DNA from: a virus
Length of the DNA stretch: 64,000 nt
Virus genome (UHGV): UHGV-1351333
Reading direction: 5' to 3' (one strand)
Shown here: piece by piece, positions 1-64,000 of the stretch
How the letters are laid out: the number at the start of each line of letters is the position of its first letter
Numbering within the stretch: position 1 is the first letter of the stretch
Made by a program: the position numbers and the translations under genes
Notes under the pieces: generated by a model
What the model saw: the letters and a program-made list of their open reading frames with translations, nothing else
The model's database searches: none
Told to the model about the DNA's origin: nothing

Positions 1-1739
1 AGATAACCAGCGTGCCGGCCACAATCCGGGACAAAATCAACCGCATCATCCAGCGGGAATATGATAAAGGGTCCTCGGTGTTCGATACGATTGCCGCCGT
101 GCGCCGTCAGACCCCGTCACTGGCCGCCGGCCGCATAGCCACGATTGTCCGCACCGAACTTGGGCGGGCCGCGGATATTGCCAATATCCAGGCGGCCATG
201 GAAGGGACCTGCACGCACATGTCGGTTATCGGGTGCGAAACCATTGAACGCACCTACACCTACCGGGGTTTGCCGACGTGCAACATCCAAAATGTGCCAA
301 TCAACGAATGCATGAACGTCCGGTTCCATCCGAACCATACCGGCTGCTGGGTTCCGTCGGCGTTCAGGCAGTCGGACGGCTCGGTTCCGGAGCTGGACCC
401 CCGCAGCAATTCCGGCCACGGCACTTTTGAAACGCAGCAGGAAAACCCGGAAGGAAACAGCGCCCCGTTCCTGAATCCAAGACCGGCTCCCGGCCCGGAA
501 ATGGAAAACCCGGTAACGCTCGCTCCTACGCCGGAACCGCCTCCGGCTCCTATAGATATTCTTCCCCAGGGTTCATCATCGCCGGTACTGCCGACCACCC
601 CGGAAAACTGCGGGGCGCCGGTCGTAGGAAGGCCGCTTCCGTCAGGAAGGCCGCCGAAAAATGTAATTGATTTTGACGCGCTTCCGGCATCCTACCAGGA
701 CACGGAAGAAGTGCGCCATGCCGTTGAGGTGATTCGCAGCCGCGCCAGTTCGGTAACAAGATTCGTTGCGGACGATAAGGACATTTATGACTTTTTCCGG
801 ACGGTCGGAGTTCTTCCGGACGCTATGGAATCCCTTTTGCTCCAGGACATCCCCCTTAATCTGGCGGATTCGATGGAACTGGTTATTCGCGCCGGACGCA
901 CTTTTGACTGCATCGGCAGCGTAGGCGGAAAACAGTCATTTTTGTATCGGCGCACGATATGCGTAGATGAACAAGGCCGTCTGTACATCCACCACAACGA
1001 TTTTGAAATATGGGCGGAGTACCAGGGGAACGGGTACGCGAGAAAACTGCTGCAAAACCAGATTAACTTTTACGATGCTATCGAGGCCAATTACATCACG
1101 ATGGCGGCCAACATTGACGTAGGCGCTTACGCCTGGGCCAGATACGGATTTTATCTGACTGACGACGGCGCGGAGGCATTGACAAGGCAGCTGCGGCGGG
1201 GCTGGAACCGGATAATCACTAAAGATTTGGCTCCGGCCAATCCGACGGACAAGGAAGCGTTTGACGCGTCAATAGCCCGCTTGGAGCGGATTGTTGAAAA
1301 AAACCCGATGGAACCCAAAGACCTTTGGGCTATCGCGTCCGAACACATCAAAGTACGCACCCCGGGGGGCCAGGAACGGAAGCTGGGGTATCATGTGCTG
1401 TCCGGAACCTACTACAACGCCCGGCTGGACTTGAACGACCCGGAACAGTACGCGCGGCTGGTATCGTACATCAACCACAATCCCACAATTAACAAAGGGC
1501 GGGAATTGTATTCCGTCGTTGACGGACGCCGCCGGGACGCGCTGCTGCACGCGGAGTTTCTTTCCAGCGTATGGGGAAACTTCCGGGCAGACTTCGCCGG
1601 GGTGGAACAGGCCATACGTTCCGGCTGCCCGGAAGACGAGGCGCTGTGGCTTTACGCGTCTCCGGAATCCGTGGCGCTTATGGCCCCGCAGTTGCCGCAA
1701 GAACTGTACACCCGTTATTTGTCATTGCTTAACCGATGA
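1..1739 (+). CDS. Head morphogenesis protein, MuF-like domain (5' partial; ORF open to window start), with C-terminal GNAT-like acetyltransferase-like domain
   Basis: Reading frame open from position 3 with no upstream stop. N-terminal visible part has RTELGRA...C..C...FHPNHTGCWVP, resembling the Cys/His-rich C-terminal motif of the Mu F / SPP1 gp7 family (recalled consensus P.HPnCRC..P). A Pro-rich linker PAPGPE...PTPEPPPAP follows. The later segment YQGNGYARKLL...ANIDVGAYAWARYGF fits GNAT motif A (Q-x-x-G-x-A) and motif B. Confidence 0.5.
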   Translation, partial: ITSVPATIRDKINRIIQREYDKGSSVFDTIAAVRRQTPSLAAGRIATIVRTELGRAADIANIQAAMEGTCTHMSVIGCETIERTYTYRGLPTCNIQNVPINECMNVRFHPNHTGCWVPSAFRQSDGSVPELDPRSNSGHGTFETQQENPEGNSAPFLNPRPAPGPEMENPVTLAPTPEPPPAPIDILPQGSSSPVLPTTPENCGAPVVGRPLPSGRPPKNVIDFDALPASYQDTEEVRHAVEVIRSRASSVTRFVADDKDIYDFFRTVGVLPDAMESLLLQDIPLNLADSMELVIRAGRTFDCIGSVGGKQSFLYRRTICVDEQGRLYIHHNDFEIWAEYQGNGYARKLLQNQINFYDAIEANYITMAANIDVGAYAWARYGFYLTDDGAEALTRQLRRGWNRIITKDLAPANPTDKEAFDASIARLERIVEKNPMEPKDLWAIASEHIKVRTPGGQERKLGYHVLSGTYYNARLDLNDPEQYARLVSYINHNPTINKGRELYSVVDGRRRDALLHAEFLSSVWGNFRADFAGVEQAIRSGCPEDEALWLYASPESVALMAPQLPQELYTRYLSLLNR

Positions 1740-2452
1740 ACTTTGTCTGGCTTAACAACCAATTCGGCAACCAGCTATGGCAGATTGCCGTCGCGACGTT
1801 TTTTTTTGGCCGGGGAAACTTCGCCGCAATAACTTCCTATGCCGTGCCGCTGAAAGGAATCGGTTTCCATGCGTTCCTGCATGTGCCCTGCTTCCCGTTC
1901 AACCGGGAGACGAGCGCCTTAGCGCCGCAAACGGTTTACGTCAAAAGAGGAACGCCCCTGCCTCCCGGCACGAACTCTATCATTGACGGGCAGTTGCAGG
2001 ACGTAGCCTGGCTGCGCGGATTGAATATCCAGCAACTATTGACGTTTGACGGCATCGATAACGATTTTCGCATTGTCCATGTCCGGGGCGGCGATTACTT
2101 TACCAGCAAATCGCACAAGCCCTACGTCAAAAACCGAGACTGGTATCTTAAAGCCATTGCCGCTGTTCCTGATATGCGGAAGCATCAGGACAAAATAATC
2201 CTGTGCACGAATGATGGAAAATATGCGAAAAAAATCCTTCCTGAATTTCCTATACTGGACGTGCCGCCCTTGACTGCGTTCCGCCTGATGATGGGTTGCC
2301 GCTCCCTGGTAATATCCGCGTCGTCCTTTAGCTGGTGGGCCGGGTATCTAAATCCGTCAGCGCAGATTGCCGCCCCTTCCCGGTGGTGCGGCGCCGGAGA
2401 GGATTCGGCGAAATATTACGGACATAGCCGCTTGATGTTCATACCTGATTAA
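1736..2452 (+). CDS. Alpha-1,2-fucosyltransferase-like glycosyltransferase (GT11-like)
   Basis: Contains HVRGGDY (GT11 motif HxRRGDY) and SASSFSWWAGYL (GT11 C-terminal motif SSFSWWAAYL). Start ATG overlaps the upstream stop (ATGA). Confidence 0.6.
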   Translation: MNFVWLNNQFGNQLWQIAVATFFFGRGNFAAITSYAVPLKGIGFHAFLHVPCFPFNRETSALAPQTVYVKRGTPLPPGTNSIIDGQLQDVAWLRGLNIQQLLTFDGIDNDFRIVHVRGGDYFTSKSHKPYVKNRDWYLKAIAAVPDMRKHQDKIILCTNDGKYAKKILPEFPILDVPPLTAFRLMMGCRSLVISASSFSWWAGYLNPSAQIAAPSRWCGAGEDSAKYYGHSRLMFIPD

Positions 2453-2469
2453 CCCGGCAGACCGGCAAA

Positions 2470-2486
2470 TTTGCAATCATTGCAAA
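2470..2486. promoter_or_regulatory. 7-3-7 inverted repeat TTTGCAATCATTGCAAA
   Basis: Perfect palindrome in the intergenic region upstream of the 2666 gene. Confidence 0.7.
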
Positions 2487-2665
2487 TTCGTTTGTATAGA
2501 CCGAAAATGATTATATAGACCTTTTCCTTATTTTCGTTTTTCGTCATTTGCCCTATGGTCGGATAGTTCCCTCCCGCGAGGGCCGGGAACCCTGAAAACT
2601 TCCTGTGGTTTTCAGGAGCATCACAATTAAGCAGGACAAAAACCAAATAGAAAGACAGCACAAAA

Positions 2666-3583
2666 ATGTACGGCACCAGCCCTATGTTTACCATGCCCGT
2701 GTCCTCCGTGGATTCCGGGCGCAGCAATGATAACTACGGAAATTGGAACAATCCGTTTGTGTACCTCGTCTGGATGTGGGCGTTCTCCATGTTCGGCGGC
2801 AATGGCCTGTGGGGCAACAGGAACGGAGCGGGAACCGTAGAAACCCAAGCGATTACCGCGTCTCAGGTCGATGACATCAGGGCGCAGGTAGCCGCTATCC
2901 GTCAAGGGATTGAATGCGGCGACGCAAATATCATGCGGGCCGTTGACCAGCTCGCCGATACCGCACGCGCCAACCAGATTAAAATTGACGGAGGCTTTAC
3001 GTCCGTCAACCAGAACCTGTGCTCCGGCTTCGGCTCCGTCAACTCCAACATCTGCGACGCTAAGACGGCCGTTCTTGGCGCCCTCTGCAACATCGAGCAC
3101 AATCTCGCCATGCAGGGATGCCAGTTCGCCAACCAGATGCAGCAGTGCTGCTGCGAACTCAAGACCGCTATCGGCGATGTCGGATGCGGCGTAGAAAAAG
3201 GCCTCCTGAATCAGACGATTCAGCTCAACCAGGGACTGTGCGGCGTCAACCAGAACATTCAGCAGACCGGCGCGCAAATTGCCAATGGCATTTCCAACCT
3301 CGGATTTACCATTCAGCAGCAGTTCTGCAACACGAACAGCCTGATTGAGGCGAACACGAGAGCCGTGCAGGCGGAAGGCGCCATGACCCGCCAGCTGCTG
3401 GTTGACCAGGTGAAGGACGCCGAAATCTCCCGGCTTCGCGGCATCGTCGCTGAAAACAGCCAGCAAAGGCAGACTACGGAACTGTTTGCCGCCCAGCAGG
3501 CCCAGACGGCTACTCTGCTGCCCCTGTTGCAGCAGATTATCAACAACACGACGAAAACCACCAGCCCCGCGACAGCTGCCTAA
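2666..3583 (+). CDS. Hypothetical protein, N-terminal hydrophobic segment, Cys/Gln/Asn-rich
   Basis: 305-aa ORF after an intergenic promoter region. Hydrophobic WMWAFSMFGG segment near the N-terminus and 11 Cys in a Q/N-rich repetitive C-terminal region. No recognisable family. Confidence 0.45.
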   Translation: MYGTSPMFTMPVSSVDSGRSNDNYGNWNNPFVYLVWMWAFSMFGGNGLWGNRNGAGTVETQAITASQVDDIRAQVAAIRQGIECGDANIMRAVDQLADTARANQIKIDGGFTSVNQNLCSGFGSVNSNICDAKTAVLGALCNIEHNLAMQGCQFANQMQQCCCELKTAIGDVGCGVEKGLLNQTIQLNQGLCGVNQNIQQTGAQIANGISNLGFTIQQQFCNTNSLIEANTRAVQAEGAMTRQLLVDQVKDAEISRLRGIVAENSQQRQTTELFAAQQAQTATLLPLLQQIINNTTKTTSPATAA

Positions 3584-3599
3584 TCGTCAATTCAGGCTT

Positions 3600-3628
3600 C
3601 CCGCCTTTTACCGGGCGGGGGCCTTTTT
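3600..3628 (+). terminator. Intrinsic terminator
   Basis: CCCGCC-loop-GGCGGG followed by GCCTTTTTG, after the 2666-3583 gene. Confidence 0.55.
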
Positions 3629-3684
3629 GAATCCTGGGGCGGCAACGCCCCGAAACACCAATCCAGAAAGGAGAATTGACGATA

Positions 3685-4326
3685 ATGTTCGGAAATATGA
3701 TGCCCGGAATGCCGGGCGCAAATCCCGCCGCAGGAGGCATGGGCATGCCTCCCATGTTTCCAGGCATGCCGGGTATGGGTTCCGCCATGCCGACCCAAGC
3801 GGAGGTGCAGGCTCAAATTGAGCAGCATATCCAGGAGGCGATGGTCCGAATGCTCGAAGAACCGACCGCGGAAGTAGAAGCCGCCATATTGAAGGCGTGC
3901 AAAAAGCTGCTCCGCAAACACGGCTTCCTGGAATCGGACGCGATACGCAATAAGCACCGACGCGAGGAATCGGACAAGGAGGAACATGCCCATGACCCGT
4001 TTTCCGCGAACAGCGAAGAGACGGAAGACGAGGACCGCTGCCATGCCTGGGGCGAAAACCCCATGGGGCGGTTGTTCCTGCTCGTCGATGAATTGCAGGA
4101 ACTGGCCTACAAGGGCCACGGGCCGCAGGTCATCGAAAAACGCTTCCGGGAAGCATGCTCGGACGAAGTATGCGATGAAGAACTTAAAGTCATGGGCCGT
4201 CTGGTCCTGGCTGACGGGTTCCGAAAGCATGCGTCGGCCCTCGGAATGACCAAAGAAGCCTTCAAAAAGCATCTTGCGTCCATTGCCGACAAAATCAAAC
4301 GCAACGACACGGACGACGAAGACTGA
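3685..4326 (+). CDS. Hypothetical protein with Met/Pro/Gly-rich N-terminus
   Basis: ATG preceded by AAAGGAG about 12 nt upstream, one of few clear SD sequences in the window. Low-complexity MPGMPG repeats, acidic C-terminus. Confidence 0.5.
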   Translation: MFGNMMPGMPGANPAAGGMGMPPMFPGMPGMGSAMPTQAEVQAQIEQHIQEAMVRMLEEPTAEVEAAILKACKKLLRKHGFLESDAIRNKHRREESDKEEHAHDPFSANSEETEDEDRCHAWGENPMGRLFLLVDELQELAYKGHGPQVIEKRFREACSDEVCDEELKVMGRLVLADGFRKHASALGMTKEAFKKHLASIADKIKRNDTDDED

Positions 4327-4399
4327 CGGCTTTTTATATTGGTTATTGCGAGGTTGCGGGCTTGATTGGCTGAACGCCGTCAGGCCCGCAATTTTATTG
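4323..4399 (+). terminator. Structured terminator region
   Basis: Nested stems CTGACGGC/GCCGTCAG and GCGGGC/GCCCGC followed by AATTTTATT. Confidence 0.4.
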
Positions 4400-4430
4400 A
4401 CTTGACCCCACTTTGTGCTATCCCGGAATT

Positions 4431-4883
4431 ATGACTGGTATCACTATTTGCAATACAACCGCCATTGCCGCACTATGCGGCTCTCTGGCTATGTGCGTTT
4501 CGTCCTGCTCTCAAGTATGGGACGCTACGGCCCAGCGGCAGGCGAAAGAAGCCGCCATTTCCATTACCGTATCATCCAGGGTGCGCAATGACCCGAACCC
4601 CCCGCAGCGTGAAATCGCATATAAAACCGTAGCGGCGGTATTGAGCGAATACATTGATTCCGGGAATACCGATTCCGCTACGCTGAAATCCGGCATTTAT
4701 TCTGCGCTGGATAAAGTGTTTTCCGCTAAACTGGCCGATAAAATCACCGGAGAAATCATGGATATGATTACCGACCTGGCCGGTTCCGCTACAGACCAGG
4801 ACAAACTGCTCGCCGCGGAAAAGCTGGTGCTGGACAGCATCAAAGCGGGGCTTGACATGTCTGAAACGGTCGTAGTACAGTAA
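4431..4883 (+). CDS. Putative lipoprotein
   Basis: N-terminus MTGITICNTTAIAALCGSLAMCVSSC has a signal-peptide-like h-region and an LAMC lipobox-like motif. Confidence 0.45.
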   Translation: MTGITICNTTAIAALCGSLAMCVSSCSQVWDATAQRQAKEAAISITVSSRVRNDPNPPQREIAYKTVAAVLSEYIDSGNTDSATLKSGIYSALDKVFSAKLADKITGEIMDMITDLAGSATDQDKLLAAEKLVLDSIKAGLDMSETVVVQ

Positions 4884-4943
4884 AGGCCGTCCTGATAACC
4901 ACACAGGATTAAAAGCCCAGTTGGATCATGAGAGAGATGGCAG

Positions 4944-4991
4944 CCTGTCAGGGGAGTGGCGTGTAAAATCTCCTGACAGGTTGCTTTTTTC
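4944..4991 (+). terminator. Intrinsic terminator
   Basis: CCTGTCAGG-loop-CCTGACAGG followed by TTGCTTTTTTC. Confidence 0.7.
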
Positions 4992-5029
4992 TTGTTGACC
5001 TTCCTGTTTCCGCCTCGCAATATGCCGCT

Positions 5030-5845
5030 ATGCCGTTTGTTCGTGTTGTAAAAAAAGTTCCGGCTCATTTGGCGCCCATGATGGCGAAAGCGAATAATCC
5101 GCTAACCGGGAAAGTCGTTTTCTGGAAAACCCCGGAAGGTAAAACGCTGGCGGGAAAAGTAGCCTCTGTTCACGGCAATACGGCTTCCGTGCAGTTGGCC
5201 GCCCCTTACGGGAGAAAAGAACTCATGCTCTCGGATTCCACAGTTTCCGTTCCTGCGGATTTGCTGGGAACTGTTGACTTGCCCGTGCGTTCCGGAACCG
5301 CCAAGGCATGGGAGCAATCCTCATTTTTCAAAAAGTTTATCGCCGTCGTAGAAAAGGACGAGGGCAGCGACCGTGTCAAAGACTACCTGGACGTTGCCAT
5401 TGAGGGCTACGGCTCCACGTTTGAAAACTTTACCAAAGCCGACCGCGCCGGAGACTCCATTCTTCCTTCCGCCTTTGACCAGACCCTGGACGATTTTCGG
5501 CGCAATCCGGTCATGCTCCGGGACCACTGGATGGACACCGACCACACGATAGGCAAATGGACTGTCGTAGAGACTGACGCCAAGGGCCTGCACATGGTGG
5601 GAGTGCTCTCCAACGCCGACGACGTGCGGGACATCAGATTCAAAATCGCCGAAGGCATTTTGACCACCTTGTCCATTGGCGGCCTCTTCCTTTATCAGGA
5701 CGATAATTCCACCATTGAAAAGATTTACCTGTACGAAACGTCTGTGGTAGTCGTGCCGTGCAACCCGGACGCGACATTCACCGTGCGCTCGCTGGATATT
5801 GACACTGTTACCAAGGCATTCGATTTCAGGCGGTTTTTTTCGTAA
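5030..5845 (+). CDS. Prohead protease (HK97 gp4 / peptidase S78 family)
   Basis: AIEGYGSTFENF...GDSILPSAF, RDHWMDTDHTIGKW and IYLYETSVVVVPCNPDA match conserved blocks of HK97-type prohead serine proteases. Located immediately upstream of the capsid gene. Confidence 0.7.
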   Translation: MPFVRVVKKVPAHLAPMMAKANNPLTGKVVFWKTPEGKTLAGKVASVHGNTASVQLAAPYGRKELMLSDSTVSVPADLLGTVDLPVRSGTAKAWEQSSFFKKFIAVVEKDEGSDRVKDYLDVAIEGYGSTFENFTKADRAGDSILPSAFDQTLDDFRRNPVMLRDHWMDTDHTIGKWTVVETDAKGLHMVGVLSNADDVRDIRFKIAEGILTTLSIGGLFLYQDDNSTIEKIYLYETSVVVVPCNPDATFTVRSLDIDTVTKAFDFRRFFS

Positions 5846-6064
5846 ACAGTTTTCTTGCTCCGGATAGTCTGCCGGAATGTGAGGATAAACAAGGGAAACG
5901 CAGAGGGCCGGAACGCCGGGAGGCGCCCCGCAACCCTTCACATGCGCTTGCCTCGTAATAACAGGAATATTGACGGGATGTACCCGCCCCCTGTTCCGTT
6001 TCGCCGGTTCGGGGGCGGGTTTTCCTTTACTGGATTTGCCCGCGCCGATATTATGGCGCGGTAT

Positions 6065-6512
6065 GATTGATAAAACCCAAACCAGAAAAGACCCGCAGGC
6101 ATTCACACGCGCTATCGATTCCATGCACGATGCGCTGGAAACAGCCACCAGAAGTTTACGCCGGGGAGCGCAGGCATTCCGGTTTTCCGACCCCAAAGGG
6201 AACTACCCCCGCATTGATGACCTTTCTGACGCCGAACGGTCGGAGTTTCAGGAGAAGCTTGCGGCCGTATCAGACGCCTTGCAGGATTTATACGCCTTTT
6301 TCGGCTTTCCGGAAGACGTGCCTCCGGTAAAAAACGTCCTGCACCATATTTTGGTTAAAACGCCTGTTACTGTCACTATACCGAAAGTGATGGAACCCGT
6401 GCCCTGCGCCAAGCCGCCGACTCAGGCTCAGGCGTCGTGCCCGCTGGCAATCGCCACCCAGGACGAACAGGATAAACAACACATGGAGATTATTAAAATA
6501 AAGGTGGACTAA
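6065..6512 (+). CDS. Hypothetical protein
   Basis: ORF between protease and capsid genes. First ATG within the longer alt-start ORF 5970-6512. Confidence 0.35.
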
Positions 6513-6515
6513 AAA

Positions 6516-6532
6516 TTTGCAATCATTGCAAA
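6516..6532. promoter_or_regulatory. 7-3-7 inverted repeat TTTGCAATCATTGCAAA
   Basis: Intergenic, upstream of the capsid gene. Followed by TTTTATTGAC. Confidence 0.7.
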
Positions 6533-6688
6533 TTTTATTGACACCATATCGTCCCCTTGTTAATCGGACGTTAAGCACATGCGTATTTTTTACAAGCAGC
6601 GCGTTCCGAAATCCGCGAAAGTACGGCGGCTGACTGTGAGAATAATTGCAGCATTTTCGCTTAACAGTCTAACCGCTACAAAAAAACA

Positions 6689-8347
6689 ATGTTGACCGAA
6701 GAACAGAAAAAGCGCCTTGCCGCCCTTCATGCTAAGGATGCCGCAACCCTCACCGACCAGGAAAAGAAAGAACTTGCCGCACTGACCGGCATGGCCGAAG
6801 TAGCCGGGCTGGCTCTCGATGACGCCTTCATGGCGCAGTATGGCCCGACCGAAGACCGGCCCCTGACCGGCGATGAGCTGAAAAAGCATATTTCCGACGC
6901 CGTAACCGAGGGCCTGAAACACTACTCCGGAACTATGGACGTTTCCAAGCTGGCGGAAGAAATCACGAAAAGCCTGAACATTCCCGATACCCGGCAGGGC
7001 ATTACGCCCGAAGACCTGAAAACCGCAGTGGCGTCCGCCCTCAGCGCGGAAACTATCATTGAGGGTCTGCAAAGCAAACTGCCCGCCGTTCCGGGCGAAG
7101 ACCAAATCAAGAAACTGGTGGAAGAAGTCGTGAATACGAACCTGCGCACCCAATCCAAGGAGTTCTACCCCGTCGATGAAAACATCGAAGTGCCGCTCTC
7201 CGGCCACAAGGGGAACCTGTCCGTGGCGGAGTACCAGCTGCTGAACATCTGCAAGATGACCGGCAAGTTCATTGACGTGAAAACCGCTCCCGCGGACATA
7301 AACGACGGCATTCCGGAATCCACCCGGAAGGCTGCCGAACAGGCCGGGGCCAAGTTCATCCGGTCGTTGAGGATGGGCCGAAAGGACGTATTCACTACCA
7401 CCGACGGGCACATCTTCCCGTCTGACCTGTCCAGTACGTTGCTTTACCGGCTGTATCTTGAGTCCCAGTTGGCCGCCGCGCTGATTTCCCAGGAAGTGCC
7501 GATGCCGACCGACCCCTATACGCTGCCTATCGCTACCACCCGCATTCGTTACCGTAAGGGTTCCGAAGCCCCGGCTTCAACCACCGCGGACAAAATCGGC
7601 CTGTCTGACGTTACGCTGAAAACTGCGAAACTTATCGGCATTACCGATTTTTCCTACGAAGCGGCCGAAGATTCCATCATTCCGGTGCTTCCCATGCTCA
7701 TGGACGACCTGGCTAAGGGCGCTGTAGAATCCCTGGAAAGCGCCATTATCAACGGCGACACGGCGGAAACCCACCAGGACGCGGACGTTACGGCGACTGA
7801 CGACGCCGCCAAGCTGTTTGACGGTCTCCGCAAGTTCGCCCTGGCGCAGAATTCCTGTAAAGTCGATATGGCGACCGGCGGCATTTCCGCGGCTTCCATT
7901 CTCAGGATGAAAGCTTCCATGGGCAAGTACGGCCTGCGGCCCTCCGACCTGCTTCTGGTCGTTTCCGCCTCCGGCTACAACACAATGCTTGGGCTGGACG
8001 AAACGCTGACCGTGGACAAGGCAGGACCGGGAGCCGCGAGAATCCTTACCGGCATCGTGCCGTCTATCTACAACATTCCGATTATCGTGTCAGAGGCTAT
8101 CAAGGCCACAAACACTTCCGGCGTCGTAGACGGCACGAGCAGCAATAACGTCAAGGATTCCCTGCTGCTGCTTTACAAGCCGTCGCTGATTCTCGGCTCC
8201 CGCCGGGGCTTCACGGTGGAATCCGAAGTGGACAAGAAACGCCAGGTTAACAGCCTGATTGCTTCTTTCCGCCGGGACTTCAAACTTAAGGAGCCGCTTG
8301 CCAGCGCGCCTACGGTCATTCTCGGCTATGGTGCGCCTGTCCTGTAA
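6689..8347 (+). CDS. Major capsid protein, HK97 fold, with N-terminal coiled-coil delta/scaffold-like domain
   Basis: 552 aa. Charged coiled-coil N-terminus (EEQKKRLAALHAKD...) followed by a domain typical of HK97-family MCPs. Sits after the protease and is followed by a strong terminator. Confidence 0.8.
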   Translation: MLTEEQKKRLAALHAKDAATLTDQEKKELAALTGMAEVAGLALDDAFMAQYGPTEDRPLTGDELKKHISDAVTEGLKHYSGTMDVSKLAEEITKSLNIPDTRQGITPEDLKTAVASALSAETIIEGLQSKLPAVPGEDQIKKLVEEVVNTNLRTQSKEFYPVDENIEVPLSGHKGNLSVAEYQLLNICKMTGKFIDVKTAPADINDGIPESTRKAAEQAGAKFIRSLRMGRKDVFTTTDGHIFPSDLSSTLLYRLYLESQLAAALISQEVPMPTDPYTLPIATTRIRYRKGSEAPASTTADKIGLSDVTLKTAKLIGITDFSYEAAEDSIIPVLPMLMDDLAKGAVESLESAIINGDTAETHQDADVTATDDAAKLFDGLRKFALAQNSCKVDMATGGISAASILRMKASMGKYGLRPSDLLLVVSASGYNTMLGLDETLTVDKAGPGAARILTGIVPSIYNIPIIVSEAIKATNTSGVVDGTSSNNVKDSLLLLYKPSLILGSRRGFTVESEVDKKRQVNSLIASFRRDFKLKEPLASAPTVILGYGAPVL

Positions 8348-8386
8348 ATCTATGTAACGCCATAGATTGCTTGTAAACTGTATTTT

Positions 8387-8428
8387 AGCCGGGAGGCATA
8401 CGATGTATGCTTTCCGGCTTTTTCTTTG
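8387..8428 (+). terminator. Intrinsic terminator after capsid gene
   Basis: AGCCGG...nested GCATAC/GTATGC...CCGGCT followed by TTTTCTTTG. Confidence 0.65.
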
Positions 8429-8458
8429 ATTTACGATTTTTTCATACCAACCACTGCA

Positions 8459-8793
8459 TGAATTCACAGCAAATCAAGTTTTGGGCGCAACAACAGTCAG
8501 CGCTGGTCTGCGCCAACTTTATCGCCGACGCTTACGGCCTTGACGCGGCAGAAATCAATCTGCTGACGGAAAAACTCGACCGGAAAAGCCAGCTGGGAAA
8601 GCCAAAAAAAGTGTTAATCAGAACTTTGCAGCTTCTGAAATATCCGTCGATGGAAGTAGCCCAAGCATTCGACACTACGCCTAAATATATCACGCTAATC
8701 TGGGGGAAAGTCCGCAAAGACCCGGAACTGGAATTGGTGGCGAACCGCATTTATCAGAAAACGATGCAAACTATTAACCGTGCGAGACTGTAA
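8459..8793 (+). CDS. Hypothetical protein
   Basis: First ATG inside alt-start ORF 8407-8793. No family recognised. Confidence 0.3.
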
Positions 8794-8848
8794 TTACCGG
8801 AAAAAGGTTTGCCTTGTATTTTAGCTATTTTTTTTTACCGTTACAGCC

Positions 8849-9424
8849 ATGAGAAACGCTACTTATTTAGGCCCCGCAAAAAATATCGGCCGGTTTGGAT
8901 TGTTAAGAAAAAAAGATGTCGTAGCTCTGTATGAGTATGAAATCGAATCCATTGACGGAACCAGGATGTTTCAGGTAGCCGAGTTCGATTTTGGCGATTC
9001 CGTGCCAAAAGGCGTTCAGCCGCTGGGAACTCCCGTTTACGACCTCCGCACCATTCCCTGGAACCACCCCCATTTGTTCAAATGGCTGAAACGCCGCGGG
9101 CCTCAAACGCTGAAAAATATCGCCTGCGCCGTGGAAAGCCTGGGCATCCGTTTAACCTTGGACAGCCAAAAATCCGCCTTGTCCATAGCCGATGCCGTTT
9201 ATGCGGCCGCCAAGTATTTCAACTGGACGTCATTGACTGTTTCCGACGCTAAAAACCTGCCGTCCACCGTTGACCCGCCGGCAGCCGAAATCCCGCAAAC
9301 GGTCGGACCGGAGCCGGAACCCGAATCGCAGAAGGAAAAGGAAGCCGAAGAAACCAATGAAACGAAAGAATCATCCGCGATGTTTGGGAATCCGGACGCG
9401 CAAGAAAGACATAGAAGCCGATAA
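8849..9424 (+). CDS. Hypothetical protein
   Basis: 191-aa ORF with acidic, Pro/Glu-rich C-terminus. Confidence 0.4.
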   Translation: MRNATYLGPAKNIGRFGLLRKKDVVALYEYEIESIDGTRMFQVAEFDFGDSVPKGVQPLGTPVYDLRTIPWNHPHLFKWLKRRGPQTLKNIACAVESLGIRLTLDSQKSALSIADAVYAAAKYFNWTSLTVSDAKNLPSTVDPPAAEIPQTVGPEPEPESQKEKEAEETNETKESSAMFGNPDAQERHRSR

Positions 9425-9427
9425 ACG

Positions 9428-9619
9428 ATGACAATGAGCAACCATGATTTGAATATCGCCAGTTTCCGCAGGCTCGCCCTTGACAGCGGCCATTCCGGTG
9501 CGGCTCTGGATATGATGGTAAAGTCTTACGCCAAAGCATCCACTACCGCTAAACGCTGTATGGTTCAGGCGCTGATTCGCATTCAGGCGCAGAAAAGCAA
9601 GGCTCCGCAAACTAAATAA
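9428..9619 (+). CDS. Small hypothetical protein
   Basis: 63-aa ORF tightly packed between neighbours. Confidence 0.3.
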   Translation: MTMSNHDLNIASFRRLALDSGHSGAALDMMVKSYAKASTTAKRCMVQALIRIQAQKSKAPQTK

Positions 9620-9631
9620 TCTGTTCCGGTC

Positions 9632-10213
9632 ATGGTCACTCCACTGCCTTATTGCACGCTTAGCGAAGTGCAGGCGGAAATCCGCAATTACGACGCCAAT
9701 ATCAACGATAAGCTGATTTCGGCCATTGAACGGGCGACGGCGTACATTGACGAATACTGCCGGAAAACCTATCAGCCTGTCGACCGGGTGTCTGTCCCTT
9801 TCCGCGTTCCGTCTCCATGCGTTGCCGGAAAATCCGTGCTGCTGCCGTTTCCCGTCCGGGAATTACTGAGCATTGAAGACGGAGACCAGTATGGAGAGGC
9901 CCTGACCCCGCAGACGGTCGAATGGTACTCCGGTTCAACCCGCATTATCGCCCCAAGAACCCTCGTCAACCCGGTCAACATTTACGGCACGTTCGGCGGG
10001 GAATCGTCCAACAACGCACAGGAACCGCCATTAGATTTGCCTGCCGGCATACGACGCGCCGCCGTGCTAATTGCCGCCGCCTTTTCCGGCGAATACAACC
10101 GCGAGCGCATTGACATTAATGGCGAGCGGCAGAATGTCCTTGAGACGTGGATTCCGAAAGAGGCCAAGGAATTGCTGAACCGGTACGCCAGAACACCGGC
10201 ATCCTACATTTAA
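9632..10213 (+). CDS. Head-tail connector/adaptor protein (gp6-like)
   Basis: N-terminus LSEVQAEIRNYDANINDKLISAIERATAYIDEYCRKTY resembles the gp6-like head-tail connector family. Position after capsid genes. Confidence 0.45.
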   Translation: MVTPLPYCTLSEVQAEIRNYDANINDKLISAIERATAYIDEYCRKTYQPVDRVSVPFRVPSPCVAGKSVLLPFPVRELLSIEDGDQYGEALTPQTVEWYSGSTRIIAPRTLVNPVNIYGTFGGESSNNAQEPPLDLPAGIRRAAVLIAAAFSGEYNRERIDINGERQNVLETWIPKEAKELLNRYARTPASYI

Positions 10214-10218
10214 CGCTC

Positions 10219-10845
10219 ATGGGCTGGATGCGCTGCAAATATGCTTCCGGCAGTTTCAGTCGGGCGCTTTCCCGCATGGAAAAAGCCCTGTCGCCCCAGC
10301 GGCTGGACAGGGAGGTCGCTAAAAAGTGCGCGGATATTGTGAAGGCAAGGCTGGTGCGGCGCACCCCAAAACGCTGGACAGGCCAGCTTCGCCGCAACTG
10401 GCGCACAGTGCAATGGACAACCGGCATATGGGTGGTGGAAAACCCGTCTCCGGTCATGTCGTACCTGGAACACGGGACCAAGTCGCATGGCGCGCACGGA
10501 GTTCGGCGCACCAGCAGGGGGAAAGTTGTTAAAAGACGGCTGTTTATTCCCCTGAACCGTCAAACCGCTATGGCTTATGCTTCTCAGGGAGGCACGCTGG
10601 AATCAAAACGAAACCTGTTCCGGAACGGTCGGCTTGTAACGTCAATAAGAAAAAATCGCCACGGAATCAAATATCCGCGGACGACCCGAAAGAAACTTGT
10701 GTACGGAAAAGACTACATCCTGGCGAAACGGGTGAAAGGCATCCGGGCAAGGCACATTGTGGAGAGCATGCGGCCGTTCGCCCGGAAACTGCTTCAAATT
10801 GAAATGCGCCGGTACTTGCGCAAAGCGGTTCTTGGCCGTATGTGA
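10219..10845 (+). CDS. HK97 gp10-like head-tail joining protein
   Basis: VRRTPKRWTGQLRRNW resembles the P.dTG.LR.S motif of the HK97 gp10 family. First ATG, 6 nt after the previous stop. Confidence 0.4.
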   Translation: MGWMRCKYASGSFSRALSRMEKALSPQRLDREVAKKCADIVKARLVRRTPKRWTGQLRRNWRTVQWTTGIWVVENPSPVMSYLEHGTKSHGAHGVRRTSRGKVVKRRLFIPLNRQTAMAYASQGGTLESKRNLFRNGRLVTSIRKNRHGIKYPRTTRKKLVYGKDYILAKRVKGIRARHIVESMRPFARKLLQIEMRRYLRKAVLGRM

Positions 10846-10898
10846 TTCCATCTTTTTTATTTTGCCGCGAACTGTCACAGGTTAATGTTAACGCTATG

Positions 10899-11495
10899 AG
10901 CACTCAACCCCTCGACACCTCAAAACTGCCTATGGCCCTGGCGCCGCTCCACGTCCTGCTGAACCGGTTAACCGGGCACACGGATAAAGGACGCATGCTT
11001 TATGGCCTGCGCCTGGAACTCTCCCCGGCAATGGCCAGGGTTCAGGGAAAAAAAGATTATCCGGTGCTCCGGCTGCTGGTTCCGGCCCTCGGATGCAGGC
11101 CTTCTGATGCGGGTTCCGGAAAACGGGCGGCGCAAAACAGGGTCACGGAAGAATCCGCCTATCTCACCCCGGCGGACAATCTGATGACTGTAACCTTTCA
11201 GCTGGAAACTTCCGCCGAGTCCGGCTGGTTCGGTCCGGCAGTCCCCAGGGGCCGCGACCGGTGCGCGCTTGGTCATCTTGACTGGCAATGTCTGGTTATG
11301 GACGCAATGGAAACGGACTGGACCCGCGGAGATGATTTTATTGACATGAGACTTTGCAAGACGTTGCAATCGCCGTTTTCCATTGAGCTGACCGACGACC
11401 CTAACGTCAATGAATCCAGCATCGCGTCATTGATTGTCGTTAACATGACCCAATCATTTCTTCCGCGGGGTTCCCGGTACAGCACGATTGTATAG
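10899..11495 (+). CDS. Hypothetical protein (tail completion position)
   Basis: First ATG in ORF 10842-11495. Assigned by position only. Confidence 0.35.
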   Translation, partial: STQPLDTSKLPMALAPLHVLLNRLTGHTDKGRMLYGLRLELSPAMARVQGKKDYPVLRLLVPALGCRPSDAGSGKRAAQNRVTEESAYLTPADNLMTVTFQLETSAESGWFGPAVPRGRDRCALGHLDWQCLVMDAMETDWTRGDDFIDMRLCKTLQSPFSIELTDDPNVNESSIASLIVVNMTQSFLPRGSRYSTIV

Positions 11496-11569
11496 CTTTA
11501 TTTTTATTGACCTAGTATATAGCGGCTAGCAAACTCTCACACAAACGGAGGAACATTTTTTCTACTGCC

Positions 11570-11941
11570 ATGCCTGAAAGCAAATACAAACAATTTGGCG
11601 ACGAGCTTATTTGGGGCGTACCTAAAGATGAAATGAGCTTGGTAACACAGACTGTTACGTTTACTCAAAAATCCGACAAAAAGGAAGTGCGCGACCATGA
11701 AGGGGAAATACGTACCGTTACGTATTACAACCAATCCGCGGACGTTACCATTGAAGGTTTCGGCGACGCTTCCGCAAGCGTTGCTACCCGCATGACGATG
11801 CAAAACACGTTCCAGTCCGCCATGTCCGGGGCCTTGCTTATTGACCAGTGCCAGGTGTCCCTGTCAAATGAGGACCACATCAAGTCATCCATCACGGCAG
11901 TGCTCTATCCGAACATTGCCGCATCGGGTTCAGAACCGTAA
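11570..11941 (+). CDS. Hypothetical protein (possible tail tube subunit by position)
   Basis: 123 aa. Own upstream AT-rich region. Predicted function is positional only. Confidence 0.3.
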   Translation: MPESKYKQFGDELIWGVPKDEMSLVTQTVTFTQKSDKKEVRDHEGEIRTVTYYNQSADVTIEGFGDASASVATRMTMQNTFQSAMSGALLIDQCQVSLSNEDHIKSSITAVLYPNIAASGSEP

Positions 11942-12009
11942 GCGAATTTTCACGCTTTGAAAATTGACGCGCCCTTGCTGTTTTTTTACAGTAAGGGCGC
12001 ATTGCCGTT

Positions 12010-12516
12010 ATGACCGATACCCCGAACTCGTCCCCTCCCGCCGCGTTTGCTTTTGAGCAGGCGCAATTAGATGCCATGCGCCTTAATGGCCAGCACTTCG
12101 TCTACACAAAAGATACGGAAATCGCCGCCATGCTGGCGATATGCGGATATCGGCTGAAAAGCCCGAAAAACGATTATGTCATGGAGACCAAGGCGGGTAA
12201 AAAAGTGTATGCCTGGACATTTTATGATGACGTTATCGACATCAATCTTCCCCCCCCGTATAAAACGGCGTCGCTGAAAGCCGTTATGCAGCTTATTGCC
12301 AAGCACGGGGAATCGGGGTTTGCTTCCGAATTTCCCGACTGCATGCTTTCCCCGCTGCTCCTGCTGCGGACCACCCGGAACAAGTTCCAGCAGAAGCTTG
12401 ATTCCTGCGACCACACATACGTTGTTTTTCTCGCCGGAGCCTCTGACAGATACTGCTATCCTAAAAATTCTCCCAGAGCGAAACTTTTTCAGGAAAAGGG
12501 CATTCCGCAATTATAG
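12010..12516 (+). CDS. Hypothetical protein
   Basis: 168-aa ORF upstream of the tape-measure gene. Confidence 0.4.
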   Translation: MTDTPNSSPPAAFAFEQAQLDAMRLNGQHFVYTKDTEIAAMLAICGYRLKSPKNDYVMETKAGKKVYAWTFYDDVIDINLPPPYKTASLKAVMQLIAKHGESGFASEFPDCMLSPLLLLRTTRNKFQQKLDSCDHTYVVFLAGASDRYCYPKNSPRAKLFQEKGIPQL

Positions 12517-12535
12517 ATTTGATTTTCCCTGCGAA

Positions 12536-12552
12536 TTTGCAACGATTGCAAA
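12536..12552. promoter_or_regulatory. 7-3-7 inverted repeat, spacer variant TTTGCAACGATTGCAAA
   Basis: Intergenic, 27 nt upstream of the 12579 ATG. Confidence 0.65.
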
Positions 12553-12578
12553 TTATCCGTCCAATCGCATAACTTACT

Positions 12579-13154
12579 ATGGCTACACAATCATCCTCTG
12601 ATATTGCCTCTCTTGCCGCACAACTGGCGGCGGCGCCGCTTCCGGGAAACGAGGGGAAAACTTCCGCCATTTCCGAATCGTCCCGCATGCTTCCTCAGGA
12701 AAAATATGACCGGGATTTATCTGAACTGTTCCTCACGGAGGGCACGACGGAAATTGCCGGATATAAAGTCGCCTCGCCCACGCTGGCCTCGTTTATGCTG
12801 CTTGAATTGCTGGGCAACAGTTTCGTCATGGTTGAAAACCTTGGCCAGATTCCGGCAAACCTGTTCACGTTCACCACCGTCCAGGCGCTGGCCGTCCTGC
12901 GTTTCAAGGACACCTACAAACTGGTGAAAATGATTGCCGAAGACCGGGACGCTTTTGACCGTCTGGTGCTGCGCATGGCCGAAGAGCTTCCGGCATCAAC
13001 CCCCGTACTGGACATAGCCGTTGCCATCGTCGAATTGATGAATAACGGAAAACGGTCGAGTGCCAAGGAATCCCCCAACCCGAAAAAGCGTCAGGCCCCG
13101 GCAAAAGGAAAAAAAGCGTCAAGCCGCCGTGGTGGTTTATCACAGCCAGCATAG
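12579..13154 (+). CDS. Hypothetical protein (tail assembly chaperone position), Lys-rich C-terminus
   Basis: Preceded by 7-3-7 palindrome. Lies directly upstream of the tape-measure gene. Confidence 0.35.
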   Translation: MATQSSSDIASLAAQLAAAPLPGNEGKTSAISESSRMLPQEKYDRDLSELFLTEGTTEIAGYKVASPTLASFMLLELLGNSFVMVENLGQIPANLFTFTTVQALAVLRFKDTYKLVKMIAEDRDAFDRLVLRMAEELPASTPVLDIAVAIVELMNNGKRSSAKESPNPKKRQAPAKGKKASSRRGGLSQPA

Positions 13155-13307
13155 CGGCGAAACAGAGCGGAACAACGTTCCATCATTGCCTTTACCGGAT
13201 GCCCGCTATGGAGGCGTTTGCCCATGAGCATGTATGGATGCTGATGCAGGGCATTGAGTGCTATCTCCCGTTTTACGAGTCTTCATAAATCCATACACAC
13301 ACATTCT

Positions 13308-13336
13308 GGGTTGATTTACATCAACCCTTTTTTATT
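13308..13336 (+). terminator. Intrinsic terminator/attenuator upstream of tape measure gene
   Basis: GGGTTGAT-TTAC-ATCAACCC followed by TTTTTTATT, 12 nt before the 13348 ATG. Confidence 0.6.
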
Positions 13337-13347
13337 CTTTATCGTAT

Positions 13348-16300
13348 ATGGCCCAGGCGAATCAACAGGCGGAACGTATTATTTTTGACGCGGAGATTTC
13401 TTCCGCGCAGTCAAACCTGGCGAAGCTGCGCACGGAATTAAATCTGATAATAGCGGCGGCGACGCGAACCAATGCCGCCCTTTCGCGGATTAACCTGTCC
13501 GGCATGCTTGGCGGGGCCGGGGCAGCGGGAAAAGGGTTATCCGGATTGACTGGCGGCGGAACAGCGTCAAAGGCATTCGCCGCGGCGCAGAATGCCGCTA
13601 CCGCGGCAACGAACAGGCTGACTACAGCTATGCGGGCGGGCGTAGGCACGGCGGGAGCCTACAGCAGGGCGCTGGCCGGGGCCGCCGCGTCAGCCAGATT
13701 GCTGTCCGGAACCCGAATCGGCCAGACAATCAACACAACAAGAACGCCGTTGCGCGGGGCCAAAGCGGAATCCGACGGGCTACGTTCCAGCTTTTCCGGC
13801 ATGGGGCTTGCGGCTACAGGGGCCGCCGTGGCGGTATTGGGCTTCGCCACCAAGCTTACCGGAGTTATCCGGGAATCTTCGGAAGCGGCAGCCAGCATGC
13901 AGCGTCTGAACACTGTTTTTGGTGTATTGCTGCAAAGCCAGGCCAAAGGCTCTGCGCTGCTGGGAGAAGTCACGCAGTTCGCCAACGCCACGCCCATGAA
14001 CGTCCCGGAACTGGCTAACGCTACAAGAGTGCTGCTGGCCTACGGCGAAAGCTCCACAACCGTCATGGACACCCTACGGAGGCTCGGCAACATTGCGGCC
14101 GGCACGGGACAGCGCATTGATGAAATCGCCACGCTCATCGGTAAAGCCAGGCAGGCAGGACGCCTGTACGGGGATGACCTGAACCGCCTGAATGACCGGG
14201 GTATCCCCCTTACCGCTACATTGGCGAAAAACTTCGGCATCACCAGCATGGAAGTGCGGAAGCTTGTAGAGCAGGGCCAAGTAGGGTTTTCCGCTCTGGA
14301 CGACGCCATTAAAACAGTAACCAATGAAGGAGGGCTATTTTACGGCATGCTGGAAAAAACGTCCAAAGACTACGGCGGCGTCATGTCCAACCTGGAAGAT
14401 AACATTCTTACGGCGAAAAAGGCATTCGGCGCTCCTATCAATAATGCCCTGGTGCCCGTCATGCTCGACACGATTGAAATGCTTCAGCAAATGAAGCCTC
14501 AGTTTGCCGAATTGGGCGAGGCAATGGCCCCGGTAGTCGCCAGCCTGGCTACGGCATTCAAAGACATGCTCGCCTGGATTGCGGAAAACGGGAAACAGGT
14601 TTTAGCCCTGGTTCAAACCTATGGCCCTCTGGTAGCCAAGGCTTTGGCGTTGGCGACGGCGGTTAAAGCCGCTCAAATGGTGTTTGGCGCTCTCAGCGCC
14701 ATTGTCCGGGGGATTACCGGGACCATAAGCGGATTTACGTCAATAGTCACCGCAGCCGCCACAGCGGTGACGAATCTCGGTTCCACTCTTGACCGTCTTG
14801 CCGCCAAATACGCGACTGCCGGGACGGCGGCCAGAGCCGCAGGGTCGCAGATAGCCGCATCTTCCGCGGCAATGGGAGCCGCTGCCGGAGGTACTGCCGG
14901 GGCCGCTGCCGGAGCGGCAGGCGCCGCAGGCGCGGGAGCTGCCGCCGGGGCGGCGGGGGCGGCAATAGGGGCGCTTTCCACCGGCTCAAAAGTGTGGTCG
15001 GTCGTAAAGGGTGTGGGAGGCAAGGCGTTGAGCATAGTCGGTACCCTTGCCGCGCTGGATGCTTTAAGCAAAACCGTCAGCGGATTTGTTTCCGGGGATG
15101 CCCCCTTGTCCTGGGGAACCAAAATCAGCTATAGTTTAGCCGGTATTGCCGGCCTGGTAGGCCTTATCCCCGGAGTCGGAAGGCTTTTCGGCGTCGCGGC
15201 TGAAGGGCTTGCATGGCTGGGCGATACGCTTAAAGAGTCCGATACGCAAGAATATATGCGCGGCCAGTATTCACAAGCGCTTAAAGCCGCCCCGGGCCGC
15301 GGCATTAAACGCGTTTACCGGAAAAACCTGACGGAGTTGTTTCAGTCGGAAGAAGCGGGAACGCGGGGCAGCAGGACGGTTTCTTCTGTACAGGAGGAAC
15401 TTCGGGCCGAAATATCAAGGCAGACTGCAGTTCTTGATAAGCAACTCCGTGAAAACACGGCTATTTCCGATGCGCAGAAAGCCCTGCTCCAACGCAGGCT
15501 GGATTATCTCCGGAGCATTGACGATGCCACCATATCCCGATGGACGGAGCAGCTTCTCGACGAAACGAGGAACGTAGCCGGACGGGCCAAGTATGACGCG
15601 GCCATTGCCGCTGAACAGGAAGCCGCCAGACGGTCGAACGAGGAACGGAGGGCGGCTGAACGTTATGGTCAGGTTAAGGACAACCGCATTAAATTGCAGG
15701 AGGCGGAAATCAGGTATGCGTCCGGGATGGAACAGCGAATGTTCTGGTGGCGCAGGCGCCGTACCGCATTGCAGGAAGCGCAGCCTTATGTTCAGGATTT
15801 GCTGACCGGGCCGGACACCGGAGCCTACATGACGGAAAAGCTTGGAGCCGACTTCCGCATCCGGGGGACTGAAGACATTAAAAAGGTGCTGGACGCGGCG
15901 GGGGAATCGAAAGATACCGTGATTTTCGCCAGCGAAAACGTGTTGAACCTCCAGAAAGCCTACGAAAAAATCCTCGATTACGAAAAGGAAGAGCAAAAGC
16001 TTCGGGAAGCCAAGCAGGAATACGACAGGCAGGAAGAAGAGCGGGCACGGAATCTTGGCGTCCTTAAGCAGAAAATCTATCTCGACCAGGCTTACGCCGC
16101 CGGGCTTATCAATGCGGAACAGAGGACGCAGTACGAAGAGCAGCTTAAAGCCCTCGACACGGCAAAGTCGCTTATGGAAGCGGGCATGGGCCGGGAGGAA
16201 GCCATGCAGATGGGCCTGGCCTCGGTGGAAGCCGAACGGCGGGCCGCCGGGCAGGCCGCTATCGACAATGCGGCGGAAACCTATAAATCCGCGGCTACAG

Positions 16301-16518
16301 GGACCCTGGTGCGGCAAGGATGGATGGATGTCATCTCGCTTGGCTGGCGGAAGGATTCTGCCGGGGCGTATCTGGACCCGAACCGATATGACGAACAGAC
16401 CACAGGCCCGTACCAGAATGAGGACACGGATTTACTGAAAAAAATCAACGATACGCTTGAAGCTATCCAGGCGAACACCAACCCTGACCTGAAAAAATCC
16501 TCGGTTGTCTGGGGATGA
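13348..16518 (+). CDS. Tail tape measure protein
   Basis: 1056 aa, Ala/Gly-rich with long coiled-coil stretches and poly-Ala blocks. Typical position for a tape measure gene. Confidence 0.85.
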   Translation: MAQANQQAERIIFDAEISSAQSNLAKLRTELNLIIAAATRTNAALSRINLSGMLGGAGAAGKGLSGLTGGGTASKAFAAAQNAATAATNRLTTAMRAGVGTAGAYSRALAGAAASARLLSGTRIGQTINTTRTPLRGAKAESDGLRSSFSGMGLAATGAAVAVLGFATKLTGVIRESSEAAASMQRLNTVFGVLLQSQAKGSALLGEVTQFANATPMNVPELANATRVLLAYGESSTTVMDTLRRLGNIAAGTGQRIDEIATLIGKARQAGRLYGDDLNRLNDRGIPLTATLAKNFGITSMEVRKLVEQGQVGFSALDDAIKTVTNEGGLFYGMLEKTSKDYGGVMSNLEDNILTAKKAFGAPINNALVPVMLDTIEMLQQMKPQFAELGEAMAPVVASLATAFKDMLAWIAENGKQVLALVQTYGPLVAKALALATAVKAAQMVFGALSAIVRGITGTISGFTSIVTAAATAVTNLGSTLDRLAAKYATAGTAARAAGSQIAASSAAMGAAAGGTAGAAAGAAGAAGAGAAAGAAGAAIGALSTGSKVWSVVKGVGGKALSIVGTLAALDALSKTVSGFVSGDAPLSWGTKISYSLAGIAGLVGLIPGVGRLFGVAAEGLAWLGDTLKESDTQEYMRGQYSQALKAAPGRGIKRVYRKNLTELFQSEEAGTRGSRTVSSVQEELRAEISRQTAVLDKQLRENTAISDAQKALLQRRLDYLRSIDDATISRWTEQLLDETRNVAGRAKYDAAIAAEQEAARRSNEERRAAERYGQVKDNRIKLQEAEIRYASGMEQRMFWWRRRRTALQEAQPYVQDLLTGPDTGAYMTEKLGADFRIRGTEDIKKVLDAAGESKDTVIFASENVLNLQKAYEKILDYEKEEQKLREAKQEYDRQEEERARNLGVLKQKIYLDQAYAAGLINAEQRTQYEEQLKALDTAKSLMEAGMGREEAMQMGLASVEAERRAAGQAAIDNAAETYKSAATGTLVRQGWMDVISLGWRKDSAGAYLDPNRYDEQTTGPYQNEDTDLLKKINDTLEAIQANTNPDLKKSSVVWG

Positions 16519-16532
16519 TGTGGTATTAGAAA

Positions 16533-16549
16533 TTTGCAATCATTGCAAA
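16533..16549. promoter_or_regulatory. 7-3-7 inverted repeat TTTGCAATCATTGCAAA
   Basis: Between the tape-measure stop and the 16559 ATG. Confidence 0.7.
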
Positions 16550-16558
16550 TCGGGAATT

Positions 16559-17356
16559 ATGGCTATTTCACACAACGGACTTCGGGAACCCATTGAGCAG
16601 CCCGGAACGATGACCGTCGAACGGGTATCGGAAGACGGCGTCGTCCGGTATGAAAAATCGGCAACCAGAGTGTTTGAGGTTCCGAAAGACATGGCGGCGG
16701 CCTTCATGCTGACCCCTCCGGCCACTCCAATGCCGGGGACGATATTCCTTGAATCAAGGTGCGAAGAGGAAAATGCGGAGTGGTCTAAAGTGACGTTCAC
16801 TTACGGTGAAGACCCTGACGATTCTTCCGGAAGCGGTGGTGACGATTCGGTGCGCCGAACGGTCAACGTCACTACGTCCCTGGTGGATATCCCGATTCAG
16901 TGCTCCCCGAAGTACATTGATATGTCCGGAGATTCCCCAAAGTCAAAAATCCCTGACGAAGATTTGAAGCTTTTGGCCTACGCCATGTCCGGCCAGTTCA
17001 AAGACCCGCGAAACAATACCTATATCAAGGACAGCCTCACATCGGACCTGGCTCGTGAAATTTTCGACTATTTAACGCTCGGAATCACGCATTTCGCCTA
17101 TCCGCAGACGGTGATACGCATTTCTTACCCAAAATCCAAAGTAGGTTCCGGCCAGCAGTTCGGCGTTCCCACCAAGACGCCGGGGAAGAAGGGCGACGCT
17201 ATCCCGGTAAAGCTCCCGGAAGACAGCAAGATTGATTTCCAGCTGATTTCCCGGTCCATTAACTACGACGGAAAATACCACACAACGGATGAAGAATACC
17301 AGTCGTCATCCCCGCTGGGCTGGGCGAATGACCGGAAATTCTGGGGGGAAGAATAA
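16559..17356 (+). CDS. Distal tail protein candidate
   Basis: First ATG after the palindrome at 16533-16549. The ORF-table start at 16505 would translate the palindrome. Lies directly after the tape measure gene. Confidence 0.35.
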   Translation: MAISHNGLREPIEQPGTMTVERVSEDGVVRYEKSATRVFEVPKDMAAAFMLTPPATPMPGTIFLESRCEEENAEWSKVTFTYGEDPDDSSGSGGDDSVRRTVNVTTSLVDIPIQCSPKYIDMSGDSPKSKIPDEDLKLLAYAMSGQFKDPRNNTYIKDSLTSDLAREIFDYLTLGITHFAYPQTVIRISYPKSKVGSGQQFGVPTKTPGKKGDAIPVKLPEDSKIDFQLISRSINYDGKYHTTDEEYQSSSPLGWANDRKFWGEE

Positions 17357-17376
17357 TTCATTGATAAAATAACATT

Positions 17377-19827
17377 ATGGCATTACGGCGCGTACAGAGA
17401 GGCGAACCTCTGCGTATCGGTCAGATTAACCAATACGCCGAACTTCTTGGCCAAATGACCGGCGGGGGAAAACTCTTCCGGGCCAACAGGACCGGCTACC
17501 AGATGGACCGGGACCTGAACCCCCTGTTCCCGTTCGAGCTGATGGCCCTGGACGCGCAGTCGAGTACCGGAGGAAGCGCAAAAGGCGTGCCGTTGGCGGA
17601 ATCTAAAGACCTGGTCGCTTTTCTTCACCCCGGTTCCGTCACGTTTATCGGTCTGGACGGCATGGCCTCACAGGTGTTTCCCGTCATTAAAAACCCGAAA
17701 TACGCTCCTACGGATTCTCCCGGCGGAGGCAATGAAGATGGGGCCGCGGTCAACACCTGGCCCCGCCCCGGCATCCAGATTGAGCTTGATACGGTGTACG
17801 GCGTTCACCTGTTCGCCAAGCTGGAACGGGTGACGATGCAGATAGGCCGTGACCGGATAATTCAAGTGTCGGTCAAGAAATGGTGCCGTGACCGGACTCC
17901 ATTCATCGGCACGGAAGACGAAATGGACAGTTCCGCTTCGGATGACGAAGATATTATCCGGACGTTCATTCCGTTGTTCCGCCCCACGGAAGACAGCGCA
18001 ATCGAAGGAAACGTTTATGTGGAAAATCTGCATGAAAGCGATTTGATTCTGCCGGATATTCCGCTTGAAGGCGGATCGTCTTCATCTTCGGCGTCCTCTT
18101 CCTCGTCTTCCAGCAGTTCAAGTTCAAGCGGTGGAGTATCGTTCAGCAGCTCTTCATCAAAATCGGAAAGCTCGGAATCCGCGTCTTTTTCTTCCTCGTC
18201 TTCATCGTCAAGAGGCCCGTATATTGACCCGACGCTGATTTCCGTACCGGCGCGGGAAACCGATTCCGGATTCGGCGGCATCTACCGCACGCTGAAAGGC
18301 TTTAACTTCCCGCCCAGCGATGATAAGCCGGGCATGGCGTATATCATCATTTACAGTCCGGTCGAGGCCTGTGATTGGGTAAACTTTTCCACCGCCGGAT
18401 TGGCGGAAACGAAAACGGACCAGCAATGGGAAGGCTATGTCGCCATTGACGATAACGGAAATTGGGATTGCAATGTCATCATCGACGAATTCACAGACCC
18501 TGAAAATACGGGCGCTCACCGATTCAAGGATTTCAAAGTAGGCTACCGGGCAAAAAAACAAAATACGGCTGTCGATATTCTCATTGTTGACCAGTCGCCC
18601 CCGGAAATGTCCTCTTCCTCGTCCTCGTCGGCAGAAAGTTCGTCGTCGGAAGAAAAATATTATTTCCGCTTTGTTCCGAATAACATCACTGTAGACAGCC
18701 GGTGGCAGAAAGTTCAGGGCTATATCCGCACCGATTCCCCCTATGGGTGGAAAATCCCGGAAGATTTTGCAGCGCAGTTTCCTTCCGGAAAATGGGTATC
18801 TATCTCCCCGCTGACCGGGAAGGACCACGACAATTTTGAAGTCACGTTCCAGACGAACGAAGAAGGCGCCTCCCGCGATAATCTGGTGACAGGCTACGCG
18901 CTGACGTCGCGCGGCACGTTGATGCTGACGGCGACCGACACATTAAATGTCACCCAAACCTCGGAAGCTTCTTCTTCCTCATCGAGCAGTTCAAGCAGCT
19001 CGTCAAGTTCAAGTTCTTCTTCGTCTTCCGGTTCGTCGAGTTCATCCCAGGCGGATTGGTTTGAGGTGTTTCCCACGTCGATGGCTTTCGGCGCAGACGG
19101 CAAACCGAAAGATTCCAACAAGGTAAGGTTGCGCGGAACGGTCGAATGGTCAGCTGACACGCAAAGCGCCTGGTGTTCCATGTCTCCCACGTCAGGACCG
19201 GCGCCGGGGGATGCCGGGACGGAAGCCATAATCACCTGCCAGCCTAATGAGGGAGTAAATGGCCGGAGCACGCTCGTCGAGTTTACCGTTAGTTTGAACG
19301 GATCGCCGCAATATTACTATGTCAACGTTATCCAGGAGGGCAACCCTCCCGTGCCTTCATCGGGAAGCGAGTCCTCTTCCTCGGAAGCTTCTTCCGGGGC
19401 CAGCTCGGCCTCGTCAAGCAAGACCGCTATTTTGCCGGTCCGGGGAAAGTTCCTGGGCGTGATGTGCATGGAGTCCCCGGAAACATGGTTTGTGGACTTC
19501 GCCACCGTTCATTTTCCGCTTGGATTGGCGTTAATCGACCGGACGTTCATCGACGTCACCGAACCCGGTTCCATAGCGGTTGTTTCCGCTGTAGATGATA
19601 GGGGCCGCCCCGCGCGGGCATGGCTCCGGCAGGAAGGAAAGTACCTTACCCTGTACGCGAAGCCGCAGGGGTTAAGCCGCGTATTCCGGCCGCAGTCTGT
19701 TATTGTCCAGCTCATCGGCAAGCGTCTGGGCCACCGCGCGCGGTTTCCGGAATTTACGAAAGACCAGTTTATCGCCAATGAAGCGTTTTACGCTAAAGCC
19801 CACCAGCCGGAACCTCCGGAAAAGTAG
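17377..19827 (+). CDS. Tail fibre / receptor-binding protein with two BACON-like domains and four poly-Ser linkers
   Basis: 816 aa. Four Ser-rich linkers. WVSISPLTGKDHDNFEVTFQ...LNVTQ and WCSMSPTSGPAPGDAGTEAIITCQPNEGVNGRSTLVEFTVSLNG...YYVNVIQ match the BACON domain pattern W.S.SP.SG...TV......R.A.IT.. Confidence 0.65.
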   Translation: MALRRVQRGEPLRIGQINQYAELLGQMTGGGKLFRANRTGYQMDRDLNPLFPFELMALDAQSSTGGSAKGVPLAESKDLVAFLHPGSVTFIGLDGMASQVFPVIKNPKYAPTDSPGGGNEDGAAVNTWPRPGIQIELDTVYGVHLFAKLERVTMQIGRDRIIQVSVKKWCRDRTPFIGTEDEMDSSASDDEDIIRTFIPLFRPTEDSAIEGNVYVENLHESDLILPDIPLEGGSSSSSASSSSSSSSSSSSGGVSFSSSSSKSESSESASFSSSSSSSRGPYIDPTLISVPARETDSGFGGIYRTLKGFNFPPSDDKPGMAYIIIYSPVEACDWVNFSTAGLAETKTDQQWEGYVAIDDNGNWDCNVIIDEFTDPENTGAHRFKDFKVGYRAKKQNTAVDILIVDQSPPEMSSSSSSSAESSSSEEKYYFRFVPNNITVDSRWQKVQGYIRTDSPYGWKIPEDFAAQFPSGKWVSISPLTGKDHDNFEVTFQTNEEGASRDNLVTGYALTSRGTLMLTATDTLNVTQTSEASSSSSSSSSSSSSSSSSSSSGSSSSSQADWFEVFPTSMAFGADGKPKDSNKVRLRGTVEWSADTQSAWCSMSPTSGPAPGDAGTEAIITCQPNEGVNGRSTLVEFTVSLNGSPQYYYVNVIQEGNPPVPSSGSESSSSEASSGASSASSSKTAILPVRGKFLGVMCMESPETWFVDFATVHFPLGLALIDRTFIDVTEPGSIAVVSAVDDRGRPARAWLRQEGKYLTLYAKPQGLSRVFRPQSVIVQLIGKRLGHRARFPEFTKDQFIANEAFYAKAHQPEPPEK

Positions 19828-19836
19828 AAAAGTAAA

Positions 19837-20205
19837 TCAGGCCCATATTACGTTTCCGGATTCATCAATATCTACGGCTTTTTTGTGCGCCAGCCGAGCT
19901 TCATTTAATTTCCGGGAGTCCCGGATAACGTCGCCGGTTTCCGGGTATTCCTTGAATACGTTAATATAATTCAATAAACGTTCCTTGTCGGAATATACCA
20001 CGGCCGCATTTACAACATAGAACTTCCCTTTATCATCGTACCGACGGATAACGCTCGTATCCGTGGCGCAACGCCATGTGTCAAAGTCGCGGGTAATATA
20101 AACGCGCTCATGCGCTCTAAGCCATATCATTGTTTCCCTGGCGATAAACTCCGGAACAAGAGTAAAGAGCTGCTCTTTTGTTAAAGTAGTATTGCTTATA
20201 ATCAT
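19837..20205 (-). CDS. Hypothetical protein
   Basis: 122-aa minus-strand ORF driven by an inverted copy of the conserved promoter-leader element. Confidence 0.45.
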   Translation of the reverse strand: MIISNTTLTKEQLFTLVPEFIARETMIWLRAHERVYITRDFDTWRCATDTSVIRRYDDKGKFYVVNAAVVYSDKERLLNYINVFKEYPETGDVIRDSRKLNEARLAHKKAVDIDESGNVIWA

Positions 20206-20330
20206 ATTGACCCGTGGGGTTTCTTAATGAGAAGGTTTTTCCCTCCCTTTGATGAGAACAATTTAACACTATATTTTAAAAATTGCAAGAGAAAAAAGCA
20301 TAAAAATGATTTTTTATTACATCAAATCAA
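20206..20330 (-). promoter_or_regulatory. Inverted copy of promoter-leader element lacking the palindrome
   Basis: The reverse complement contains ...TCTTGCAATTTTTAAAATATAGTGTTAAATTGTTCTCATCAAAGGGAGGGAAAAACCTTCTC upstream of the 19837-20205 minus gene. Confidence 0.55.
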
Positions 20331-20510
20331 TCGGCAGCAAATAATACGCGCATTTAATCAGCACGATGCCCGCCAGCCAGTTAAGAACCGCCATAACCGG
20401 CATTCGGTGCTTGATGCAGGAAAAAGTGCAAAGCATCATTTGAGCGCCAAGAATCGTTATGGCCCCGGAAATTAAAAATTGCAAAAACATCGATTGGCGG
20501 TCAGCGCGTG

Positions 20511-20843
20511 CTAACGTCTTGAAACTTTTATCGCGGAAGGCTCGTATCGGTACACTATTTCCTCGAAACGCTTTTCAGCATCCGCCAGGGTAGTAAGCGT
20601 CCAGCCATAAGTTCCCCAGGAATTGGGGCCCGGAAGATACTCGTCGCCAATCTGGTGGAACTTCGTAGGGGACGTGACCGTTTGAACCCGCATAACTTCA
20701 TAGCTGATTTGTCCGTGTTTTTCCTGCTCATATATAACCACATTTCCCTGCCTTCGGATTAAACGATAATTAAACCCGTATTTCCGGAACTCGGATTTAA
20801 TTTTTCTTGATGGCGAAGTTATCGGCTTATCTTCCATGCTCAT
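20511..20843 (-). CDS. Hypothetical protein
   Basis: 110-aa minus-strand ORF in a three-gene minus operon. Confidence 0.4.
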   Translation of the reverse strand: MSMEDKPITSPSRKIKSEFRKYGFNYRLIRRQGNVVIYEQEKHGQISYEVMRVQTVTSPTKFHQIGDEYLPGPNSWGTYGWTLTTLADAEKRFEEIVYRYEPSAIKVSRR

Positions 20844-20871
20844 ATTATTTTTTTATTAAAAAAATTGTAGT

Positions 20872-21093
20872 TTAACTCCTAAACTTGCGCCTCACCCGGC
20901 GCATTTTCAGCTCCGAAGAAACAGAAGGAGTATTTGACGCTTTTCGCAGTTCCAGCAACTGGTCCACAGTGCGCTGTAGAGCAATTATGCCTTTCTCCAA
21001 TTCCACTTTATTTATCCGGTAATTATCCGCAATCCAGTCTATATTTCTGGACAGGTTGTGCCGGTGTGCGTCTATGTCCTGCCGCGGCTCCAT
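20872..21093 (-). CDS. Hypothetical protein
   Basis: 73-aa minus-strand ORF. Confidence 0.35.
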   Translation of the reverse strand: MEPRQDIDAHRHNLSRNIDWIADNYRINKVELEKGIIALQRTVDQLLELRKASNTPSVSSELKMRRVRRKFRS

Positions 21094-21114
21094 ACATTTA
21101 TTATTAACTTTTAT

Positions 21115-21143
21115 CCTCAGGGGGGGTAATTCCCCCCCCCTCC
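21115..21143. other. G7-TAATT-C9 homopolymer hairpin
   Basis: GGGGGGGTAATTCCCCCCCCC between two minus-strand genes. Confidence 0.5.
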
Positions 21144-21156
21144 CTGGAAGCAGGAA

Positions 21157-21432
21157 TTAACGCAGATTAAAGATGAACTCGTAGCCGCTGGAATACCGGT
21201 CAATATCTACGGATTCCACATCCATGCAGGTCATATCCCGCACAAGCTGTTTCAAATGGCGCAGGGCTTTTCCGCAGCGGGAATCGTCTTCAATATCCTT
21301 GGGGTCCAGTTTTACCATTATTGAAGTTTGAGAGATAAGAGAAGCGCTGCGTACTTCGCTGCTGCAAAAATACTTTTGAAAGTATTTATTGATTTCTGAA
21401 ACTCCGTTTTGCAGTGTGGTTTTAGTATTCAT
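21157..21432 (-). CDS. Hypothetical protein
   Basis: 91-aa minus-strand ORF immediately downstream of the inverted full promoter-leader element. Confidence 0.45.
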   Translation of the reverse strand: MNTKTTLQNGVSEINKYFQKYFCSSEVRSASLISQTSIMVKLDPKDIEDDSRCGKALRHLKQLVRDMTCMDVESVDIDRYSSGYEFIFNLR

Positions 21433-21567
21433 TTTTTTCTAACAGGTTTTTTGTTTTTTTTCTCTCAGGAGCTTTCCTCCCTTTGATGAATGTAATTTAA
21501 CACTATATCTTAAGAATTGCAAGAGAAAAAAGAGTTTTTCACGAAAAAAATTTGCAATCGTTGCAAA
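21433..21567 (-). promoter_or_regulatory. Conserved promoter-leader element, inverted (full copy) driving minus-strand operon
   Basis: The reverse complement of 21465-21567 reads TTTGCAACGATTGCAAA...CTCTTGCAATTCTTAAGATATAGTGTTAAATTACATTCATCAAAGGGAGGAAAGCTCC. Confidence 0.65.
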
Positions 21568-21620
21568 TTCCGAAAATCAATATTGCTCCTAAAAAATCAA
21601 GCAATTATATTGGCAAAGAC

Positions 21621-22673
21621 ATGATAACCTTAAACCATCTTGGAATATCCCACGCGGTCATCATTGCCTTGCCGGAACGCGCTGAACACGTCGCCCGCCT
21701 GAAAAACTCCATGGCCTCCGGGGGCATTGACCCGGAAAACAGCGTTACCCTGCTTCCCGCCTGGAACGGTCGAGAGCTGTTTCCTCCGAAAAGCTGGAAA
21801 GGGACCCGCGGCGCCTGGGGCTGTGTGCAGTCCCATATCCGGGCCTTGCGGCTTGCGGTTAAAAATAATTGGGAGTCAGTGCTCATCCTAGAGGATGACG
21901 CCCTGTTTTGCCGCAACGCCGCCGCCAGATTGCAGACGCTTTTTTCCGCGCTGCCGAAAGACTGGCGCCTGCTCTATCTCGGAGGGCATCACCAAAACTG
22001 GCCGAAGGAGGTCCACGCGGATTATATCCTGGCCTCCGGCATGACGGCCACTCATGCTTATATCGTCAAACGGGAATCTATCCCGTGGCTTATTAAGCAC
22101 ATCGCCTATTATCCCGACTACGAACAGCAGCAATGGGGAGTTGACCAGCAAATCCGGAACGCCGTTTACCGGGGCGACATCCTCCAATACGCCCCGCGCT
22201 GGAATATCGTAGGACAGCAGCGGCAGGAATACAGCACCATTGCCCATTCCAGGGCCGGGAACCGGGAGCGCTGGTGGGAGCATTCTCAAAATGACCAGTT
22301 CCGCCTGCTTCCGCTTCTGCTGCTGCGGGAGCCGCTAACCGTGGAGGACGTTGACGGGCTTGAGGAACTGGTGGACGTCGCCCCCGAAAAAAGCGTCGAA
22401 TGCCTTTTGGAGAAAACAGAAGATATGGCCGGCGCCATCATTGAGGCGCTTTCCTGCAGCGCGCGGGGGGCATTCAGCCATCGGCGCGTCCCTGCCCTGT
22501 ACTATACTGACCGTAAAGCCGCGGACAGGTGCGCCCGCCTATGGTCCGCGGAATGCCTGTTTGCTGATGTTGACGATTCCGAACAAACCAGGAAATCGCT
22601 TATTGCCGCCCTGCGCCGCATTGTCGACTATGCGGAAAATCCGGACATGAACCCGGACGTGAACAATGATTAA
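21621..22673 (+). CDS. Glycosyltransferase family 25-like (LPS glycosyltransferase-like)
   Basis: AVIIALPERAEHVARL...WKGTRGAWGCVQSHIRALRL...VLILEDDALF...WRLLYLGG matches the GT25 pattern VINL.R..dR......WkG..GalGC.lSH......LILEDD...dw.i.yLg. First ATG in ORF 21552-22673. Confidence 0.6.
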   Translation: MITLNHLGISHAVIIALPERAEHVARLKNSMASGGIDPENSVTLLPAWNGRELFPPKSWKGTRGAWGCVQSHIRALRLAVKNNWESVLILEDDALFCRNAAARLQTLFSALPKDWRLLYLGGHHQNWPKEVHADYILASGMTATHAYIVKRESIPWLIKHIAYYPDYEQQQWGVDQQIRNAVYRGDILQYAPRWNIVGQQRQEYSTIAHSRAGNRERWWEHSQNDQFRLLPLLLLREPLTVEDVDGLEELVDVAPEKSVECLLEKTEDMAGAIIEALSCSARGAFSHRRVPALYYTDRKAADRCARLWSAECLFADVDDSEQTRKSLIAALRRIVDYAENPDMNPDVNND

Positions 22674-23733
22674 CTTTCTTCGCTACACTGCTATGGATTA
22701 TTTATTTCCGCATTATTTCGACCGGATTGTCGTCATCAACCTTACTAAAAACCCCGAACGGTTTGCCCGCATTGCCGATGAATTGAAGTATAAATGCCTG
22801 GCGGGGCCTGATGATATTGTCAGGCATGAAGCCGTGCACGGGGATTCCATGCCGCATCCGGCGTGGTACAGGGCCGGAAACGGGGCGTGGGGGTGCTTGT
22901 CCAGCCATATCGAGGCGCTGGAAGACGCCTGGAACACCGGAAGCGAGCACACGCTGATTATCGAGGACGATGCCGTATTCGCCAATGACCTTTTGACGCG
23001 GTTCCCGGAAACCATGAAGGAAGTTCCGAAAGAATACGGGCAGTTGTACCTTGGGGGACAGCACCAGCAGGCCCCGGAGGCCCTCAGCGATACTTTGTGG
23101 CGCGGCACGTCTGTCAATCGGACGCATTGCTACGCCGTTACCCGGAAGTTCATTCCGGAGATTCTCGCCCATATCATGGATTGGGATACCCATATCAAGG
23201 CTGCCGGAAACCCGCTCCACATCGACCACACGCTGGAAATCGGGCATCAGCGCAGATACTGGCCCGTATTTTGCCCCCGGTTCTGGTTTGCCGGTCAGGG
23301 GGAAAACCAATCTGACATCAACGGCAGGCCCCAGCGGGAAATGTGGTGGGAGTACTCCGTGAAACAACAGCATTTAGAGCTTCCTTTGCTTGTGTTACGG
23401 ACCGCCGACATGCCGGAACACGTTAAAGACCTGGCGTTTGTCGGCTGGCCGTCGGATTTGGACGCCCGCGGCGTCAACAGGAAAATCGAAGAGGCTAAAA
23501 AAGACAAGGCTACCCTGTTGCGGGAAATCAGCTGGCTGGCGTATGTAGGATTCCAGCACCACAGCCTTCCGGCGGTTTATCTTCCGGAGCCGGAACCGGT
23601 TTCCGCATTGCAGCGCCTGTGGTCCGGTGAGGTTATCGACACGGCGCATGCGGATGATGCGGATATCCACCGGATGCGCCGCATCCTGGAATTCGCCGAT
23701 AATCCGGAAATGCTGAAATATAGATTCCGGTAG
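22666..23733 (+). CDS. Glycosyltransferase family 25-like, tandem paralogue
   Basis: RIVVINLTKNPERFARI...AWYRAGNGAWGCLSSHIEALE...LIIEDDAVF...GQLYLGG. Same domain order and similar C-terminal tail (ADNPEML vs AENPDMN) as the upstream gene. Confidence 0.6.
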   Translation: MINFLRYTAMDYLFPHYFDRIVVINLTKNPERFARIADELKYKCLAGPDDIVRHEAVHGDSMPHPAWYRAGNGAWGCLSSHIEALEDAWNTGSEHTLIIEDDAVFANDLLTRFPETMKEVPKEYGQLYLGGQHQQAPEALSDTLWRGTSVNRTHCYAVTRKFIPEILAHIMDWDTHIKAAGNPLHIDHTLEIGHQRRYWPVFCPRFWFAGQGENQSDINGRPQREMWWEYSVKQQHLELPLLVLRTADMPEHVKDLAFVGWPSDLDARGVNRKIEEAKKDKATLLREISWLAYVGFQHHSLPAVYLPEPEPVSALQRLWSGEVIDTAHADDADIHRMRRILEFADNPEMLKYRFR

Positions 23734-23770
23734 ATTGACGGTTTTTTCCGGCGCAAGTATCATGGCAGGC

Positions 23771-24379
23771 ATGAAACGATTACGTTTGATGCCTGTTTTT
23801 TTTATTATTGCCGGATGCGCCCAGCAGAATCAGGCGCCGTCCATTACAACGCCGGTTCCGGAGCCGGTCGTAGAAAAAACAGTCGTCCGGCCTGTGGCGG
23901 CGTCAACGGTCGAATGCGCGGCTACCGTTAAGGATGCGGCCAATGCCGTGCAGAACAGCATTACGGCCATCGTCTCCACGATACGGCAGGCGGAAACCGC
24001 CGCGCAAGAACAGCAAATCCCCGGCTGGGCAACATGGCTGTCCGAACTGGCGAATCAGGCCGGAAACGCGGATAAGCAGGCTGCCGTGCTGATGGACCGC
24101 TCTGACAATATGACCAAAAAAGCAGCCGCCTTGTCCGAAACGTGCGAGCAGCTGGCGGAAGAACGGGACACGGCAGTTAAAGCCGCGCAGGAATCCAGGG
24201 ACGCGGCAGCGGCAATCAAGGCGGAAGCCGCGGAAGTCAAAGCCGATGCCCAGGCCCGCCTGTCCTCCATGACGGATGAGCGTTCCTGGTGGCGGAAATG
24301 CGCTTTATGCACCTGGGCCGGCATAGCTGTTTTTTGTCTGGCGTGGCTCGGAATCCGACTGGCGAGGGCTGCCGGATAA
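23771..24379 (+). CDS. Unimolecular spanin candidate (N-terminal lipoprotein signal, C-terminal TM)
   Basis: MKRLRLMPVFFIIAGC has a lipobox, followed by a coiled-coil middle and a C-terminal hydrophobic segment WAGIAVFCLAWLGI. Lies upstream of the holin-endolysin pair. Confidence 0.35.
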   Translation: MKRLRLMPVFFIIAGCAQQNQAPSITTPVPEPVVEKTVVRPVAASTVECAATVKDAANAVQNSITAIVSTIRQAETAAQEQQIPGWATWLSELANQAGNADKQAAVLMDRSDNMTKKAAALSETCEQLAEERDTAVKAAQESRDAAAAIKAEAAEVKADAQARLSSMTDERSWWRKCALCTWAGIAVFCLAWLGIRLARAAG

Positions 24380-24395
24380 CAAAAATTTTCCTCAA

Positions 24396-24412
24396 TTTGC
24401 AATCATTGCAAA
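24396..24412. promoter_or_regulatory. 7-3-7 inverted repeat TTTGCAATCATTGCAAA
   Basis: Directly after the spanin-candidate stop, at the left edge of the AT-rich iteron region. Confidence 0.7.
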
Positions 24413-24505
24413 CCGGAAAAACCGGAGATTCAGGACCGTAATCCTACGGTCTTTTTTATTTGTCAATACTGTTTTTTACGCTTTTATAACTTATTAAACC
24501 TCATA

Positions 24506-24852
24506 CAGTTATAAATAATATGCACTGAGAAATCGCTAGTTTATTCATTTGTTATTCACTATTAACGAGTTATAAATAATTTGCACTTTTGAAAGTTCAG
24601 GGCATTCATAAGTATTTGCGTATCAGGCAGTTATAAACGCGATAAACCTGGAAAAACACGCTAAATTCTCATTTTACGTAAATATAACCGGCTAAGCTTC
24701 ATGCAGTTATAGATATTATGCCCTTTCACCGAAGTGCATTTATTTTGTAAATTACTGAAAGTGAAAGGGTTATAACTGCGGCCAAAGCGCGGAAACCTCA
24801 ATTTTTGCCTTTATAAGTGGCTGAACTGCATTTAGTTATAAATAATTTGCAC
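24506..24852. repeat. Iteron array (consensus CAGTTATAAATAAT[AT]TGCAC) in AT-rich non-coding region
   Basis: Direct copies at 24506, 24567, 24628 (degenerate) and 24704, with 61, 61 and 76 bp spacing. Inverted partial copy at 24779-24788. Best copy at 24834-24852. Confidence 0.7.
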
Positions 24853-25052
24853 TCTGAGAGTGCATTAATATAAATATATAATAATATTCGTTCCTCATAT
24901 TATTATACATTTACATTTCCCGTCCTGACCTAAAGGTCAGTACGTCGCCTGGGCTGTTCCGCCCAGGCACTCTGGGACAGGGACAGAGAGAGGGTTCCAG
25001 CCTGTGAAATTTCCGCTACTGTTCCGGCGGATTTCATGTTACGGTTCCGGAG

Positions 25053-25403
25053 ATGAAAAACCTTCCGCAAATCATCAAGGACAGTTGGCGCGATATTATC
25101 GCTTTTTTGTTCATCGGAATTTTCCTTTCCGTCGGGGTGGAATATCTGATTCGGCTTTCGGTCATCATGGATGTTACCGGGGCAGCTTCCTTCATCGCCT
25201 TGTTGCAGGGCTTCACCAAGTTTGCCGGGGCCAATCTCTGCGCATGGCTGCTGGGAGCCAATGTGGCCTTCCCGTATATTTCCCGTTGGGCCAGATTCGA
25301 CTTCAATGCGACCTGGCGCACGATGGAGGGGTTCCGGAAAGTCCAATGCTTCCTCGCGGTTGCCATCGGGGAATTGCTCATGGCCGCCATCTGCTTTGCC
25401 TGA
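25053..25403 (+). CDS. Holin candidate
   Basis: 116 aa with about three hydrophobic segments. Ends 10 nt before the lysozyme gene. Confidence 0.4.
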   Translation: MKNLPQIIKDSWRDIIAFLFIGIFLSVGVEYLIRLSVIMDVTGAASFIALLQGFTKFAGANLCAWLLGANVAFPYISRWARFDFNATWRTMEGFRKVQCFLAVAIGELLMAAICFA

Positions 25404-25412
25404 TACCGCCCC

Positions 25413-26105
25413 ATGAACGGTCAGAGTTTAATTGGTTTGGCCCTTGCGACCCTGTCCGCGTTTTTCGCCTGCGGGGATATGCCGGCTTCCGGTCTGGTCC
25501 TAAGTGACCGGGCCGTAGATATGATTATCCGGTACGAGACCGGAGGGAAGGCGTACTACGTGAAAAAGCTCGTTCGGCCTACATGGCCCGGAGGGGATAG
25601 CGGAGTGACCATCGGCATTGGTTACGACTTGGGATATTACTCGTCGGCGCAAATCCGTTCCGACTGGTCCTCCCTGCCGGAAAAAGACCTCCGGCTGCTC
25701 TGCACCGTAGCCGGATTGAAGCGTCAGGCCGCCCGTGCGTCTGTTAGCCGGGTGCGGTCTGTCACGGTTCCGTGGGAGTTGGCGTTGGACGTGTACCGAA
25801 AAAAGACGATTCCCGCCTATGCGTCCACGACTAAAACTGCGTTTCAGGGGCTGACCTTAACTCATCCCCATGTGCAGGGGGCTATGGTGTCTTTGGTGTA
25901 TAATCGGGGCGCTTCCATGTCAGGGGCCAGCCGGAAAGAGATGCGGGACTGCCGGGATGACATTAAAGCCGGGCAGGTGAAGCGGGTTCCCGCCCATATC
26001 CGAAGCATGAAACGGCTTTGGATTGGGAAGGGCCTGAATGGGCTGTTAATCCGCCGGGAAGAAGAAGCCTGCCTGGTTGAACTGGGGCTGAAAGAAAAAA
26101 ATTGA
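25413..26105 (+). CDS. Endolysin, phage-lysozyme-like, possible SAR type
   Basis: IRYETGGKAYY...GVTIGIGYD fits the phage lysozyme E...D...TIG.G pattern. N-terminal Ala/Gly/Leu-rich weakly hydrophobic segment SLIGLALATLSAFFACG is compatible with a signal-anchor-release domain. Confidence 0.6.
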   Translation: MNGQSLIGLALATLSAFFACGDMPASGLVLSDRAVDMIIRYETGGKAYYVKKLVRPTWPGGDSGVTIGIGYDLGYYSSAQIRSDWSSLPEKDLRLLCTVAGLKRQAARASVSRVRSVTVPWELALDVYRKKTIPAYASTTKTAFQGLTLTHPHVQGAMVSLVYNRGASMSGASRKEMRDCRDDIKAGQVKRVPAHIRSMKRLWIGKGLNGLLIRREEEACLVELGLKEKN

Positions 26106-26149
26106 TAAAATGTCTTGCAATTTTTTTGTGTTGTGGGTATAGTTTTCTC

Positions 26150-26359
26150 ATGCCTTACGATAAACACACGTTAGAACTTACTCTGGAAGAGCTTACGATG
26201 TTTGCCTCGAAGAATCCGAACTCTGATGCCGGATTTGTCGAAGCGTTGAATGTGGTTCGTGATTTTCAGCGTCAAGGGAAGCCTGTGGTTATTCTCTGGC
26301 CCAGCCGGAAGCCGGTGGAGGTCCATGAGAGGGTCGAAAGGCGCCAAGAAGCGGAATAA
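26150..26359 (+). CDS. Small hypothetical protein
   Basis: 69 aa. Upstream TTGCAAT...TATAGTTT promoter-like motif. Confidence 0.3.
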   Translation: MPYDKHTLELTLEELTMFASKNPNSDAGFVEALNVVRDFQRQGKPVVILWPSRKPVEVHERVERRQEAE

Positions 26360-26366
26360 TCGAAAA

Positions 26367-26383
26367 TTTGCAATCATTGCAAA
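26367..26383. promoter_or_regulatory. 7-3-7 inverted repeat TTTGCAATCATTGCAAA
   Basis: Intergenic, 34 nt upstream of the AAA+ ATPase ATG. Confidence 0.7.
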
Positions 26384-26416
26384 TTTTCATAATCCATAGC
26401 TATCGAGGGATACATC

Positions 26417-28090
26417 ATGACATCACAAGAAAAATACATTCAAAAATTGGACGACATGTTCGCCAGCGCGGTGAGTGTCGTATTTACGCCAAGCCGTGAA
26501 CCGCGCAGAACTGTAGAGGCTGTCAAGGCAATGGGGGCGCGGGACAATGTGCCGGTGTTCGTCTGGAACGATGTGTACGGCTGGAAAGTTTTTACCGGAC
26601 AGGACCGTACCGTAGGAGTTCCGGTTGACGCGGATTCCCCGGTAGGCAATTTTTATCAGGCGTTGCGCCGCATCCTGGGATTTAAAATCGGGGAAAACAC
26701 CAGTAACGCGTCTTCTCGGTTTGATTATGAAAAAGGCGCGGCATATATCGTCATGGAGGGCACTAGCCCGCATCTTGGTTTGCTTCCAATGACGACAACG
26801 CTTCTCAAGGATTACGCCTATTCCTTCCCGGAAACGCTCATGAGCCTTGTGTTGATTACGTCGGAATCCTACACCATTCCGGAAGAGCTGGCCCACGACA
26901 TTCTGGTTGTGGATTTTGACCTGCCGACAAAAACCGACTTGCGCCACGCATGGGAAAGCACCGTAGTCAATCAGTACGAGTCCAAGAACCTTCCGATTCC
27001 CGAAACCTATATTCCGGGGGACAGCGTGGATGCGCTGGTCAATGCAGCATCCGGCATGACGATTCTGGAAGCGGAAACTGCGTATTCAAGGGCTTTTACC
27101 CTCAATGACCGCCTGTTCCCGGATATTCCCGTTGAAAACCTTCTCGCGCAGGTCCACCGCTCGAAGGAAGACATTGTGAAAAAGTCACAGACACTGGAAA
27201 TGGTTAACCCCATTCCGGTTGATTCCATCGGCGGCCTGGAATTGCTGAAAGACTGGTTTATCACGCGGTCGGTATGTTTCAGCGAAGAGGCCCGCAAGGC
27301 GAAAGTTGATGCGCCTAAAGGCGTAGCCCTTATCGGGCCGCCTGGAACGGGTAAGTCGGTATGCTCCAAGGCGGTGGCATCCATTCTCAATCTTCCCCTC
27401 GTGCGGGTGGATTTGGGGCGGCTGTTCGGGTCTCTTATCGGTCAGACGGAAGCCCGCACCCGGACCATGTTGAAGGAATTGGAAGCTATGGCCCCCTGCA
27501 TTGTCTGGGTGGACGAAGTTGACAAGGCGGGCTTGTCTTCCGGGGCTAATGGAGATTCCGGCGTATCTTCCCGCCTGCTGGGTTCTCTGCTGACCCACAT
27601 GTCGGAAAATGAGTCTGGCTTGTTCTGGATTTTCACCGCCAACCGGACGGAGAATCTGCCGTCGGAATTCTTGCGGAAGGGGCGGCTGGATGAAGTCTTT
27701 TCCGTTCTGCCTCCGACTTGGGCCGAACGCCGCCAGATTTTTGACATCCACTTGAGCAAGCGCGGAATCAATATTGATGATATTGCCGACTTTGACCAGG
27801 TGCTGACGGAAAGCCGGGGATTCGTATCTGCGGAAATTGAAGCCGCGTGCAAGGAAGCGAAAGTGCTTTCTTTTTATCGGAACGTTCCGGTTACGAGCAG
27901 CCTTTTGCGGTCCACCCTTAAAGGCATCATTCCAATTTCGGAAGCGTACAAAGACCAGTTTGACGCTATGACCGAGTGGGCGCAGAATAACGCGAGGCCG
28001 TCTTCCGAGCAAGAGGTTGACGTTGATGCTTCCAGCCCGCTTCCGTCCAGCATTCCGGAATCGTTGCGTGCCCGCCGCCGCAGGCATTGA
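26417..28090 (+). CDS. AAA+ ATPase (Ycf46-like architecture)
   Basis: Walker A GPPGTGKS, Walker B IVWVDEVD, sensor/arginine region FTANRTENLPSEFLRKGRLDEVF. A 300-aa N-terminal domain precedes the AAA module. Confidence 0.75.
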   Translation: MTSQEKYIQKLDDMFASAVSVVFTPSREPRRTVEAVKAMGARDNVPVFVWNDVYGWKVFTGQDRTVGVPVDADSPVGNFYQALRRILGFKIGENTSNASSRFDYEKGAAYIVMEGTSPHLGLLPMTTTLLKDYAYSFPETLMSLVLITSESYTIPEELAHDILVVDFDLPTKTDLRHAWESTVVNQYESKNLPIPETYIPGDSVDALVNAASGMTILEAETAYSRAFTLNDRLFPDIPVENLLAQVHRSKEDIVKKSQTLEMVNPIPVDSIGGLELLKDWFITRSVCFSEEARKAKVDAPKGVALIGPPGTGKSVCSKAVASILNLPLVRVDLGRLFGSLIGQTEARTRTMLKELEAMAPCIVWVDEVDKAGLSSGANGDSGVSSRLLGSLLTHMSENESGLFWIFTANRTENLPSEFLRKGRLDEVFSVLPPTWAERRQIFDIHLSKRGINIDDIADFDQVLTESRGFVSAEIEAACKEAKVLSFYRNVPVTSSLLRSTLKGIIPISEAYKDQFDAMTEWAQNNARPSSEQEVDVDASSPLPSSIPESLRARRRRH

Positions 28091-28168
28091 TTAGCGTGGT
28101 GATTTTTTATCCTGCATTTTTTCAATATTTGTCTTGCAATTCTTAAATTAAAAGGGTATATTACTGAC

Positions 28169-28810
28169 ATGAGCAATGATTTAAGCACTCTTGATACCGT
28201 CACCGGGGAAATGCAGACGCTGGTGAATGGGTATGTTAAAGTGATTTTATTCAAGGTTCAGCTTCCGGGGCCGGGAACGCTGTACAAGGAAGATGGCATT
28301 TTCCGCAACAACGTTCCGGGCGTGAACCGCATCGGGTTCCCTGGGTCTATCGCCTCCCTGCAAAATGGGAGGCCGGAAGTGTGCGGAACGGTTTTTTCCG
28401 GGAAGTACAGCCTGACCCCAGGTTCTTTCCTTAAAATTTTTGTCAAGGCGCATCGGCGCAGGTCATTTCCGGAATCGGCCAGCCTGTTCATCAGGATGCG
28501 CCCTTCGGCCGCCTTGCGGCGTATCACTGTTTCCTGCCCGGAAGACCCTAAAGCCACCATTTCCGAGTTCAGCATTACCGGACGCTTCGACCTGGTAAAA
28601 CCCATTGAGGCCATTGCCGCCGGGTGTAGAATCCCTGAGCAGTTCAAGCTTGGGTACGCTCCCACAGTGGTAAACCGTTTGATGCGGTTTAGCGTTCTGT
28701 CTCCGGAAACAGCCACCCGGACCGTAGTCCGCACGGCTTCCGGGGAAGAAAAAGAAGTCATTGTCGCCAAGAGGCGGCGGCGTTTGGGCGGGGTACGTTC
28801 CCACTCCTGA
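28169..28810 (+). CDS. Hypothetical protein
   Basis: 213-aa ORF between the AAA+ gene and the DUF1257-like gene. Upstream solitary TTGCAAT promoter element. Confidence 0.4.
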   Translation: MSNDLSTLDTVTGEMQTLVNGYVKVILFKVQLPGPGTLYKEDGIFRNNVPGVNRIGFPGSIASLQNGRPEVCGTVFSGKYSLTPGSFLKIFVKAHRRRSFPESASLFIRMRPSAALRRITVSCPEDPKATISEFSITGRFDLVKPIEAIAAGCRIPEQFKLGYAPTVVNRLMRFSVLSPETATRTVVRTASGEEKEVIVAKRRRRLGGVRSHS

Positions 28811-28848
28811 AAAAAATCTCTCTCATTATCACCAACAAAAAATAAACC

Positions 28849-29334
28849 ATGAGCCATACAACCAAAGTCAAATCCGTAGTTATCCGGGACGTCCGGGCCA
28901 TTCGCGCCGCTGTGCAGGAACTCCAACGCGAGGGGCGGAAAATCGCCCTGAAAGAAAACGCCGTTCCGCGGATGTATTACAAGGACCAGTTCCAGTCGAG
29001 CACCAAACGCCAGCAGGCGGAATTCGTCATCGAATGTCAGGGAATGTCCGTCAGTACTGGAAAACCGTGTGACGTGGGCCTGGTCAAGCAGGACGACGGG
29101 ACGTTCATTCCGTATCTCGATACGTGGGGCGGGTACGTCAAAGAGCATTGCGGGAATCCGAAACTGACTGCCGGAAACGGCCTTACGGATTCGGATATTG
29201 CCATTGCCGCTTTTTCCCAGGCGTATTCCAAACATGCGGCTATTTTCGCGGCAACCGACCAGGGCTATACTGTCCAGGACTGTTATCTTGACTCCGCGGG
29301 CAACGTGCAGTTGACCGTAGCCACCGGATTTTAA
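28849..29334 (+). CDS. DUF1257 (Ycf35)-like protein
   Basis: MSHTTKVKSVVIRDVRAIRAAVQEL...AEFVIECQGMSVSTGKPCDVGLVKQDDGTFIPYLDTWGG follows the remembered DUF1257 pattern MSH..I.T.I.d...L..A...L....aefVI....yDvGf..q.dGsy....D.w. Based on recollection, not a search. Confidence 0.4.
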   Translation: MSHTTKVKSVVIRDVRAIRAAVQELQREGRKIALKENAVPRMYYKDQFQSSTKRQQAEFVIECQGMSVSTGKPCDVGLVKQDDGTFIPYLDTWGGYVKEHCGNPKLTAGNGLTDSDIAIAAFSQAYSKHAAIFAATDQGYTVQDCYLDSAGNVQLTVATGF

Positions 29335-29342
29335 TTCTGAAA

Positions 29343-29359
29343 TTTGCAACGATTACAAA
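29343..29359. promoter_or_regulatory. Degenerate 7-3-7 inverted repeat TTTGCAACGATTACAAA
   Basis: One mismatch in the right arm. 11 nt upstream of the DUF2997-like ATG. Confidence 0.5.
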
Positions 29360-29369
29360 AATCAAAAAC

Positions 29370-29573
29370 ATGGAGACAATTCACATTACGATTGACCCGG
29401 CAGGCCGTCCGACCCTGAAAGGGGAAGGGTTCACCGGCACAAAATGCAACGACCGCATGAAGGCTATCGAGGACAAGCTCGGCGCCGGAAAGGGAGCTAC
29501 GCGAACCGACCATCCGGAAATGTACGCGCCGGAAGAGACGACCAGCACGGAGCAGCCGATTCACATGTGGTAA
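29370..29573 (+). CDS. DUF2997-like small protein
   Basis: METIHITIDPAGRPTLKGEGFTGTKCNDRMKAIEDKLG matches the remembered DUF2997 pattern I.I.i..dG.v..ev.Gf.G..C...T..lE..LG. Lies next to the DUF1257-like gene, as is commonly seen. Confidence 0.4.
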   Translation: METIHITIDPAGRPTLKGEGFTGTKCNDRMKAIEDKLGAGKGATRTDHPEMYAPEETTSTEQPIHMW

Positions 29574-29593
29574 AAAATCAAACTGTCATTGTT

Positions 29594-29914
29594 ATGAGCC
29601 AGCAAATCACCATTTATCCGGACGGCGGCATGGAATCGCTCAGGGTAGCTTCCGGGAACGGGCTGGACCTGCGGATGTTCGGAACCGTAGAAGCCCGGCG
29701 CGTGTCTGATATAGTTTTCGACGATGCGGCGCAGAAGTGGAAAATTGACATACTTGGGCAGGGCCTGCTGACCTTTTCCGAGTGGGCCAATGTGGCGAAA
29801 AAGCCTTTGCCGCACTTTGCGCGGCTGGCGGCGGACGGCGTGATTTTGCTGGCGGAATACGAACAGGCAGTTGACGTTGAAGTGCAGTATTTTAACGCCC
29901 GGAGGATTAAATGA
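29594..29914 (+). CDS. Hypothetical protein
   Basis: First ATG in frame of ORF 29444-29914 after the upstream gene. Followed by a hairpin. Confidence 0.4.
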   Translation: MSQQITIYPDGGMESLRVASGNGLDLRMFGTVEARRVSDIVFDDAAQKWKIDILGQGLLTFSEWANVAKKPLPHFARLAADGVILLAEYEQAVDVEVQYFNARRIK

Positions 29915-29923
29915 GCAAAAAAA

Positions 29924-29957
29924 GACCCTCGACCAGCCGGAATCACTGGTCGAGGGC
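29924..29957. other. 13-bp-stem hairpin with A7 tract on 5' side (minus-strand terminator-like)
   Basis: GACCCTCGACCAG-CCGGAATCA-CTGGTCGAGGGC preceded by AAAAAAA and not followed by a T run. Confidence 0.35.
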
Positions 29958-30003
29958 CTGATACAAGTTACGCTGAAAACACTTTAATCGTGCGCCGTGA
30001 ATT

Positions 30004-30912
30004 GTGCCAAAATCTCATGTACAGTCAAGCGGAATTCAGGATTTTCACAAAATCTGGTGCTGGCTGTACCGAACGGTCCGCCCCGCGCTGGAAGCGGAAT
30101 CCGTTACATTGTTTCCCGTGCTGGAATTTGTGTTCGACCGGACATTGGCCCGCGGAAAGCCCTGGGAAGTTATCAGGCTTTTTCAGTTTTCGCAAAATCT
30201 GGCGTTGCACCGGAACACTATTTCCCGGAATATCAAGCGGCTGGTTGCGCTGGGGCTTGTTCTTGCCCGGAGTCCGAAACATGGCCGGGCGGTTTATTCC
30301 ATCAATTTAACCTGGACTGACACCGATATGATGAAAACACCGAAACGGGGCCGGACGGAAGCCCCTGTAATTCCCCTTTCCGAGATAGGCCGCATGGCGG
30401 CGGAAAAAGCGGCGGAAGCCAAAAAGAGAAAGCAGCGTAAATTGTCGTTTGACGCGGTTTCCGGTTTTTGGGCTTCTACCGTCATAGATTTGCTGGGAAA
30501 AGACGCTTTTATTGCGCCGACGAAAACGAATTACATGACGTTATTCGCCTACGCGAAACGGTTTACGTCCGGGGACAAAACTTTTTCTGATTTTAAGGAT
30601 TTTTTAACCTGGGCAATCGGCCGCTGGCAGCTTGTCATGCGAGATTCTTTCCGGTGGACAAAAAACACCGCCCCGAAAGTGCCGTCTATCGGCTGGCTGG
30701 TGAAATTTTCCGCTCAATTCGAGGAAGCTTATTTGCTTTATCTCAATCCGGTCGCGGGAAAAAACCTGTCTGCCGACCCAGCGGCCAAACCGGAGAGCAG
30801 CCGCCCCCGAACGGTCAGACCGAAAACGGCAAAGCCTAAACCACAGCCGCCGAAACTCCTGAGGCCGTCAGGCGCCGAGGCCGGAATTGACGAGCTTCCG
30901 GAGTGGCGATAA
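30004..30912 (+). CDS. Putative winged-HTH DNA-binding protein (replication initiator/organiser candidate)
   Basis: LFQFSQNLALHRNTISRNIKRLVALGLV is an HTH-like segment. Basic Pro-rich C-terminus. Sits upstream of the helicase gene. GTG start as in the ORF table; true start uncertain. Confidence 0.35.
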   Translation: MPKSHVQSSGIQDFHKIWCWLYRTVRPALEAESVTLFPVLEFVFDRTLARGKPWEVIRLFQFSQNLALHRNTISRNIKRLVALGLVLARSPKHGRAVYSINLTWTDTDMMKTPKRGRTEAPVIPLSEIGRMAAEKAAEAKKRKQRKLSFDAVSGFWASTVIDLLGKDAFIAPTKTNYMTLFAYAKRFTSGDKTFSDFKDFLTWAIGRWQLVMRDSFRWTKNTAPKVPSIGWLVKFSAQFEEAYLLYLNPVAGKNLSADPAAKPESSRPRTVRPKTAKPKPQPPKLLRPSGAEAGIDELPEWR

Positions 30913-30935
30913 TCCTCTACTGCTTTTTCAAAAAA

Positions 30936-31499
30936 ATGAATAACGCGATTTCCTGTGACGAAGTGGCCGCCGTGTTACGGCGCAACGGCGTTCCGAGAAT
31001 GTTTACCCGCCCTGGATATTCCGGGCTTTCGGACATTAAAAGCCGTCAGGCCAGCAATACGCGCGTATTGCTCCTTGACCGCGTAGCCGGATGTTCGGCC
31101 GCCGCCCCATTGGTGCTGGAATTGTCCGGAGACGGAAAAACGCCGACGGAAATATTTTACGGGGCGATACGGGTGCTGGTCCTCCGGTACAGATTTTCGG
31201 TGTTGGCGTCGAACCCGGCAGACCTGCTTTCCCGCATTGAGTCGTATTTCGATTTTTTGAAGACGGACAAGTACCATGTGCTGGCCTTATCTCCGCTGGT
31301 AGAGGACGACCGGACGGCGGGGTATCTTTCCCGGCCTGAGCTGTACCGGTTCGAGCGGTGCATTCAGAATTGGCTGTTGAGCGGAAGGCATCTTATCTTC
31401 AATGGGGCCAGACCGTTGAAAGATTCGGAAATGTTCAGCCGGGGCTTTATAAACTTTTTGACCAGTCAGGATAATTACATTTTCGTTCCGGAGGATTGA
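30936..31499 (+). CDS. Hypothetical protein
   Basis: First ATG in ORF 30903-31499. Ends 4 nt before the helicase gene. Confidence 0.4.
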   Translation: MNNAISCDEVAAVLRRNGVPRMFTRPGYSGLSDIKSRQASNTRVLLLDRVAGCSAAAPLVLELSGDGKTPTEIFYGAIRVLVLRYRFSVLASNPADLLSRIESYFDFLKTDKYHVLALSPLVEDDRTAGYLSRPELYRFERCIQNWLLSGRHLIFNGARPLKDSEMFSRGFINFLTSQDNYIFVPED

Positions 31500-31502
31500 C
31501 TT

Positions 31503-32774
31503 ATGGCCGTAGGCATTGATTTTTTGCGCGCCGTCTGCGCCGAACAGAACGTGTCCCTGCTCCACCAGGTGGACGCCACTTATTTTCTCGATGACGAGCA
31601 GCCTTTTTACCGGTTTGTCCGCAACCATTACGACAATTATCATTCATTGCCGGACGCGAGGGCGCAGGCCATTGGGCGGTTTTCCTTTAATACGCCGCTG
31701 GTCAACAACGGGCAATACTGGTTTGCCACGCTCGTCAACCGGACGCGGTACAATGCCGTGCGGAGATATTACTCTCAATTCCAGACGGCGATAAAGACCT
31801 ACGATTGGGAGCAGCTGCTTGGCATTACGTCGGCAATACAGTCATCAGTGCTCGCTGTCGGCGCCAGTCAGGGCTATACCAATATGCACCAGCAGGCCCA
31901 AGCGGTGTGGGAAGATTACCAGATTGCCAGACGGTCGTCTGACATGCGGGGCATCCCTACTCCGTGGGAGACGCTGAATCAGGCGACCGGGGGCTGGGCC
32001 GGGGGCGATTTGGTAGTGATTGCCGGACGTCCCGGCATGGGCAAATCGTGGTCGCTGCTCAAATGTATGGAGGCGGCCTTTACGGCGGGAAAAAAATGCG
32101 GATTCGTTTCTATGGAAATGTCGCCGATTCAAATCGCCCGCCGTTGGATAGGGCTTCGGGCCGGCATCAACCCGAACCTGATTAGGCAGGGGACTATGAC
32201 GACGTACTCGGAGCGCCGGATGCGGGATTTGATTGCCCGGATGGCGGACGAAGAAGCCCTCCATATCCTTTCCGGCGATATGTCGAAAACGACCGACAAA
32301 GTAGTGGGGATGATCGACCAGCTTCATCCGGACATCATGTTTGTTGATGCGGTTTATCTGCTTTCGCCGTCCGGGATGCGGCTTGGGTACGTGAAACGGT
32401 GGGAAGCGCTGACGGAAGTTATCCGGGAGCTAAAACAGTGCGCCATTAAAAATGGGATTCCGATTGTGATTACCGTGCAACTTAACCGGAACGTGAAAAC
32501 GAACTCAAGGCGGGAACTGGATTCCGGGGATATTTCCGGCTCGGATTCCATTCCGCAGGACGCGTCTATTTTGCTCGGTCAAAGACACGGGCCGGGTCCT
32601 TTCGGCTATCGCTACCGGTATTACGACTTTATGAAAAACCGGGACGGCGAAACTCCCGATTTCATGACCAATTTTGTTTTCGACCCCCCTAATTTTGATG
32701 AGGTTCCCATACCGGACGATGAGGCTTCCGGGGAACCTGTGGAGCCTGATTCGGCTACCGGTTACACTTACTAA
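31503..32774 (+). CDS. dnaB: Replicative DNA helicase, DnaB family
   Basis: LVVIAGRPGMGKSWSLL (DnaB Walker A G.RP.MGKT), FVSMEMS (DnaB SLEMS motif), and the RecA-like C-terminal domain. Confidence 0.8.
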   Translation: MAVGIDFLRAVCAEQNVSLLHQVDATYFLDDEQPFYRFVRNHYDNYHSLPDARAQAIGRFSFNTPLVNNGQYWFATLVNRTRYNAVRRYYSQFQTAIKTYDWEQLLGITSAIQSSVLAVGASQGYTNMHQQAQAVWEDYQIARRSSDMRGIPTPWETLNQATGGWAGGDLVVIAGRPGMGKSWSLLKCMEAAFTAGKKCGFVSMEMSPIQIARRWIGLRAGINPNLIRQGTMTTYSERRMRDLIARMADEEALHILSGDMSKTTDKVVGMIDQLHPDIMFVDAVYLLSPSGMRLGYVKRWEALTEVIRELKQCAIKNGIPIVITVQLNRNVKTNSRRELDSGDISGSDSIPQDASILLGQRHGPGPFGYRYRYYDFMKNRDGETPDFMTNFVFDPPNFDEVPIPDDEASGEPVEPDSATGYTY

Positions 32775-32791
32775 CCATTCCCGCCCTAAAA

Positions 32792-35623
32792 ATGATGAGA
32801 AAAACCAATACCGCCAACTTAAACCTGTTGCTTCAAAGTGACCGTAAAACGGTCAAGCCCCCGATTCTGGTCGTGTGCGAACCGCCCGGAGAACAGACCT
32901 TTTCCCAGGGCGGCGTCATGTCCCAATTCCACATGAGCCGGTTTAACCGGATGTGCAATGACTGCGGCATCCCGCTTTCAATGCTGGAATTCATTACGCC
33001 GTGCCCCCCGGTTCCGGAGGCCATTACCAAACGGGAAAAAAAGGTGCTTGAGTATTTGAGCCAGTACCGGGACGAGTTTATAACCGCCCTGAACAGGCTG
33101 CTTCCCGGAAAGCGCCTTGTTATCTTTTTAGGCAAAAACGCATTGAGACAGTTCGCCGGAAAGAATGTCTCGATTAAAGAATTGCGTGGGTCGTTCGAGC
33201 GTATTGACCCGAAGCTGATGGCCGTACCGGCATCCTTGCGTACCGTAGCTATCTACGGGCCGGGGCATTTCACCCGGTCGCCGGAAGTGCTTCCGGTCGT
33301 GGAGGCTGATATGCGCCAGATTGGCAACCTGATTAAAAATAATTGGGATTACTCCTGCTTCCGCTCGTCTATCGAGAGCGGCGAGTATGTCTGGTGCCGG
33401 GATTTATCGCCGCTGCTGGCAAACCCGCCGAAGTTTATCGGGCTTGACACGGAAACGCGGGGCCTGGATTACGCGATGGGACGGAAAGCCGTCCTGACTG
33501 TGCAGATGACCGTCAAGGATGGGAAAAGCCTGATTATTCCGTTAGACCCGGAGTTTTACAACAACAAAGTTTTACGCGATGAAACAGTCGATTACGGGGA
33601 AGACCTGACCCCGGATGAGGTGCGGAAAATCATTGGCCAATTGAAACAGCTTTTCGCCAATCCGGCCATTAAAGTTTTCGGCCATAATCTCAAGTTCGAC
33701 CTGCACCACCTGAAAAATTACGGAATCGAGGTGGCGAACTGGTTTGCGGACACGATGCAGCTTTCTTATGTTGTCGATGACAACATGCAGGAGCGGAATC
33801 TTGACGAGTGCACCCGCCGCTGGGTTAAGCCGATGGCCGGGTATGCCGACGAGTTTAACAAAAAAGTGGATAAAAGCCACATGGAGACGGTGCACCACCG
33901 CGAGTTTCTGCGCTATGCCGGAGGCGACACGGACGCCGTGTTTCGGCTTTACCGTGAGCTTGTCATTCTGGCCAAGCAGGACAGACGGAACTGGAATTGT
34001 TTTTTACGGGTGCAAATGCCCGCCCTGCGGGCGTTTTTGAAGATGGAGCATGTCGGCATGAATGTGGACCAGCAGTCCCTGCGTTCCTTGGGTGATGAGC
34101 TGGATGTGATGAACGCCGACCTGGAACGGGAACTTTCCGAAACGGTCAAACGTGATGTGCCCCAGGCGGTGAAAGAGTTGTTCGCTGACGGAAAGCCGCT
34201 TGATTTTAACTCGCCCAAATGCGTATCGCACTTGCTGTTCAGCCGCTCCGGGTACGGACTCGCCCCGAAAGTGTTTACTCAAGGCAGCACCAAAGATTCG
34301 CTGGTGCCGTCCGTGTCCATAAAAACGCATCTTCCTTTTTTTTCCGATTCCTGCCCGTTTGTTGCCCGATATATTGAGTATAAACAGCTTCAAATGCTTC
34401 GGAATACCTACGTCGGAAAGCCGCGCCAGAGCAAGGAGACGCCTATTGCCCGCCTGAAAAACGGCAATTATCCCGCGGTGTACAAAAAGGCGCTTGAAGA
34501 GATAGACGCTCAAATCATGGCTAAAGTCCCCGCGTTTACCCGGACGAGGGCCGCGGGCGGGGAATCTTCCCCGGACGGTCGGACCGTGTTGGCGCGGGCC
34601 GCAGTCCCAAAGGGCACTGTGGCGCTATATCGGGGCGGTCAGGCCACCATCACCACCGAGCAGCCTCCGTCCGGATTCTGGCAGAACATTTGCGCCGACG
34701 GGTCCATACACGCTACATTCCGGTTGGATAAAACCGTCACCGGGCGGTCGTCCTGCCAGAATCCGAATTTGCAGAATATTCCCAAGCGGGGGCGGCTGGC
34801 AAAAATGTTCCGCAGGGTGTTCACCGCCAGGCCGGGAAAAGTCATCATCGAATGCGACCTTTCTCAAGCCGAGCTGCGTATCGCAGCCTGGATGGCAAAT
34901 GAGCGGCACATGATTGAGCTGTACCGGAATGGCGTGGATATTCACGCCGCTACGGCGGCCAAGGCGGCGCAGATGACTTTGGAGCAGTTTCAGGCGCTTC
35001 CGCATGACCAATACAAAAAACTTCGTCAAAACGGGAAGCCCGTCAACTTCGGTTTTTTGTACGGCATGGGATGGGACAAATTTATGCGGTTCGCCAGAAC
35101 CGATTATGGCGTGACGTTTACTCCGGAAGAGGCTCAAAATATGCGCAAGCATTTTTTCGAGGCGTATCCGGCGCTTCAAATATGGCACAAAAATATGCGG
35201 GCTTTTGTCCGCAAACATGGGTACGTGCGCGCCCTCCACGGCAGCCTGCGGCGGCTTCCCGGCATCTATTCTACAGATGAGGCGGTCGTAGCTGAATGCG
35301 AGCGTCAGGCCATTAACTCGCCTGTTCAAAAATTCGCGTCGGATATAGGGCTTATGGCCCTTGCGGAATTTTCCAAGCATGACACTCCGGATTATTACGG
35401 CATTTCGTTTATTCACGACGCGAACTACATCGAGGTCAACGCCGAGGCGGCGTATGAAGTTACCGGGTGGCTGAAATGGCAAATGCAGAATATCCCGTTT
35501 TATGACTGGTTCGGCTTGGAGCCTCCGCTTCCCATCATAGCGGACGCGGCTGTAGGCCCCAGTCTGGACAAAACGGAGGAGCAGGAAAATCAGGAGGTTA
35601 TTGTTCCGCCGTGGGCAAAATAG
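32792..35623 (+). CDS. polA: DNA polymerase I-like (family A) with 3'-5' exonuclease domain
   Basis: Exo motifs FIGLDTETRGLD, FGHNLKFDLHHL and YAGGDTDAVFRLY. Pol motif A ECDLSQAELRIAAW, motif B RQNGKPVNFGFLYGMG, motif C FIHDANYIEV. Also NPNLQNIPKR. Confidence 0.9.
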   Translation: MMRKTNTANLNLLLQSDRKTVKPPILVVCEPPGEQTFSQGGVMSQFHMSRFNRMCNDCGIPLSMLEFITPCPPVPEAITKREKKVLEYLSQYRDEFITALNRLLPGKRLVIFLGKNALRQFAGKNVSIKELRGSFERIDPKLMAVPASLRTVAIYGPGHFTRSPEVLPVVEADMRQIGNLIKNNWDYSCFRSSIESGEYVWCRDLSPLLANPPKFIGLDTETRGLDYAMGRKAVLTVQMTVKDGKSLIIPLDPEFYNNKVLRDETVDYGEDLTPDEVRKIIGQLKQLFANPAIKVFGHNLKFDLHHLKNYGIEVANWFADTMQLSYVVDDNMQERNLDECTRRWVKPMAGYADEFNKKVDKSHMETVHHREFLRYAGGDTDAVFRLYRELVILAKQDRRNWNCFLRVQMPALRAFLKMEHVGMNVDQQSLRSLGDELDVMNADLERELSETVKRDVPQAVKELFADGKPLDFNSPKCVSHLLFSRSGYGLAPKVFTQGSTKDSLVPSVSIKTHLPFFSDSCPFVARYIEYKQLQMLRNTYVGKPRQSKETPIARLKNGNYPAVYKKALEEIDAQIMAKVPAFTRTRAAGGESSPDGRTVLARAAVPKGTVALYRGGQATITTEQPPSGFWQNICADGSIHATFRLDKTVTGRSSCQNPNLQNIPKRGRLAKMFRRVFTARPGKVIIECDLSQAELRIAAWMANERHMIELYRNGVDIHAATAAKAAQMTLEQFQALPHDQYKKLRQNGKPVNFGFLYGMGWDKFMRFARTDYGVTFTPEEAQNMRKHFFEAYPALQIWHKNMRAFVRKHGYVRALHGSLRRLPGIYSTDEAVVAECERQAINSPVQKFASDIGLMALAEFSKHDTPDYYGISFIHDANYIEVNAEAAYEVTGWLKWQMQNIPFYDWFGLEPPLPIIADAAVGPSLDKTEEQENQEVIVPPWAK

Positions 35624-35643
35624 TTCTGTTCTCTTCCTCGAAA

Positions 35644-35764
35644 TTTGCAATGATTGCAAATTTTTTTCGTGAACAGGATTTTTTATCTTGCAATTTCCAT
35701 TTTTTAGTGATATAAAAAAGCCATCACAGAGCGAAAGCCCTGAATCAATAAAAACACCACTATT
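35644..35764 (+). promoter_or_regulatory. Palindrome plus downstream TTGCAAT promoter element (non-conserved leader)
   Basis: TTTGCAATGATTGCAAA at 35644-35660, TTGCAAT at 35688-35694, then a unique leader to the 35765 ATG. Confidence 0.6.
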
Positions 35765-37045
35765 ATGAGCAAGACCGAAATTGATATTACCAAGCCGCTT
35801 AATTTGGCTGACCGACAAGAACTCCGTTTTATCGGATACGCCACGCAAAACGCTGACCCGAAGCTGTCTCCGGGAGACGTCATTTATTTTTTGAAGCAGG
35901 CGCGGGATGATAAAAATATCCCTGTGTACGATGTCGCCACCACCAAAAAAGGCAAGGTGGCCGTTGAAAGCCTTTACGCCGACGAGTTTGAGGTTGTAGA
36001 TGCGGATTCCGCAGCGGAAGCCGCCCCTGTTGCGGCGCCGGTTAAAAAGAAAAAAGCCGAACTTAAAAAAGTGGAAGAACCCGACGAGGAACAGCCTGCC
36101 GCCAAGCCCAAGAAGGTCAAGGCCGCCAAAGCGGAAGTTGTTGCCCCTAAAAAAGGAAAGAAGGAAAAAACGAAGGCGGCGGAACCCGTGGAAGAGCCTG
36201 TGGAAGTTCAGGAGCCGCAGGAAGTTCAGGAAGCCGCAACTGAGATTGAACCTGCGGCTGTCGTCCAGCCCGAACCGGTTAAAGAGGCTGCGGACATCAA
36301 GCCCGCTTCTACTCCGGAGCTGGGAATGGACGCCGTAACCCTTAATCTGATTCAGGAGCACGGCGGAAACGCCTGCGCCGCGGCTCTCGCCATCGCCAAA
36401 GATTCCGAGGCTAAACGATTCCTGCTTGGCGGCATCCTGCTTTATATCCAAAAAACGAAAGTTTACGAGGAGGAAAAAGATTCTGCCGGCGCCCCGCGTT
36501 TTACCGGGCAAAAGGGCTTTGCCCTGTTCTGCGAGCAGTATATCGGCCTTTCCTATTCTTCTGCAAAATTGTACCAGCGCATCTACGCCAGTTTCACCAG
36601 CATGGGCCTTGGCGTTGAGGACTTCCGGCGGGTTGGCACGGCCAAAGCCCGTGAAATCGTGCAAATGATTGAGCTGGATTTTTCCAAGGCGGAAGTTGAA
36701 GAGGCTATCCAAATCGGCGAAACGAAAACGCATGACGAACTGCATTCCCACGTGAGTTCGAAAATGCAGGATGCGGAAATTGAGGGTCATGGGCTGCGGG
36801 ATAAAGTCAAGTGCACGCTTTACCGTTTTGAGGTGTTTGCCGACCAGGAGGACATCATCAACGCGGCTATCCGGCTGGCAATGGACAATGGCGACATCAA
36901 GGAGACCGACCAGAACGCCCTTGGACGCGCATTCGTCTCTATCTGCTCCGATTATTTGCAGGCGTACAGCAAAGTGGCGCAGCCCGTGGTGGACGAAAAC
37001 GAAGAGTTCCAGGAATCCGTAGCCCAGGAATCAGTCAATGCCTGA
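35765..37045 (+). CDS. Hypothetical protein with histone-H1-like Lys/Ala/Pro-rich low-complexity region
   Basis: AAPVKKKKAELKKVEEP...AAKPKKVKAAKAEVVAPKKGKKEKTKAAEP repeats. Preceded by palindrome plus TTGCAAT promoter element. Confidence 0.5.
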   Translation: MSKTEIDITKPLNLADRQELRFIGYATQNADPKLSPGDVIYFLKQARDDKNIPVYDVATTKKGKVAVESLYADEFEVVDADSAAEAAPVAAPVKKKKAELKKVEEPDEEQPAAKPKKVKAAKAEVVAPKKGKKEKTKAAEPVEEPVEVQEPQEVQEAATEIEPAAVVQPEPVKEAADIKPASTPELGMDAVTLNLIQEHGGNACAAALAIAKDSEAKRFLLGGILLYIQKTKVYEEEKDSAGAPRFTGQKGFALFCEQYIGLSYSSAKLYQRIYASFTSMGLGVEDFRRVGTAKAREIVQMIELDFSKAEVEEAIQIGETKTHDELHSHVSSKMQDAEIEGHGLRDKVKCTLYRFEVFADQEDIINAAIRLAMDNGDIKETDQNALGRAFVSICSDYLQAYSKVAQPVVDENEEFQESVAQESVNA

Positions 37046-37757
37046 CATTTCCAGATTTCGGTCTGAACTGGCCCGTTTCTTTTCGGAGAGCGGGCCAGGC
37101 TCGCGGCCTGTATTTCCCGACGTCAATGAGGGCGACTTGTGTTTGTGGACGGACGGGTCGGCCCTCGGAGACGCGAGGCAGTTAGGCACGGGCGGAGGGG
37201 CCGCGTTCGTCGTGACGCTGATGGCCGGAGGTGTGGAGCATTATGTAATTTCCTATGCTGAGCGGCTGGACCATCAATCGGATTTTTTTGATTATGGGGT
37301 GACGGTAAATTGCGCGGAAATCAAGGCAATCAACAACGGGCTTTCCTACCTCCAAAAACTGGACTGCGCGGAAGATGCGACGGTGCATGTGTTTTCCGAT
37401 TCCGCTTACGCTGTTTCCGTCCTGTCCAAATGGGTACATGTTTGGGAACGGTCGGAGCGTAAACAGGAATCATGCGCGAAATCCGGCTGGCTGTGTTCTG
37501 ACGGGTGGCCGGTGGCTAACGCCCGATTGATAAAAGATACGCATCGCCTACAGCAAATTTTTCTCCGGGTCGTATATCATAAAGTCGCCGGGCATGCCGG
37601 GTACTTTTTCAATGAGCACGCCGATAATCTGGCGTCAATCGCCCGGAACGGTCAGCTTTCCGACCCGCTGGCGGCAGATTTTAGCTGGTCAGGCCAAAAG
37701 GCGAAATCGGTCCGTTTTGATTATGCCTCCGGAAAAGTCGCGTTGGAGGAATATTAG
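37038..37757 (+). CDS. rnhA: Ribonuclease H
   Basis: LWTDGSALGD (DGS), NCAEIKAINNGL, VFSDSAYAV and HKVAGHAGYFFNEHADNLA match the RNase HI D-E-D-D architecture. Confidence 0.7.
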   Translation: MPDISRFRSELARFFSESGPGSRPVFPDVNEGDLCLWTDGSALGDARQLGTGGGAAFVVTLMAGGVEHYVISYAERLDHQSDFFDYGVTVNCAEIKAINNGLSYLQKLDCAEDATVHVFSDSAYAVSVLSKWVHVWERSERKQESCAKSGWLCSDGWPVANARLIKDTHRLQQIFLRVVYHKVAGHAGYFFNEHADNLASIARNGQLSDPLAADFSWSGQKAKSVRFDYASGKVALEEY

Positions 37758-37774
37758 CTTCTTCATTTTTTCAA

Positions 37775-37928
37775 TTTGCAACGATTGCAAATTTTTTTCG
37801 TGAAAAACTCTTTTTTATCTTGCAATTTATAAAAAACAATGCTAAATTACATTCATCAAAGGGAAGGAAAAACCTTCCCGCACAGCTAAAAAACCTGAAA
37901 GTTAAATTAAAAAAAGGAACTAAAAAAA
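37775..37928 (+). promoter_or_regulatory. Conserved promoter-leader element (palindrome, TTGCAAT box, TAAATTAC box, leader hairpin)
   Basis: TTTGCAACGATTGCAAA, then ...TCTTGCAATTTATAAAAAACAATGCTAAATTACATTCATCAAAGGGAAGGAAAAACCTTCCC... before the ATG at 37929. Leader hairpin GGGAAGG/CCTTCCC. Confidence 0.7.
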
Positions 37929-38261
37929 ATGATTATTAGCATGAATCCTTGCAGCTCCTGGATGATTGAAGTCAGCGAATTTTCTCATCTTAATTTGGGC
38001 ATTGAAAATTCCGAATCAATCCAGCTCGAAGATGAAACGGAAGTAACGTGGTTCCGGGAAAAGCTGGAATCCAGAATGGAAGAAATAGAAGACCAGATTG
38101 ATACGCATCCTGAAGATAAAATTTTGGAAGACAAATACAACGAACTGAACGAAGCGCTGGAAGACCTTGCCGCGGCTCGTGAAGAACAGGAAGAATACGA
38201 AGTCAGGGAAGCGGAAGCTTTTTTGCAGGAACGCTATGAAGAAAAGCTCTGCTGCTATTGA
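37929..38261 (+). CDS. Small highly acidic protein
   Basis: 110 aa, about 30% Asp/Glu, predicted helical. Immediately downstream of a full conserved promoter-leader element. Confidence 0.5.
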   Translation: MIISMNPCSSWMIEVSEFSHLNLGIENSESIQLEDETEVTWFREKLESRMEEIEDQIDTHPEDKILEDKYNELNEALEDLAAAREEQEEYEVREAEAFLQERYEEKLCCY

Positions 38262-38293
38262 TTAAAAAAATCTTAAAAAACCTATTAAACAAA

Positions 38294-38743
38294 ATGAAAA
38301 AGAACACATACGTTAGAAATCGCCGTCAGGAACCGCTGAATTCCGAAGTGAAGCAGCCGACTTCCAAGGAGCTGGAGGACATCGCTACGTTGGCCTGCCA
38401 GTTTTATCAGCAAAACAAGATTAAAAATGCCGCCGCGGCCAAAGAACGCTCCATACGTTCCCGGCTGCTTTCCCTGTGCGTGGAAGCCGGCGTGAAGTCC
38501 CAGGAAGTGACCTGCGTTTCCGAAGACGGTTCCAAGCTGGTTCTTTCCGTTACCGTGGCTCCGGGGCAGAAGAGCGTCATTGACCTGGATACGCTGAAAA
38601 GGCTCATCCCCGCGGAACAGTATGAAAAATGCCTGTCCGCGACCCAGACGAGGGTTGAAGAAGTGGCTGGAAAAACTATCGCGCTGGCCGCAAGGCGCGT
38701 AGTGTCCACGGAAATGAACGTGTCCGTTTCCACGAAAAAATAA
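38294..38743 (+). CDS. Hypothetical protein
   Basis: First ATG in ORF 38258-38743; the 38258 ATG overlapping the upstream stop is also possible. Confidence 0.4.
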   Translation: MKKNTYVRNRRQEPLNSEVKQPTSKELEDIATLACQFYQQNKIKNAAAAKERSIRSRLLSLCVEAGVKSQEVTCVSEDGSKLVLSVTVAPGQKSVIDLDTLKRLIPAEQYEKCLSATQTRVEEVAGKTIALAARRVVSTEMNVSVSTKK

Positions 38744-38766
38744 TTAACCGAAGCCGGGGCGAGGGT

Positions 38767-39786
38767 ATGAGAGAATCCAGCATTCGGGAAATTTTAGCCG
38801 AATTGGGGATAGATGCGGCCCATCTGTCCCCCACCGGCTGGCTAATCTGCTCCTGCCCGTTCGCCCCGGCGACACACCAGTATGGGACTGACCGCAGGCC
38901 GTCTTTCGGTGTCAAGGTAGATTTGGAATCCCCGTCGGCGTACAAATGTTTCACGTGCCATGAACACGGATTGTTCACCGGGCTTCCCATCCGGCTGGGC
39001 GCCTTGCTGGGCGACCCCGGCATGTACAAGCAAGTCCGCAACCGGGCCGTTTTTTTGGAATCCGCCACCCTTCCGGATTTTGACGAAGGCGTGAACGCGC
39101 AAACGGTCGAATCTCTGAGGGTGCTTGACGTGTCGATGCTGGACATATACCCGTCGCCGATGGATGCGGAAGCCCCGCGGAAGTATTTGTTTGAGCGCGG
39201 AGTTTCAGAACATGCCGCGCTTGTCATGGACCTGCGGTTTGACCCGCAGGAAAGCCGGATTCTTTTTCCGCTGTTTTCCAGGGACCGGGAGTTGCTTGGA
39301 TTTTCCGGGCGGTCTATCCTGTCCCCGCTTCCGGAGGGCGCTCCAAAGATAAAAAACTATGCGGGAGTGAAAACCGATCGATGCTTGCTGGGCGCCCATT
39401 TGATTCCGCATCAGCCGGACGGCAAACCGGTATTTGTCGTCGAGGGCCTGTTTGCTTATGCTCACTTAATCTCGATTGGCGCCCGCAGATTCTGCCACCC
39501 GGTAGCCACTCTTGGCAGCCATTTGTCTTTCCCGCAGCGGGATTTATTGGCGATGCTGGGGCGGCCTGTGTTTCTTTGCTACGACGGCGACGCCGCCGGG
39601 ACAATAGGCCTGTTCGGTCAATGGAACCGGCAGGCGAAGAAGTTTATGGGCGACGGGGCGGTGGACAGATTAAAAGACCATGTGCCGACATTCGTCTGCA
39701 AGTACCCGGCGGGGCGTTCCGACCCTGATGCCTTGAGGCTGTCGGACGTAACCCAGATGCTCGATAAATGGAACATCAGCTATTAA
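38767..39786 (+). CDS. dnaG: DNA primase, DnaG-like (zinc ribbon + TOPRIM)
   Basis: CSCPFAPATHQYGTDRRPSFGV (DnaG zinc-binding CPFH.E.TPSF-like) and KCFTCHEHG. TOPRIM FVVEGLFAYAHL and FLCYDGDAAG. Confidence 0.75.
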   Translation: MRESSIREILAELGIDAAHLSPTGWLICSCPFAPATHQYGTDRRPSFGVKVDLESPSAYKCFTCHEHGLFTGLPIRLGALLGDPGMYKQVRNRAVFLESATLPDFDEGVNAQTVESLRVLDVSMLDIYPSPMDAEAPRKYLFERGVSEHAALVMDLRFDPQESRILFPLFSRDRELLGFSGRSILSPLPEGAPKIKNYAGVKTDRCLLGAHLIPHQPDGKPVFVVEGLFAYAHLISIGARRFCHPVATLGSHLSFPQRDLLAMLGRPVFLCYDGDAAGTIGLFGQWNRQAKKFMGDGAVDRLKDHVPTFVCKYPAGRSDPDALRLSDVTQMLDKWNISY

Positions 39787-39899
39787 AATTTTTTTCATTT
39801 TTTTCTTGCAATAAAATAATGTCATGCTTTACTTTCAATGTTCCCATCATGGAACATCAATAAAAACAACACTCCCATTGGAGCTATTAAAAAAATAAA

Positions 39900-40931
39900 A
39901 TGAACTCAAATCAATCATCACAAAGCGCACGGCGCGGCAAATCCGTATTGGAGCAGGCCGCGAAAAGTCAGCAGCAGCAATTCAGCCGGCAGCGTATGCC
40001 GTTCAGGTTCTTCCTCGCCAAAGGCGGCGAGGCTAAAATCGTCATCCTTGATTACGCTTTCGCCACCGACGACGGAAACGGGAATGGGCTGGTTATCAAA
40101 GAGCACAATTTGAAAAAGCCCGATGGAACGTTTGGAAACTTCCAGCCCTGCACCTCGGAACGCGGCCATTGCGATATTTGCGAGACCTACAAAAAAGAGT
40201 TCGCACCGTACTACGCCGTCGTCATGTCCATTATCGACTGGCGGCCTTACACCAACAAAAACGGGGAAACTGTCCAAGGCTCTAAAAAACTGCTCGTCAT
40301 TAAAATGTGGCAGCGGGACAAGTGGTACGAGCTTCAGGAAGTCGCGTTCGCCCAGAACGGCAAGCGCGGCATGCGCGGCATGGTGTTGCGGATGAAGCGA
40401 AGCGAGGACGCGAAGAGCAGCAGCATCGGCGAGCCGGTAGCGTTTACTTCCCCGGCGTCGCTGGCCGGGCGCATGTGCGGATTCCTGTCGGAGGAAGCCA
40501 TGTTGAAAAAGTTTGGCGGGCAAGACATCGTTGGTCGTGACGGCAAGGTTTATCAAAAGGCCGGGGACGGCATCAAGCCGTTTAATTATGAGGAACTATT
40601 TCCGGAACCGGAACCGATTAACGAGTTTTCCAACTCCAATTCCCGGTCTTCCGGGGATGCGGATTTCGGCGATGACGACGATTTTGGTCAGGATTTACAA
40701 GGCGGCGACAACGCCTCGGAGGACTTTGACCCGGATGATTTTCGCCCCGCGGCAGGTCAGGACGGCGACGGAGAGGATTGCCTCAACGCCGATGTGGATT
40801 TTGCGGGGGATGAAGATTTCAGCCAGGAGCCTCCGGCCCGCACCAGAGGGCGCCGTGTGCCTGACCCGGAAGAGCCGGGCAACCAGCCCCAGACCGGAGA
40901 TGATTTCGATGATGACGACATCCCTATGTGA
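39900..40931 (+). CDS. Single-stranded DNA-binding protein candidate (gp32-like Zn motif, acidic tail ending DDDDIPM)
   Basis: CTSERGHCDICETY has C-x5-H-C-x2-C spacing reminiscent of T4 gp32 Zn site. About 110-aa Asp-rich C-terminal tail ends DDDDIPM (compare bacterial SSB DDDIPF tip). Confidence 0.5.
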   Translation: MNSNQSSQSARRGKSVLEQAAKSQQQQFSRQRMPFRFFLAKGGEAKIVILDYAFATDDGNGNGLVIKEHNLKKPDGTFGNFQPCTSERGHCDICETYKKEFAPYYAVVMSIIDWRPYTNKNGETVQGSKKLLVIKMWQRDKWYELQEVAFAQNGKRGMRGMVLRMKRSEDAKSSSIGEPVAFTSPASLAGRMCGFLSEEAMLKKFGGQDIVGRDGKVYQKAGDGIKPFNYEELFPEPEPINEFSNSNSRSSGDADFGDDDDFGQDLQGGDNASEDFDPDDFRPAAGQDGDGEDCLNADVDFAGDEDFSQEPPARTRGRRVPDPEEPGNQPQTGDDFDDDDIPM

Positions 40932-40972
40932 TTTTCGTTTTTAACTGTTAATTGTTAATTTATTTGCCGGAA

Positions 40973-42397
40973 ATGGACGCGGTTTTGTCTCAACTTTGCT
41001 GGATTCCGAAAATGCGGCTGACTCCGACCCAGGAAGCGGAATTGATTTCCGACCTGACTATTTACCCTCGGATTTCCGGGTTTTCGGACAACGCGCCGTT
41101 GAAGAAGATTCAAACGTTCATTTCCGGCAAAACGTATCTTGGCGTGCCGTGTTTCTACGGGCGGCAATGGTGTGATAAGCACCGCATTGCAGTCAAAGAC
41201 GACACGTCTTCCGGCTTTAATATTTCCAAATACATCCGGGCGTTGCCTGACCCGCATCATCCGTCCGCTTCCCAGGGGCAGGAAGAATTCTTTTCTTCCA
41301 TGCTGGAAGCGGTCAAGGCCAACAACACCGTACTGGCCGAAGCTCCTACCGGGAGCGGAAAAACCGTAACGGCGTTAAATGCCATTGGCCGTCTAGGCCG
41401 CTCGGCGCTGATAATCGTCCCGAATGGTCCGCTGATGGAACAGTGGAAAAAAGAGGCTATCCGGCATTTGGGCCTGAAAGACGGGGAAGTCGGCGTGATT
41501 GGTGGCGGCAAATCCTCCTGGCGGGATAAGCCGGTGGTAGTGGCTATCATCCACAATATCTGCATGGCGTCCATGCCGGATGCGTTTTACAGGTCGTTCG
41601 GAATCACGGTATGGGATGAGGCCCATGTCGTGGGGGCGGAGTGGTTCAGTTTGTCGACGCAGCATTTGCGTTCAAAATACCGGATTGCCATTACCGCCAC
41701 CCCAAACCGTTCGGACGGGTGCATGCGGATTGTCACCGACGCTTTCGGCCCCGTTGCCGTGAAGCATAGCGGGAACGCGGTACCTGTGATTTACGCTCCG
41801 TTGAGCTATAGTCTCCCGGCTAAACTGCGGGCCTGGGCCGACCGCGCCCAGGGCAAAGAAATGTCCAGAGTGCTAAAGGCGCTGACTGCCGACGCGGCGC
41901 GGAATATTAAAATCGGAAGGCTGGCGCTTGCCGGGTACAAAAAAAACCGTAACATCCTGCTGATTTCCGACCGCATTTCCCATTTGGAGGCGATGCACGA
42001 CATTTTGACCCATCTGGGCGTTCCGCCTGAACACATAGGCATGTTTTCCGGGGCGGTGAAAGGCGATAAAGCCGCGGACGGAAAGAAAAAGCTGACCAAA
42101 AAACAGAAACTGGATGATGTGGTCAAAAATCCGAAGTACCGGGTGATTTTAGCTACCTACGCGATGATGAAACTCGGAATTGATATTCCGCGGCTCGACA
42201 TGGGAATCGACATCAGCCCGAAAAGTGAAGCCGTGCAGACGGTGGGGCGTATCAGGAGGCCGTTTCTGAATAAGCCGACCCCGGTCTGGTTCACAGTTGT
42301 CGATTCGGGCCGGAGATTCCAGGCGTTGTATCGTAGCCGGGAAATGGAGCTGCTGTCAAAAGGCAGCGTGGAAATAAAACCGATTAAAACTTTATGA
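40973..42397 (+). CDS. Superfamily 2 DEAH-box helicase
   Basis: Walker A AEAPTGSGKT, motif II VWDEAHVV, motif III ITATPNRSD, motif VI TVGRIRR. First ATG in ORF 40952-42397. Confidence 0.7.
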   Translation: MDAVLSQLCWIPKMRLTPTQEAELISDLTIYPRISGFSDNAPLKKIQTFISGKTYLGVPCFYGRQWCDKHRIAVKDDTSSGFNISKYIRALPDPHHPSASQGQEEFFSSMLEAVKANNTVLAEAPTGSGKTVTALNAIGRLGRSALIIVPNGPLMEQWKKEAIRHLGLKDGEVGVIGGGKSSWRDKPVVVAIIHNICMASMPDAFYRSFGITVWDEAHVVGAEWFSLSTQHLRSKYRIAITATPNRSDGCMRIVTDAFGPVAVKHSGNAVPVIYAPLSYSLPAKLRAWADRAQGKEMSRVLKALTADAARNIKIGRLALAGYKKNRNILLISDRISHLEAMHDILTHLGVPPEHIGMFSGAVKGDKAADGKKKLTKKQKLDDVVKNPKYRVILATYAMMKLGIDIPRLDMGIDISPKSEAVQTVGRIRRPFLNKPTPVWFTVVDSGRRFQALYRSREMELLSKGSVEIKPIKTL

Positions 42398-42939
42398 CAT
42401 TGAGCGAAACTAACAAACCCGCTGTGGAGGCCGGGGCCGGGCATGATTCTGCGCGGCTTCATGGCCGCAAAAAAAAATACGAAACAAAGCGTGAAATGCA
42501 GATAGCGAAAAACCGCTACCACAAAACGCTGACTTATAAAGTCAAAAACCGGGCGCGGTATCATGTGGATTCCGATTACCGGGAATCGGTGCGACTGCAA
42601 AACCGGAAAGCAAATGAACGGAAGAAACGCATCATGCTGGCGCAAGCAGTCGTCCGGGGAGGGAAGTACCTGCGTGCGGTGATGAATGAACCGCCCATTG
42701 TCGTTGCCGGGGAAGAGCTGATAACAAGAAAAAGATTTTTGGAGTTAATCAGCCGGTCATATCCAACCCTGGTACGGTGGAGGGTACACAGGAAATTCAC
42801 CGTGGAGGAAGTGCACATTTCCGTGGTCCGGAACGGTCGGATTGTCCCCCGTCTGGAACAGATCGCCTACCGGAAAAAAGACCTAATCCAGTTCATCGAC
42901 GCCAACCGAGAATATGTCGGGTTGACGAAAACGAATTAA
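42394..42939 (+). CDS. Hypothetical basic protein
   Basis: 181 aa, Arg/Lys-rich. ATG overlaps the upstream stop. Confidence 0.4.
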   Translation: MTLSETNKPAVEAGAGHDSARLHGRKKKYETKREMQIAKNRYHKTLTYKVKNRARYHVDSDYRESVRLQNRKANERKKRIMLAQAVVRGGKYLRAVMNEPPIVVAGEELITRKRFLELISRSYPTLVRWRVHRKFTVEEVHISVVRNGRIVPRLEQIAYRKKDLIQFIDANREYVGLTKTN

Positions 42940-42951
42940 ACATTTCCTCAA

Positions 42952-42968
42952 TTTGCAACGATTGCAAA
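42952..42968. promoter_or_regulatory. 7-3-7 inverted repeat TTTGCAACGATTGCAAA
   Basis: Intergenic, 34 nt upstream of the 43002 ATG. Confidence 0.65.
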
Positions 42969-43001
42969 TTTTTTTATCAAAAACCAGAAACAAAAATAAC
43001 C

Positions 43002-43379
43002 ATGAGTCAAGAAACATCCAGCCGTTCCAGAGCGTTGCCGCCGCAAGGCGGTTCAGCTATCGTGGAAACCGCCGTCACGCAGAACCGCGTCCCAGTAACC
43101 GGCGGGGCGCATTCCATGCCGCTGAATCCGTTGTACAATGATAACCGCCCGTCAAATAATCCGGCGTATGTAGCCGTTGGCGCGTCCCTGACGCTTCCGG
43201 GGCTGCAAATGTATTCATCCGTGAAAATCATGGCTACAGTCACCCTTCCGGCTTTTCCGGATGATGAATCCATTCAGGCTGCGGCGCAGGCCGCCGGAAA
43301 TATGGCGGAGACGTTTTTATACGAAGAAGCCGACCGTTTTAAAGATTTTCTTCCGGAAGAAGGGAGGGGGCGTTGCTGA
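43002..43379 (+). CDS. Hypothetical protein
   Basis: First ATG after the palindrome 42952-42968. The ORF-table 5' extension translates the palindrome. Confidence 0.4.
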   Translation: MSQETSSRSRALPPQGGSAIVETAVTQNRVPVTGGAHSMPLNPLYNDNRPSNNPAYVAVGASLTLPGLQMYSSVKIMATVTLPAFPDDESIQAAAQAAGNMAETFLYEEADRFKDFLPEEGRGRC

Positions 43380-44605
43380 TGGCCGGGGAATCGCCAAAAC
43401 GGTCGAGGTCGCAAAAAGTATCTGCCCCGGCGGGGCTGGCCGAACTGCGTGCCGACCTTGTGAAAGGCGGGCGTGGGCGGGCTATGGACGGCAGCCGCAT
43501 CGGCGTAGATGACTGGATGATTCCCACGGGAATCTTCCACTTGGATTACGCTTTTTTGGGCGGCATCCAGGAAGGCCAGGTGACGATGTTCCTGGGGCTT
43601 CCGTCCGCGCATAAAACGACTATCGCCCTGAAAACCATTGCCGGGCTGCACCGGAAATACCCGAATAAATGGGCAGTGCTTGTGGACGCGGAAGACAACT
43701 ACGACCAGAAATATTCCCAGGATTTGGGCATTGATACCGACCGCCTGGAAGTCATCAAACCCTTTGACGGGCCTACCGCCGTTGATGCGCTGGAAGCCGC
43801 ATTGCGCGTCCCGGAAGTAGGGCTTGTCGTGTTGGATTCTATTCCCGCCTGTTCTGGGATGCAGGTGCTTACCAAATCGGCGGAAGATGCCAGCGTGTCG
43901 GAATTGGCGACAATCATGAGCCGGATGGCCAGCAAAATCACGTCAACACTGGTAAGCGAAAAAGAAAAAGGCCATTTGGTGTCGGTCATTCTGCTGAATC
44001 AGTTCCGGTCTAAAATTGGCGTGATGTTCGGCAATCCGCTGACCAGCCCCGGAGGCTATTTTATCAATCATCTGGCGACGAGGAAAATCGTATTCCGTTC
44101 CAAGGCTATCCTTCAAAGCACGAGCCTCGATGAAAAAGCGGAAGGCGTGGCCCAGATTTCTTTCACCGTGGAAAAATCAAAGTTCGGCGGCCCTGTCCGG
44201 GCTGGGGAATTTTTCATGTCGCATCTTCCGCAGGGCTACCCGGTGATGAACCCGTCGGCAACCAAGGAAAGCACCCGCATCTGCGTCAACCGCCCCTATT
44301 TACAGGGGGAGGTGATTGAAGAGCCGCAGGTAGTCCAGCTGGCCGTGAAATACGGGCTGCTTTCCGGCGCGGGCGCCAACATGGCCTGTCCGCTCATATC
44401 CCAGGAAAAAATGTCCAAAACGCAATGGATGCTATGGCTTAGAGACCATCCGGAAGAATCGGACATCCTCAAAGCGAATCTTATCGCGTTGTACCGGGCG
44501 TACTCAAACCGCCAGCCGATTCCGGTTGACGGGTATTTGCTCGGAGTGGGGAAAGACAAGATTTTGCCGGAGGAAAGCCTCCGGAAGATTATCGCCAACA
44601 TGTGA
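43379..44605 (+). CDS. RecA-like recombination ATPase
   Basis: IPTGIFHLDYAFLGGIQEGQVTMFLGLPSAHKTTIAL parallels RecA ISTGSL.LD.ALG.GG.P.GRI.EI.G.ESSGKTTL. LVVLDSIPA parallels RecA VVDSVAAL. Walker A has H in place of the second Gly. Confidence 0.6.
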   Translation: MAGESPKRSRSQKVSAPAGLAELRADLVKGGRGRAMDGSRIGVDDWMIPTGIFHLDYAFLGGIQEGQVTMFLGLPSAHKTTIALKTIAGLHRKYPNKWAVLVDAEDNYDQKYSQDLGIDTDRLEVIKPFDGPTAVDALEAALRVPEVGLVVLDSIPACSGMQVLTKSAEDASVSELATIMSRMASKITSTLVSEKEKGHLVSVILLNQFRSKIGVMFGNPLTSPGGYFINHLATRKIVFRSKAILQSTSLDEKAEGVAQISFTVEKSKFGGPVRAGEFFMSHLPQGYPVMNPSATKESTRICVNRPYLQGEVIEEPQVVQLAVKYGLLSGAGANMACPLISQEKMSKTQWMLWLRDHPEESDILKANLIALYRAYSNRQPIPVDGYLLGVGKDKILPEESLRKIIANM

Positions 44606-44617
44606 GGTGGGGGGGGT

Positions 44618-44986
44618 ATGAAACAACCAAAACGTTTAGGGGTTTTGACACAGAGCCGGGCCTATAACCACGCCCCGGTACAGGAGCGGGAAGCCGCGAA
44701 AAGGCTTGGCGGGCGTACCACCCCGGCATCTGGCTCCCTTCGGGAAAAAGGTGATGTGCGCGTTTCCGGCATTCTTCGTTTGGAGTGCAAGGCCACTTCA
44801 AAAAAATCGTTTTCCGTCACCAGGGACATGGTGCGGAAAATCACGGAAGCCGGGGAACTTTCCGGGGAACTGCCCGCCATTGAAATTGAGTTTCTTCCCC
44901 TGGCCGGGCAATTTCACGGGAGGGTTGCCGTTGTCCCGGCATACGTCCTGAATCAACTTGTTACCGGAGAAAAACAGCATGGATAA
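44618..44986 (+). CDS. Putative PD-(D/E)XK nuclease (Holliday-junction-resolvase-like)
   Basis: GDVRVSGILRLECKAT fits a D...E.K catalytic arrangement. A G8 tract lies directly upstream of the ATG. Lies within the recombination cluster. Confidence 0.35.
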   Translation: MKQPKRLGVLTQSRAYNHAPVQEREAAKRLGGRTTPASGSLREKGDVRVSGILRLECKATSKKSFSVTRDMVRKITEAGELSGELPAIEIEFLPLAGQFHGRVAVVPAYVLNQLVTGEKQHG

Positions 44987-45935
44987 GCAACAATTACTCC
45001 GCCGCCTTGGCTGGGAGCGTTCCCAGCCCCGGATAACTATATCGGAAGCGGCGCATCCGACACAGGGGCCGTCATCATCATTGGGGAGGGTTGACCTCCC
45101 CTCGGCGATTTCCGGAACGGTCGAACTTGAGTCGCTGTCCGATATTTTAAACCGGGCCAGCAGGCAGCTTCACGAGTCTGAAAGGGTGCATGCGGACTGC
45201 CTGCACGTATCAAGTCTAATAGGCGATTATTTATGCCCCCGCCGGATTTGGCTCGCGAGGCATCACCACCTCACGGCTATCAGCCGGGTCAGCCCCGCGA
45301 TGAAAATTGTGTGGGACATGGGCCGGGCATGCGAAAAAACTGTCCGCGATTTGCTGATTGCTGGGATGGGCCGGTCAAGAGTTCTTGGAAAGTGGTCATG
45401 CGCGTGCGGAAAAACGTCGCACGTCGGGCAGGGTCAGGAAATTCATTGCAGCATTTGCGATACCGACTGCGCTATTTATGGCGAAGCCGACCTGTACTAT
45501 TCGCCGCTAAAAATTTTCGGGCATTCCGATTTTATCTATCTGGACGAAAACCGGAACGTCAATGTCGTGGAGATTAAATCTATCAATAAATCCGACTGGC
45601 TTGCACTATCAGAGCCGAAACACGACCACGTTGCCCAGGTTTCTATGTATTACGTTATGTTGCGGGAGTCGGTAGGGCAGGAGCGCATGTATCCGGGCGC
45701 GCAGATTATTTATGTGTGCAAAGATTACATTACGCGGCAAATGCCGTGGAAGTGTTACACTGTCTCGCAAAGAACCTGTGAAGCCGTATCCGAAGAGGTT
45801 TTACGCACGGCAACCGCAGTCCAGAGCGGATACGCTCCCGCCTGCCCGCCCCGGCTGATGTGCTGCACGTCGCCGGATTGCCTCACGTCCCGAAATTGTA
45901 TTGCATGCGCCGTCTGTTTTATGCACAATGATTAA
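44979..45935 (+). CDS. Cas4/RecB-like PD-(D/E)XK exonuclease with Cys cluster
   Basis: HSDFIYLDENRNVNVVEIKS (D...E.K). N-terminal Cys DCLHVSSLIGDYLCP and C-terminal Cys cluster CPPRLMCCTSPDCLTSRNCIACAVC are compatible with an Fe-S Cas4-like nuclease. Confidence 0.45.
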   Translation: MDKQQLLRRLGWERSQPRITISEAAHPTQGPSSSLGRVDLPSAISGTVELESLSDILNRASRQLHESERVHADCLHVSSLIGDYLCPRRIWLARHHHLTAISRVSPAMKIVWDMGRACEKTVRDLLIAGMGRSRVLGKWSCACGKTSHVGQGQEIHCSICDTDCAIYGEADLYYSPLKIFGHSDFIYLDENRNVNVVEIKSINKSDWLALSEPKHDHVAQVSMYYVMLRESVGQERMYPGAQIIYVCKDYITRQMPWKCYTVSQRTCEAVSEEVLRTATAVQSGYAPACPPRLMCCTSPDCLTSRNCIACAVCFMHND

Positions 45936-45959
45936 ACATTAAAGATAGATAGACGATTT

Positions 45960-46187
45960 ATGTTTTCACAGCCAGTATCTTCTGCCGTAGTCCGTACTTG
46001 CCGGATGTACGGAGTTCCTGATGCCCTTGCCCCGATATGTCGGAATTTGACGAAGACGGGAATCAAAAAATTAGGAAGAGCGTATAAGGACTATACCGTC
46101 AAATGCGGAGCTGACCTGACCCGCGCTGATGCCAGCAACTGGGGCGGAACCGTCATGCGAATCTTACGTGATTATCGGAAAAAATGA
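45960..46187 (+). CDS. Small hypothetical protein
   Basis: 75-aa ORF, tightly packed; its stop overlaps the RuvC start. Confidence 0.35.
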   Translation: MFSQPVSSAVVRTCRMYGVPDALAPICRNLTKTGIKKLGRAYKDYTVKCGADLTRADASNWGGTVMRILRDYRKK

Positions 46188-46753
46188 ACATCCTCGGCAT
46201 TGATCCGTCCCTGACTGCTACAGGGCTTTATTTGCGAGAAACGGAATCCTGGACCGCCCCGGAATGCACGTTGATTTCCCCGAAAAACCTGAGGGACATG
46301 GAACGGCTGTGTTTTATCCGGGATTTTCTGCTCGGATTTATCAACAAGAACCGGGGTTTCCCCCTTGACCTGGCGGTGATTGAAGGCTACGCGATGGGGG
46401 CGAAAACCCATACGCATGACCTTGGGGAGGCCGGGGCTATGCTGAAAACTGCGATTTATGAGGCGGGGATTGATTTGTTGATAGTTCCGCCCGCTACGCT
46501 GAAAAAGTTTATTACGGGAAGCGGAAACAGCAAAAAGCAGGTAATGATGGTGGAAGCCTTGTCCCGGTATCACGTTAAAATCACGGATGACAATATATGT
46601 GATGCGTTTTGCCTGACGCATTTCGGAGAGGCCTGGCAGGCGGTTAATCATTTTGGCCGCTCTGCGGAGCAAATGCGCATTACAAAAAATCAGCATGCCT
46701 GCCTGTCCGCCGCCCGGCTGGTTCCTGGCCGCAAACGGTCGTCCCGGAGATAG
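46184..46753 (+). CDS. ruvC: RuvC-like Holliday junction resolvase
   Basis: MNILGIDPSLTATGL (RuvC ILGIDPG motif), LAVIEGYAM and downstream acidic catalytic residues. 189 aa. Confidence 0.7.
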   Translation: MNILGIDPSLTATGLYLRETESWTAPECTLISPKNLRDMERLCFIRDFLLGFINKNRGFPLDLAVIEGYAMGAKTHTHDLGEAGAMLKTAIYEAGIDLLIVPPATLKKFITGSGNSKKQVMMVEALSRYHVKITDDNICDAFCLTHFGEAWQAVNHFGRSAEQMRITKNQHACLSAARLVPGRKRSSRR

Positions 46754-46781
46754 GCAACCGCTGATTTCTTGTCTTTTTCAA

Positions 46782-46919
46782 TTTGCAATCATTGCAAATT
46801 TTTTTCTCAAAAAAGTTCTTTTTTCTCTTGCAATTTATAAAATATAATGTTAAATTGTTTTCATCAAAGGGAGGGAAACTCCTGAGAGAAAAACAAAAAA
46901 CCTGAACATTATTAATACC
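46782..46919 (+). promoter_or_regulatory. Conserved promoter-leader element (full copy)
   Basis: TTTGCAATCATTGCAAA...TCTTGCAATTTATAAAATATAATGTTAAATTGTTTTCATCAAAGGGAGGGAAACTCCTGAGAG..., then ATG at 46920. Confidence 0.7.
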
Positions 46920-47132
46920 GTGAACAACAAAGAAACATCCTATCTGGTTGAAGTTTACCACATCGGAACCGCTACAGGGAGCCTGCTTTCCCTTGACCAT
47001 GTGCGCAAGTGTTCCTCGCTGGAAGCCGCAATGAACTTCGGGTCCGACATGAAGGAAAATAATGGGTGGTTCACAGTAACGAAAATCGATTCTTGCGGCC
47101 GGGTTATCGTATTTGATTCCAGCAACAACTAA
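46920..47132 (+). CDS. Small hypothetical protein
   Basis: 70 aa. Immediately downstream of a full conserved promoter-leader element. Confidence 0.45.
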   Translation: MNNKETSYLVEVYHIGTATGSLLSLDHVRKCSSLEAAMNFGSDMKENNGWFTVTKIDSCGRVIVFDSSNN

Positions 47133-47223
47133 AAATTAAAGATATTAAACTGCATCGATATTTAATTCTCCTTGCCCCCCCCAGAAGGGAGGCTGCCTCG
47201 CAACCTGAAAATCTTTAGCAGAA

Positions 47224-47652
47224 ATGAAGAAAAAACGTATCCGCCAGTTCGGTTCCAGGTGCGTCCATGCGCTTCTCCATCAAAAGGCCGGTGTTGAATC
47301 TATGCCTGATTCCGTGCATAAAACAACCGTGCGTTTGTCTGTGATCCGCATAACGGATTGCCCGGATTCGTCGTCTTATATGGTCTGTGCGACCATAGAA
47401 AATGTTGACGGGGTGGAGATTCCGAAATCAGCGCAAGACTGCGGTTCGGTTCTGGGTGTTCCGTGCGATTTCTTTTCCAGCTCTACGTCGGAAGATGAAA
47501 GCGTTGAGCGCGTCCGGAACGATGAAGCCGCCGCTCATGTCTGGGTAAACGTTAAAAGCATGATGTCGGCAATAAGGGCGTTGAATGCGGCTGAGGAAAT
47601 TCGAGATAAGGTATTGCGGTCATCAAAAATGTTTTCCGGCGATAGGGGATAA
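47224..47652 (+). CDS. Hypothetical protein
   Basis: 142 aa. Followed by a terminator at 47683-47730. Confidence 0.45.
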   Translation: MKKKRIRQFGSRCVHALLHQKAGVESMPDSVHKTTVRLSVIRITDCPDSSSYMVCATIENVDGVEIPKSAQDCGSVLGVPCDFFSSSTSEDESVERVRNDEAAAHVWVNVKSMMSAIRALNAAEEIRDKVLRSSKMFSGDRG

Positions 47653-47682
47653 TAAAAAATCTTCGGTGGTATTATACAGGTT

Positions 47683-47730
47683 CTGCCTCCTTTTTCGGCA
47701 TTTCGTTGCCGGGAAAGGGGGCAGTTTTTT
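47683..47730 (+). terminator. Intrinsic terminator
   Basis: CTGCCTCC...GGGGGCAG followed by TTTTTTG, after the 47224-47652 gene. Confidence 0.55.
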
Positions 47731-47897
47731 GCGTCAATTTGTAGCGGTATTTTTCCTTTTAAGACTGCGCACAACTATATGTTGCGGCTATTTTCGCGAA
47801 CGGTCGACCCCGGAAAAATAGAGACTTGAACCGGCTTGGCGGTAAGTTAAGATGCCGAAGGTTAAACACTAGTTTGGCTGTCTTTATCTATCTTTTG

Positions 47898-47940
47898 CCC
47901 CTAATCCGGAGTGATGCCCGGATTAGGGGATTTTTTATTT
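47898..47940 (+). terminator. Intrinsic terminator
   Basis: CCCCTAATCCGG-AGTGATGC-CCGGATTAGGGG followed by ATTTTTTATTT. Confidence 0.8.
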
Positions 47941-47945
47941 CTCAA

Positions 47946-48080
47946 TTTGCAATCATTGCAAATTTTTTTCGTGAAAAACTCTTTTTTCTCTTGCAATTCT
48001 TAAGATATAGTGTTAAATTACATTCATCAAAGGGAGGAAAGCTCCTGAGAGAGAAAAAACAAAAAACCTGTTAGAAAAAA
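47946..48080 (+). promoter_or_regulatory. Conserved promoter-leader element (full copy)
   Basis: Same architecture as 46782-46919. Leader hairpin GGGAGG-AAAG-CTCCT. ATG at 48081. Confidence 0.7.
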
Positions 48081-48347
48081 ATGAATACTGTAACTGAAAA
48101 TGAAATCAAATTAGGCTCCAAAGTCAAACCGAACTGGAAGCTTTCCAGGGTGCGCGCGATTGTTGGAAAAGAGACCGAAAAAGCAATCCGCATCGACCTT
48201 AGTTACAGCAGCGGGTCTGAATATCATTGGATTCCGAAAAGCCTCATTATGGCTATCGAAGAAAAAGAGGACGGAATCTGGGCCGGGGATTCCTACTTGA
48301 CGCTTCCCACCTGGTTCTGCACCGAAAACGGCTTTGTAACCGAATAA
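48081..48347 (+). CDS. Small hypothetical protein
   Basis: 88 aa downstream of a full promoter-leader element. Confidence 0.45.
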   Translation: MNTVTENEIKLGSKVKPNWKLSRVRAIVGKETEKAIRIDLSYSSGSEYHWIPKSLIMAIEEKEDGIWAGDSYLTLPTWFCTENGFVTE

Positions 48348-48351
48348 CAAA

Positions 48352-48552
48352 ATGCGTATGAAATTCTTTCTGTTCTTCGTTTCCGAAATAATAGGCGTCG
48401 CCGCGATTGGGTACATCGCTATATGTTCTTACTGGCTTTTATTCTGCTATCTGGCAACCGACCAGGAGTTCAACTCGACTCTTTACCCGCCCCCGGCATA
48501 CGTTCAGGCCGCTTTTAATGCGGCGGATTCCTTTTACCATTTAATATTTTAA
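48352..48552 (+). CDS. Small membrane protein
   Basis: 66 aa with two hydrophobic segments. Confidence 0.35.
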   Translation: MRMKFFLFFVSEIIGVAAIGYIAICSYWLLFCYLATDQEFNSTLYPPPAYVQAAFNAADSFYHLIF

Positions 48553-48554
48553 CT

Positions 48555-49160
48555 ATGAAACCGATTGCTCAACTCCAAATGACCGATTTGCTGCACGACG
48601 CCGATTGCCTTTCAGAAGAGGCGTACCGTTCCCGGCTGCGCTACCTTGGCAGGCTGGTCGATTCGCCCCGGAACAGCTCTATGGCGCGAAAAGTGCGGAA
48701 CACGAGCGCTAAACGCTGGAACCGTTTGATTCAGCTTGTGCATAATGGTTATATTGCCTCCGACGATTCCCTGGACCGCCACAGCCGCAGCTGGCTGGAA
48801 CCGGCGCTAGGCTATACGGCGCTGCACGTTTTCATTTCCGCCGGAAGAAGGCGGCTGTTGTTTGCCCAGATTATGATGGACGAGCTTTTTTCCGGGCGGG
48901 AGCCTGCCGGTTTTGCCGAACTTATCGCTCTTGTAGCCAAAGGGGTGGCCTTCGGACGCTGTAGTCCCGGAATCCGGTACGAACTGCCCCCGAAAATCAG
49001 GCAGGAGCTGGAATTGAACGCCGGAAAGGGGTGCGGGACGAGCGTCCGGAAAAATCTGGAAGACAGCATTCGGCATCTGGACGGCATCAGCCGGAAGTGC
49101 ACCGGGGAACCTGTCATTACTCACATGCTTTACTATGGCCTCCGATTGTTCTCCTGCTAA
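48555..49160 (+). CDS. Hypothetical protein
   Basis: 201 aa. Its 3' end overlaps the HsdM-like ORF by 26 nt in another frame. Confidence 0.4.
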   Translation: MKPIAQLQMTDLLHDADCLSEEAYRSRLRYLGRLVDSPRNSSMARKVRNTSAKRWNRLIQLVHNGYIASDDSLDRHSRSWLEPALGYTALHVFISAGRRRLLFAQIMMDELFSGREPAGFAELIALVAKGVAFGRCSPGIRYELPPKIRQELELNAGKGCGTSVRKNLEDSIRHLDGISRKCTGEPVITHMLYYGLRLFSC

Positions 49161-49905
49161 GCCTGCCGCGGACCATTCGGCGAAACCGAGTTTCTATTCG
49201 GTATTGGAAAAACTGCCGCTGGACCACCTGCGCTCGTCCGAACGGTTTTTTCTGTGGCTGGAATTCGTTTTTTCCGTCATGTCCGGAACGCCCCTGGATT
49301 CGTCCGCCGCTGAAAAAATGGGCAGGGGCAGGAGCAGTTACGAGACCGTTCAGCGGGGATTCCTGGACTGCATTGCGCTTCTTGGTGACGAGATGGAGCG
49401 GAGGCCGTATGAAGACCTGCTGGGCGGGTACCATGAAATGCTGAACAGCCGGATAGACCGGACCGTAAACGGTCAATTTTATACTCCGACAAACATTTGC
49501 CGCATGATGGCCCGCATTACCGTATCAGAGCAGTTTGCGGAAAACCTGAAACCGGGGGAAGTCATATCGCTAAGCGAACCTTCTTGCGGCTCCGGGCGGA
49601 ATGTGCTTGCCGCGGCGGAAGTCCTTGGCCGCCACCGCTCCAAAATGAGAGTAACCTGCACCGATATTGACATCCGGGCGTGCTGGATGTGCTACATCAA
49701 CCTGACCATGTGGGGGATTCCGGCAACAGTCGTCCACGGAGATTCCCTGCGCCTGAAAGAATGGGGGCGCTGGGTCAACATGTTCTGGCAGCTTGGGGAG
49801 GCGGAAAGAAAGCAGCAGCTTAAATCAAAAAAAATCATGGATGCGATTAAAAACCTTCAATTTGCCGAATCGGACTCCCCGGCTTTTCCCCGAAGCCGAA
49901 ATTGA
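49135..49905 (+). CDS. HsdM-like N6-adenine methyltransferase-like protein lacking NPPF/Y catalytic motif
   Basis: GQFYTPTNICRMM (gamma-class motif X), EPSCGSGRNVL (motif I), CYINLTMWGI and HGDSL blocks as in HsdM. No NPP[FY] motif before the stop. Confidence 0.5.
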   Translation: MASDCSPAKPAADHSAKPSFYSVLEKLPLDHLRSSERFFLWLEFVFSVMSGTPLDSSAAEKMGRGRSSYETVQRGFLDCIALLGDEMERRPYEDLLGGYHEMLNSRIDRTVNGQFYTPTNICRMMARITVSEQFAENLKPGEVISLSEPSCGSGRNVLAAAEVLGRHRSKMRVTCTDIDIRACWMCYINLTMWGIPATVVHGDSLRLKEWGRWVNMFWQLGEAERKQQLKSKKIMDAIKNLQFAESDSPAFPRSRN

Positions 49906-49936
49906 TAAAAAAACCTGATAGAAACCTGACAAAAAA

Positions 49937-50515
49937 ATGAAAGCTAAAAAAGTGTTTACTCCGGAAACGCGTGAAAGAATCGTCCAGTTCATCACTGAGT
50001 TGATAAGTCAGGGGGCGTGCTATAATTCCCTTGATTTTCTACTGGATTCTTTAAGCGATGACATTAAGCGCATGCGGGAATCCCTGGATGCGACGCCAAG
50101 GAGAGCGGAAATTGAAAGCGCCATTATGTGGTGTGAAGTGCTCTGCAAACAGCTTGAGCCGTTGCGGGGGAAATATAAATCCGTAAAAAATCCGTATGAT
50201 GAAGGTTTGGCGGCATACAACGCGCTGGCCCAAATCCGGATGGACCTGATTGAGCGCTTCGCTTCAAAAGAGTTTCACCGATACAACGACCCGGACGGGA
50301 AAACCATGCAATCAGACCCTAACGTCAATTACGAGTTGCTTATCTCCATCACATCCGGCGCCATGAATAATTTGCATCGCCAAATTGACGCGGCGGCAAG
50401 CCTTCACAGTTTAAATGTCATTTTGGGCATTTACGACGATATGCAAAATAACCGCATCACGCCCCATCTCACCGGCTGGTCAAAAGTCCCCGGCGAAGAA
50501 CCCAAAATTCGTTAA
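49937..50515 (+). CDS. Hypothetical protein
   Basis: 192-aa ORF. Confidence 0.45.
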   Translation: MKAKKVFTPETRERIVQFITELISQGACYNSLDFLLDSLSDDIKRMRESLDATPRRAEIESAIMWCEVLCKQLEPLRGKYKSVKNPYDEGLAAYNALAQIRMDLIERFASKEFHRYNDPDGKTMQSDPNVNYELLISITSGAMNNLHRQIDAAASLHSLNVILGIYDDMQNNRITPHLTGWSKVPGEEPKIR

Positions 50516-50542
50516 GTTTATTTACCGCTAAAAAATAAAAAG

Positions 50543-51175
50543 ATGAATACAGCGCCGAAAAAGAGTTTTTGGGTAAGCTGGTTTTACCCTTTTCCTCCGC
50601 ATTGCACCGTTCTGAATACGATTTTTTGCAGGCTTGCCCTGGCAAGTTTGACGCTTCTGGTCTGCTTGCCCGTTTACTGGTTTTTCTTTCCGGAATTGTG
50701 GGCTGAATGGGCAACGGTCGGACAATCCCTGTATTGGGCAATGGTCGTTCTCGTTTGCCTGTCGGAGTGCTCCGTCGTCTGGCTGGACCGCCTGAAAATA
50801 TCTCTGTGCCGGATGCAGTGCCATAAGGAGAAAATGCACGATTTATATTTCCGCCAGCAGGTGCGGCAGCTTATCGGTCAGGAGCGGGGCGTCGTTTATT
50901 TCGCCTGGTATCTGATTGACGGAAATCCGGTGAAAAAACATTTCCTGTTTGCATATTGGGAATTTCACTGGGGTCGTTTTTTGCTGCTCCGGGAACCGTG
51001 GCAGCTCCACCTTGTGATGCATGAGGACAAAGATTGCGCAACCATTTATTCCCGTGAGGCGGCCGCGGATTTTCATTTAATGCTTGCCAGTTATATGTCA
51101 AACATTAGCATGGCTGACGCCTACGTCTGCGACCGCGCCATTTGCATTGATTATGACCATCCCATTGTTTCGTAA
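50543..51175 (+). CDS. Hypothetical membrane protein
   Basis: N-terminal hydrophobic segments; Trp/Cys-rich. Confidence 0.4.
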   Translation: MNTAPKKSFWVSWFYPFPPHCTVLNTIFCRLALASLTLLVCLPVYWFFFPELWAEWATVGQSLYWAMVVLVCLSECSVVWLDRLKISLCRMQCHKEKMHDLYFRQQVRQLIGQERGVVYFAWYLIDGNPVKKHFLFAYWEFHWGRFLLLREPWQLHLVMHEDKDCATIYSREAAADFHLMLASYMSNISMADAYVCDRAICIDYDHPIVS

Positions 51176-51185
51176 AAAAAAATAT

Positions 51186-51620
51186 GTGCCAAATCCCCGC
51201 CTGATTTTTCCCGATACGCAGGAAGACTACCTGCTGCGATTCCAGGAGGCCGTGCTTGCGTACAAAGCTATTCATTTCGAGATAACCGGGTATCCGGGGG
51301 ATTCAAGAGCGTTCTTGTATAAAGTCCATCATCTTGACGGTACCTGCATAGAACATCGTTGCCCTAACAGGCGGGCAGTTAGCCGACTGTCCGCTTATGA
51401 CGATTTGTTTTCAGTTTATTGCAATCGGAAATTCTGGTTGTACGTTAAAGATTTTGTTGACCAAAAATGGTTCAGGTCCATGAGCACGGTTTTGTTCCTG
51501 GCCGCGAAAAAAGGGCATCGGATGTGCCGGGAGAATTTAATTTACAGAGTATTCCTGGAAGGCTACTGCTACGACCCGGATGTCGATTACGACGGGTTGA
51601 CGGTGGCTTTATTTTCCTGA
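51186..51620 (+). CDS. Hypothetical protein (start uncertain)
   Basis: Frame of ORF 51084-51620. GTG at 51186 is the first start after the upstream gene ends; real start not resolved. Confidence 0.25.
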   Translation: MPNPRLIFPDTQEDYLLRFQEAVLAYKAIHFEITGYPGDSRAFLYKVHHLDGTCIEHRCPNRRAVSRLSAYDDLFSVYCNRKFWLYVKDFVDQKWFRSMSTVLFLAAKKGHRMCRENLIYRVFLEGYCYDPDVDYDGLTVALFS

Positions 51621-51635
51621 TAGATTTTCCGGCGT

Positions 51636-51848
51636 ATGGCAAATGACACCGACGACGAGTTTTCCGGTTTTTCCAGTGATGATTTCAGTGAATTTTTCGA
51701 TGAGCCGCAGGAATCTTCCAGCGTTTCGGAGGTTCCGGGTTCACAGGAACGCTCCCCCCCCTCCGGGAAGAAACCGGCGAAGACGATGACGGCGATGGGG
51801 AACTCAATGAGCTTGCCGGGACCGGCGCCGGAACGGTCGCGCGCCTGA
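51636..51848 (+). CDS. Small acidic protein
   Basis: 70 aa. N-terminal DDEFSGFSSDDFSEFFDE. Contains a C8 tract in the coding sequence. Confidence 0.35.
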   Translation: MANDTDDEFSGFSSDDFSEFFDEPQESSSVSEVPGSQERSPPSGKKPAKTMTAMGNSMSLPGPAPERSRA

Positions 51849-51856
51849 ATCCGGAA

Positions 51857-52498
51857 ATGCGGGGCATGATTATGTCCCAGGCCAATTCCCGTGCCTGGAC
51901 GCGGCATGAACGGCATGTTGTCATGCGCCGGGCCTTGTCGATGGGAAAGCTGGAAGAGCTTATTGACTGGTACCCGCGGCCCGGACAGAGCATCCATATC
52001 CTATCGTGCGGGGAAATAGACCTGTTTTCTTATCTCCATTTCATGCTCCGGCAACGCCCCTATGCTTATATCCTGATTTCAACGTTCAGCCTCGGCTACA
52101 TGGAAATTCGCGCCCTGCACGATTATCTGGAAAAGGGCGTGATTGGGCGGCTGGATGTGTACGCGAGAAGCATCTTCCGCAACCGGACTATTCGGACGCG
52201 GGAATACGATGCGCTGGTTGCTTTACACAAAAGATTTCCGCATTGTTTCTGCGGGCTGGCGAATGTTCACGCGAAAATCATTGCCGGAATCGACCGAGAA
52301 CAGGGGGAGGGCGATTTTGTTGTGGAGGCCAGCGCCAACGCCAACCTGAACTTCCGCATTGAACAGGCGTGCCTGACAATGGATACCGACCTGGCGCTTT
52401 TTTATAAAGACGCGATGGACGGGGTCGAGTGTCCGCAGGACGCGCAATATTTCAGGAACGTGAGAAAAACCCCATGGGCGGTTGACCGAAAAAATTAA
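51857..52498 (+). CDS. Hypothetical protein
   Basis: 213-aa ORF. Weak HxK...D resemblance only. Confidence 0.45.
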   Translation: MRGMIMSQANSRAWTRHERHVVMRRALSMGKLEELIDWYPRPGQSIHILSCGEIDLFSYLHFMLRQRPYAYILISTFSLGYMEIRALHDYLEKGVIGRLDVYARSIFRNRTIRTREYDALVALHKRFPHCFCGLANVHAKIIAGIDREQGEGDFVVEASANANLNFRIEQACLTMDTDLALFYKDAMDGVECPQDAQYFRNVRKTPWAVDRKN

Positions 52499-52628
52499 TT
52501 TGCAACGATTGCAAATTTTTTTCGTGAAAAACTCTTTTTTCTCTTGCAATTTTTAAAATATAATGCTAAATTACATTCATCAAAGGGAGGGAAACTTCCT
52601 GAAATTAAAAAACCGAAAATTAAAGATA
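52499..52628 (+). promoter_or_regulatory. Conserved promoter-leader element (full copy)
   Basis: TTTGCAACGATTGCAAA...TCTTGCAATTTTTAAAATATAATGCTAAATTACATTCATCAAAGGGAGGGAAACTTCCTG... ATG at 52629. Confidence 0.7.
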
Positions 52629-53003
52629 ATGAGCAATAAAGAAACATACTGCCTGAAAGTTTCCAGTCAGCAGCTTGCCAGGCTTGCGGAGCTAATGGAC
52701 GAGCGTTCCAGGGCCACCGGGTTCGATGAACCGGTTGTATACCTGGGAACCCCATACCTGCTGGACCCCATTCCTTTTTCCGGCTCGGAAAAAACCTGTG
52801 ACACGCCCCGGATATTCTCTGCATGCCTGGTGGACGAATCCCGCGCTCATGATTTGTCGGAGCTGGTTAATCTGCTCAATGAGGCGGGTATCGTTTTTCC
52901 TCCCGGCCGGACAGTTCAGGAATATTTCAATGTTCAAAAGGTAAAATTCTGCGGGGAGTACGTTTCAACGTATTGCGCGTACATATACGTTCCGGAAAAT
53001 TAA
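52629..53003 (+). CDS. Hypothetical protein
   Basis: First ATG after a full promoter-leader element, in frame of ORF 52563-53003. Confidence 0.45.
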   Translation: MSNKETYCLKVSSQQLARLAELMDERSRATGFDEPVVYLGTPYLLDPIPFSGSEKTCDTPRIFSACLVDESRAHDLSELVNLLNEAGIVFPPGRTVQEYFNVQKVKFCGEYVSTYCAYIYVPEN

Positions 53004-53020
53004 TTTGCAATGATTGCAAA
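53004..53020. promoter_or_regulatory. 7-3-7 inverted repeat TTTGCAATGATTGCAAA
   Basis: Intergenic, 40 nt upstream of the 53060 ATG. Confidence 0.65.
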
Positions 53021-53059
53021 TTTCAAAAACTTTTTTATCCACTCCATTAAATCAAGCTA

Positions 53060-54139
53060 ATGAAATTTTACGCGAAAGTTCCTAAGAATGCTCACCATAT
53101 TTCTTATGCCCCGTCCGATTCGGACGAATACCAGGAATATCTTGAACGCGGATTTGTTTTTGACAAGCTTCCGTCTTACCGTCCAAAGCGCATAACGCTT
53201 TTTCAGGCGTTGTCTTCCGTGGCGGGGCTTAAAGCGTCCTGGAATCCCTGCTATATTTCTCCGGTAGTGCATAACAATGTCGCCTACGCCACAAACGGTC
53301 GCATTCTGGTCTGGATAGACTTGTCTCTGGTGGATGAGTCGCAGAAGTTAAGCGAAGGCATACATTTTAATCCGGATTTGTGGCCGGGAAACCTGGATAA
53401 AACGGAAAATGTGGAAGCGTCAATTTGTTCCCTGGCGGAATCCTCCTGGGAAGGGCTTAATTTTTTACGGCAGGAAAAATCCGGGGACGCTGATTACGTT
53501 ACACGGCGCTTTAATCCTAAACACATGCCAGTGCTGAAAAAGGCCGCGCAAAGCTTTTACTGCATAAAGTCCGACCTTAAAGGCGGGGTTTGGGCGTCAG
53601 TCAATATCCCGGTATGCCCGACAGTCCATATCGCAGGCGCATCCCTGTACACGCTGATGGACGTTTTTTACTCTCTGATGCCGGGAAAACAGCTTCCCGG
53701 CGTTACCGCTCATTTGCGCGTCCCCGAAACGTCCGGATGCAAGAACAACGTTTATTTGTCTGTGGACGGATTTGAGTTTAACCGCCTTGGCGCCCTCATT
53801 ATGGGCACTGACCATGTTCCGGGAATGCTGACCTATTTATGGACTGACCCGGATGCCGATTCCGGGGATGAAGAATTGCCCAGGTTGACCACCAACGGAG
53901 GTTTGAAAGCCGGGGAGCTGGATTGGGGCGAAGCGCGTCTGGTTCCCGCCCAGGATTCAACAGACCCTGCCCTGGTTATTTCCGTTCCGGGACAGAGAAT
54001 AGGCCATTGCGTCCAGTCGAAAGACGTTAACGGGTGTCCGGTGATGCACTTTTACTGCGACGAGTACACTATGCGGCGCTTTTATCGTCAGTTGGCGGAT
54101 TATTTTGCCATGCGGGACGCGGAGAAAGATAAAGCGTAA
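53060..54139 (+). CDS. Hypothetical protein
   Basis: 359 aa. Preceded by palindrome 53004-53020. Followed by a strong terminator. Confidence 0.5.
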   Translation: MKFYAKVPKNAHHISYAPSDSDEYQEYLERGFVFDKLPSYRPKRITLFQALSSVAGLKASWNPCYISPVVHNNVAYATNGRILVWIDLSLVDESQKLSEGIHFNPDLWPGNLDKTENVEASICSLAESSWEGLNFLRQEKSGDADYVTRRFNPKHMPVLKKAAQSFYCIKSDLKGGVWASVNIPVCPTVHIAGASLYTLMDVFYSLMPGKQLPGVTAHLRVPETSGCKNNVYLSVDGFEFNRLGALIMGTDHVPGMLTYLWTDPDADSGDEELPRLTTNGGLKAGELDWGEARLVPAQDSTDPALVISVPGQRIGHCVQSKDVNGCPVMHFYCDEYTMRRFYRQLADYFAMRDAEKDKA

Positions 54140-54162
54140 GCCGAAAGCAAAAACGTAAGCAA

Positions 54163-54208
54163 AACCCCGGAAGTGGCTTCCCTCTCTTCCGGGGTTTTAT
54201 CTTTTTTC
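54163..54208 (+). terminator. Intrinsic terminator
   Basis: AACCCCGGAA...TTCCGGGGTT followed by TTATCTTTTTTC, after the 53060-54139 gene. Confidence 0.75.
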
Positions 54209-54218
54209 ATCCTTTCAA

Positions 54219-54354
54219 TTTGCAATCATTGCAAATTTTTTTCTCAAAAAAGTTCTTTTTTCTCTTGCAATTTATAAAAAACAATGCTAAATTACATTCA
54301 TCAAAGGGAGGAAAGCTCCTGAGAGAAAAAAAACAAAAAACCTGAAACAAGACA
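54219..54354 (+). promoter_or_regulatory. Conserved promoter-leader element (full copy)
   Basis: Nearly identical to the 46782 and 47946 copies. ATG at 54355. Confidence 0.7.
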
Positions 54355-54747
54355 ATGGCTAAATACGAAATCAATTATACTTGCGGGCATACTTCCACGG
54401 TCCAGCTTTTCGGAAAATGCAGTGAACGTGAACGCAAAATCGAATGGATGGAACGTCAGGAATGCCCCGAATGCCGTCGTAAGCGTGAAGCGGAAGAAGC
54501 CGTGAAAGTTACGGAAGGCCTGGAACTTCCCGAACTGGAAGGAAGCGAAAAACAAGTTGCCTGGGCTAATTGCATCCGAGCCAGGTTTGCCGAGGAAATC
54601 AGCTCGAATGAAAAATACCAGAACGGCAACCCCATGAAAGTTTTGAAGTCTGTTACTTCCGCAAAAACGTTCATCGACAACAGGGATTCAACGCTCTATG
54701 GGTTTTTGACGGACATTCTGCGCCAGAACCCCGCTCTGATGAACTGA
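54355..54747 (+). CDS. Hypothetical zinc-ribbon protein
   Basis: CGH...C...ECPECRRK gives two CxxC-like pairs. Downstream of a full promoter-leader element. Confidence 0.45.
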   Translation: MAKYEINYTCGHTSTVQLFGKCSERERKIEWMERQECPECRRKREAEEAVKVTEGLELPELEGSEKQVAWANCIRARFAEEISSNEKYQNGNPMKVLKSVTSAKTFIDNRDSTLYGFLTDILRQNPALMN

Positions 54748-54806
54748 TTTAACGCAACCAGAAAGCAAACAGATACGAAAAAAACAAAAAACCGAGATAA
54801 GCCGAC

Positions 54807-55310
54807 ATGAAGAAAGAAGATTGCAAAGTAGGAACCCTTGTGAGAGCCCGTAATGGCAGCAGCGTTGGAAAAATTGTTGAAGTTAATGACGAAACGAGCA
54901 CCTTGTCGGTTGCCGTTGTGCCGCTTGACAGGCATGACAGTGCGATATGGTATGAACCTGGACAGCTGACCTGCCTTGGAGACTTGCCGACGCGCACATT
55001 CTGCGTAGGCGACAAGGTGCGCTATGTGCCGCGGGGCCGGAGCAAATACCTTTATGCGCCGAAGAAAGATAAAATATACGATGTTGTGACCAGAGAATCC
55101 GAATCCGGCCAGGTCGGGATTTCAGGGCATGGGTTTAACGATGATATTAACTGGTATGACCTGGAACTTGTCGAACCCGTCGCCAAGCCTCCCTACTATG
55201 CGGAAACCGGCCTTGTCCGCAGAAGAAAAGATGGGAAATGCGTGGTTACTTTTCTTTATAGTAGGTTGAGCAAAGAGACGGCAGATCGGTTGGCGCAGGG
55301 TGTGCGATAA
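54807..55310 (+). CDS. Hypothetical protein
   Basis: 167-aa ORF. Confidence 0.45.
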   Translation: MKKEDCKVGTLVRARNGSSVGKIVEVNDETSTLSVAVVPLDRHDSAIWYEPGQLTCLGDLPTRTFCVGDKVRYVPRGRSKYLYAPKKDKIYDVVTRESESGQVGISGHGFNDDINWYDLELVEPVAKPPYYAETGLVRRRKDGKCVVTFLYSRLSKETADRLAQGVR

Positions 55311-55511
55311 ATTAAATGAACTGGAAGGAGAAAAAGCATGAGCAGGGAGAATGAAGAAATCAGGAATACGCAGGAAAAATGCACCAGCTGCTACTATTGG
55401 GACTAGGAAGACCATTGCTGCTGGAATCTGTGGAGTCTCAAGTACCGTACCGAAGTAGGCAAAGATGATGCCTGCGAGGAATACGAGCCGGATTGAAAAC
55501 CAAAAAGCATA

Positions 55512-55742
55512 ATGACAATGAAAGCTTATAAATGTCCGCTGTGCGGAAATGAGCTGGTAATAAAATACACCCCATCCCAAAGATACCGGGCCGGGTGCTA
55601 CCATTGCGGCTGGGAAACCTATAAATCCGCGCATTCCAGGGAGGGTGCGTTGGAAACGGCGGAAAAGTTCATGGCAAAGATTCCTTCCTCCCTGAGGGTG
55701 CGGGAAGGAGAACAGAAAGGAGAAACCGATAATGATGTATGA
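55512..55742 (+). CDS. Small zinc-ribbon protein
   Basis: CPLCGNEL...CYHCGW gives two CxxC pairs. Confidence 0.4.
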   Translation: MTMKAYKCPLCGNELVIKYTPSQRYRAGCYHCGWETYKSAHSREGALETAEKFMAKIPSSLRVREGEQKGETDNDV

Positions 55743-55932
55743 TATTTTTCAACTTGTAGTTCTTTTGGCTAACGTTGCCGCAATGGGCTATTACTGTTAT
55801 CTGTCGGGCAAGGCTAAAGGTGTTCTTAAAGCGATTGAAATCGTCTTGGCCCAGAGGGAAGAAGAGGAAAAAATAAAACCGGCTCTGAACAACGCCCCGA
55901 AAAACCATTATGAGCGAACAAGCATTGTTTAG
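55732..55932 (+). CDS. Small membrane protein
   Basis: 66 aa with one hydrophobic helix. Overlaps the upstream stop. Confidence 0.3.
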   Translation: MMYDIFQLVVLLANVAAMGYYCYLSGKAKGVLKAIEIVLAQREEEEKIKPALNNAPKNHYERTSIV

Positions 55933-56263
55933 CGGTATCGCAGCCGGAACAGTCGTCCGTTTATTCCTGTTTGACGGACTATCCACTTTTGGTGTTGTGC
56001 ATCGGCGCCATCCGCATCACTTTGTGGTCCGCCCTGTAGGTTTTCCGTATGTCGCCGAAGAAAGATTCCGCTATGACGGCCTTATGGACGGAGGCAAGGA
56101 CGCCCCTCAAATCGTGTTCTTTCTTACCCCGGAAGAAGAGCAAAGCCCTTTGATTCAGGAGTACAAAAATATCCTCAAGGACCAATACGAGGTGAACCAA
56201 AAGCAATGGAGCCTCTGGACGAACATCAGGGACGCGCAGCTGACGGAAAAAGAAGAGAATTAA
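55910..56263 (+). CDS. Hypothetical protein
   Basis: 117-aa ORF. Confidence 0.4.
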   Translation: MSEQALFSGIAAGTVVRLFLFDGLSTFGVVHRRHPHHFVVRPVGFPYVAEERFRYDGLMDGGKDAPQIVFFLTPEEEQSPLIQEYKNILKDQYEVNQKQWSLWTNIRDAQLTEKEEN

Positions 56264-56267
56264 AAAA

Positions 56268-56606
56268 ATGAAACTGACGCCTGAACAAAAAGCCTTTTTG
56301 GAGTACGGGAAAGCTATTGCGACCCTTGAATACAGGATTGAGCGCATCCGTTTTACCGCCCGAATGTTGTTCAAGAAGGAATACCGGGAACTTTCGCTCC
56401 GGTTCCGCGGAGGCCTGAGGGACGACTTTCAACTGTACTACGCTATCGGCGATGTTCGCCGGAAACGGGCCGGGTGCAAAAGGTGGAATCCTCCCGGAGG
56501 AAAAGCGTGCGAGAACTGCAAGCACACCGGAACGGTCGTAGGAGACCCTTGTTTTTCCTGCTGTTTCCCGTACCAAGGGAACCCTGATTACTGGGAGCCG
56601 AGATAA
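56268..56606 (+). CDS. Hypothetical Cys-rich protein
   Basis: C-terminal CKRW...CENCKHTG...CFSCCF cluster. Confidence 0.4.
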   Translation: MKLTPEQKAFLEYGKAIATLEYRIERIRFTARMLFKKEYRELSLRFRGGLRDDFQLYYAIGDVRRKRAGCKRWNPPGGKACENCKHTGTVVGDPCFSCCFPYQGNPDYWEPR

Positions 56607-56757
56607 AAAAGAACCGGGAGAGAAAAATGAAGGGACTCCGGCTTCCCGCGGCCGAACGGTCGGATGCCTGCCCCCGGAACATGAAACCGGAATGAGAGGA
56701 TTTTACAGGCAGACGTTTGTTGCCGCTCAAGCCATGCGCATGCGCGTAAACGTGAAC

Positions 56758-56787
56758 AAAAAAAGCGGGCTTGCTTTTTCAGCCCGT
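56758..56787 (-). terminator. Minus-strand intrinsic terminator
   Basis: On the minus strand ACGGGCT-GAAAAAGCA-AGCCCGC followed by TTTTTTT. No T tract for the plus strand. Confidence 0.45.
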
Positions 56788-56925
56788 AAAATATAGGCTG
56801 GGGCCGTTTCCCCGGCAGGAAAAAAGGGAAGGGGAACAGGCGTTCTTTCTTTCCTTTTTTTTCGGGCCTGAAATCTGCGTCACCACTACCACAGGCCGGG
56901 CGGGGACGGAAAGACAAATATCGCC

Positions 56926-57624
56926 ATGCAGGAAAAAAATCCTAATACATCCGTCGGTCCAGTCCCGCACCGGGGCCGGAAAAAGCGCAGAAACCTTCCT
57001 TCCCCGGCTGATTTGCCCGCCCCTCCGTCCAACAGGATTATAGGCCGCGTTATTTCTGACGACAGCATCCGACAGAAGGCTTTGGAGATTCAACGGGCCG
57101 CTCAGGAGCAGAAAAAGAAGGAAGAGCAGGAAGCGTTCTTGAACGCCTATAAGGAGTCGTTCGCGCTGCCGCATATTGCCGCGAAAAAGTGCCGCGTTTC
57201 CATCAGCAAGCACAATTACTGGTTTAATTCGGATTCGGACTACCGCCGCCGCGCGCAGGAAATCCGCGAGTTCTGCGCCGAGCATTTGCAGGCTAAAATG
57301 TACAAGAGCGCCCTTGCCGGAGACGGCCAGATGCTCCGGTATCTGGACCAGCGGCGCATTGCCGCCGAGCAGAATAACGCGTTGAAGATTGCCGTCGAGC
57401 ATTCCGGAACGGTCGGATGCTCGTTTACGTCGGAAGAAGAACTGAAGGAGAAAACGGGCTTTACCGTGAGCCGCATGGAACACACTCTGAAAATGCTCGC
57501 TGACTACGCCCCGGAAGCGTTGCGTCAGATTCTCGTCGCGCCGGAAGAAATACCGGACACGGCCCCGGCCCTCCGGAGGAAGGGAAGGCCGTCGTCAGAG
57601 GGGCGCCGCAACAACACTCTATAA
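56926..57624 (+). CDS. Terminase small subunit candidate
   Basis: Directly upstream of the large terminase. Basic N-terminus. HTH-like AFLNAYKESFALPHIAAKKCRVSISKHNYW. Confidence 0.4.
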   Translation: MQEKNPNTSVGPVPHRGRKKRRNLPSPADLPAPPSNRIIGRVISDDSIRQKALEIQRAAQEQKKKEEQEAFLNAYKESFALPHIAAKKCRVSISKHNYWFNSDSDYRRRAQEIREFCAEHLQAKMYKSALAGDGQMLRYLDQRRIAAEQNNALKIAVEHSGTVGCSFTSEEELKEKTGFTVSRMEHTLKMLADYAPEALRQILVAPEEIPDTAPALRRKGRPSSEGRRNNTL

Positions 57625-57628
57625 TAAT

Positions 57629-57651
57629 AGCGCGTGCGCGTACGCGCGTAC
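57629..57651. repeat. GCGCGT(AC) tandem/palindromic repeat between small and large terminase genes
   Basis: AGCGCGTGCGCGTACGCGCGTAC contains the CGCGTACGCG palindrome. Followed at 57687-57705 by a C11T8 tract ending 1 nt before the TerL ATG. Confidence 0.6.
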
Positions 57652-57706
57652 AAAGAGCGTTCCTTTTCCCGGTTTTCATCTTTTCTCCCCCCCCCCCTTT
57701 TTTTTC

Positions 57707-59206
57707 ATGCACGATACCACCATCACCGCAGAAGACGGCGCGCCCGGCTGCCGGAGCCGCCTGGAAGAAACCGCCATGCTGGTCCCCCGGCTGCTGTTAA
57801 AAGCCCGTACCGATTTTACCGCGTTCCTGCTCGCCATTTCCGACGAGGAATCCGGTTACATCCTGTCCCGAATGCACCTGTTCATCGCGGGCAAGCTCAA
57901 TGATACTGTCACCCGGCGGGACGCGCCGAGGAATTACACCATTTCCGTGCCGCCCCAGCATGGGAAATCTTCCTTGATTGTGCGGTATGTCGCGTGGCTG
58001 GTAGGGGCTTATCCGAGATTGTGCGTCGCCCTGACCGGCTTTTCCGCCGAACTGATGGGCCAGATGCTCCGGCAAGTCACGTCCATTATGGATTTGCCCG
58101 TGTATCAGGTGATTTTTCCGGGGGTGAAAGTAAAGCCGAAGGATGACCGCTGGGATTACAAGCGTTTTACCAACGACGCTATCATTTACGCCAAACCGGC
58201 AGGTTCCAAGCTGACCGGGAGGCGGGTGGACATCCTCATCATCGACGACCCCCATGCCGGACGCGCCGAAGCGGAATCCCCCACTATCCGCAACCGCGTC
58301 GTGCAGTGGGCCGTTGCAGACTGCTTTTCCCGCCTTTCGCCCCATTGGCGGGTGTTCGTCATCGGCACCCGGTGGCATCCGGAAGACCTCATCGGACACC
58401 TTACCGGGAGAGAGTACAACAAACGCCTTGAAATGCTGGGCAACACCGCCATGAAATTTGAGGTCATCAAAATTCCGGCCATTTGCGAAGACCCGGCTAC
58501 CGACCCGCTGGGGCGGGAGGCCGGAGAAGTGGCGTTTCCGGAAGAACGCGACCTGGAGTTTCTAACTTCCATCCGGGGGGCCATGACCACGACGGAGTGG
58601 AAATCGCAATACCAGCAGGAGCCGGTCACGTCCAAGGGCGGGCAGGTCAACGCGGATGACTTTAACATTATTTCCCCGGACGAAGTGCCGTGGGGCGAGC
58701 TGACGGCCATCGGCTCCGGCTGGGATTTGGCCGCAACCGACAAAACGGCTTCCGACTGGACCGTAGGCACGTGCGGGGCGAGAACGAGGGATGGCCGTTT
58801 GTACATCTTCGACCAGTTCCGCAGGCAGATGCAGATTCCGAAACTGCTTCCGGCCATCGAAGCCCGCGCCCTGGCGTGGAAAGACGCGCATGGGGCCAAC
58901 CAACTGGGCGTGGAAGGCGTCGGGGGCATGGTCGGATATTATCAGCAGCTTCGCCAAATGCTTCTGGGGAAAATCAGCGTGCGGCTCAAAAATCCCCCGG
59001 TCAAAGGAGGAGGAAAGCTGGTGCGGGCGCAGAACTGGCTGGCCCTGGTCGAGGCGAAAAAAGTGTATCTGGTGCAAGCCCCGTGGGTGCGGGCGTTTCT
59101 GGAAGAAGTAGAAGTGTTCCCTGACGGTGACCATGACGACCAGGTGGACAGCGTTTCCATCCTTTATGAGCTTCTGTTCCTGTCTACCCGTATTCTGGTT
59201 GGATAG
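57707..59206 (+). CDS. Terminase large subunit
   Basis: Walker A VPPQHGKSS, Walker B ILIIDDPHAG. C-terminal nuclease-domain acidic residues (GSGWDLAATDK... FPDGDHDDQVDSVS). Confidence 0.85.
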   Translation: MHDTTITAEDGAPGCRSRLEETAMLVPRLLLKARTDFTAFLLAISDEESGYILSRMHLFIAGKLNDTVTRRDAPRNYTISVPPQHGKSSLIVRYVAWLVGAYPRLCVALTGFSAELMGQMLRQVTSIMDLPVYQVIFPGVKVKPKDDRWDYKRFTNDAIIYAKPAGSKLTGRRVDILIIDDPHAGRAEAESPTIRNRVVQWAVADCFSRLSPHWRVFVIGTRWHPEDLIGHLTGREYNKRLEMLGNTAMKFEVIKIPAICEDPATDPLGREAGEVAFPEERDLEFLTSIRGAMTTTEWKSQYQQEPVTSKGGQVNADDFNIISPDEVPWGELTAIGSGWDLAATDKTASDWTVGTCGARTRDGRLYIFDQFRRQMQIPKLLPAIEARALAWKDAHGANQLGVEGVGGMVGYYQQLRQMLLGKISVRLKNPPVKGGGKLVRAQNWLALVEAKKVYLVQAPWVRAFLEEVEVFPDGDHDDQVDSVSILYELLFLSTRILVG

Positions 59207-59219
59207 CCGGGAAATAAAA

Positions 59220-59316
59220 TTTGCAATCATTGCAAATTTGCAAGCCATGGCTAAATAGTTTCTTTTTTTTCTTGCAAAATGTTATATATGCGTTTCTTTG
59301 TATAGATTAAACAGCC
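59220..59316 (+). promoter_or_regulatory. Palindrome plus adjacent third TTTGCAA half-site and promoter-like boxes
   Basis: TTTGCAATCATTGCAAA followed directly by TTTGCAAGCC, then ...TTCTTGCAAAATGTTATATATG. At the left border of the AT-rich island, upstream of the ParB-like gene. Confidence 0.6.
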
Positions 59317-59856
59317 ATGGAAAATAATAAAATTATTTATTTATCGCCTGATAAACTTATTGAGTATGATAATAATACCCGTCTTCATGATGAGGAGCAG
59401 ATTAACCAAATTTGTAGGTCTATTCGTGAATTTGGATTTACAAATCCTATTCTTATCGATGAAAACAATATTATTATTGCTGGACACGGACGTAAAGCCG
59501 CCGCAATTAGGCTTGGGCTAAAAACAATCCCCGCTATCCGATTATCTGGATTAACGGATAAGCAAATAAAGGCACTGCGTATTGCCGATAATAAGCTTGC
59601 ACTTAATGCGGGCTGGGATGATGAGCTATTAAAGTTTGAGATTTTAAGTCTGCAAGAGAGCGATTTTGACTTAGAGTTATTAGGCTTCTCCGTGGATGAA
59701 ATTGACAGCTTTCTTGTCGCAGAGGAAGAAATAAAAGAGGAAGGAGAATTAAAATGCGAAGAAGCTAAAGAAAAAATACCAAATGATTTTAAAACTGTAG
59801 AAGAAACAAAACTAGTTCATAGATGCCCGCGATGCAATTATGAATTTAATGACTAA
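59317..59856 (+). CDS. ParB-like nuclease domain protein
   Basis: IEYDNNTRLHDEEQINQICRSIREFGFTNPILIDENNIIIAGHGRKAAAIRLGLKTIP matches the ParB N-terminal (ParBc) domain. Lies in an island of about 30% GC. Confidence 0.6.
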   Translation: MENNKIIYLSPDKLIEYDNNTRLHDEEQINQICRSIREFGFTNPILIDENNIIIAGHGRKAAAIRLGLKTIPAIRLSGLTDKQIKALRIADNKLALNAGWDDELLKFEILSLQESDFDLELLGFSVDEIDSFLVAEEEIKEEGELKCEEAKEKIPNDFKTVEETKLVHRCPRCNYEFND

Positions 59857-59876
59857 CAATGAACGGATAGCTATTT

Positions 59877-60941
59877 ATGGAGTATAAGATTCCGACAGTT
59901 TTAGAAATCAAAGAGCGTCTTGCCAAGGAGGGGCCATTATTTAATGTTGTTTCATTGTTTGCCGGTGGCGGAGGAAGTTCATGCGGCTATAGAATGGCCG
60001 GAGCCAAGGTACTCGCAATAAATGAATTTATACCTGAAGCAAGAAATACTTATCATGCTAATTGGCCAGATACTACAATCTTTCCTTGCGACGTGCGAGA
60101 CTTAGACGCAAATGATATTTTAAGAGCTATTAATATGGCGCCGGGTGAACTTGATGTACTTGACGGGTCTCCACCCTGTTGCGGGTTTTCTTCTTCCGGA
60201 AAAAGAAGTAAAGGATGGGGGCAAAATAGGAGATATTCTGACTCAGCCCAGGTAGGAGTTGAAACTCTTTTTTTTGAGTACATCCGAATTTTGCGAGAAT
60301 TAAAGCCTAAATGTTTTATCGCTGAAAATGTTGCTGGATTAGCACAAGGCGTATCACGCGGTTATCTTAATGAATTTCTAAGAGCATTCTCCGCATCTGA
60401 TTATATATGTAAAGCAAAAATCCTTAATGCACAGTATCTTGGTGTACCACAGTGCCGACATAGACTTATTTTTGTCGGTGTTAGAAAAGACTTATGGCGT
60501 TCAGAGTTTGAAAATAAAACGCATCCGAAACCGTTTAGCTATTTAATACCGCTCAAAGATGCTTTTCGCGGTATTATAAATACGTCAGAAGAGCTTGCGC
60601 AGGTTGATATATCAAAATACGTGATTTATCAACGTCTTATAAAGTTGAAAAAGGGGAAATCTGACTCTGAAAGGTTTAATCTGGTAAAAGCTGATGATAA
60701 TAGGCCGTCTCCGTGCATAACGGCGTCCACTGGACGTTTAGGGTGCGCTTGTGCCTGTCATTGGGACAATAGAGCTTTTACACTTAAAGAGCTTAAAAGA
60801 ATAACAAGCGTACCAGACGATTATATATTAACAGGAACATATAGCCAGCAGGTTGAACGGCTCGGACGTATGGTCCCACCCTTGATGATGAAAGCAGTCG
60901 CAGCAAATCTTTATACTAATATTTTAAAGGAGTTAAAATGA
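59877..60941 (+). CDS. DNA cytosine-5 methyltransferase
   Basis: Motif I FAGGGGSSCGY, motif IV GSPPCCGFSSSG (PC catalytic dipeptide), motif VI IAENVAGL. Lies in the AT-rich island. Confidence 0.8.
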   Translation: MEYKIPTVLEIKERLAKEGPLFNVVSLFAGGGGSSCGYRMAGAKVLAINEFIPEARNTYHANWPDTTIFPCDVRDLDANDILRAINMAPGELDVLDGSPPCCGFSSSGKRSKGWGQNRRYSDSAQVGVETLFFEYIRILRELKPKCFIAENVAGLAQGVSRGYLNEFLRAFSASDYICKAKILNAQYLGVPQCRHRLIFVGVRKDLWRSEFENKTHPKPFSYLIPLKDAFRGIINTSEELAQVDISKYVIYQRLIKLKKGKSDSERFNLVKADDNRPSPCITASTGRLGCACACHWDNRAFTLKELKRITSVPDDYILTGTYSQQVERLGRMVPPLMMKAVAANLYTNILKELK

Positions 60942-61594
60942 AAATTCCAAAGAGCTGGACATTTAAAGATAACCAAGTCGCAAAGAAATTTGACTCTCAT
61001 GTACGAGAGCAGTTGCCGTGGTATAACATTCTTACAAATCTTGTGGCTATTGTAGCTAAACATTACATGCCGGAGAATGGCATTGGATATGATATTGGCG
61101 CAAGTACAGGCAACCTCGGCAATGTACTTAAAGATATTATAAAATCCAGAAGATTTAACTGGATAGGAATCGATAATTCTGAGCAAATGAAAGCGTATTA
61201 TCGTGCTCCCGGAAAGCTTGAAATTTGTGATGCTATAGATTACGATTTTCAATCTTTCGATATTGCAGTCTGTTTTTTAGTCCTTATGTTCTTTCCTAAA
61301 GATAAGCGAGAACTCTGGTTAAAAAATCTTATTGAAAAAGCAAAGTTTGGAGCTGCGATAATTATCGTAGATAAAGAAGAATTAAAGGGTGGAATTTTAT
61401 CGACAGCTTTATACCGAGCAACAGTTTTAAGTAAGTTAGAATATACGACTGCTGAGAAAATTCTTGAAAAAGAATCATCTCTTTGCGGTATTCAAAACCC
61501 ATTGCCTCGTGATTTTATGCTGCAATTTGGCGCAACAGAGATTTTCAGGTTTGGTGATTTTGCCGCATGGGTTATCGAGAAAAAATGGCATTAG
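60938..61594 (+). CDS. Class I SAM-dependent methyltransferase, CmoA-like layout
   Basis: WTFKDNQVAKKFDSHV...LPWY..., YDIGASTGNLG (motif I), WIGIDNSEQM, VCFLVLMFFP...AAIIIVDK parallel CmoA blocks (WTFDERVAEVFPDM, YDLGCSLG, IAIDNSPAM, LNFTLQFL...LVLSEK). SD-like AAAGGAG upstream. Confidence 0.5.
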   Translation: MKIPKSWTFKDNQVAKKFDSHVREQLPWYNILTNLVAIVAKHYMPENGIGYDIGASTGNLGNVLKDIIKSRRFNWIGIDNSEQMKAYYRAPGKLEICDAIDYDFQSFDIAVCFLVLMFFPKDKRELWLKNLIEKAKFGAAIIIVDKEELKGGILSTALYRATVLSKLEYTTAEKILEKESSLCGIQNPLPRDFMLQFGATEIFRFGDFAAWVIEKKWH

Positions 61595-61861
61595 TCTATT
61601 TAACATTTACATTCATAATAATAAAATTATTCGTCCGAAGTATCGGAAGCCGAAAAAAACAGCTTGCAATTTCAGCCCCTTGATGCGATATTGCCAGTGT
61701 TGCCCGCGTTGACGGGAACCTGATTCATGCCTTGAAAATTTAAAGTAAAGGCGCAACAACCGATAAATAGCTGCTATCAAGAAAGACAAGCCCCCGGCCT
61801 TCTCCTGCATCCCATCGCGCATATCAAAAGCCTGTCATGCGTTCCGCAGGAAACCGGGGGC

Positions 61862-62218
61862 TTGTTTTATGCCGCCCCTCCGGATATAACGGACGGCGTC
61901 ATGATTGTCTTAAATACTCCCATTGCTACCATACCGGGACGCCGGTACTGCATTACCACCGTATCATCCGTTCAGGTGATAGCTGCCATTGACGGGGAAG
62001 AATTCGACCTGCTGGGGGGCCTTCCCGTTTCCGGCCAGGCGCAGTTCGTCGCTCCGACGGACCACATTGAAGTGCGGGACGCATCAACCCCGGAAGAAGA
62101 AACGGCCAGCGCGGCTGAACCGTCCGCGGAACCGTCAAGCGCCATGTTCGGCACAGTGTCCCTTGCCGGGGATGCGGCTTCCGTAGCCGGGAACATTGTC
62201 GAGATTGTGCGCAGTTGA
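61862..62218 (+). CDS. Hypothetical protein
   Basis: ORF-table coordinates; alternative start codon. Ala/Ser/Glu-rich C-terminus. Confidence 0.3.
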   Translation: MFYAAPPDITDGVMIVLNTPIATIPGRRYCITTVSSVQVIAAIDGEEFDLLGGLPVSGQAQFVAPTDHIEVRDASTPEEETASAAEPSAEPSSAMFGTVSLAGDAASVAGNIVEIVRS

Positions 62219-62484
62219 CAAGCTATCCCGGATTTGGCAGGATGCTCCCCGCATGCACGATTCGCTTCAAAGGCGTGGATTGAAACGATAAGGGCATGCG
62301 CTCTAGGTGTGTGCCTATTCCCGCCCTGTTCTGCGGACGGGAACAACAAGGGGTGCCCTTCCTTTTTTTCCAGGATGGCTGCGGCTGAAAAACCGCGGGG
62401 GAAGAAGGAAGGGCATTTTGCCGTGTTCATTCTTTTTTGTTTCTCGATTTTTTTATGTCTGAATCTGCTGCCCCCCCCTGCCGG

Positions 62485-63219
62485 ATGCACTGCATTATTC
62501 CGCTGAAAGCCCGCTCCGTGCGTTGTCCGGGAAAGAATTTCAGAACCTGCAACCCGTATCTTTCCGGGGGCCTGTTCTCTTTGTGGGAGGTGACGGCCAG
62601 ATACATCAGGGCGGAGGGCTGGGAGCCGGTCATCTCCTGTGACAGCCCGGAACTGCTGCGCGGCATTGCCCGGCGCGGATATGAACGCACCGTCTTATGG
62701 CGCCCTGACCCGGAATCCCCCTACATGCAGGGACACATCAGCCAGGTTGCCTTTAATATTGAAGCCAAAGATTCAGACCTGGTTTGCATAGCCCAGGCAA
62801 CTTCCCCGGTGCGCCGCTCCGGACTGCTCCGGGCCATGTACGCCCTGATGTCTTCCGATACCGCCATTCAGGCGGCGTTCACAGCGGAACGCCTGAAAAT
62901 CTGCGGCGTCCTGAACGGCGCAGTTTTCGGTCAGGATGAAAGCCAGTCCGCCCGGCACTGGTACGACCATTATGACGGGGGGCTTCTCCTGCTGCGCTAC
63001 GGAACCCTGAAACGCTGCCCTGCCCGGACGGTCGTGCATCCTGGGCTGCTGTCCGGCTCCGGCGACCGGGTGGCCGTGTTTTACCAGTTTTTGCCCTGGT
63101 CATTTCAAATTGACACGGAAGACGACTATTCCTTTTATCTGCAAATGCGTCCTGACGGGAATGAAAGCCCCCCCCTTTCCCGGACGGCCGAACACCCGTA
63201 CCGGATATACCCGGACTGA
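62485..63219 (+). CDS. Cytidylyltransferase (CMP-ulosonic/nonulosonic acid synthetase-like, CTP_transf_3)
   Basis: MHCIIPLKARSVRCPGKNF parallels IIPAR.GSKG...KN of KdsB/NeuA-type enzymes. AQATSPVRR parallels LQPTSPLR. A C8 tract lies 7 nt upstream of the ATG. Confidence 0.6.
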   Translation: MHCIIPLKARSVRCPGKNFRTCNPYLSGGLFSLWEVTARYIRAEGWEPVISCDSPELLRGIARRGYERTVLWRPDPESPYMQGHISQVAFNIEAKDSDLVCIAQATSPVRRSGLLRAMYALMSSDTAIQAAFTAERLKICGVLNGAVFGQDESQSARHWYDHYDGGLLLLRYGTLKRCPARTVVHPGLLSGSGDRVAVFYQFLPWSFQIDTEDDYSFYLQMRPDGNESPPLSRTAEHPYRIYPD

Positions 63220-63224
63220 CCAAT

Positions 63225-63824
63225 ATGATTGTGCTGATAGGCAACGCCCAGGAATCCGAGCACCGGCTTAACGACTGCTCCGCCATAATTGATTCCGGCA
63301 AGCCCCGGCTGGTGGTGAGGGTGTCGAAAATGTGCAACTACGATTCCGGGAAAACCGGAACGCGTTGTGACTGGGTATTCCTCAACCCCAATCCCGCCTA
63401 CTGGACATTCCCGCCGGAGCGCCGCCATTGGGGCGTCCTCGCCGGCGCCAGTAAAATCATCATCACGTACCCGCCGCCCGGAACCATGAAAGACGGGCCC
63501 TGCATCCCTCCGTACTGGCGCGGGGAAGAGTACCGTTTCCTGCACCAGCACCCCTTTCTGGAATATTTGCCGGAACCGGTATTCCGGGAAGGAATGTCCC
63601 GGCGGTTTACGACATTCGCCTTTGCCCTGTGGGTGCTTTCGCGGCGTTTCCCGCACGAACAGATAGCCTTGCACGGATGCATCACCTCACAGGACGTCTG
63701 GCGCCGCGTCCGCTGGTGTCCCTGGCATAATGGCGTCGGAGAGTTTGCATTGTACGCCGACCTGTTCCGGAACGGTCGGATTTTCAGACTGGACGGCGAT
63801 GAATTATGCTTTGATGACTGCTGA
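63225..63824 (+). CDS. Hypothetical protein (possible partner of cytidylyltransferase)
   Basis: 199 aa, Trp/Pro-rich. Starts 6 nt after the cytidylyltransferase gene. Confidence 0.4.
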   Translation: MIVLIGNAQESEHRLNDCSAIIDSGKPRLVVRVSKMCNYDSGKTGTRCDWVFLNPNPAYWTFPPERRHWGVLAGASKIIITYPPPGTMKDGPCIPPYWRGEEYRFLHQHPFLEYLPEPVFREGMSRRFTTFAFALWVLSRRFPHEQIALHGCITSQDVWRRVRWCPWHNGVGEFALYADLFRNGRIFRLDGDELCFDDC

Positions 63825-63922
63825 TAACTGTACGAAAAAATCGTACAGTTGATATTCCTCCCATCAGGCCCTGCCCGGAAGCGCTTACCGGCAGGGCCGC
63901 AATATATCTTGTCCCCCCCCAA

Positions 63923-64000
63923 TTTGCAATCATTGCAAATTTTTTTTCGTGAAAAACTCTTTTTCCTCTTGCAATTTATAAAAAACAATGCTAAATTGTT
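63923..64000 (+). promoter_or_regulatory. Conserved promoter-leader element (truncated by window end)
   Basis: C8 tract then TTTGCAATCATTGCAAA...TCTTGCAATTTATAAAAAACAATGCTAAATTGTT. Confidence 0.65.

What the first reader, a model, noticed from the sequence alone, without database searches (positions are those of the whole stretch)
1736..23733. Phage-encoded glycosylation toolkit: GT11 fucosyltransferase-like gene plus two tandem GT25 paralogues
1736-2452 carries both GT11 signature motifs (HVRGGDY and SSFSWWAGYL). 21621-22673 and 22666-23733 are tandem GT25-like genes with similar C-terminal extensions. Together with the cytidylyltransferase at 62485-63219, that makes four sugar-handling genes in one virus. 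Targets could be host surface glycans (seroconversion or superinfection exclusion) or the phage's own proteins.
Basis: partly seen in the sequence, partly recalled or inferred. Interest (0 to 1): 0.7.

Follow-up and report, generated by a model that had tools for sequence, protein, structure and literature searches.

The report
Phage sugar enzymes beside poly-serine tail protein
The four sugar-handling genes are real, but they belong to separate modules, and the most interesting one is the pair of GT25-type glycosyltransferases, which in this phage and in well over a hundred related viral and bacterial contigs lies just downstream of a serine-rich tail protein that it probably glycosylates.

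Summary
ORF 1736-2452 is a GT11-like GT-B enzyme with every family motif. ORFs 21621-22673 and 22666-23733 are tandem GT25-like GT-A paralogues. ORF 62485-63219 is a divergent CTP_transf_3 cytidylyltransferase, shown only through intermediate sequences.

The "one toolkit" reading is only partly right.

1. The GT25 subfamily is tightly linked to Ser-rich tail proteins. In 80 viral loci, S/T-rich tracts reach 5.7 per 10 kb in the kilobase upstream of the GT gene, against 0.03 per 10 kb in a control set. Searching with the tail protein's C-terminal domain alone gave a GT25-like gene downstream in 24 of 24 testable loci. In this window the only S-rich ORF is the 816-aa BACON tail protein 17377-19827. 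The closest solved folds to GT25 #2 are collagen O-galactosyltransferases, which act on proteins. Best explanation: O-glycosylation of the poly-Ser linkers of the tail protein. This is inferred, not shown.

2. GT11-like and GT25-like genes lie next to each other in 35 of 80 other viral loci. GT11 therefore probably extends the same glycan.

3. The cytidylyltransferase sits in a DNA-modification island (ParB, CmoX-like, CmoA-like). In a sister phage it is flanked by two ParB-TAGT DNA-glycosyltransferase pairs.

The host is probably a Verrucomicrobium, perhaps Akkermansia. Verdict: new variant of a known kind.

The parts
1736..2452 (+). GT11-like GT-B glycosyltransferase (238 aa). It lies in the head module, directly after the head-morphogenesis gene (12-1739), with a 4-nt overlap.
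   Evidence: PF01531 44.7 bits, cut-off 23.9. All GT11 motifs are conserved in alignment A1. The AF2 model has pLDDT 79 and pTM 0.81. Its best PDB folds are WaaC (E 1e-4), NodZ alpha-1,6-fucosyltransferase (E 1.2e-4) and FUT8. The same position is conserved in sister phage L001. The protein cluster has 500 members.
17377..19827 (+). 816-aa tail protein downstream of the tape measure protein. It has BACON domains, four poly-Ser linkers (nt 18070-18210, 18610-18648, 18967-19047, 19372-19419) and a conserved ~130-aa C-terminal domain (nt 19423-19824). It is the proposed acceptor substrate.
   Evidence: BACON and BACON_2 are just above cut-off. It is the only ORF in the 64-kb window with at least 13 of 20 S/T. 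Poly-Ser runs use all six Ser codons. The C-terminal domain recurs upstream of GT25-like genes in 33 viral and 7 genome loci.
19837..21432 (-). Four small minus-strand ORFs (122, 110, 73 and 91 aa) in a lower-GC stretch. They are an insertion that separates the tail protein from the GT25 pair in this phage.
   Evidence: ORFs. GC is 0.45 for 20001-22000 against about 0.53 elsewhere. In close relative L010 only about 470 nt, with one small ORF, separate the poly-Ser protein from GT25 #1.
21621..22673 (+). GT25-like paralogue #1 (350 aa from the ATG; an upstream TTG at 21552 is also possible). It is a divergent copy with a C-terminal extension.
   Evidence: PF01755 36.3 bits. It keeps all 16 family-invariant residues, including EDD and GAWGC..SH, but differs at 12 of 35 near-invariant positions.
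22666..23733 (+). GT25-like paralogue #2 (355 aa), the canonical member of the phage subfamily. It has a GT-A catalytic domain (roughly residues 15-230) and a C-terminal extension of about 120 aa.
   Evidence: PF01755 29.7 bits. It matches 34 of 35 near-invariant residues. The AF2 model has pLDDT 90.2. Best PDB folds are human COLGALT1/GLT25D1 (E 7e-11), Mimivirus R655 (E 2.5e-10) and a chain deposited as beta-1,4-galactosyltransferase (E 8e-7).
23735..24379 (+). Spanin-like lysis protein with an N-terminal lipobox (IIAGC) and a C-terminal hydrophobic segment. It starts 2 nt after the GT25 #2 stop. This places the GT25 pair in the late/lysis transcription unit.
   Evidence: The sequence is read directly. 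A terminator-like hairpin lies at 24432-24453, but the total number of such sites is at chance level. The lysozyme-like endolysin 25413-26105 follows.
59317..61594 (+). DNA-modification island, first part: ParB-like (59317-59856), CmoX-like C5 cytosine transferase (59877-60941; GSPPCC and GRMVPP motifs) and CmoA-like carboxy-SAM synthase (60938-61594). The CmoX-like and CmoA-like genes overlap by 4 nt.
   Evidence: ParB_N E 5e-7 and DNA_methylase E 1.7e-50. TIGR00740 CmoA E 6.5e-13, below its cut-off. The ParBc-CmoX-CmoA arrangement and the SPPC motif are described in PMC12783734.
62485..63824 (+). CTP_transf_3-like cytidylyltransferase (62485-63219; a TTG start at 62437 is possible) plus a conserved partner ORF of 199 aa (63225-63824, no family hit). 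This pair is the conserved core of the DNA-modification island.
   Evidence: Transitive homology: 39 of 42 remote relatives carry PF02348. In sister phage L170 the same pair is flanked by ParB_N + TAGT (PF20691, E 3e-27 and 5e-32) on both sides.

Best explanation
The window is about 64 kb of an 85-89 kb siphophage with a T5-like capsid. The phage is common in metagenomes and probably infects a Gram-negative PVC bacterium.

Its sugar genes fall into separate modules.

(A) The two soluble, late-expressed GT25-like GT-A enzymes O-glycosylate the poly-serine linkers of the 816-aa BACON-domain tail protein in the cytoplasm, before or during tail assembly. Paralogue #2 is the conserved 'core' enzyme. 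Paralogue #1 is a diverged duplicate that adds a second sugar or uses another acceptor.

(B) The GT11-like GT-B enzyme then adds a residue to the hexose laid down by a GT25 enzyme. By family precedent this would be an alpha-1,2-linked 6-deoxyhexose such as fucose, from a GDP-sugar. The result would be a mucin-like, protease-resistant, stiffened stalk between the domains of the tail protein.

(C) The cytidylyltransferase is not part of this pathway. It belongs to a DNA-modification island (ParB, CmoX-like, CmoA-like, CT-like, orf199).

Shown: the family and fold assignments, the genomic linkage statistics and the island architecture.
Inferred: the acceptor (poly-Ser), the donor sugars, the order of action, and the physical consequence for the tail protein.
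For: 1. Linkage of GT25 to Ser-rich tracts. In 80 viral loci carrying this GT25 subfamily (GC 38-72%, 24 clusters at 60% GT identity), same-strand S/T-rich tracts number 44, 27 and 13 in the first, second and third kb upstream. They are close to zero elsewhere within +-10 kb and zero in the first kb downstream. At a looser threshold most of the remaining clusters also have S/G-, S/D- or S/E-rich linkers directly upstream.

2. Control. 1,014 kb around 80 GT11-like viral genes holds only 3 such tracts, 0.03 per 10 kb.

3. The same pile-up occurs in 80 bacterial-genome loci, with 43 tracts in the second kb upstream.

4. Reverse test. I searched viral contigs with only the conserved C-terminal domain of the tail protein. 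All 24 loci that had at least 2 kb of downstream sequence carry a GT25-like gene 0.2-2 kb downstream. Two of them carry a tandem pair, as this window does.

5. In this window the only S-rich ORF in 64 kb is the tail protein 1.8 kb upstream. In relative L010 the gap is about 470 nt.

6. Poly-Ser runs use all six Ser codons with almost no homocodon runs. The tracts are therefore kept at the protein level and are not slippage products.

7. The model of GT25 #2 is most similar to the protein O-glycosyltransferase COLGALT1 and to Mimivirus R655, a putative collagen glycosyltransferase (PMC9546862). It is not most similar to the JGT/TarP-like DNA glycosyltransferases described in bioRxiv 10.1101/2023.12.21.572611.

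8. The EDD motif and 15 other residues are invariant in all 49 aligned members, which argues for a working enzyme.

9. Genes just downstream of GT25-like genes in other phages are often further glycan-tailoring enzymes: GT32-like in 6, GT8 in 2, methyltransferases in at least 6, and a sulfotransferase in 1 of 83 ORFs.

10. GT11 and GT25 pairing. 35 of 80 GT11 viral loci carry a GT25-like domain, with a median gap of 390 nt and one fusion ORF. The figure is 1 of 120 in an unrelated set of viral loci.

11. No transmembrane-type N-terminal segment is visible by eye in any of the three GTs (no predictor was run). They would therefore meet cytoplasmic substrates such as unassembled tail proteins.

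12. Phage-encoded virion glycosylation has precedent in mycobacteriophages (Freeman et al. 2023, as cited in PMC11256854 and PMC12619734).

13. For (C).
Against: - No glycan, glycopeptide or enzyme activity has been observed. The acceptor is inferred from gene order alone.
- Much of the linkage is inherited synteny within one deep lineage of tail modules, because the C-terminal domain is shared. The 24 GT clusters are therefore not 24 independent events.
- A GT that modifies the host receptor recognised by the same tail protein would also be inherited together with that protein.
- Poly-Ser proteins exist in viral contigs with no GT25-like gene nearby (but that test was confounded).
- A few GT25 clusters show no Ser-rich neighbour: the L024 group, L076/L082, L085 and L086.
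- Chromosomal Verrucomicrobial members of the subfamily sit in non-phage contexts without poly-Ser.
- GT11-linked GT25 genes in other viruses have no poly-Ser nearby. The GT11-GT25 pair can therefore act on something else.
- GT11 lies 19 kb from the GT25 pair, in the head module.
- Characterised bacterial GT25 and GT11 enzymes act on LPS/LOS (established knowledge).
Confidence: 0.5

Rival explanations
1. Host-surface remodelling. The GT25 pair and GT11 act on the host's LPS/LOS core or capsule at the inner face of the membrane during infection, for example as a beta-Gal then alpha-1,2-Fuc addition like LgtB/Lic2A plus FutC. This would alter or mask the receptor recognised by the adjacent tail protein. 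It would give superinfection exclusion, or stop progeny from being trapped on cell debris. The GT genes travel with the tail protein because receptor-binding protein and receptor modifier co-evolve.
For: Characterised bacterial GT25 and GT11 enzymes are LOS/LPS enzymes (established knowledge; the Pfam name of PF01755 is 'LPS biosynthesis protein'). The region between tail-fibre and lysis genes is a classic accessory-gene position. Cellular members of the subfamily exist in Verrucomicrobial chromosomes. GT11-GT25 pairs in other viruses lack Ser-rich neighbours. The host looks Gram-negative, from the spanin-like gene.
Against: It does not explain why the upstream partner is specifically Ser-rich across GC 38-72%, nor the 24 of 24 co-occurrence with one tail-protein domain. 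Genes co-transcribed with lysis genes come late for exclusion. The phage looks virulent: it has its own DNA polymerase A, DnaB and RecA, and no integrase was found in 64 kb. No Gtr-type membrane components were found. The nearest solved folds are protein-modifying GT25 enzymes.
Confidence: 0.2
2. All four genes form one pathway: the cytidylyltransferase makes a CMP-sugar that is added to the same glycan built by GT25 and GT11.
For: All four are sugar-handling genes in one genome. Some remote relatives of the CT-like protein are fused to GT10, GT29 or GT31 domains. The 199-aa partner ORF has no assigned function and could be a transferase.
Against: The CT-like gene is about 39 kb from the GT25 pair. 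Its conserved neighbours are DNA-modification genes: ParB and CmoX/CmoA here, and ParB + TAGT on both sides in the sister phage. Phage DNA-hypermodification clusters containing a cytidylyltransferase have been shown experimentally (bioRxiv 10.1101/2023.12.21.572611). The CT HMM hits only 1 of 160 GT25 loci.
Confidence: 0.08
3. DNA glycosylation. GT25 and/or GT11 glycosylate modified bases in phage DNA, as T4 alpha/beta-GT or TAGT enzymes do.
For: Phages use both GT-A and GT-B enzymes on DNA. The genome carries a base-modification island. GT11 has a GT-B fold, as T4 beta-GT does.
Against: No TET/5mYOX or thymidylate-synthase-like 'handle' enzyme was found among the window ORFs scanned. The GT25 and GT11 genes lie in the tail and head modules, not in the modification island. 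The GT25 fold matches COLGALT1, not JGT/TarP. The poly-Ser linkage would be unexplained. About 24 kb of the genome was not seen.
Confidence: 0.04
4. Non-catalytic role. The GT25-like proteins are assembly chaperones or structural partners of the tail protein that only keep a GT fold, as the vaccinia H3 envelope protein does.
For: Vaccinia H3 and a 'putative envelope protein' of a marine phage appear among the fold matches. Gene order resembles that of a tail fibre and its chaperone. Paralogue #1 has lost 12 of 35 near-invariant residues.
Against: The EDD metal/nucleotide-sugar motif and 15 other positions are invariant in all 49 sequences, including both paralogues. Further GTs and methyltransferases often follow the gene in other phages.
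Confidence: 0.05

Closest known systems
Mycobacteriophage virion glycosylation (Che8 and other cluster F1 phages; Freeman et al. 2023, Cell Host Microbe, read only through citing papers PMC11256854 and PMC12619734)
   Same: Phage-encoded cytoplasmic glycosyltransferases decorate the phage's own structural proteins. Other enzymes such as methyltransferases can be clustered with the GTs. The proposed benefit is shielding of the virion surface.
   Different: There the glycans are on the C-termini of capsid and tail-tube subunits, the hosts are Actinobacteria, and the GT genes lie near the right genome end. Here the proposed acceptor is the homopolymeric Ser linkers of a tail protein encoded immediately upstream. 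The enzymes are GT25-like and GT11-like, the hosts are apparently PVC bacteria, and nothing has been shown biochemically. I could not read the primary paper, so the GT families used there were not compared.
Collagen hydroxylysine galactosyltransferase COLGALT1/GLT25D1 (GT25) and the Mimivirus collagen-modifying set (L230, R655, R699)
   Same: These are the best structural matches to GT25 #2 (E 7e-11 and 2.5e-10). They are GT25-type GT-A enzymes that O-glycosylate a repetitive structural protein. The Mimivirus case is a virus modifying its own fibre-type proteins (PMC9546862).
   Different: Their acceptor is hydroxylysine in Gly-X-Y repeats. No lysyl hydroxylase or collagen repeat occurs here. 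Sequence identity is about 17%. The C-terminal extension here has no structural match. R655's activity has itself not been demonstrated.
Serine-rich repeat glycoproteins (SRRPs) of Gram-positive bacteria (PMC6973325)
   Same: Long Ser-rich, disordered stalks are heavily O-glycosylated in the cytoplasm by dedicated GTs encoded next to the substrate gene. They serve as extended adhesin stalks.
   Different: SRRPs use GtfA/GtfB (GT4) with GT8, GT2 or GT-D extenders and an accessory Sec export system. Their repeats are S-x dipeptides rather than pure poly-Ser. None of those components was found here. This is a functional analogy, not family membership.
Bacterial LOS/LPS enzymes LgtB/Lic2A/LpsA (GT25) and FutC/WbsJ-type alpha-1,2-fucosyltransferases (GT11)
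   Same: The Pfam families are the same. The family precedent of a beta-hexose added by GT25 and then capped by an alpha-1,2-fucose from GT11 gives the proposed order of action (established knowledge of the CAZy families).
   Different: Those enzymes act on lipid-linked oligosaccharides. The phage proteins score only just above the GT25 threshold (30-36 bits). GT25 #2 carries an extra domain of about 120 aa. GT11 has HVRGGDY rather than HxRRGDY and is short (238 aa). The genomic partner is a Ser-rich protein, not an LPS cluster.
Phage DNA-hypermodification clusters: ParBc-CmoX-CmoA (5-carboxymethylcytosine, PMC12783734) and MT/5mYOX + TAGT-type GT + cytidylyltransferase clusters (bioRxiv 10.1101/2023.12.21.572611; ParB partners in PMC13229309)
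   Same: This is the setting of the cytidylyltransferase-like gene. The ParB, C5-transferase with SPPC motif, and CmoA-like order is as published. In the sister phage the CT-like gene and orf199 are flanked by ParB + TAGT pairs.
   Different: No CmoY-type amide ligase and no TET/5mYOX enzyme was detected in the window. The role of a CMP-sugar synthetase next to CmoX/CmoA is not described in the paper (terms absent). The GT25 and GT11 genes are not part of this island.
Temperate-phage seroconversion systems (GtrABC, O-antigen acetylases)
   Same: Phage-encoded sugar-modifying genes located near tail genes that change what the tail protein sees.
   Different: Those are membrane-embedded, bactoprenol-linked systems of temperate phages. 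In the GTs here no transmembrane-type N-terminal segment is visible by eye, they are not of the Gtr families, the genes sit in a late/lysis operon, and the phage shows no lysogeny genes in 64 kb.

Membership tests
GT11 / Pfam PF01531 (alpha-1,2-fucosyltransferase family) | Profile HMM score above the curated gathering threshold | tested here: met
   44.7 bits against 23.9, E 1.4e-11. Only the C-terminal half of the profile (163-269 of 298) is matched.
GT11 / Pfam PF01531 | Signature motifs: N-terminal G-x-G-N-Q, HxR(R)GDY, T-D-D, and S-x-FSWW | tested here: met
   QFGNQLWQ (aa 9-16), HVRGGDY (115-121; the second R of the canonical motif is G, as in all 28 aligned homologues), CTND (157-160) and SSFSWWAGYL (196-205).
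GT11 / Pfam PF01531 | GT-B fold of the fucosyltransferase superfamily | tested here: met
   The AF2 model has pLDDT 79 and pTM 0.81. The N-terminal domain is weaker, with residues 35-68 below 50. Foldseek against the PDB gives WaaC 1e-4, NodZ 1.2e-4 and FUT8 6e-3, with TM about 0.5. No solved GT11 chain appeared among the hits.
GT11 / Pfam PF01531 | Transfers L-fucose from GDP-fucose in alpha-1,2 linkage to a terminal beta-galactoside | not testable with these tools
   Needs an enzyme assay. Donor and acceptor are inferred from family precedent only.
GT25 / Pfam PF01755 | Profile HMM score above the curated gathering threshold | tested here: met
   36.3 bits (#1) and 29.7 bits (#2) against 24. 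Nearly all of the 96 homologues found carry precomputed PF01755.
GT25 / Pfam PF01755 | GT-A fold closest to solved GT25 structures, with a DXD-type motif | tested here: met
   The model of #2 has pLDDT 90.2. Top PDB hits are COLGALT1 (7e-11) and a chain deposited as beta-1,4-galactosyltransferase (8e-7). EDD is invariant in all 49 sequences. #1 was not modelled.
GT25 / Pfam PF01755 | Inverting beta-hexosyl transfer from a UDP-sugar to LOS, or to hydroxylysine | not testable with these tools
The acceptor proposed (Ser hydroxyl in poly-Ser) is not a known GT25 acceptor.
CTP_transf_3 / Pfam PF02348 (CMP-Kdo / CMP-NeuAc synthetase family) | Direct profile HMM match | tested here: not met
   No Pfam hit at E <= 1. 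TIGR03584 PseF E 0.14, 11.8 bits against a cut-off of 205.7. PDB profile search: NeuA, E 0.39.
CTP_transf_3 / Pfam PF02348 | Homology through intermediate sequences, and conserved N-terminal IPAR/K..S.R.P.KN and QPTSP motifs | tested here: met
   The profile of the phage family found 43 remote relatives, best E 3.4e-14. Of 42 scanned, 39 carry PF02348, best E 1.7e-18. The motifs align. This makes it a divergent member by transitive homology. Its substrate is unknown.
Mycobacteriophage-type virion glycosylation | Phage-encoded GTs and glycans detected on virion proteins | not testable with these tools
   GT genes are present. Glycans cannot be observed in silico. The primary paper is not held.
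Serine-rich repeat glycoprotein (SRRP) systems | GtfA/GtfB priming pair and accessory Sec export next to an S-x repeat protein | tested here: not met
   No such families appeared among the Pfam hits of the window ORFs scanned. The tracts are homopolymeric Ser. This is an analogy only.
Gtr-type seroconversion | Membrane proteins GtrA/GtrB/Gtr(type) in a temperate phage | tested here: not met
   No Gtr or integrase family hits among the ORFs scanned. No transmembrane-type N-terminal segment is visible by eye in the three GTs (no predictor was run). Only 64 of about 88 kb was examined.
TAGT-type DNA glycosyltransferases (PF20691) | TAGT profile match, next to ParB, MT or 5mYOX genes | tested here: not met
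   The GT25 and GT11 proteins do not hit TAGT. TAGT is found only in sister phage L170, E 3e-27 and 5e-32. The window ends 176 nt after orf199, so a downstream TAGT cannot be excluded.
ParBc-CmoX-CmoA 5-carboxymethylcytosine system (PMC12783734); applies to 59317-61594, not to the GTs | C5-MTase fold with SPPC motif and a carboxylate-binding Arg, an adjacent CmoA homologue, and often a ParBc neighbour | tested here: inconclusive
   PF00145 E 1.7e-50 and ParB_N. 'GSPPCC' and 'GRMVPP' are read from the sequence. CmoA TIGR00740 E 6.5e-13 is below its cut-off. The equivalence of the Arg to the published R350 was not checked by alignment. No CmoY-like ligase was found.

The most novel reading that the evidence does not exclude
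A gut phage, probably of the mucin-degrading Akkermansia or another mucus-associated PVC bacterium, builds mucin mimics on itself. GT25 enzymes put beta-hexoses on the poly-Ser linkers of its BACON-domain tail protein. GT11 caps them with alpha-1,2-fucose, giving an H-antigen-like epitope. The PAPS-synthesis genes seen in a sister phage might add sulfate. This would give a bottle-brush stalk that resists gut proteases, positions the glycan-binding BACON domains, and makes the virion look like host mucin to the immune system and to mucus. More generally, 'poly-Ser tail protein + GT25-like enzyme' would be a widespread and so far undescribed virion O-glycosylation system of phages of Verrucomicrobiota and Planctomycetota, with a new acceptor type for family GT25.
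Probability: 0.15. Interest if true: 0.85.

Novelty: new variant of a known kind. Interest (0 to 1): 0.62.

Why it matters
Virion glycosylation by phage-encoded enzymes is experimentally established, to my knowledge, only for mycobacteriophages. There it changes antibody recognition.

If the module found here works as proposed, it would:
- extend virion glycosylation to Gram-negative PVC hosts and to an abundant human-gut phage lineage (protein clusters of 360-500 members);
- give a simple sequence rule for finding candidate phage glycoproteins, namely a Ser-rich linker followed by a GT25-like gene;
- add serine as an acceptor for family GT25;
- matter for phage persistence in mucus, immune recognition, and the engineering of glycosylated tail fibres.

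The proposal can be tested directly with three or four cloned genes.

A practical lesson also follows. Sugar genes in one phage should not be pooled into one pathway. Here one of the four belongs to a DNA-modification island whose cassettes (CmoX/CmoA or ParB-TAGT) are swapped between sister phages.

Tried and rejected
1. Sequence search of the PDB with the single GT11 and GT25 proteins gave nothing useful. Structure prediction was needed.

2. Megablast of 24 kb against GenBank phages found no match. tblastn with GT25 #2 found one unannotated 484-kb uncultured phage record.

3. Early misreading, now retracted. I took the GT25 homologue in L002-L004 to lie in a replication module because its neighbours' sizes resembled the window's polymerase and helicase genes. 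The 422-aa neighbour in fact carries the tail C-terminal domain.

4. Reverse test with the DNA pattern (TCN)8 in viral contigs. 53 loci had an 'S8+' ORF and only one had a GT25-like gene. Most of these ORFs are short antisense readings of Asp/Glu tracts, and the real tracts use mixed codons. The test is therefore uninformative. It does show that some long poly-Ser proteins lack a GT25 neighbour.

5. The promoter and terminator scan of 19.7-26.3 kb was at chance level.

6. The diverse C-terminal-domain alignment A10 was too variable for the search for related loci. The narrower A11 worked but samples mainly one marine lineage.

7. No tRNA genes were found, so there is no host clue from that source.

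8. DNA glycosylation by GT25 or GT11 was considered and ranked low (see rivals).

9. Literature searches for phage + polyserine/serine-rich + glycosyltransferase/tail fibre found no description of this module. The library lacks most subscription papers.

10. The function of the GT25 C-terminal extension remains unknown. Fold matches cover only the catalytic domain.

Full report
**What the window is**

The window carries, almost entirely on the + strand:
- a head module: the 3' part of a head-morphogenesis gene, a prohead protease (Peptidase_S78), and a 552-aa major capsid protein about 28% identical to T5-like capsids;
- a 1,056-aa tape measure protein and further tail genes;
- a lysis cassette;
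- a replication module: DnaB, family-A DNA polymerase, RNase H, an SNF2-type helicase and RecA;
- a large terminase.

There is no nucleotide match to GenBank phages. Near-identical proteins form clusters of 360-500 members on contigs of 85-92 kb in many metagenomes. So this is about 64 kb of an 85-89 kb phage that is common but uncultivated.

A spanin-like gene with a lipobox and a C-terminal hydrophobic segment (23735-24379) indicates a Gram-negative host.

**Checking the observation**

ORF 1736-2452 contains HVRGGDY and SSFSWWAGYL exactly as stated. It passes Pfam GT11 at 44.7 bits against a cut-off of 23.9. An alignment with 28 homologues shows the N-terminal GNQ motif and the T(N/D)D motif as well. 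Its AlphaFold model (pLDDT 79) has a GT-B fold, with WaaC, NodZ and FUT8 as the best solved matches.

ORFs 21621-22673 and 22666-23733 both pass Pfam GT25 at 36.3 and 29.7 bits against a cut-off of 24. They overlap by 8 nt. They are paralogues at 29% identity over 338 residues, including the C-terminal extensions (E 5e-41). The model of the second (pLDDT 90.2) has a GT-A fold. Its best solved matches are human COLGALT1/GLT25D1, Mimivirus R655 and a chain deposited as beta-1,4-galactosyltransferase.

ORF 62485-63219 fails direct HMM tests. A profile of its family finds 43 remote relatives in 1.84 billion representatives. Of the 42 scanned, 39 are PF02348 cytidylyltransferases, and the two nucleotide-binding motifs align.

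The fourth gene is supported only by transitive homology.

**The GT25 pair and the poly-serine tail protein**

I looked at where relatives of the GT25 genes occur and saw Ser-rich proteins next to them. I then tested this systematically.

An alignment of the subfamily (A4) recovered 209 viral contigs. The best 80 loci (GC 38-72%) fall into 24 clusters at 60% GT identity.

Same-strand ORFs with at least 14 of 20 S/T residues pile up directly upstream of the GT gene:

| Position relative to GT gene | Tracts | Density per 10 kb |
|---|---|---|
| First kb upstream | 44 | 5.7 |
| Second kb upstream | 27 | 3.8 |
| Third kb upstream | 13 | 1.9 |
| First kb downstream | 0 | 0 |
| Elsewhere within +-10 kb | 0-4 per 1-kb bin | 0.6 or less |

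At a looser threshold most of the 'negative' clusters also show S/G-, S/D- or S/E-rich linkers directly upstream.

As a control, 1,014 kb around 80 GT11-like viral genes holds three such tracts, or 0.03 per 10 kb.

The same pattern appears in 80 bacterial-genome loci, with 43 tracts in the second kb upstream. Those genomes are almost all Verrucomicrobiota (including an Akkermansia MAG) and Planctomycetota.

The tracts are encoded by all six serine codons with hardly any homocodon runs. They are therefore maintained at the protein level.

The Ser-rich proteins are tail-type proteins with variable N-terminal and middle domains: BACON here, and Laminin_G_3, RHS and others elsewhere. Many share a conserved C-terminal domain of about 130 aa that begins right after the last Ser tract, at the junction ..GSDKS|TAIVP...

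I then searched viral contigs with that domain alone. All 24 loci with enough downstream sequence carry a GT25-like gene 0.2-2 kb downstream, and two carry a tandem pair.

In the window itself, the 816-aa BACON protein (17377-19827) is the only S-rich ORF in 64 kb. It has four poly-Ser linkers. It lies 1.8 kb upstream of the GT25 pair, separated from it by four small minus-strand ORFs of lower GC. In the close relative L010 that gap shrinks to about 470 nt containing one small ORF.

The GT25 pair abuts the spanin-like gene and so appears to be expressed late.

**How it most likely works**

No transmembrane-type N-terminal segment is visible by eye in the three GTs, so they would meet tail proteins in the cytoplasm.

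All 49 aligned subfamily members keep the EDD motif and 15 other invariant residues, which argues for catalysis. Paralogue #2 matches 34 of 35 near-invariant positions. Paralogue #1 matches only 23 of 35, as expected of a duplicate with a changed specificity.

The nearest solved folds are enzymes that O-glycosylate a repetitive structural protein, and one of them is viral (PMC9546862).

In other phages the genes that follow the GT25-like gene are often further GTs (GT32-like, GT8), methyltransferases or a sulfotransferase. This suggests a small glycan-building cluster.

I therefore propose that the GT25 enzymes O-glycosylate the poly-Ser linkers, making a mucin-like stalk. This is an inference from gene linkage, fold and precedent. 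No glycan has been seen.

**GT11**

GT11-like genes are common in viral contigs (at least 517).

In 35 of the 80 best loci a GT25-like domain lies nearby. The median gap is 390 nt, 23 are within 1 kb, and one ORF contains both domains. The figure is 1 of 120 in an unrelated set of viral loci.

A Foldseek hit of the GT25 model to a 494-aa Bodo saltans virus protein named alpha-1,2-fucosyltransferase may be another fusion, but I could not verify it.

The two families therefore probably act in one pathway. Family precedent is a beta-hexose from GT25 capped by an alpha-1,2-linked fucose from GT11. Those other loci have no Ser-rich neighbours, so the GT11-GT25 pair is not tied to poly-Ser acceptors in general.

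Here GT11 sits in the head module, and that position is conserved in the sister phage. Its acceptor is the least certain part of the model.

**The cytidylyltransferase belongs elsewhere**

Its neighbours are a ParB-like gene, a C5 cytosine transferase with the SPPC motif, and an overlapping CmoA-like gene.

That is the ParBc-CmoX-CmoA arrangement shown in 2025 to make 5-carboxymethylcytosine in phage DNA (PMC12783734).

In a sister phage the CT-like protein is 80% identical. There the CT-like gene and its 199-aa partner are flanked on both sides by ParB_N plus TAGT (TET-associated glycosyltransferase) genes.

Phage DNA-hypermodification clusters containing a cytidylyltransferase have been reconstituted (bioRxiv 10.1101/2023.12.21.572611). 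ParB-like proteins are known partners of DNA-modifying enzymes (PMC13229309).

No TET or thymidylate-synthase-type enzyme was found in the window, and the window ends 176 nt after the partner ORF. This gene most likely serves DNA modification, not the tail glycan.

**Rivals**

The main rival is remodelling of the host's LPS/LOS or capsule. The GT would be co-inherited with the tail protein because receptor-binding protein and receptor modifier co-evolve.

- For it: what characterised bacterial GT25 and GT11 enzymes do, and the presence of chromosomal members of the subfamily in Verrucomicrobia. There the neighbours are RHS proteins, Ser/Thr kinases, sulfotransferases and other GTs rather than phage genes.
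- Against it: it does not explain the Ser-richness of the partner. The apparent timing is late. The phage shows no lysogeny genes.

A further caveat applies to my own explanation. Much of the linkage is inherited within one deep tail-module lineage, so the counts are not independent events.

**Comparison with what is known, and novelty**

Phage virion glycosylation is known from mycobacteriophages. Ser-rich glycoprotein stalks are known from Gram-positive SRRPs. GT25 enzymes acting on proteins are known from collagen.

What I did not find in the literature available here is a GT25-like enzyme coupled to poly-Ser tail proteins in phages of PVC bacteria.

I rate it a new variant of a known kind. 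It is a member of the GT25 and GT11 families by sequence and fold, with an unproven new acceptor.

**Host**

The evidence for a Verrucomicrobial host, perhaps Akkermansia, is indirect:
- the cellular distribution of the subfamily;
- a GC content of 53%;
- near-identical contigs with IMG identifiers of the 7000000xxx series, which I know as Human Microbiome Project samples (my own knowledge).

BACON domains and the absence of obvious Shine-Dalgarno sequences before the GT genes would also fit a Bacteroidota host.

Noticed in passing
window 59317-61594: ParB-like gene, a C5 cytosine transferase with 'GSPPCC' and 'GRMVPP' motifs, and an overlapping CmoA-like gene, in a low-GC (40%) stretch. This matches the ParBc-CmoX-CmoA system for 5-carboxymethylcytosine in phage DNA published in December 2025 (PMC12783734). 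No CmoY-like amide ligase was seen.
   Followed up: partly
L170 5249-11175 (sister phage), compared with window 59317-64000: Cassette swap in the DNA-modification island. The sister phage has ParB_N-TAGT, orf129, CT-like, orf199, ParB_N-TAGT. The window has ParB, CmoX-like, CmoA-like, orf118, CT-like, orf199. The CT-like/orf199 pair is the constant core, and its role next to either chemistry is unknown.
   Followed up: partly
L001 1-751 (sister phage, region between terminase and portal that lies outside the window): An APS kinase and a GTP_EFTU-domain (CysN-like) gene suggest phage-encoded PAPS synthesis. A Cpn10 co-chaperonin lies nearby (4110-4460). Sulfotransferases also turn up next to GT25-like genes: 1 of 83 downstream ORFs in viral loci and 2 of 62 ORFs in Verrucomicrobial loci. 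Sulfated glycans may be involved.
   Followed up: no
window 19837-21432 (minus strand): Four small ORFs on the opposite strand in a lower-GC segment. The segment is mostly absent from close relative L010. It looks like an accessory-gene insertion between the tail protein and the GT25 pair. No family hits of note.
   Followed up: partly
window 19423-19824, and L010-L169 loci (alignment A10): A conserved domain of about 130 aa ends the Ser-rich tail proteins. It always begins right after the last Ser tract, at a nearly invariant junction (..GSDKS|TAIVP.., ending ..QF.ANE.F..). It has no Pfam family. The junction might be a processing or docking site.
   Followed up: partly
L139, L142, L145, L150, L152, L163, L165, L167 and others (Planctomycetota genome loci): The Ser-rich proteins upstream of GT25-like genes start their tract with a Cys-rich motif, C-R-C-C-(E/D)-G followed by poly-Ser. 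Some have S-rich regions of more than 400 residues. Similar CC(C)-polySer starts occur in the viral loci L081 and L069.
   Followed up: no
L219 5664-9944, and BFVD hit A0A2H4UUT1 (Bodo saltans virus): One viral ORF of about 1,400 aa contains both a GT25-like and a GT11-like domain. A 494-aa giant-virus protein named alpha-1,2-fucosyltransferase matches the GT25 model over 342 columns. These are possible fusions linking the two families.
   Followed up: partly
window 2666-3583: An unusual 305-aa protein just downstream of GT11. It is rich in Gln, Asn and Cys, with repeated 'C..(V/I)N(Q/S)N(L/I)C'-like segments. It has no family hit apart from a marginal poxvirus A6 match. It may be a scaffold or decoration protein.
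   Followed up: no
window 37929-57624: Among 38 unannotated ORFs scanned together, one has an N6 DNA methylase domain (E 1.8e-8) and one a RuvC domain. I did not determine which ORFs they are. The phage therefore carries a second DNA methyltransferase.
   Followed up: no
L092-L131 (Verrucomicrobial chromosomal loci): Cellular members of the GT25 subfamily that lack poly-Ser neighbours lie beside RHS-repeat proteins, Ser/Thr protein kinases, sulfotransferases, an APS kinase, a GT90 and a Gnt1-like GlcNAc transferase. This hints at protein glycosylation or sulfation in the hosts themselves.
   Followed up: no
window 23735-24379: A single gene with both a lipoprotein signal (lipobox IIAGC) and a C-terminal hydrophobic segment, i.e. 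a unimolecular-spanin-like architecture. It starts 2 nt after GT25 #2.
   Followed up: no

Follow-up and report, generated by a model that had tools for sequence, protein, structure and literature searches.

A palindrome repeated between the genes of an uncultured Bacteroidota-type phage as a candidate operator for a dimeric phage protein

The window analysed here, a 64,000-nucleotide stretch of the uncultured Bacteroidota-type phage genome UHGV-1351333, carries 18 copies of a symmetrical palindrome whose half-site is conserved in phages of hosts from other phyla. We favour the reading, at a probability of about 55%, that this dyad is an operator-like site in double-stranded DNA for a dimeric phage-encoded protein that would punctuate transcription by the host polymerase. 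An operator for a dimeric phage regulator had been among the functions originally predicted and, judged from the sequence, would fit best with the exact dyad symmetry, the invariant arms, the lack of compensatory change and the retention of the half-site across host phyla. A terminator, a promoter for a phage sigma factor and a host-factor site are disfavoured. The TGCAA palindrome family appears to be undescribed so far.

Copies of the palindrome and their surroundings

Seventeen exact matches to TTTGCAANNNTTGCAAA (TTTGCAA-N3-TTGCAAA) are present at the positions originally predicted. Only 0.01 exact copies are expected from 100 dinucleotide-preserving shuffles, and 0/100 shuffles reach 17; the family is real. 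A scan with up to two mismatches added only the copy at 29343 (TTTGCAACGATTACAAA, one mismatch), which gives 18 distinct copies and not 19. The supposed nineteenth, inside a minus-strand copy at 21433-21567, is the 21551 palindrome read on the other strand. The spacers are TCA in ten copies, CGA in five plus the degenerate copy, TGA in two and TCG in one. Beyond the 17 bp, AA precedes 18/18 copies, T follows 16/18 and the next base is also T in 15/18. This makes the whole element a dyad of 21 bp, AATTTGCAA-YSA-TTGCAAATT, with the core TGCAA-N3-TTGCA. About 10 of the 18 copies have a T-run on their 3' side, and only AA stands on the 5' side.

All 18 copies lie between genes, as had been claimed. 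The window has 52 intergenic gaps of 17 nt or more, together 11.5% of its length, and 18 of them contain the palindrome. The copies stand about 9-179 nt ahead of the next start codon, a wider span than the 10-130 nt first reported, and what follows the copy at 24396 is a terminator with an iteron array instead of a gene start. What stays constant is nearness to the preceding stop codon, which is 0-28 nt away for about 14 of the 18. Nor are the copies restricted to operon starts: half have no nearby promoter, some lie within the tail operon only 9-10 nt from an ATG, and relatives carry 10-13 copies per genome deep within genes. GC-rich terminator-like hairpins with T-runs directly adjoin four copies, on the upstream side in three cases and on the downstream side in one, and copies often stand between a terminator and the next host-type promoter. 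Sites occur about every 3-4 kb in a genome transcribed almost wholly in one direction. They are spaced more evenly than chance would give (coefficient of variation 0.47, P = 0.002 against random intergenic gaps), as are the sites of phage SM1 (0.55, P = 0.0004), and the largest gap between sites is about 6.3 kb in both.

A recognisable promoter unit follows nine of the 18 copies. The copy at 21551..21567 (TCG when read on the plus strand, CGA on the minus) heads a minus-strand unit and lies between divergent promoters, so that neither promoter should transcribe it. Further units are headed by the copies at 35644..35660 (TGA; 20 nt past the DNA polymerase stop, before ORF 35765-37045), 37775..37791 (CGA; a unit of about 125 nt), 46782..46798 (TCA; 28 nt past the RuvC stop), 47946..47962 (TCA; directly downstream of a canonical terminator at 47898-47929), 52499..52515 (CGA; 0 nt from a TAA stop codon), 54219..54235 (TCA; downstream of a GC-rich hairpin and T-run, a terminator by eye) and 63923..63939 (TCA; cut off at the window end). 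The copy at 59220..59236 (TCA), 13 nt past the terminase large-subunit stop and upstream of a ParB-N-like gene, has a variant unit. The other nine palindromes have no unit. The copy at 2470..2486 (TCA) lies 17 nt past the stop of a GT11 glycosyltransferase gene, that at 6516..6532 (TCA) lies 3 nt past a stop codon with the major capsid gene 156 nt downstream, and that at 12536..12552 (CGA), in the tail module, lies 19 nt past a stop codon, with the next ATG 26 nt further on. The copy at 16533..16549 (TCA) is 14 nt past the tape-measure stop and only 9 nt from the next ATG, which leaves no space for a promoter. The copy at 24396..24412 (TCA), 16 nt past a stop codon, is followed by a GC-rich terminator-like hairpin with a T-run (about 24438-24460) and then the iteron array. 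The copy at 26367..26383 (TCA) lies 7 nt past a stop codon and 33 nt upstream of the AAA+ ATPase gene, that at 42952..42968 (CGA) lies 12 nt past the stop of a basic HTH-like ORF (42394-42939), and that at 53004..53020 (TGA) lies 0 nt from a stop codon and 39 nt before the next ATG. The degenerate copy occupies 29343..29359, and its degenerate state is kept in relatives.

The plus-strand unit at 37792..37892 illustrates the promoter arrangement: T7, CGTGAAAAACTC, T6, CTTGCAAT-N17-TAAATTAC and then the conserved leader TCATCAAAGGGAGG. Four promoter units have no palindrome (20289 on the minus strand, 26114, 28133 and 39805). As predicted, a lone arm, CTTGCAAT, lies 15-19 nt upstream of the TAnnTT boxes at the last three, and 20289 is a further case. 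The units that do carry a palindrome are duplicated cassettes flanking small unknown ORFs. The site centre lies 36-38 nt upstream of the -33 TTG in eight of the nine units, a count that leaves out the variant at 59220; many of the nine are near-identical duplicates and are therefore not independent evidence of a spacing constraint. Of the 24 repeated promoters of phage L338C, 14 have a site centre 14-19 nt upstream of the -35 hexamer. The site centre is near -70 in the window versus about -51 in L338C, and SM1 includes sites that overlap a -10 or +1 region. Since the position relative to promoters is not uniform and many sites lack a promoter altogether, no one transcriptional mechanism suggests itself. 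The proposal that the palindrome is two back-to-back promoter upstream elements holds at the sequence level in this lineage only, where TTGCAA is the -33 hexamer. It fails as a defining trait, because relatives with TTGACA promoters keep the TGCAA palindrome.

Selection on sequence and on pairing

Orthologous regions were compared in relatives that are 86-88% identical in DNA. Each arm is conserved at 154/154 positions at this divergence (about 87% identity), compared with 54/66 (82%) in the spacer and 73-88% in the flanks. The central spacer base switches between C and G in orthologous copies; the L172 ortholog of the 2470 copy keeps both arms around a TGA centre. Arm variants are never compensated: the 29343 copy has a C-A mismatch, and the variant TTTGAAAC in L127 has an A-G mismatch. 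When flanking A/T pairs are included, the RNA stem is 9-12 bp with -6.5 to -12 kcal/mol. Over all copies the hairpins range from -0.8 (at 29343) to -12 kcal/mol, whereas a neighbouring terminator reaches -23.9. The invariant arms, the uncompensated variants, the weak RNA hairpin and the GC-rich terminators alongside indicate that the exact sequence is selected and not base pairing. The arms are under strong purifying selection for that sequence.

The dyad in distant phages and candidate binders

The TGCAA/TTGCA dyad, with N3 or N4 spacing, recurs 16-55 times per genome in syntenic siphoviruses, whose four proteobacterial hosts are Pseudomonas, Rhodobacter, Rhizobium and Aeromonas. Counts of TGCAA-N3/4-TTGCA are 30 in SM1, 27 in RcMenchie, 43+12 in L338C and 16 in HJ05, and the site with a promoter after RuvC, as at 46782, recurs in all four. 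N3 copies are present in L127, L129 and L131, and in L127 the left arm overlaps the upstream stop codon. About 40% of the sites of the proteobacterial relatives lie inside genes, many SM1 sites come after a stop codon and ahead of the next ribosome-binding site, and no U-tract follows the sites of the relatives. The half-site is common to lineages with only 30-45% protein identity. Because the window phage is of Bacteroidota type and the relatives infect Alpha- and Gammaproteobacteria, the binding protein is expected to come from the phage. In 185,579 species genomes the 21-mer gave isolated single hits only, with no prophage copies; these phages are apparently lytic (PMC10281142). Among described elements, the nearest analogue is a 17-bp repeat in Cluster O mycobacteriophages, for which a transcriptional role was judged unlikely by its describers since copies also lie inside genes; recombination between its copies gave insertions and deletions (PMC4351075).

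No clear transcription factor was found in the window by Pfam and PHROGs, and neither a sigma factor nor an RNA polymerase in the window or about 13 kb of additional genome. The product of 42394..42939 (plus strand) is offered as a lead only. This very basic 181-aa protein (pI 10.6) occupies a conserved slot after the helicase gene, and its C-terminal segment resembles an HTH_17 domain. It has no Pfam match or deep homologues itself, and its possible role as binder is suggested by synteny, a sub-threshold match of its HJ05 counterpart to HTH_17 (PF12728, E = 9e-5) and a poor structural model. An alternative candidate partner is the ParB-N-like protein encoded at 59317..59856 (plus strand), which belongs to a set of only about 11 proteins that all five TGCAA lineages have in common. 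Its match is restricted to the N-terminal domain of ParB and Noc, it has no recognisable HTH, and its GHGRK motif is nearer the nuclease/Srx-type box than the GERRxRA box. The gene adjoins methyltransferase genes, like the 'ParB_N_like_MT' class in the SM1 annotation. Corndog also encodes a ParB-like protein.

Alternative readings and the proposed role

The palindrome could instead act as an RNA hairpin at the 3' end of the upstream cistron, as a weak terminator or attenuator, a 3'-end stabiliser, or a processing or translational-control hairpin, resembling REP elements or the 'PeSL' terminator-promoter cassettes of T4. The position of copies just past stop codons and ahead of the next promoter, the one-sided T-runs, the 9-12 bp stem and the many SM1 sites before ribosome-binding sites agree with this. 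We nevertheless regard it as unlikely, given the invariant arms with compensatory substitutions in no lineage, the conserved 29343 copy that barely folds, the redundancy of a terminator at the four copies adjoining GC-rich hairpins, the relatives' sites without a U-tract, the 21551 copy between divergent promoters, and the same half-site across phyla, which is unexpected of a purely structural element. The T-runs after about half of the window copies do leave room for a weak terminator contribution. Far less probable is that the palindrome is itself a promoter for a phage-encoded or phage-modified polymerase or sigma factor, either bidirectional or in the style of phage N4, which uses hairpin promoters. 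Its likeness to the -33 hexamer, its 7-bp stem with a 3-nt loop (superficially like N4) and its presence before many genes suit this reading. However, perfect two-fold symmetry would be atypical, the central base that flips between orthologs argues against a strand-specific loop signal, and the two repeats are offset by 9 nt, a spacing other than that required by sigma-54. The dyad is also kept by relatives with TTGACA promoters. The prediction that a phage-specific sigma factor uses it as a bidirectional or enhanced promoter was not upheld, as neither a sigma factor nor a polymerase was found in the sequence covered and the stretch up to the ATG is often too short for a transcription start: sites end 0-10 nt before it at several junctions, and the L127 arm overlaps a stop codon.

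It is also conceivable, with a probability as low as that of the RNA hairpin, that the copies are not promoter operators but parS- or OB-like sites, from which a ParB-family or other phage protein, once loaded, would spread or slide so as to silence, compact, protect or organise replicating phage DNA. KorB on plasmid RK2 and SopB at the dispersed centromeres of phage N15 would be the models. The ParB-N-like protein in all five lineages (with that of Corndog), the even spacing, the selection of the relatives' sites within as well as between genes and the variable position relative to promoters, which is also seen among KorB OB classes, point this way. Against it stand the N-terminal-only match of that protein, its GHGRK box, the missing HTH, its methyltransferase neighbours, the failure to find a ParA-type partner, and the apparently lytic, prophage-free character of the group. 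We give very little weight to a selfish or recombinational repeat (REP- or MITE-like, moved by a transposase, or a 'linker' for module exchange) without a regulatory role. The duplicated cassettes around small ORFs, the rearrangements at the Cluster O repeat and a full recombination module (RecA, Cas4-type exonuclease and two resolvases) would favour it, but orthologous copies have 100% conserved arms amid diverging flanks, the half-site persists at 30-45% protein identity, Pfam revealed no HUH or RAYT transposase, and in-gene copies must stem from selected point changes and not insertion. Equally improbable is a site for a host transcription factor exploited by the phage, for instance a global regulator of the LacI/GalR or another type. 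The SM1 and RcMenchie sites (TGCAANCGNTTGCA) match TGNAANCGNTTNCA, the generic consensus of LacI/GalR and cre operators. The string GCAAGCGCTTGC is present in a paper on CcpA binding sites, consistent with that consensus. However, the odd 3-bp centre of the window version departs from it, and the half-site is constant over hosts from Bacteroidota to Alpha- and Gammaproteobacteria. A host regulon is also unlikely in view of the isolated 21-mer hits and the different Bacteroidetes LexA motifs (PMC8565304).

The operator-like reading leads to the following model. The dyad would act as double-stranded DNA, a high-affinity site for a dimeric sequence-specific DNA-binding protein. When bound, this protein may gate or insulate successive transcription units through the adjacent promoter, and at junctions without a promoter it may block read-through; repression, activation and a roadblock are all conceivable effects. 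The site and its protein would be an ancestral pair of a large group of 65-110-kb siphoviruses, which share a backbone of AAA+ ATPase, DnaB, PolA, primase, helicase, RecA and resolvase, and the gating may provide these phages with a timed, genome-wide switch.

The dyad and its placement in the window

The original prediction described a family of TTTGCAA-N3-TTGCAAA palindromes in the window. A pattern scan recovered them as 17 exact matches, compared with a mean of 0.01 in dinucleotide-preserving shuffles, and allowing up to two mismatches added only one copy, at 29343 (TTTGCAACGATTACAAA), giving 18 distinct copies. A nineteenth copy had also been counted, but it is the one at 21551 seen from the opposite strand, on which this palindrome heads a minus-strand promoter unit. 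Alignment of the 18 copies revealed an element longer than that first described, a 21-bp dyad with the sequence AATTTGCAA-[T/C][C/G]A-TTGCAAATT, in which AA precedes every copy (18/18) and T follows in 16/18, with another T at the next position in 15/18. The 21-mer pattern was specific on viral contigs, whereas the 17-mer pattern (14 specified bases) was drowned in single chance matches. TTGCAA is self-reverse-complementary, so that both an inverted repeat and a direct repeat of this hexamer can be read in the element; the flanks indicate that the inverted-repeat reading is the selected one. No Rfam family was detected anywhere in the window.

All 18 copies are intergenic, as predicted; of 52 gaps with room for one, together 11.5% of the window, 18 contain a copy. 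The distance to the start codon, thought to be 10-130 nt, ranged from 9 to about 180 nt when measured. The constant feature is nearness to the upstream stop codon, which lies 0-28 nt away in about 14 copies and directly abuts the palindromes at 52499 and 53004 (0 nt). Nine copies head a repeated promoter unit of about 125 nt, composed of a T-run, CTTGCAAT-N17-TAAATTAC and a conserved leader; in the eight units measured, the centre of the dyad is 36-38 nt upstream of the -33 TTG. The window also contains four promoters of the same kind that lack a palindrome, and nine palindromes that lack such a promoter, two of which (16533 and 29343) are just 9-10 nt before an ATG inside late/replication operons. 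A GC-rich hairpin with a T-run is found immediately upstream of three copies. One of these hairpins (47898-47929, -23.9 kcal/mol) was found by a terminator scan, and the other two, together with one located 3' of the copy at 24396, were read by eye. The copy at 21551 is situated between divergent promoters. As seen from the copies without a promoter, the promoters without a copy and the adjacent terminators, the palindrome is a separable module. When all three elements occur, their order is stop codon or terminator, palindrome, promoter.

The spacing of the copies in the window is more even than chance (CV 0.47; P = 0.0006 when the null is uniform placement, and P = 0.002 when copies are assigned to random intergenic gaps). 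The sites of SM1, a cultured phage sharing the gene order of the window, are also evenly spaced (CV 0.55, P = 0.0004), and no such evenness was observed in RcMenchie, another phage of this kind, or in Corndog.

Several other features accompany these junctions. The 5' leader of the promoter units reads (A)TTCATCAAAGGGAGG and continues with a small GGGAG/CUCC(U) hairpin and then an A-rich tract; it occurs at 37849-37892, in the units at 46857, 48020, 52573 and 54294, and on the minus strand at 21493 and 20259. This hairpin had neither covariation support in the alignment nor an Rfam match. The copy at 24396 and its terminator are followed by a 600-nt non-coding stretch with four direct repeats of about 52 nt (24475-24853), each ending in GTTATAAATAATWTGCACT. 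These repeats are probably the iterons of a replication origin. The sole opposite-strand gene island (19837-21432, minus strand) contains three to four small ORFs, of which two or more have their own early-type promoter unit, and, near 21110-21140, a G9/C8 homopolymer hairpin. It resembles a moron or accessory cassette.

The phage and the wider TGCAA family

The window represents most of a tailed phage genome. It encodes structural proteins (tape measure protein and major capsid protein), the large terminase, replication and recombination proteins (family A DNA polymerase, DnaB, helicase, RecA, RuvC and an AAA+ ATPase), three methyltransferases and a ParB-N-like protein. BACON domains in a tail protein, A-rich leaders without Shine-Dalgarno sequences and TTG-N19-21-TAnnTT promoters point to a Bacteroidota host. 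Close relatives share 90-95% amino-acid and 86-88% DNA identity. One of them is an 83.6-kb contig, which indicates that about 19 kb of the genome, with further palindrome copies, lie outside the window; the other contigs bear sample identifiers (7000000xxx) that resemble Human Microbiome Project samples. No close cultured phage was found, as a 20-kb megablast against deposited phages was empty and protein searches gave only 27-40% identity.

The methyltransferases are DNA/SAM-dependent enzymes (ORFs 49135-49905, 59877-60941 and 60938-61594; one N6-adenine, one C5-cytosine and one of unclassified type), and two of them directly follow the ParB-N-like gene. The window also carries one GT11 and two GT25 glycosyltransferases (1736-2452; 21552-23733). 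Just outside it, a relative encodes a CysN-like GTPase and an APS kinase for sulfate activation (L172:904-2473), and in the Rhizobium phage L338C a PAPS reductase adjoins the ParB-like genes. These auxiliary metabolic genes may serve modification of the virion or the host surface.

The wider family was found by tracing the AAA+ ATPase (phrog_8638) to cultured phages with the gene order of the window: ATPase, DnaB, PolA, primase, SSB-like protein, helicase, RecA, two resolvases, Cas4-type exonuclease and ParB-N-like protein. Every such cultured phage has a multi-copy dyad built on the TGCAA half-site. With a 4-nt centre (N4), there are 30 copies of RTGCAA-RCGY-TTGCAC in SM1 (Pseudomonas), 27 of TGCAAT-CG-ATTGCA in RcMenchie (Rhodobacter) and 16 of TTTGCAAC-YG-GTTGCAAA in HJ05 (Aeromonas). 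L338C has 43 N4 copies (TGCAAC-N2-GTTGCA) and 12 N3 copies (TGCAAC-N1-GTTGCA), the latter mostly inside genes. The site of SM1 and UF_RH6 is GTGCAAGCGCTTGCAC. Among more distant relatives, L127, L129 and L131 (terminase 42-43% identical) have four, seven and three N3 copies, respectively. L133 (IMGVR_UViG_3300023218_000003; terminase about 36% identical) has no TGCAA dyad and instead carries four copies of TTGAAAA-N2-TTTTCAA in 21 kb; the Mycobacterium phage Corndog likewise has none, and 34 copies of TGTTCGG-N3-CCGAACA instead. The different dyad of L133 suggests that site and binder may change specificity together, as in Corndog.

The half-site is kept across lineages whose core replication proteins are only about 30-45% identical. 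A search of 185,579 bacterial and archaeal species genomes with the 21-mer returned isolated single matches only. Because the hosts span two phyla and three classes and the 21-mer is nearly absent from the species genomes, the recognising factor should be encoded by the phage. In the literature searched we found no description of TGCAA dyads in phages, the motif strings returning primers and unrelated papers; the paper on the RcF cluster, which contains close relatives of RcMenchie, does not mention them (PMC8601537).

In SM1 and RcMenchie, site placement was scored against the deposited annotations. Enrichment at gene boundaries was evident, since half of the sites are located there and 8-9% of the genome is intergenic, but the sites are not excluded from genes, with 10-13 per genome deep inside them. 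Placement so far beyond chance implies that the site is selected wherever it can be accommodated. In SM1 (L324 and L325), counts of asymmetric centres made by eye were nine GCGT against three ACGC in intergenic regions and eight ACGC against one GCGT in coding regions. Two annotated SM1 genes start with ATG-CAA-ACG-CTT-GCA-C (e.g. record positions 3839 and 80845), the site beginning at the start codon.

The relation of the site to promoters also recurs. In L338C, 14 of the 24 copies of a TTGACA-N17-TAGATT promoter have the centre of a site 14-19 nt (mostly 15-16 nt) upstream of the -35 element; these 24 copies are near-identical, all on the plus strand, and read TTGACAAAGGATCGGTTC-N-GTTAGATT. 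The layout is the same in L127 and L129, and some SM1 sites overlap a -10-like hexamer or a predicted start. All five lineages (that of the window and those of the four cultured phages SM1, RcMenchie, L338C and HJ05) have, directly after RuvC, the arrangement of site, promoter and next gene. The site-promoter distance, about 16 or about 37 nt depending on the lineage, differs by roughly two helical turns, a difference on which we do not rely because starts are predicted rather than mapped and the -35 and -33 conventions differ.

Proposed role of the site and its alternatives

We favor, with a probability of roughly 0.55, the reading of the dyad as an operator bound by a dimeric phage protein, which would punctuate host-polymerase transcription along the near-co-directional genome. 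The bound protein would act on the promoter just downstream where one exists, and at promoter-less junctions it would work as a roadblock or insulator. A different view is that the palindrome acts as an RNA hairpin, in the form of an attenuator, a stabiliser or a processing site. In the seven positions that follow the site, T occurs at 10-16 of the 18 copies, a pattern to which the duplicated units contribute much, and no U-tract follows the sites in SM1, RcMenchie, L338C or HJ05. The predicted hairpins are worth -4.5 to -12 kcal/mol with two G-C pairs per 7-bp stem, and only -0.8 for the degenerate copy at 29343, against -23.9 for the neighbouring terminator; the palindrome stems are thus not the stable, usually GC-rich hairpins of an intrinsic terminator. 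When twelve motif-bearing intergenic regions were aligned with relatives about 87% identical, each arm was conserved at 154/154 positions (308/308 for both), the 3-nt centre at 54/66 and the flanks at 73-88%. The degenerate copy stays degenerate in the relatives. Changes in the centre are confined to TCA, TGA and CGA, and a central C in one copy may be a G in its ortholog; interchange of CGA, TGA and TCA would be compatible with deamination of a methylated CpG in the centre. The arms vary in more distant relatives, where the variants are uncompensated, and the compensatory changes expected of a terminator were not seen. A recurrent variant in L127, TT-TGA-AAC, embeds the stop codon of the upstream gene in the left arm, with an ATG 4-8 nt past the right arm. 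Invariant arms, uncompensated variants and weak folding favour a two-fold symmetric protein that recognises the exact sequence in double-stranded DNA, and speak against a terminator or a purely structural hairpin; an RNA-level role is unlikely in our judgment.

The main weaknesses of the operator reading are the variable position of the site relative to promoters and the intragenic copies in relatives. The same observations are the main support for regarding the dyads as parS- or OB-like sites for protein loading or genome organisation, which we consider about as improbable as an RNA-level role. KorB of plasmid RK2 is said to bind its palindromic OB site at about a dozen or more places, at variable distances from promoters, and to exert global control as a ParB-family protein. 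The TGCAA phages resemble this system in having a dispersed palindrome and a ParB-N-like gene conserved in all of them. However, the phage protein has the N-terminal fold of ParB only, the sequence and length of the site differ, and no ParA or KorA partner was recognised. It is very unlikely that the dyad is a promoter for a phage factor. Among known elements of promoter type, the sigma-54 promoter requires GG and GC elements at strict spacing (TGGCAC-N5-TTGCW), and was rejected as the shift between the two TTGCA repeats here is 9 nt (N3) or 10 nt (N4) and a GG element is lacking. The lambda CII site (TTGC-N6-TTGC) and the N4-type hairpin promoter were rejected on spacing, symmetry or the lack of an encoded polymerase; for the latter, no RNA polymerase was found in the window and the additional genome examined, and the loop centre, C in some orthologs and G in others, offers no strand-specific base. 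A selfish or recombinational repeat is equally hard to credit. REP/RAYT elements were discarded, as the scanned ORFs contain no HUH (RAYT) transposase and the palindromes are conserved at orthologous positions and perfect, whereas REP palindromes are imperfect and carry a conserved head sequence. A site for a host factor has just as little probability in our view; Bacteroidetes LexA was rejected, since its motifs (GGA-N5-TCC and CTAA-N5-TTAG) are unlike the TGCAA dyad (PMC8565304).

Of the features described so far, the closest is the repeat of 17 bp in Cluster O mycobacteriophages, whose arms are invariant and whose centre varies, with 34 copies in Corndog; those who described it proposed a dimeric binding protein and doubted a transcriptional role (PMC4351075). 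We name it as a parallel, not as a mechanism. Both repeats have a 7-bp arm, 3-bp centre and 7-bp arm with invariant arms, occur in tens of dispersed copies in a siphovirus genome of about 70 kb and are enriched at gene boundaries; the Cluster O repeat is missing from the host genome. In both Corndog and the window phage there are genes for a phrog_8638-type AAA+ ATPase, a ParB-like protein and methyltransferases, and glycosyltransferase genes lie among those for the head. On the other hand, the half-sites are unrelated, and about one third of the Corndog copies are intragenic compared with none in the window. Kinship of the two phages was rejected, since only the AAA+ ATPase is homologous, besides a marginal 61-residue glycosyltransferase match (E = 0.003).

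Stoperators are located in short intergenic gaps or overlap start or stop codons, oriented relative to transcription, and a single phage protein binds them and halts elongating host polymerase. In the temperate Cluster A phages (L5 and TipsytheTRex), 26 sites are cited, which are asymmetric, 13 bp long and bound by a monomeric immunity repressor (PMC9283540). With about 25-30 copies of one short site throughout the genome, they are the best precedent for a transcriptional role of the promoter-less junction sites. The window site differs in being a perfect dyad with a flipping central base, not an asymmetric oriented site. Pfam and PHROGs revealed neither a repressor nor an integrase in the window and about 13 kb of the roughly 19 kb outside it, and there was no multi-copy prophage locus in 185,579 species genomes; the TGCAA phage group appears lytic. 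Stoperators and KorB-OB are the nearest functional precedents, although the defining features of both are absent here.

Two further systems show partial likeness. In T4-type phages, repeated promoter-early stem-loop (PeSL) cassettes pair an early promoter with a stem-loop and border small novel ORFs in a variable region; the stem-loop is regarded as a terminator, and its conservation does not extend beyond a genome. The units of about 125 nt between 46 and 57 kb of the window are similar, but the palindrome also occurs free of the cassette, is conserved in sequence across phyla and has true terminators alongside. LacI/GalR and cre operators follow an even 14-bp dyad, TGNAANCGNTTNCA, with a central CG. 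The 14-bp cores of SM1 and RcMenchie (TGCAANCGNTTGCA) fit this consensus including the central CG, whereas in the window the core TGCAA-N3-TTGCA is centred on an odd number of bases, 1 bp fewer. Scans of 71 window and 10 relative ORFs gave no match to a LacI-type HTH (PF00356). The resemblance may be a lead on the style of recognition, not a sign of family membership.

Candidate binders and significance

No clear transcription factor or regulator was identified by Pfam or PHROGs among the 71 window ORFs and 10 relative ORFs. The best, putative, lead to the binder is ORF 42394-42939, a very basic protein of 181 aa in the slot after the helicase gene. Common to its counterparts in HJ05, L338C and RcMenchie (the last annotated as an HTH protein) are an RxRxRY-DP-YR motif, a segment resembling an HTH and a helix at the C-terminus; the protein of HJ05 matches HTH_17 with E = 9e-5, below the curated cut-off of Pfam. 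The counterparts comprise RcMenchie gp78 and gp14, HJ05 gp82, L338C gp67, and SM1 gp44 and gp45. A palindrome is located 12 nt after this ORF in the window and inside the counterpart gene in RcMenchie. A homolog search and exhaustive HMMER gave species-level relatives only, the family evolving too fast for deep homology to be detected, and the AlphaFold model built from the single sequence was poor (pLDDT 53), with a long N-terminal helix as the exception. The ParB-N-like protein (59317-59856) is conserved in all lineages. It has a ParB_N domain only (E = 5e-7) and a GHGRK box, its PDB matches are restricted to the N-terminal domain of ParB and Noc, and neither the HTH DNA-binding domain nor the CTP-binding GERRxRA box of ParB-parS and KorB-OB systems is visible in it. 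ORF 30004-30912, with weak winged-helix and Phage_rep_O matches, is more plausibly the initiator for the four 52-nt iterons at 24475-24853 than the binder of the site. PDB sequence searches of three candidates returned nothing useful. Small conserved proteins encoded downstream of the ATPase are further candidates.

A broader proposal is tentative, and we hold it with less confidence than the operator reading itself. The TGCAA dyad and its putative binder may constitute an ancient conserved cis/trans punctuation system of a large, previously unconnected group of 65-110-kb siphoviruses infecting Bacteroidota, Alpha- and Gammaproteobacteria, in which one fast-evolving phage protein would read the same half-site, as N3 or N4, and control a whole co-directional genome from evenly spaced sites. 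If true, this would be a way of controlling phage genes globally, or of organising the genome, that differs from classical operators, stoperators and ParB/KorB, and the Cluster O repeats might be a parallel system in which protein and site were both respecified.

Multi-copy dyad repeats were known in the genomes of Cluster O mycobacteriophages and were unexplained. What is new is such an element under very strong purifying selection with its half-site kept across host phyla, an unexpectedly deep conservation that implies an important and apparently unstudied phage-encoded recognition system. Since the group has cultured, tractable members, SM1 and UF_RH6 (Pseudomonas aeruginosa), RcMenchie (Rhodobacter capsulatus), L338C (Rhizobium) and HJ05 (Aeromonas), the binder and the role of the site are directly testable. 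The answer would aid the annotation of transcription units in uncultured phages, including human-associated phages of Bacteroidota, and may provide an orthogonal operator/regulator pair for engineering.
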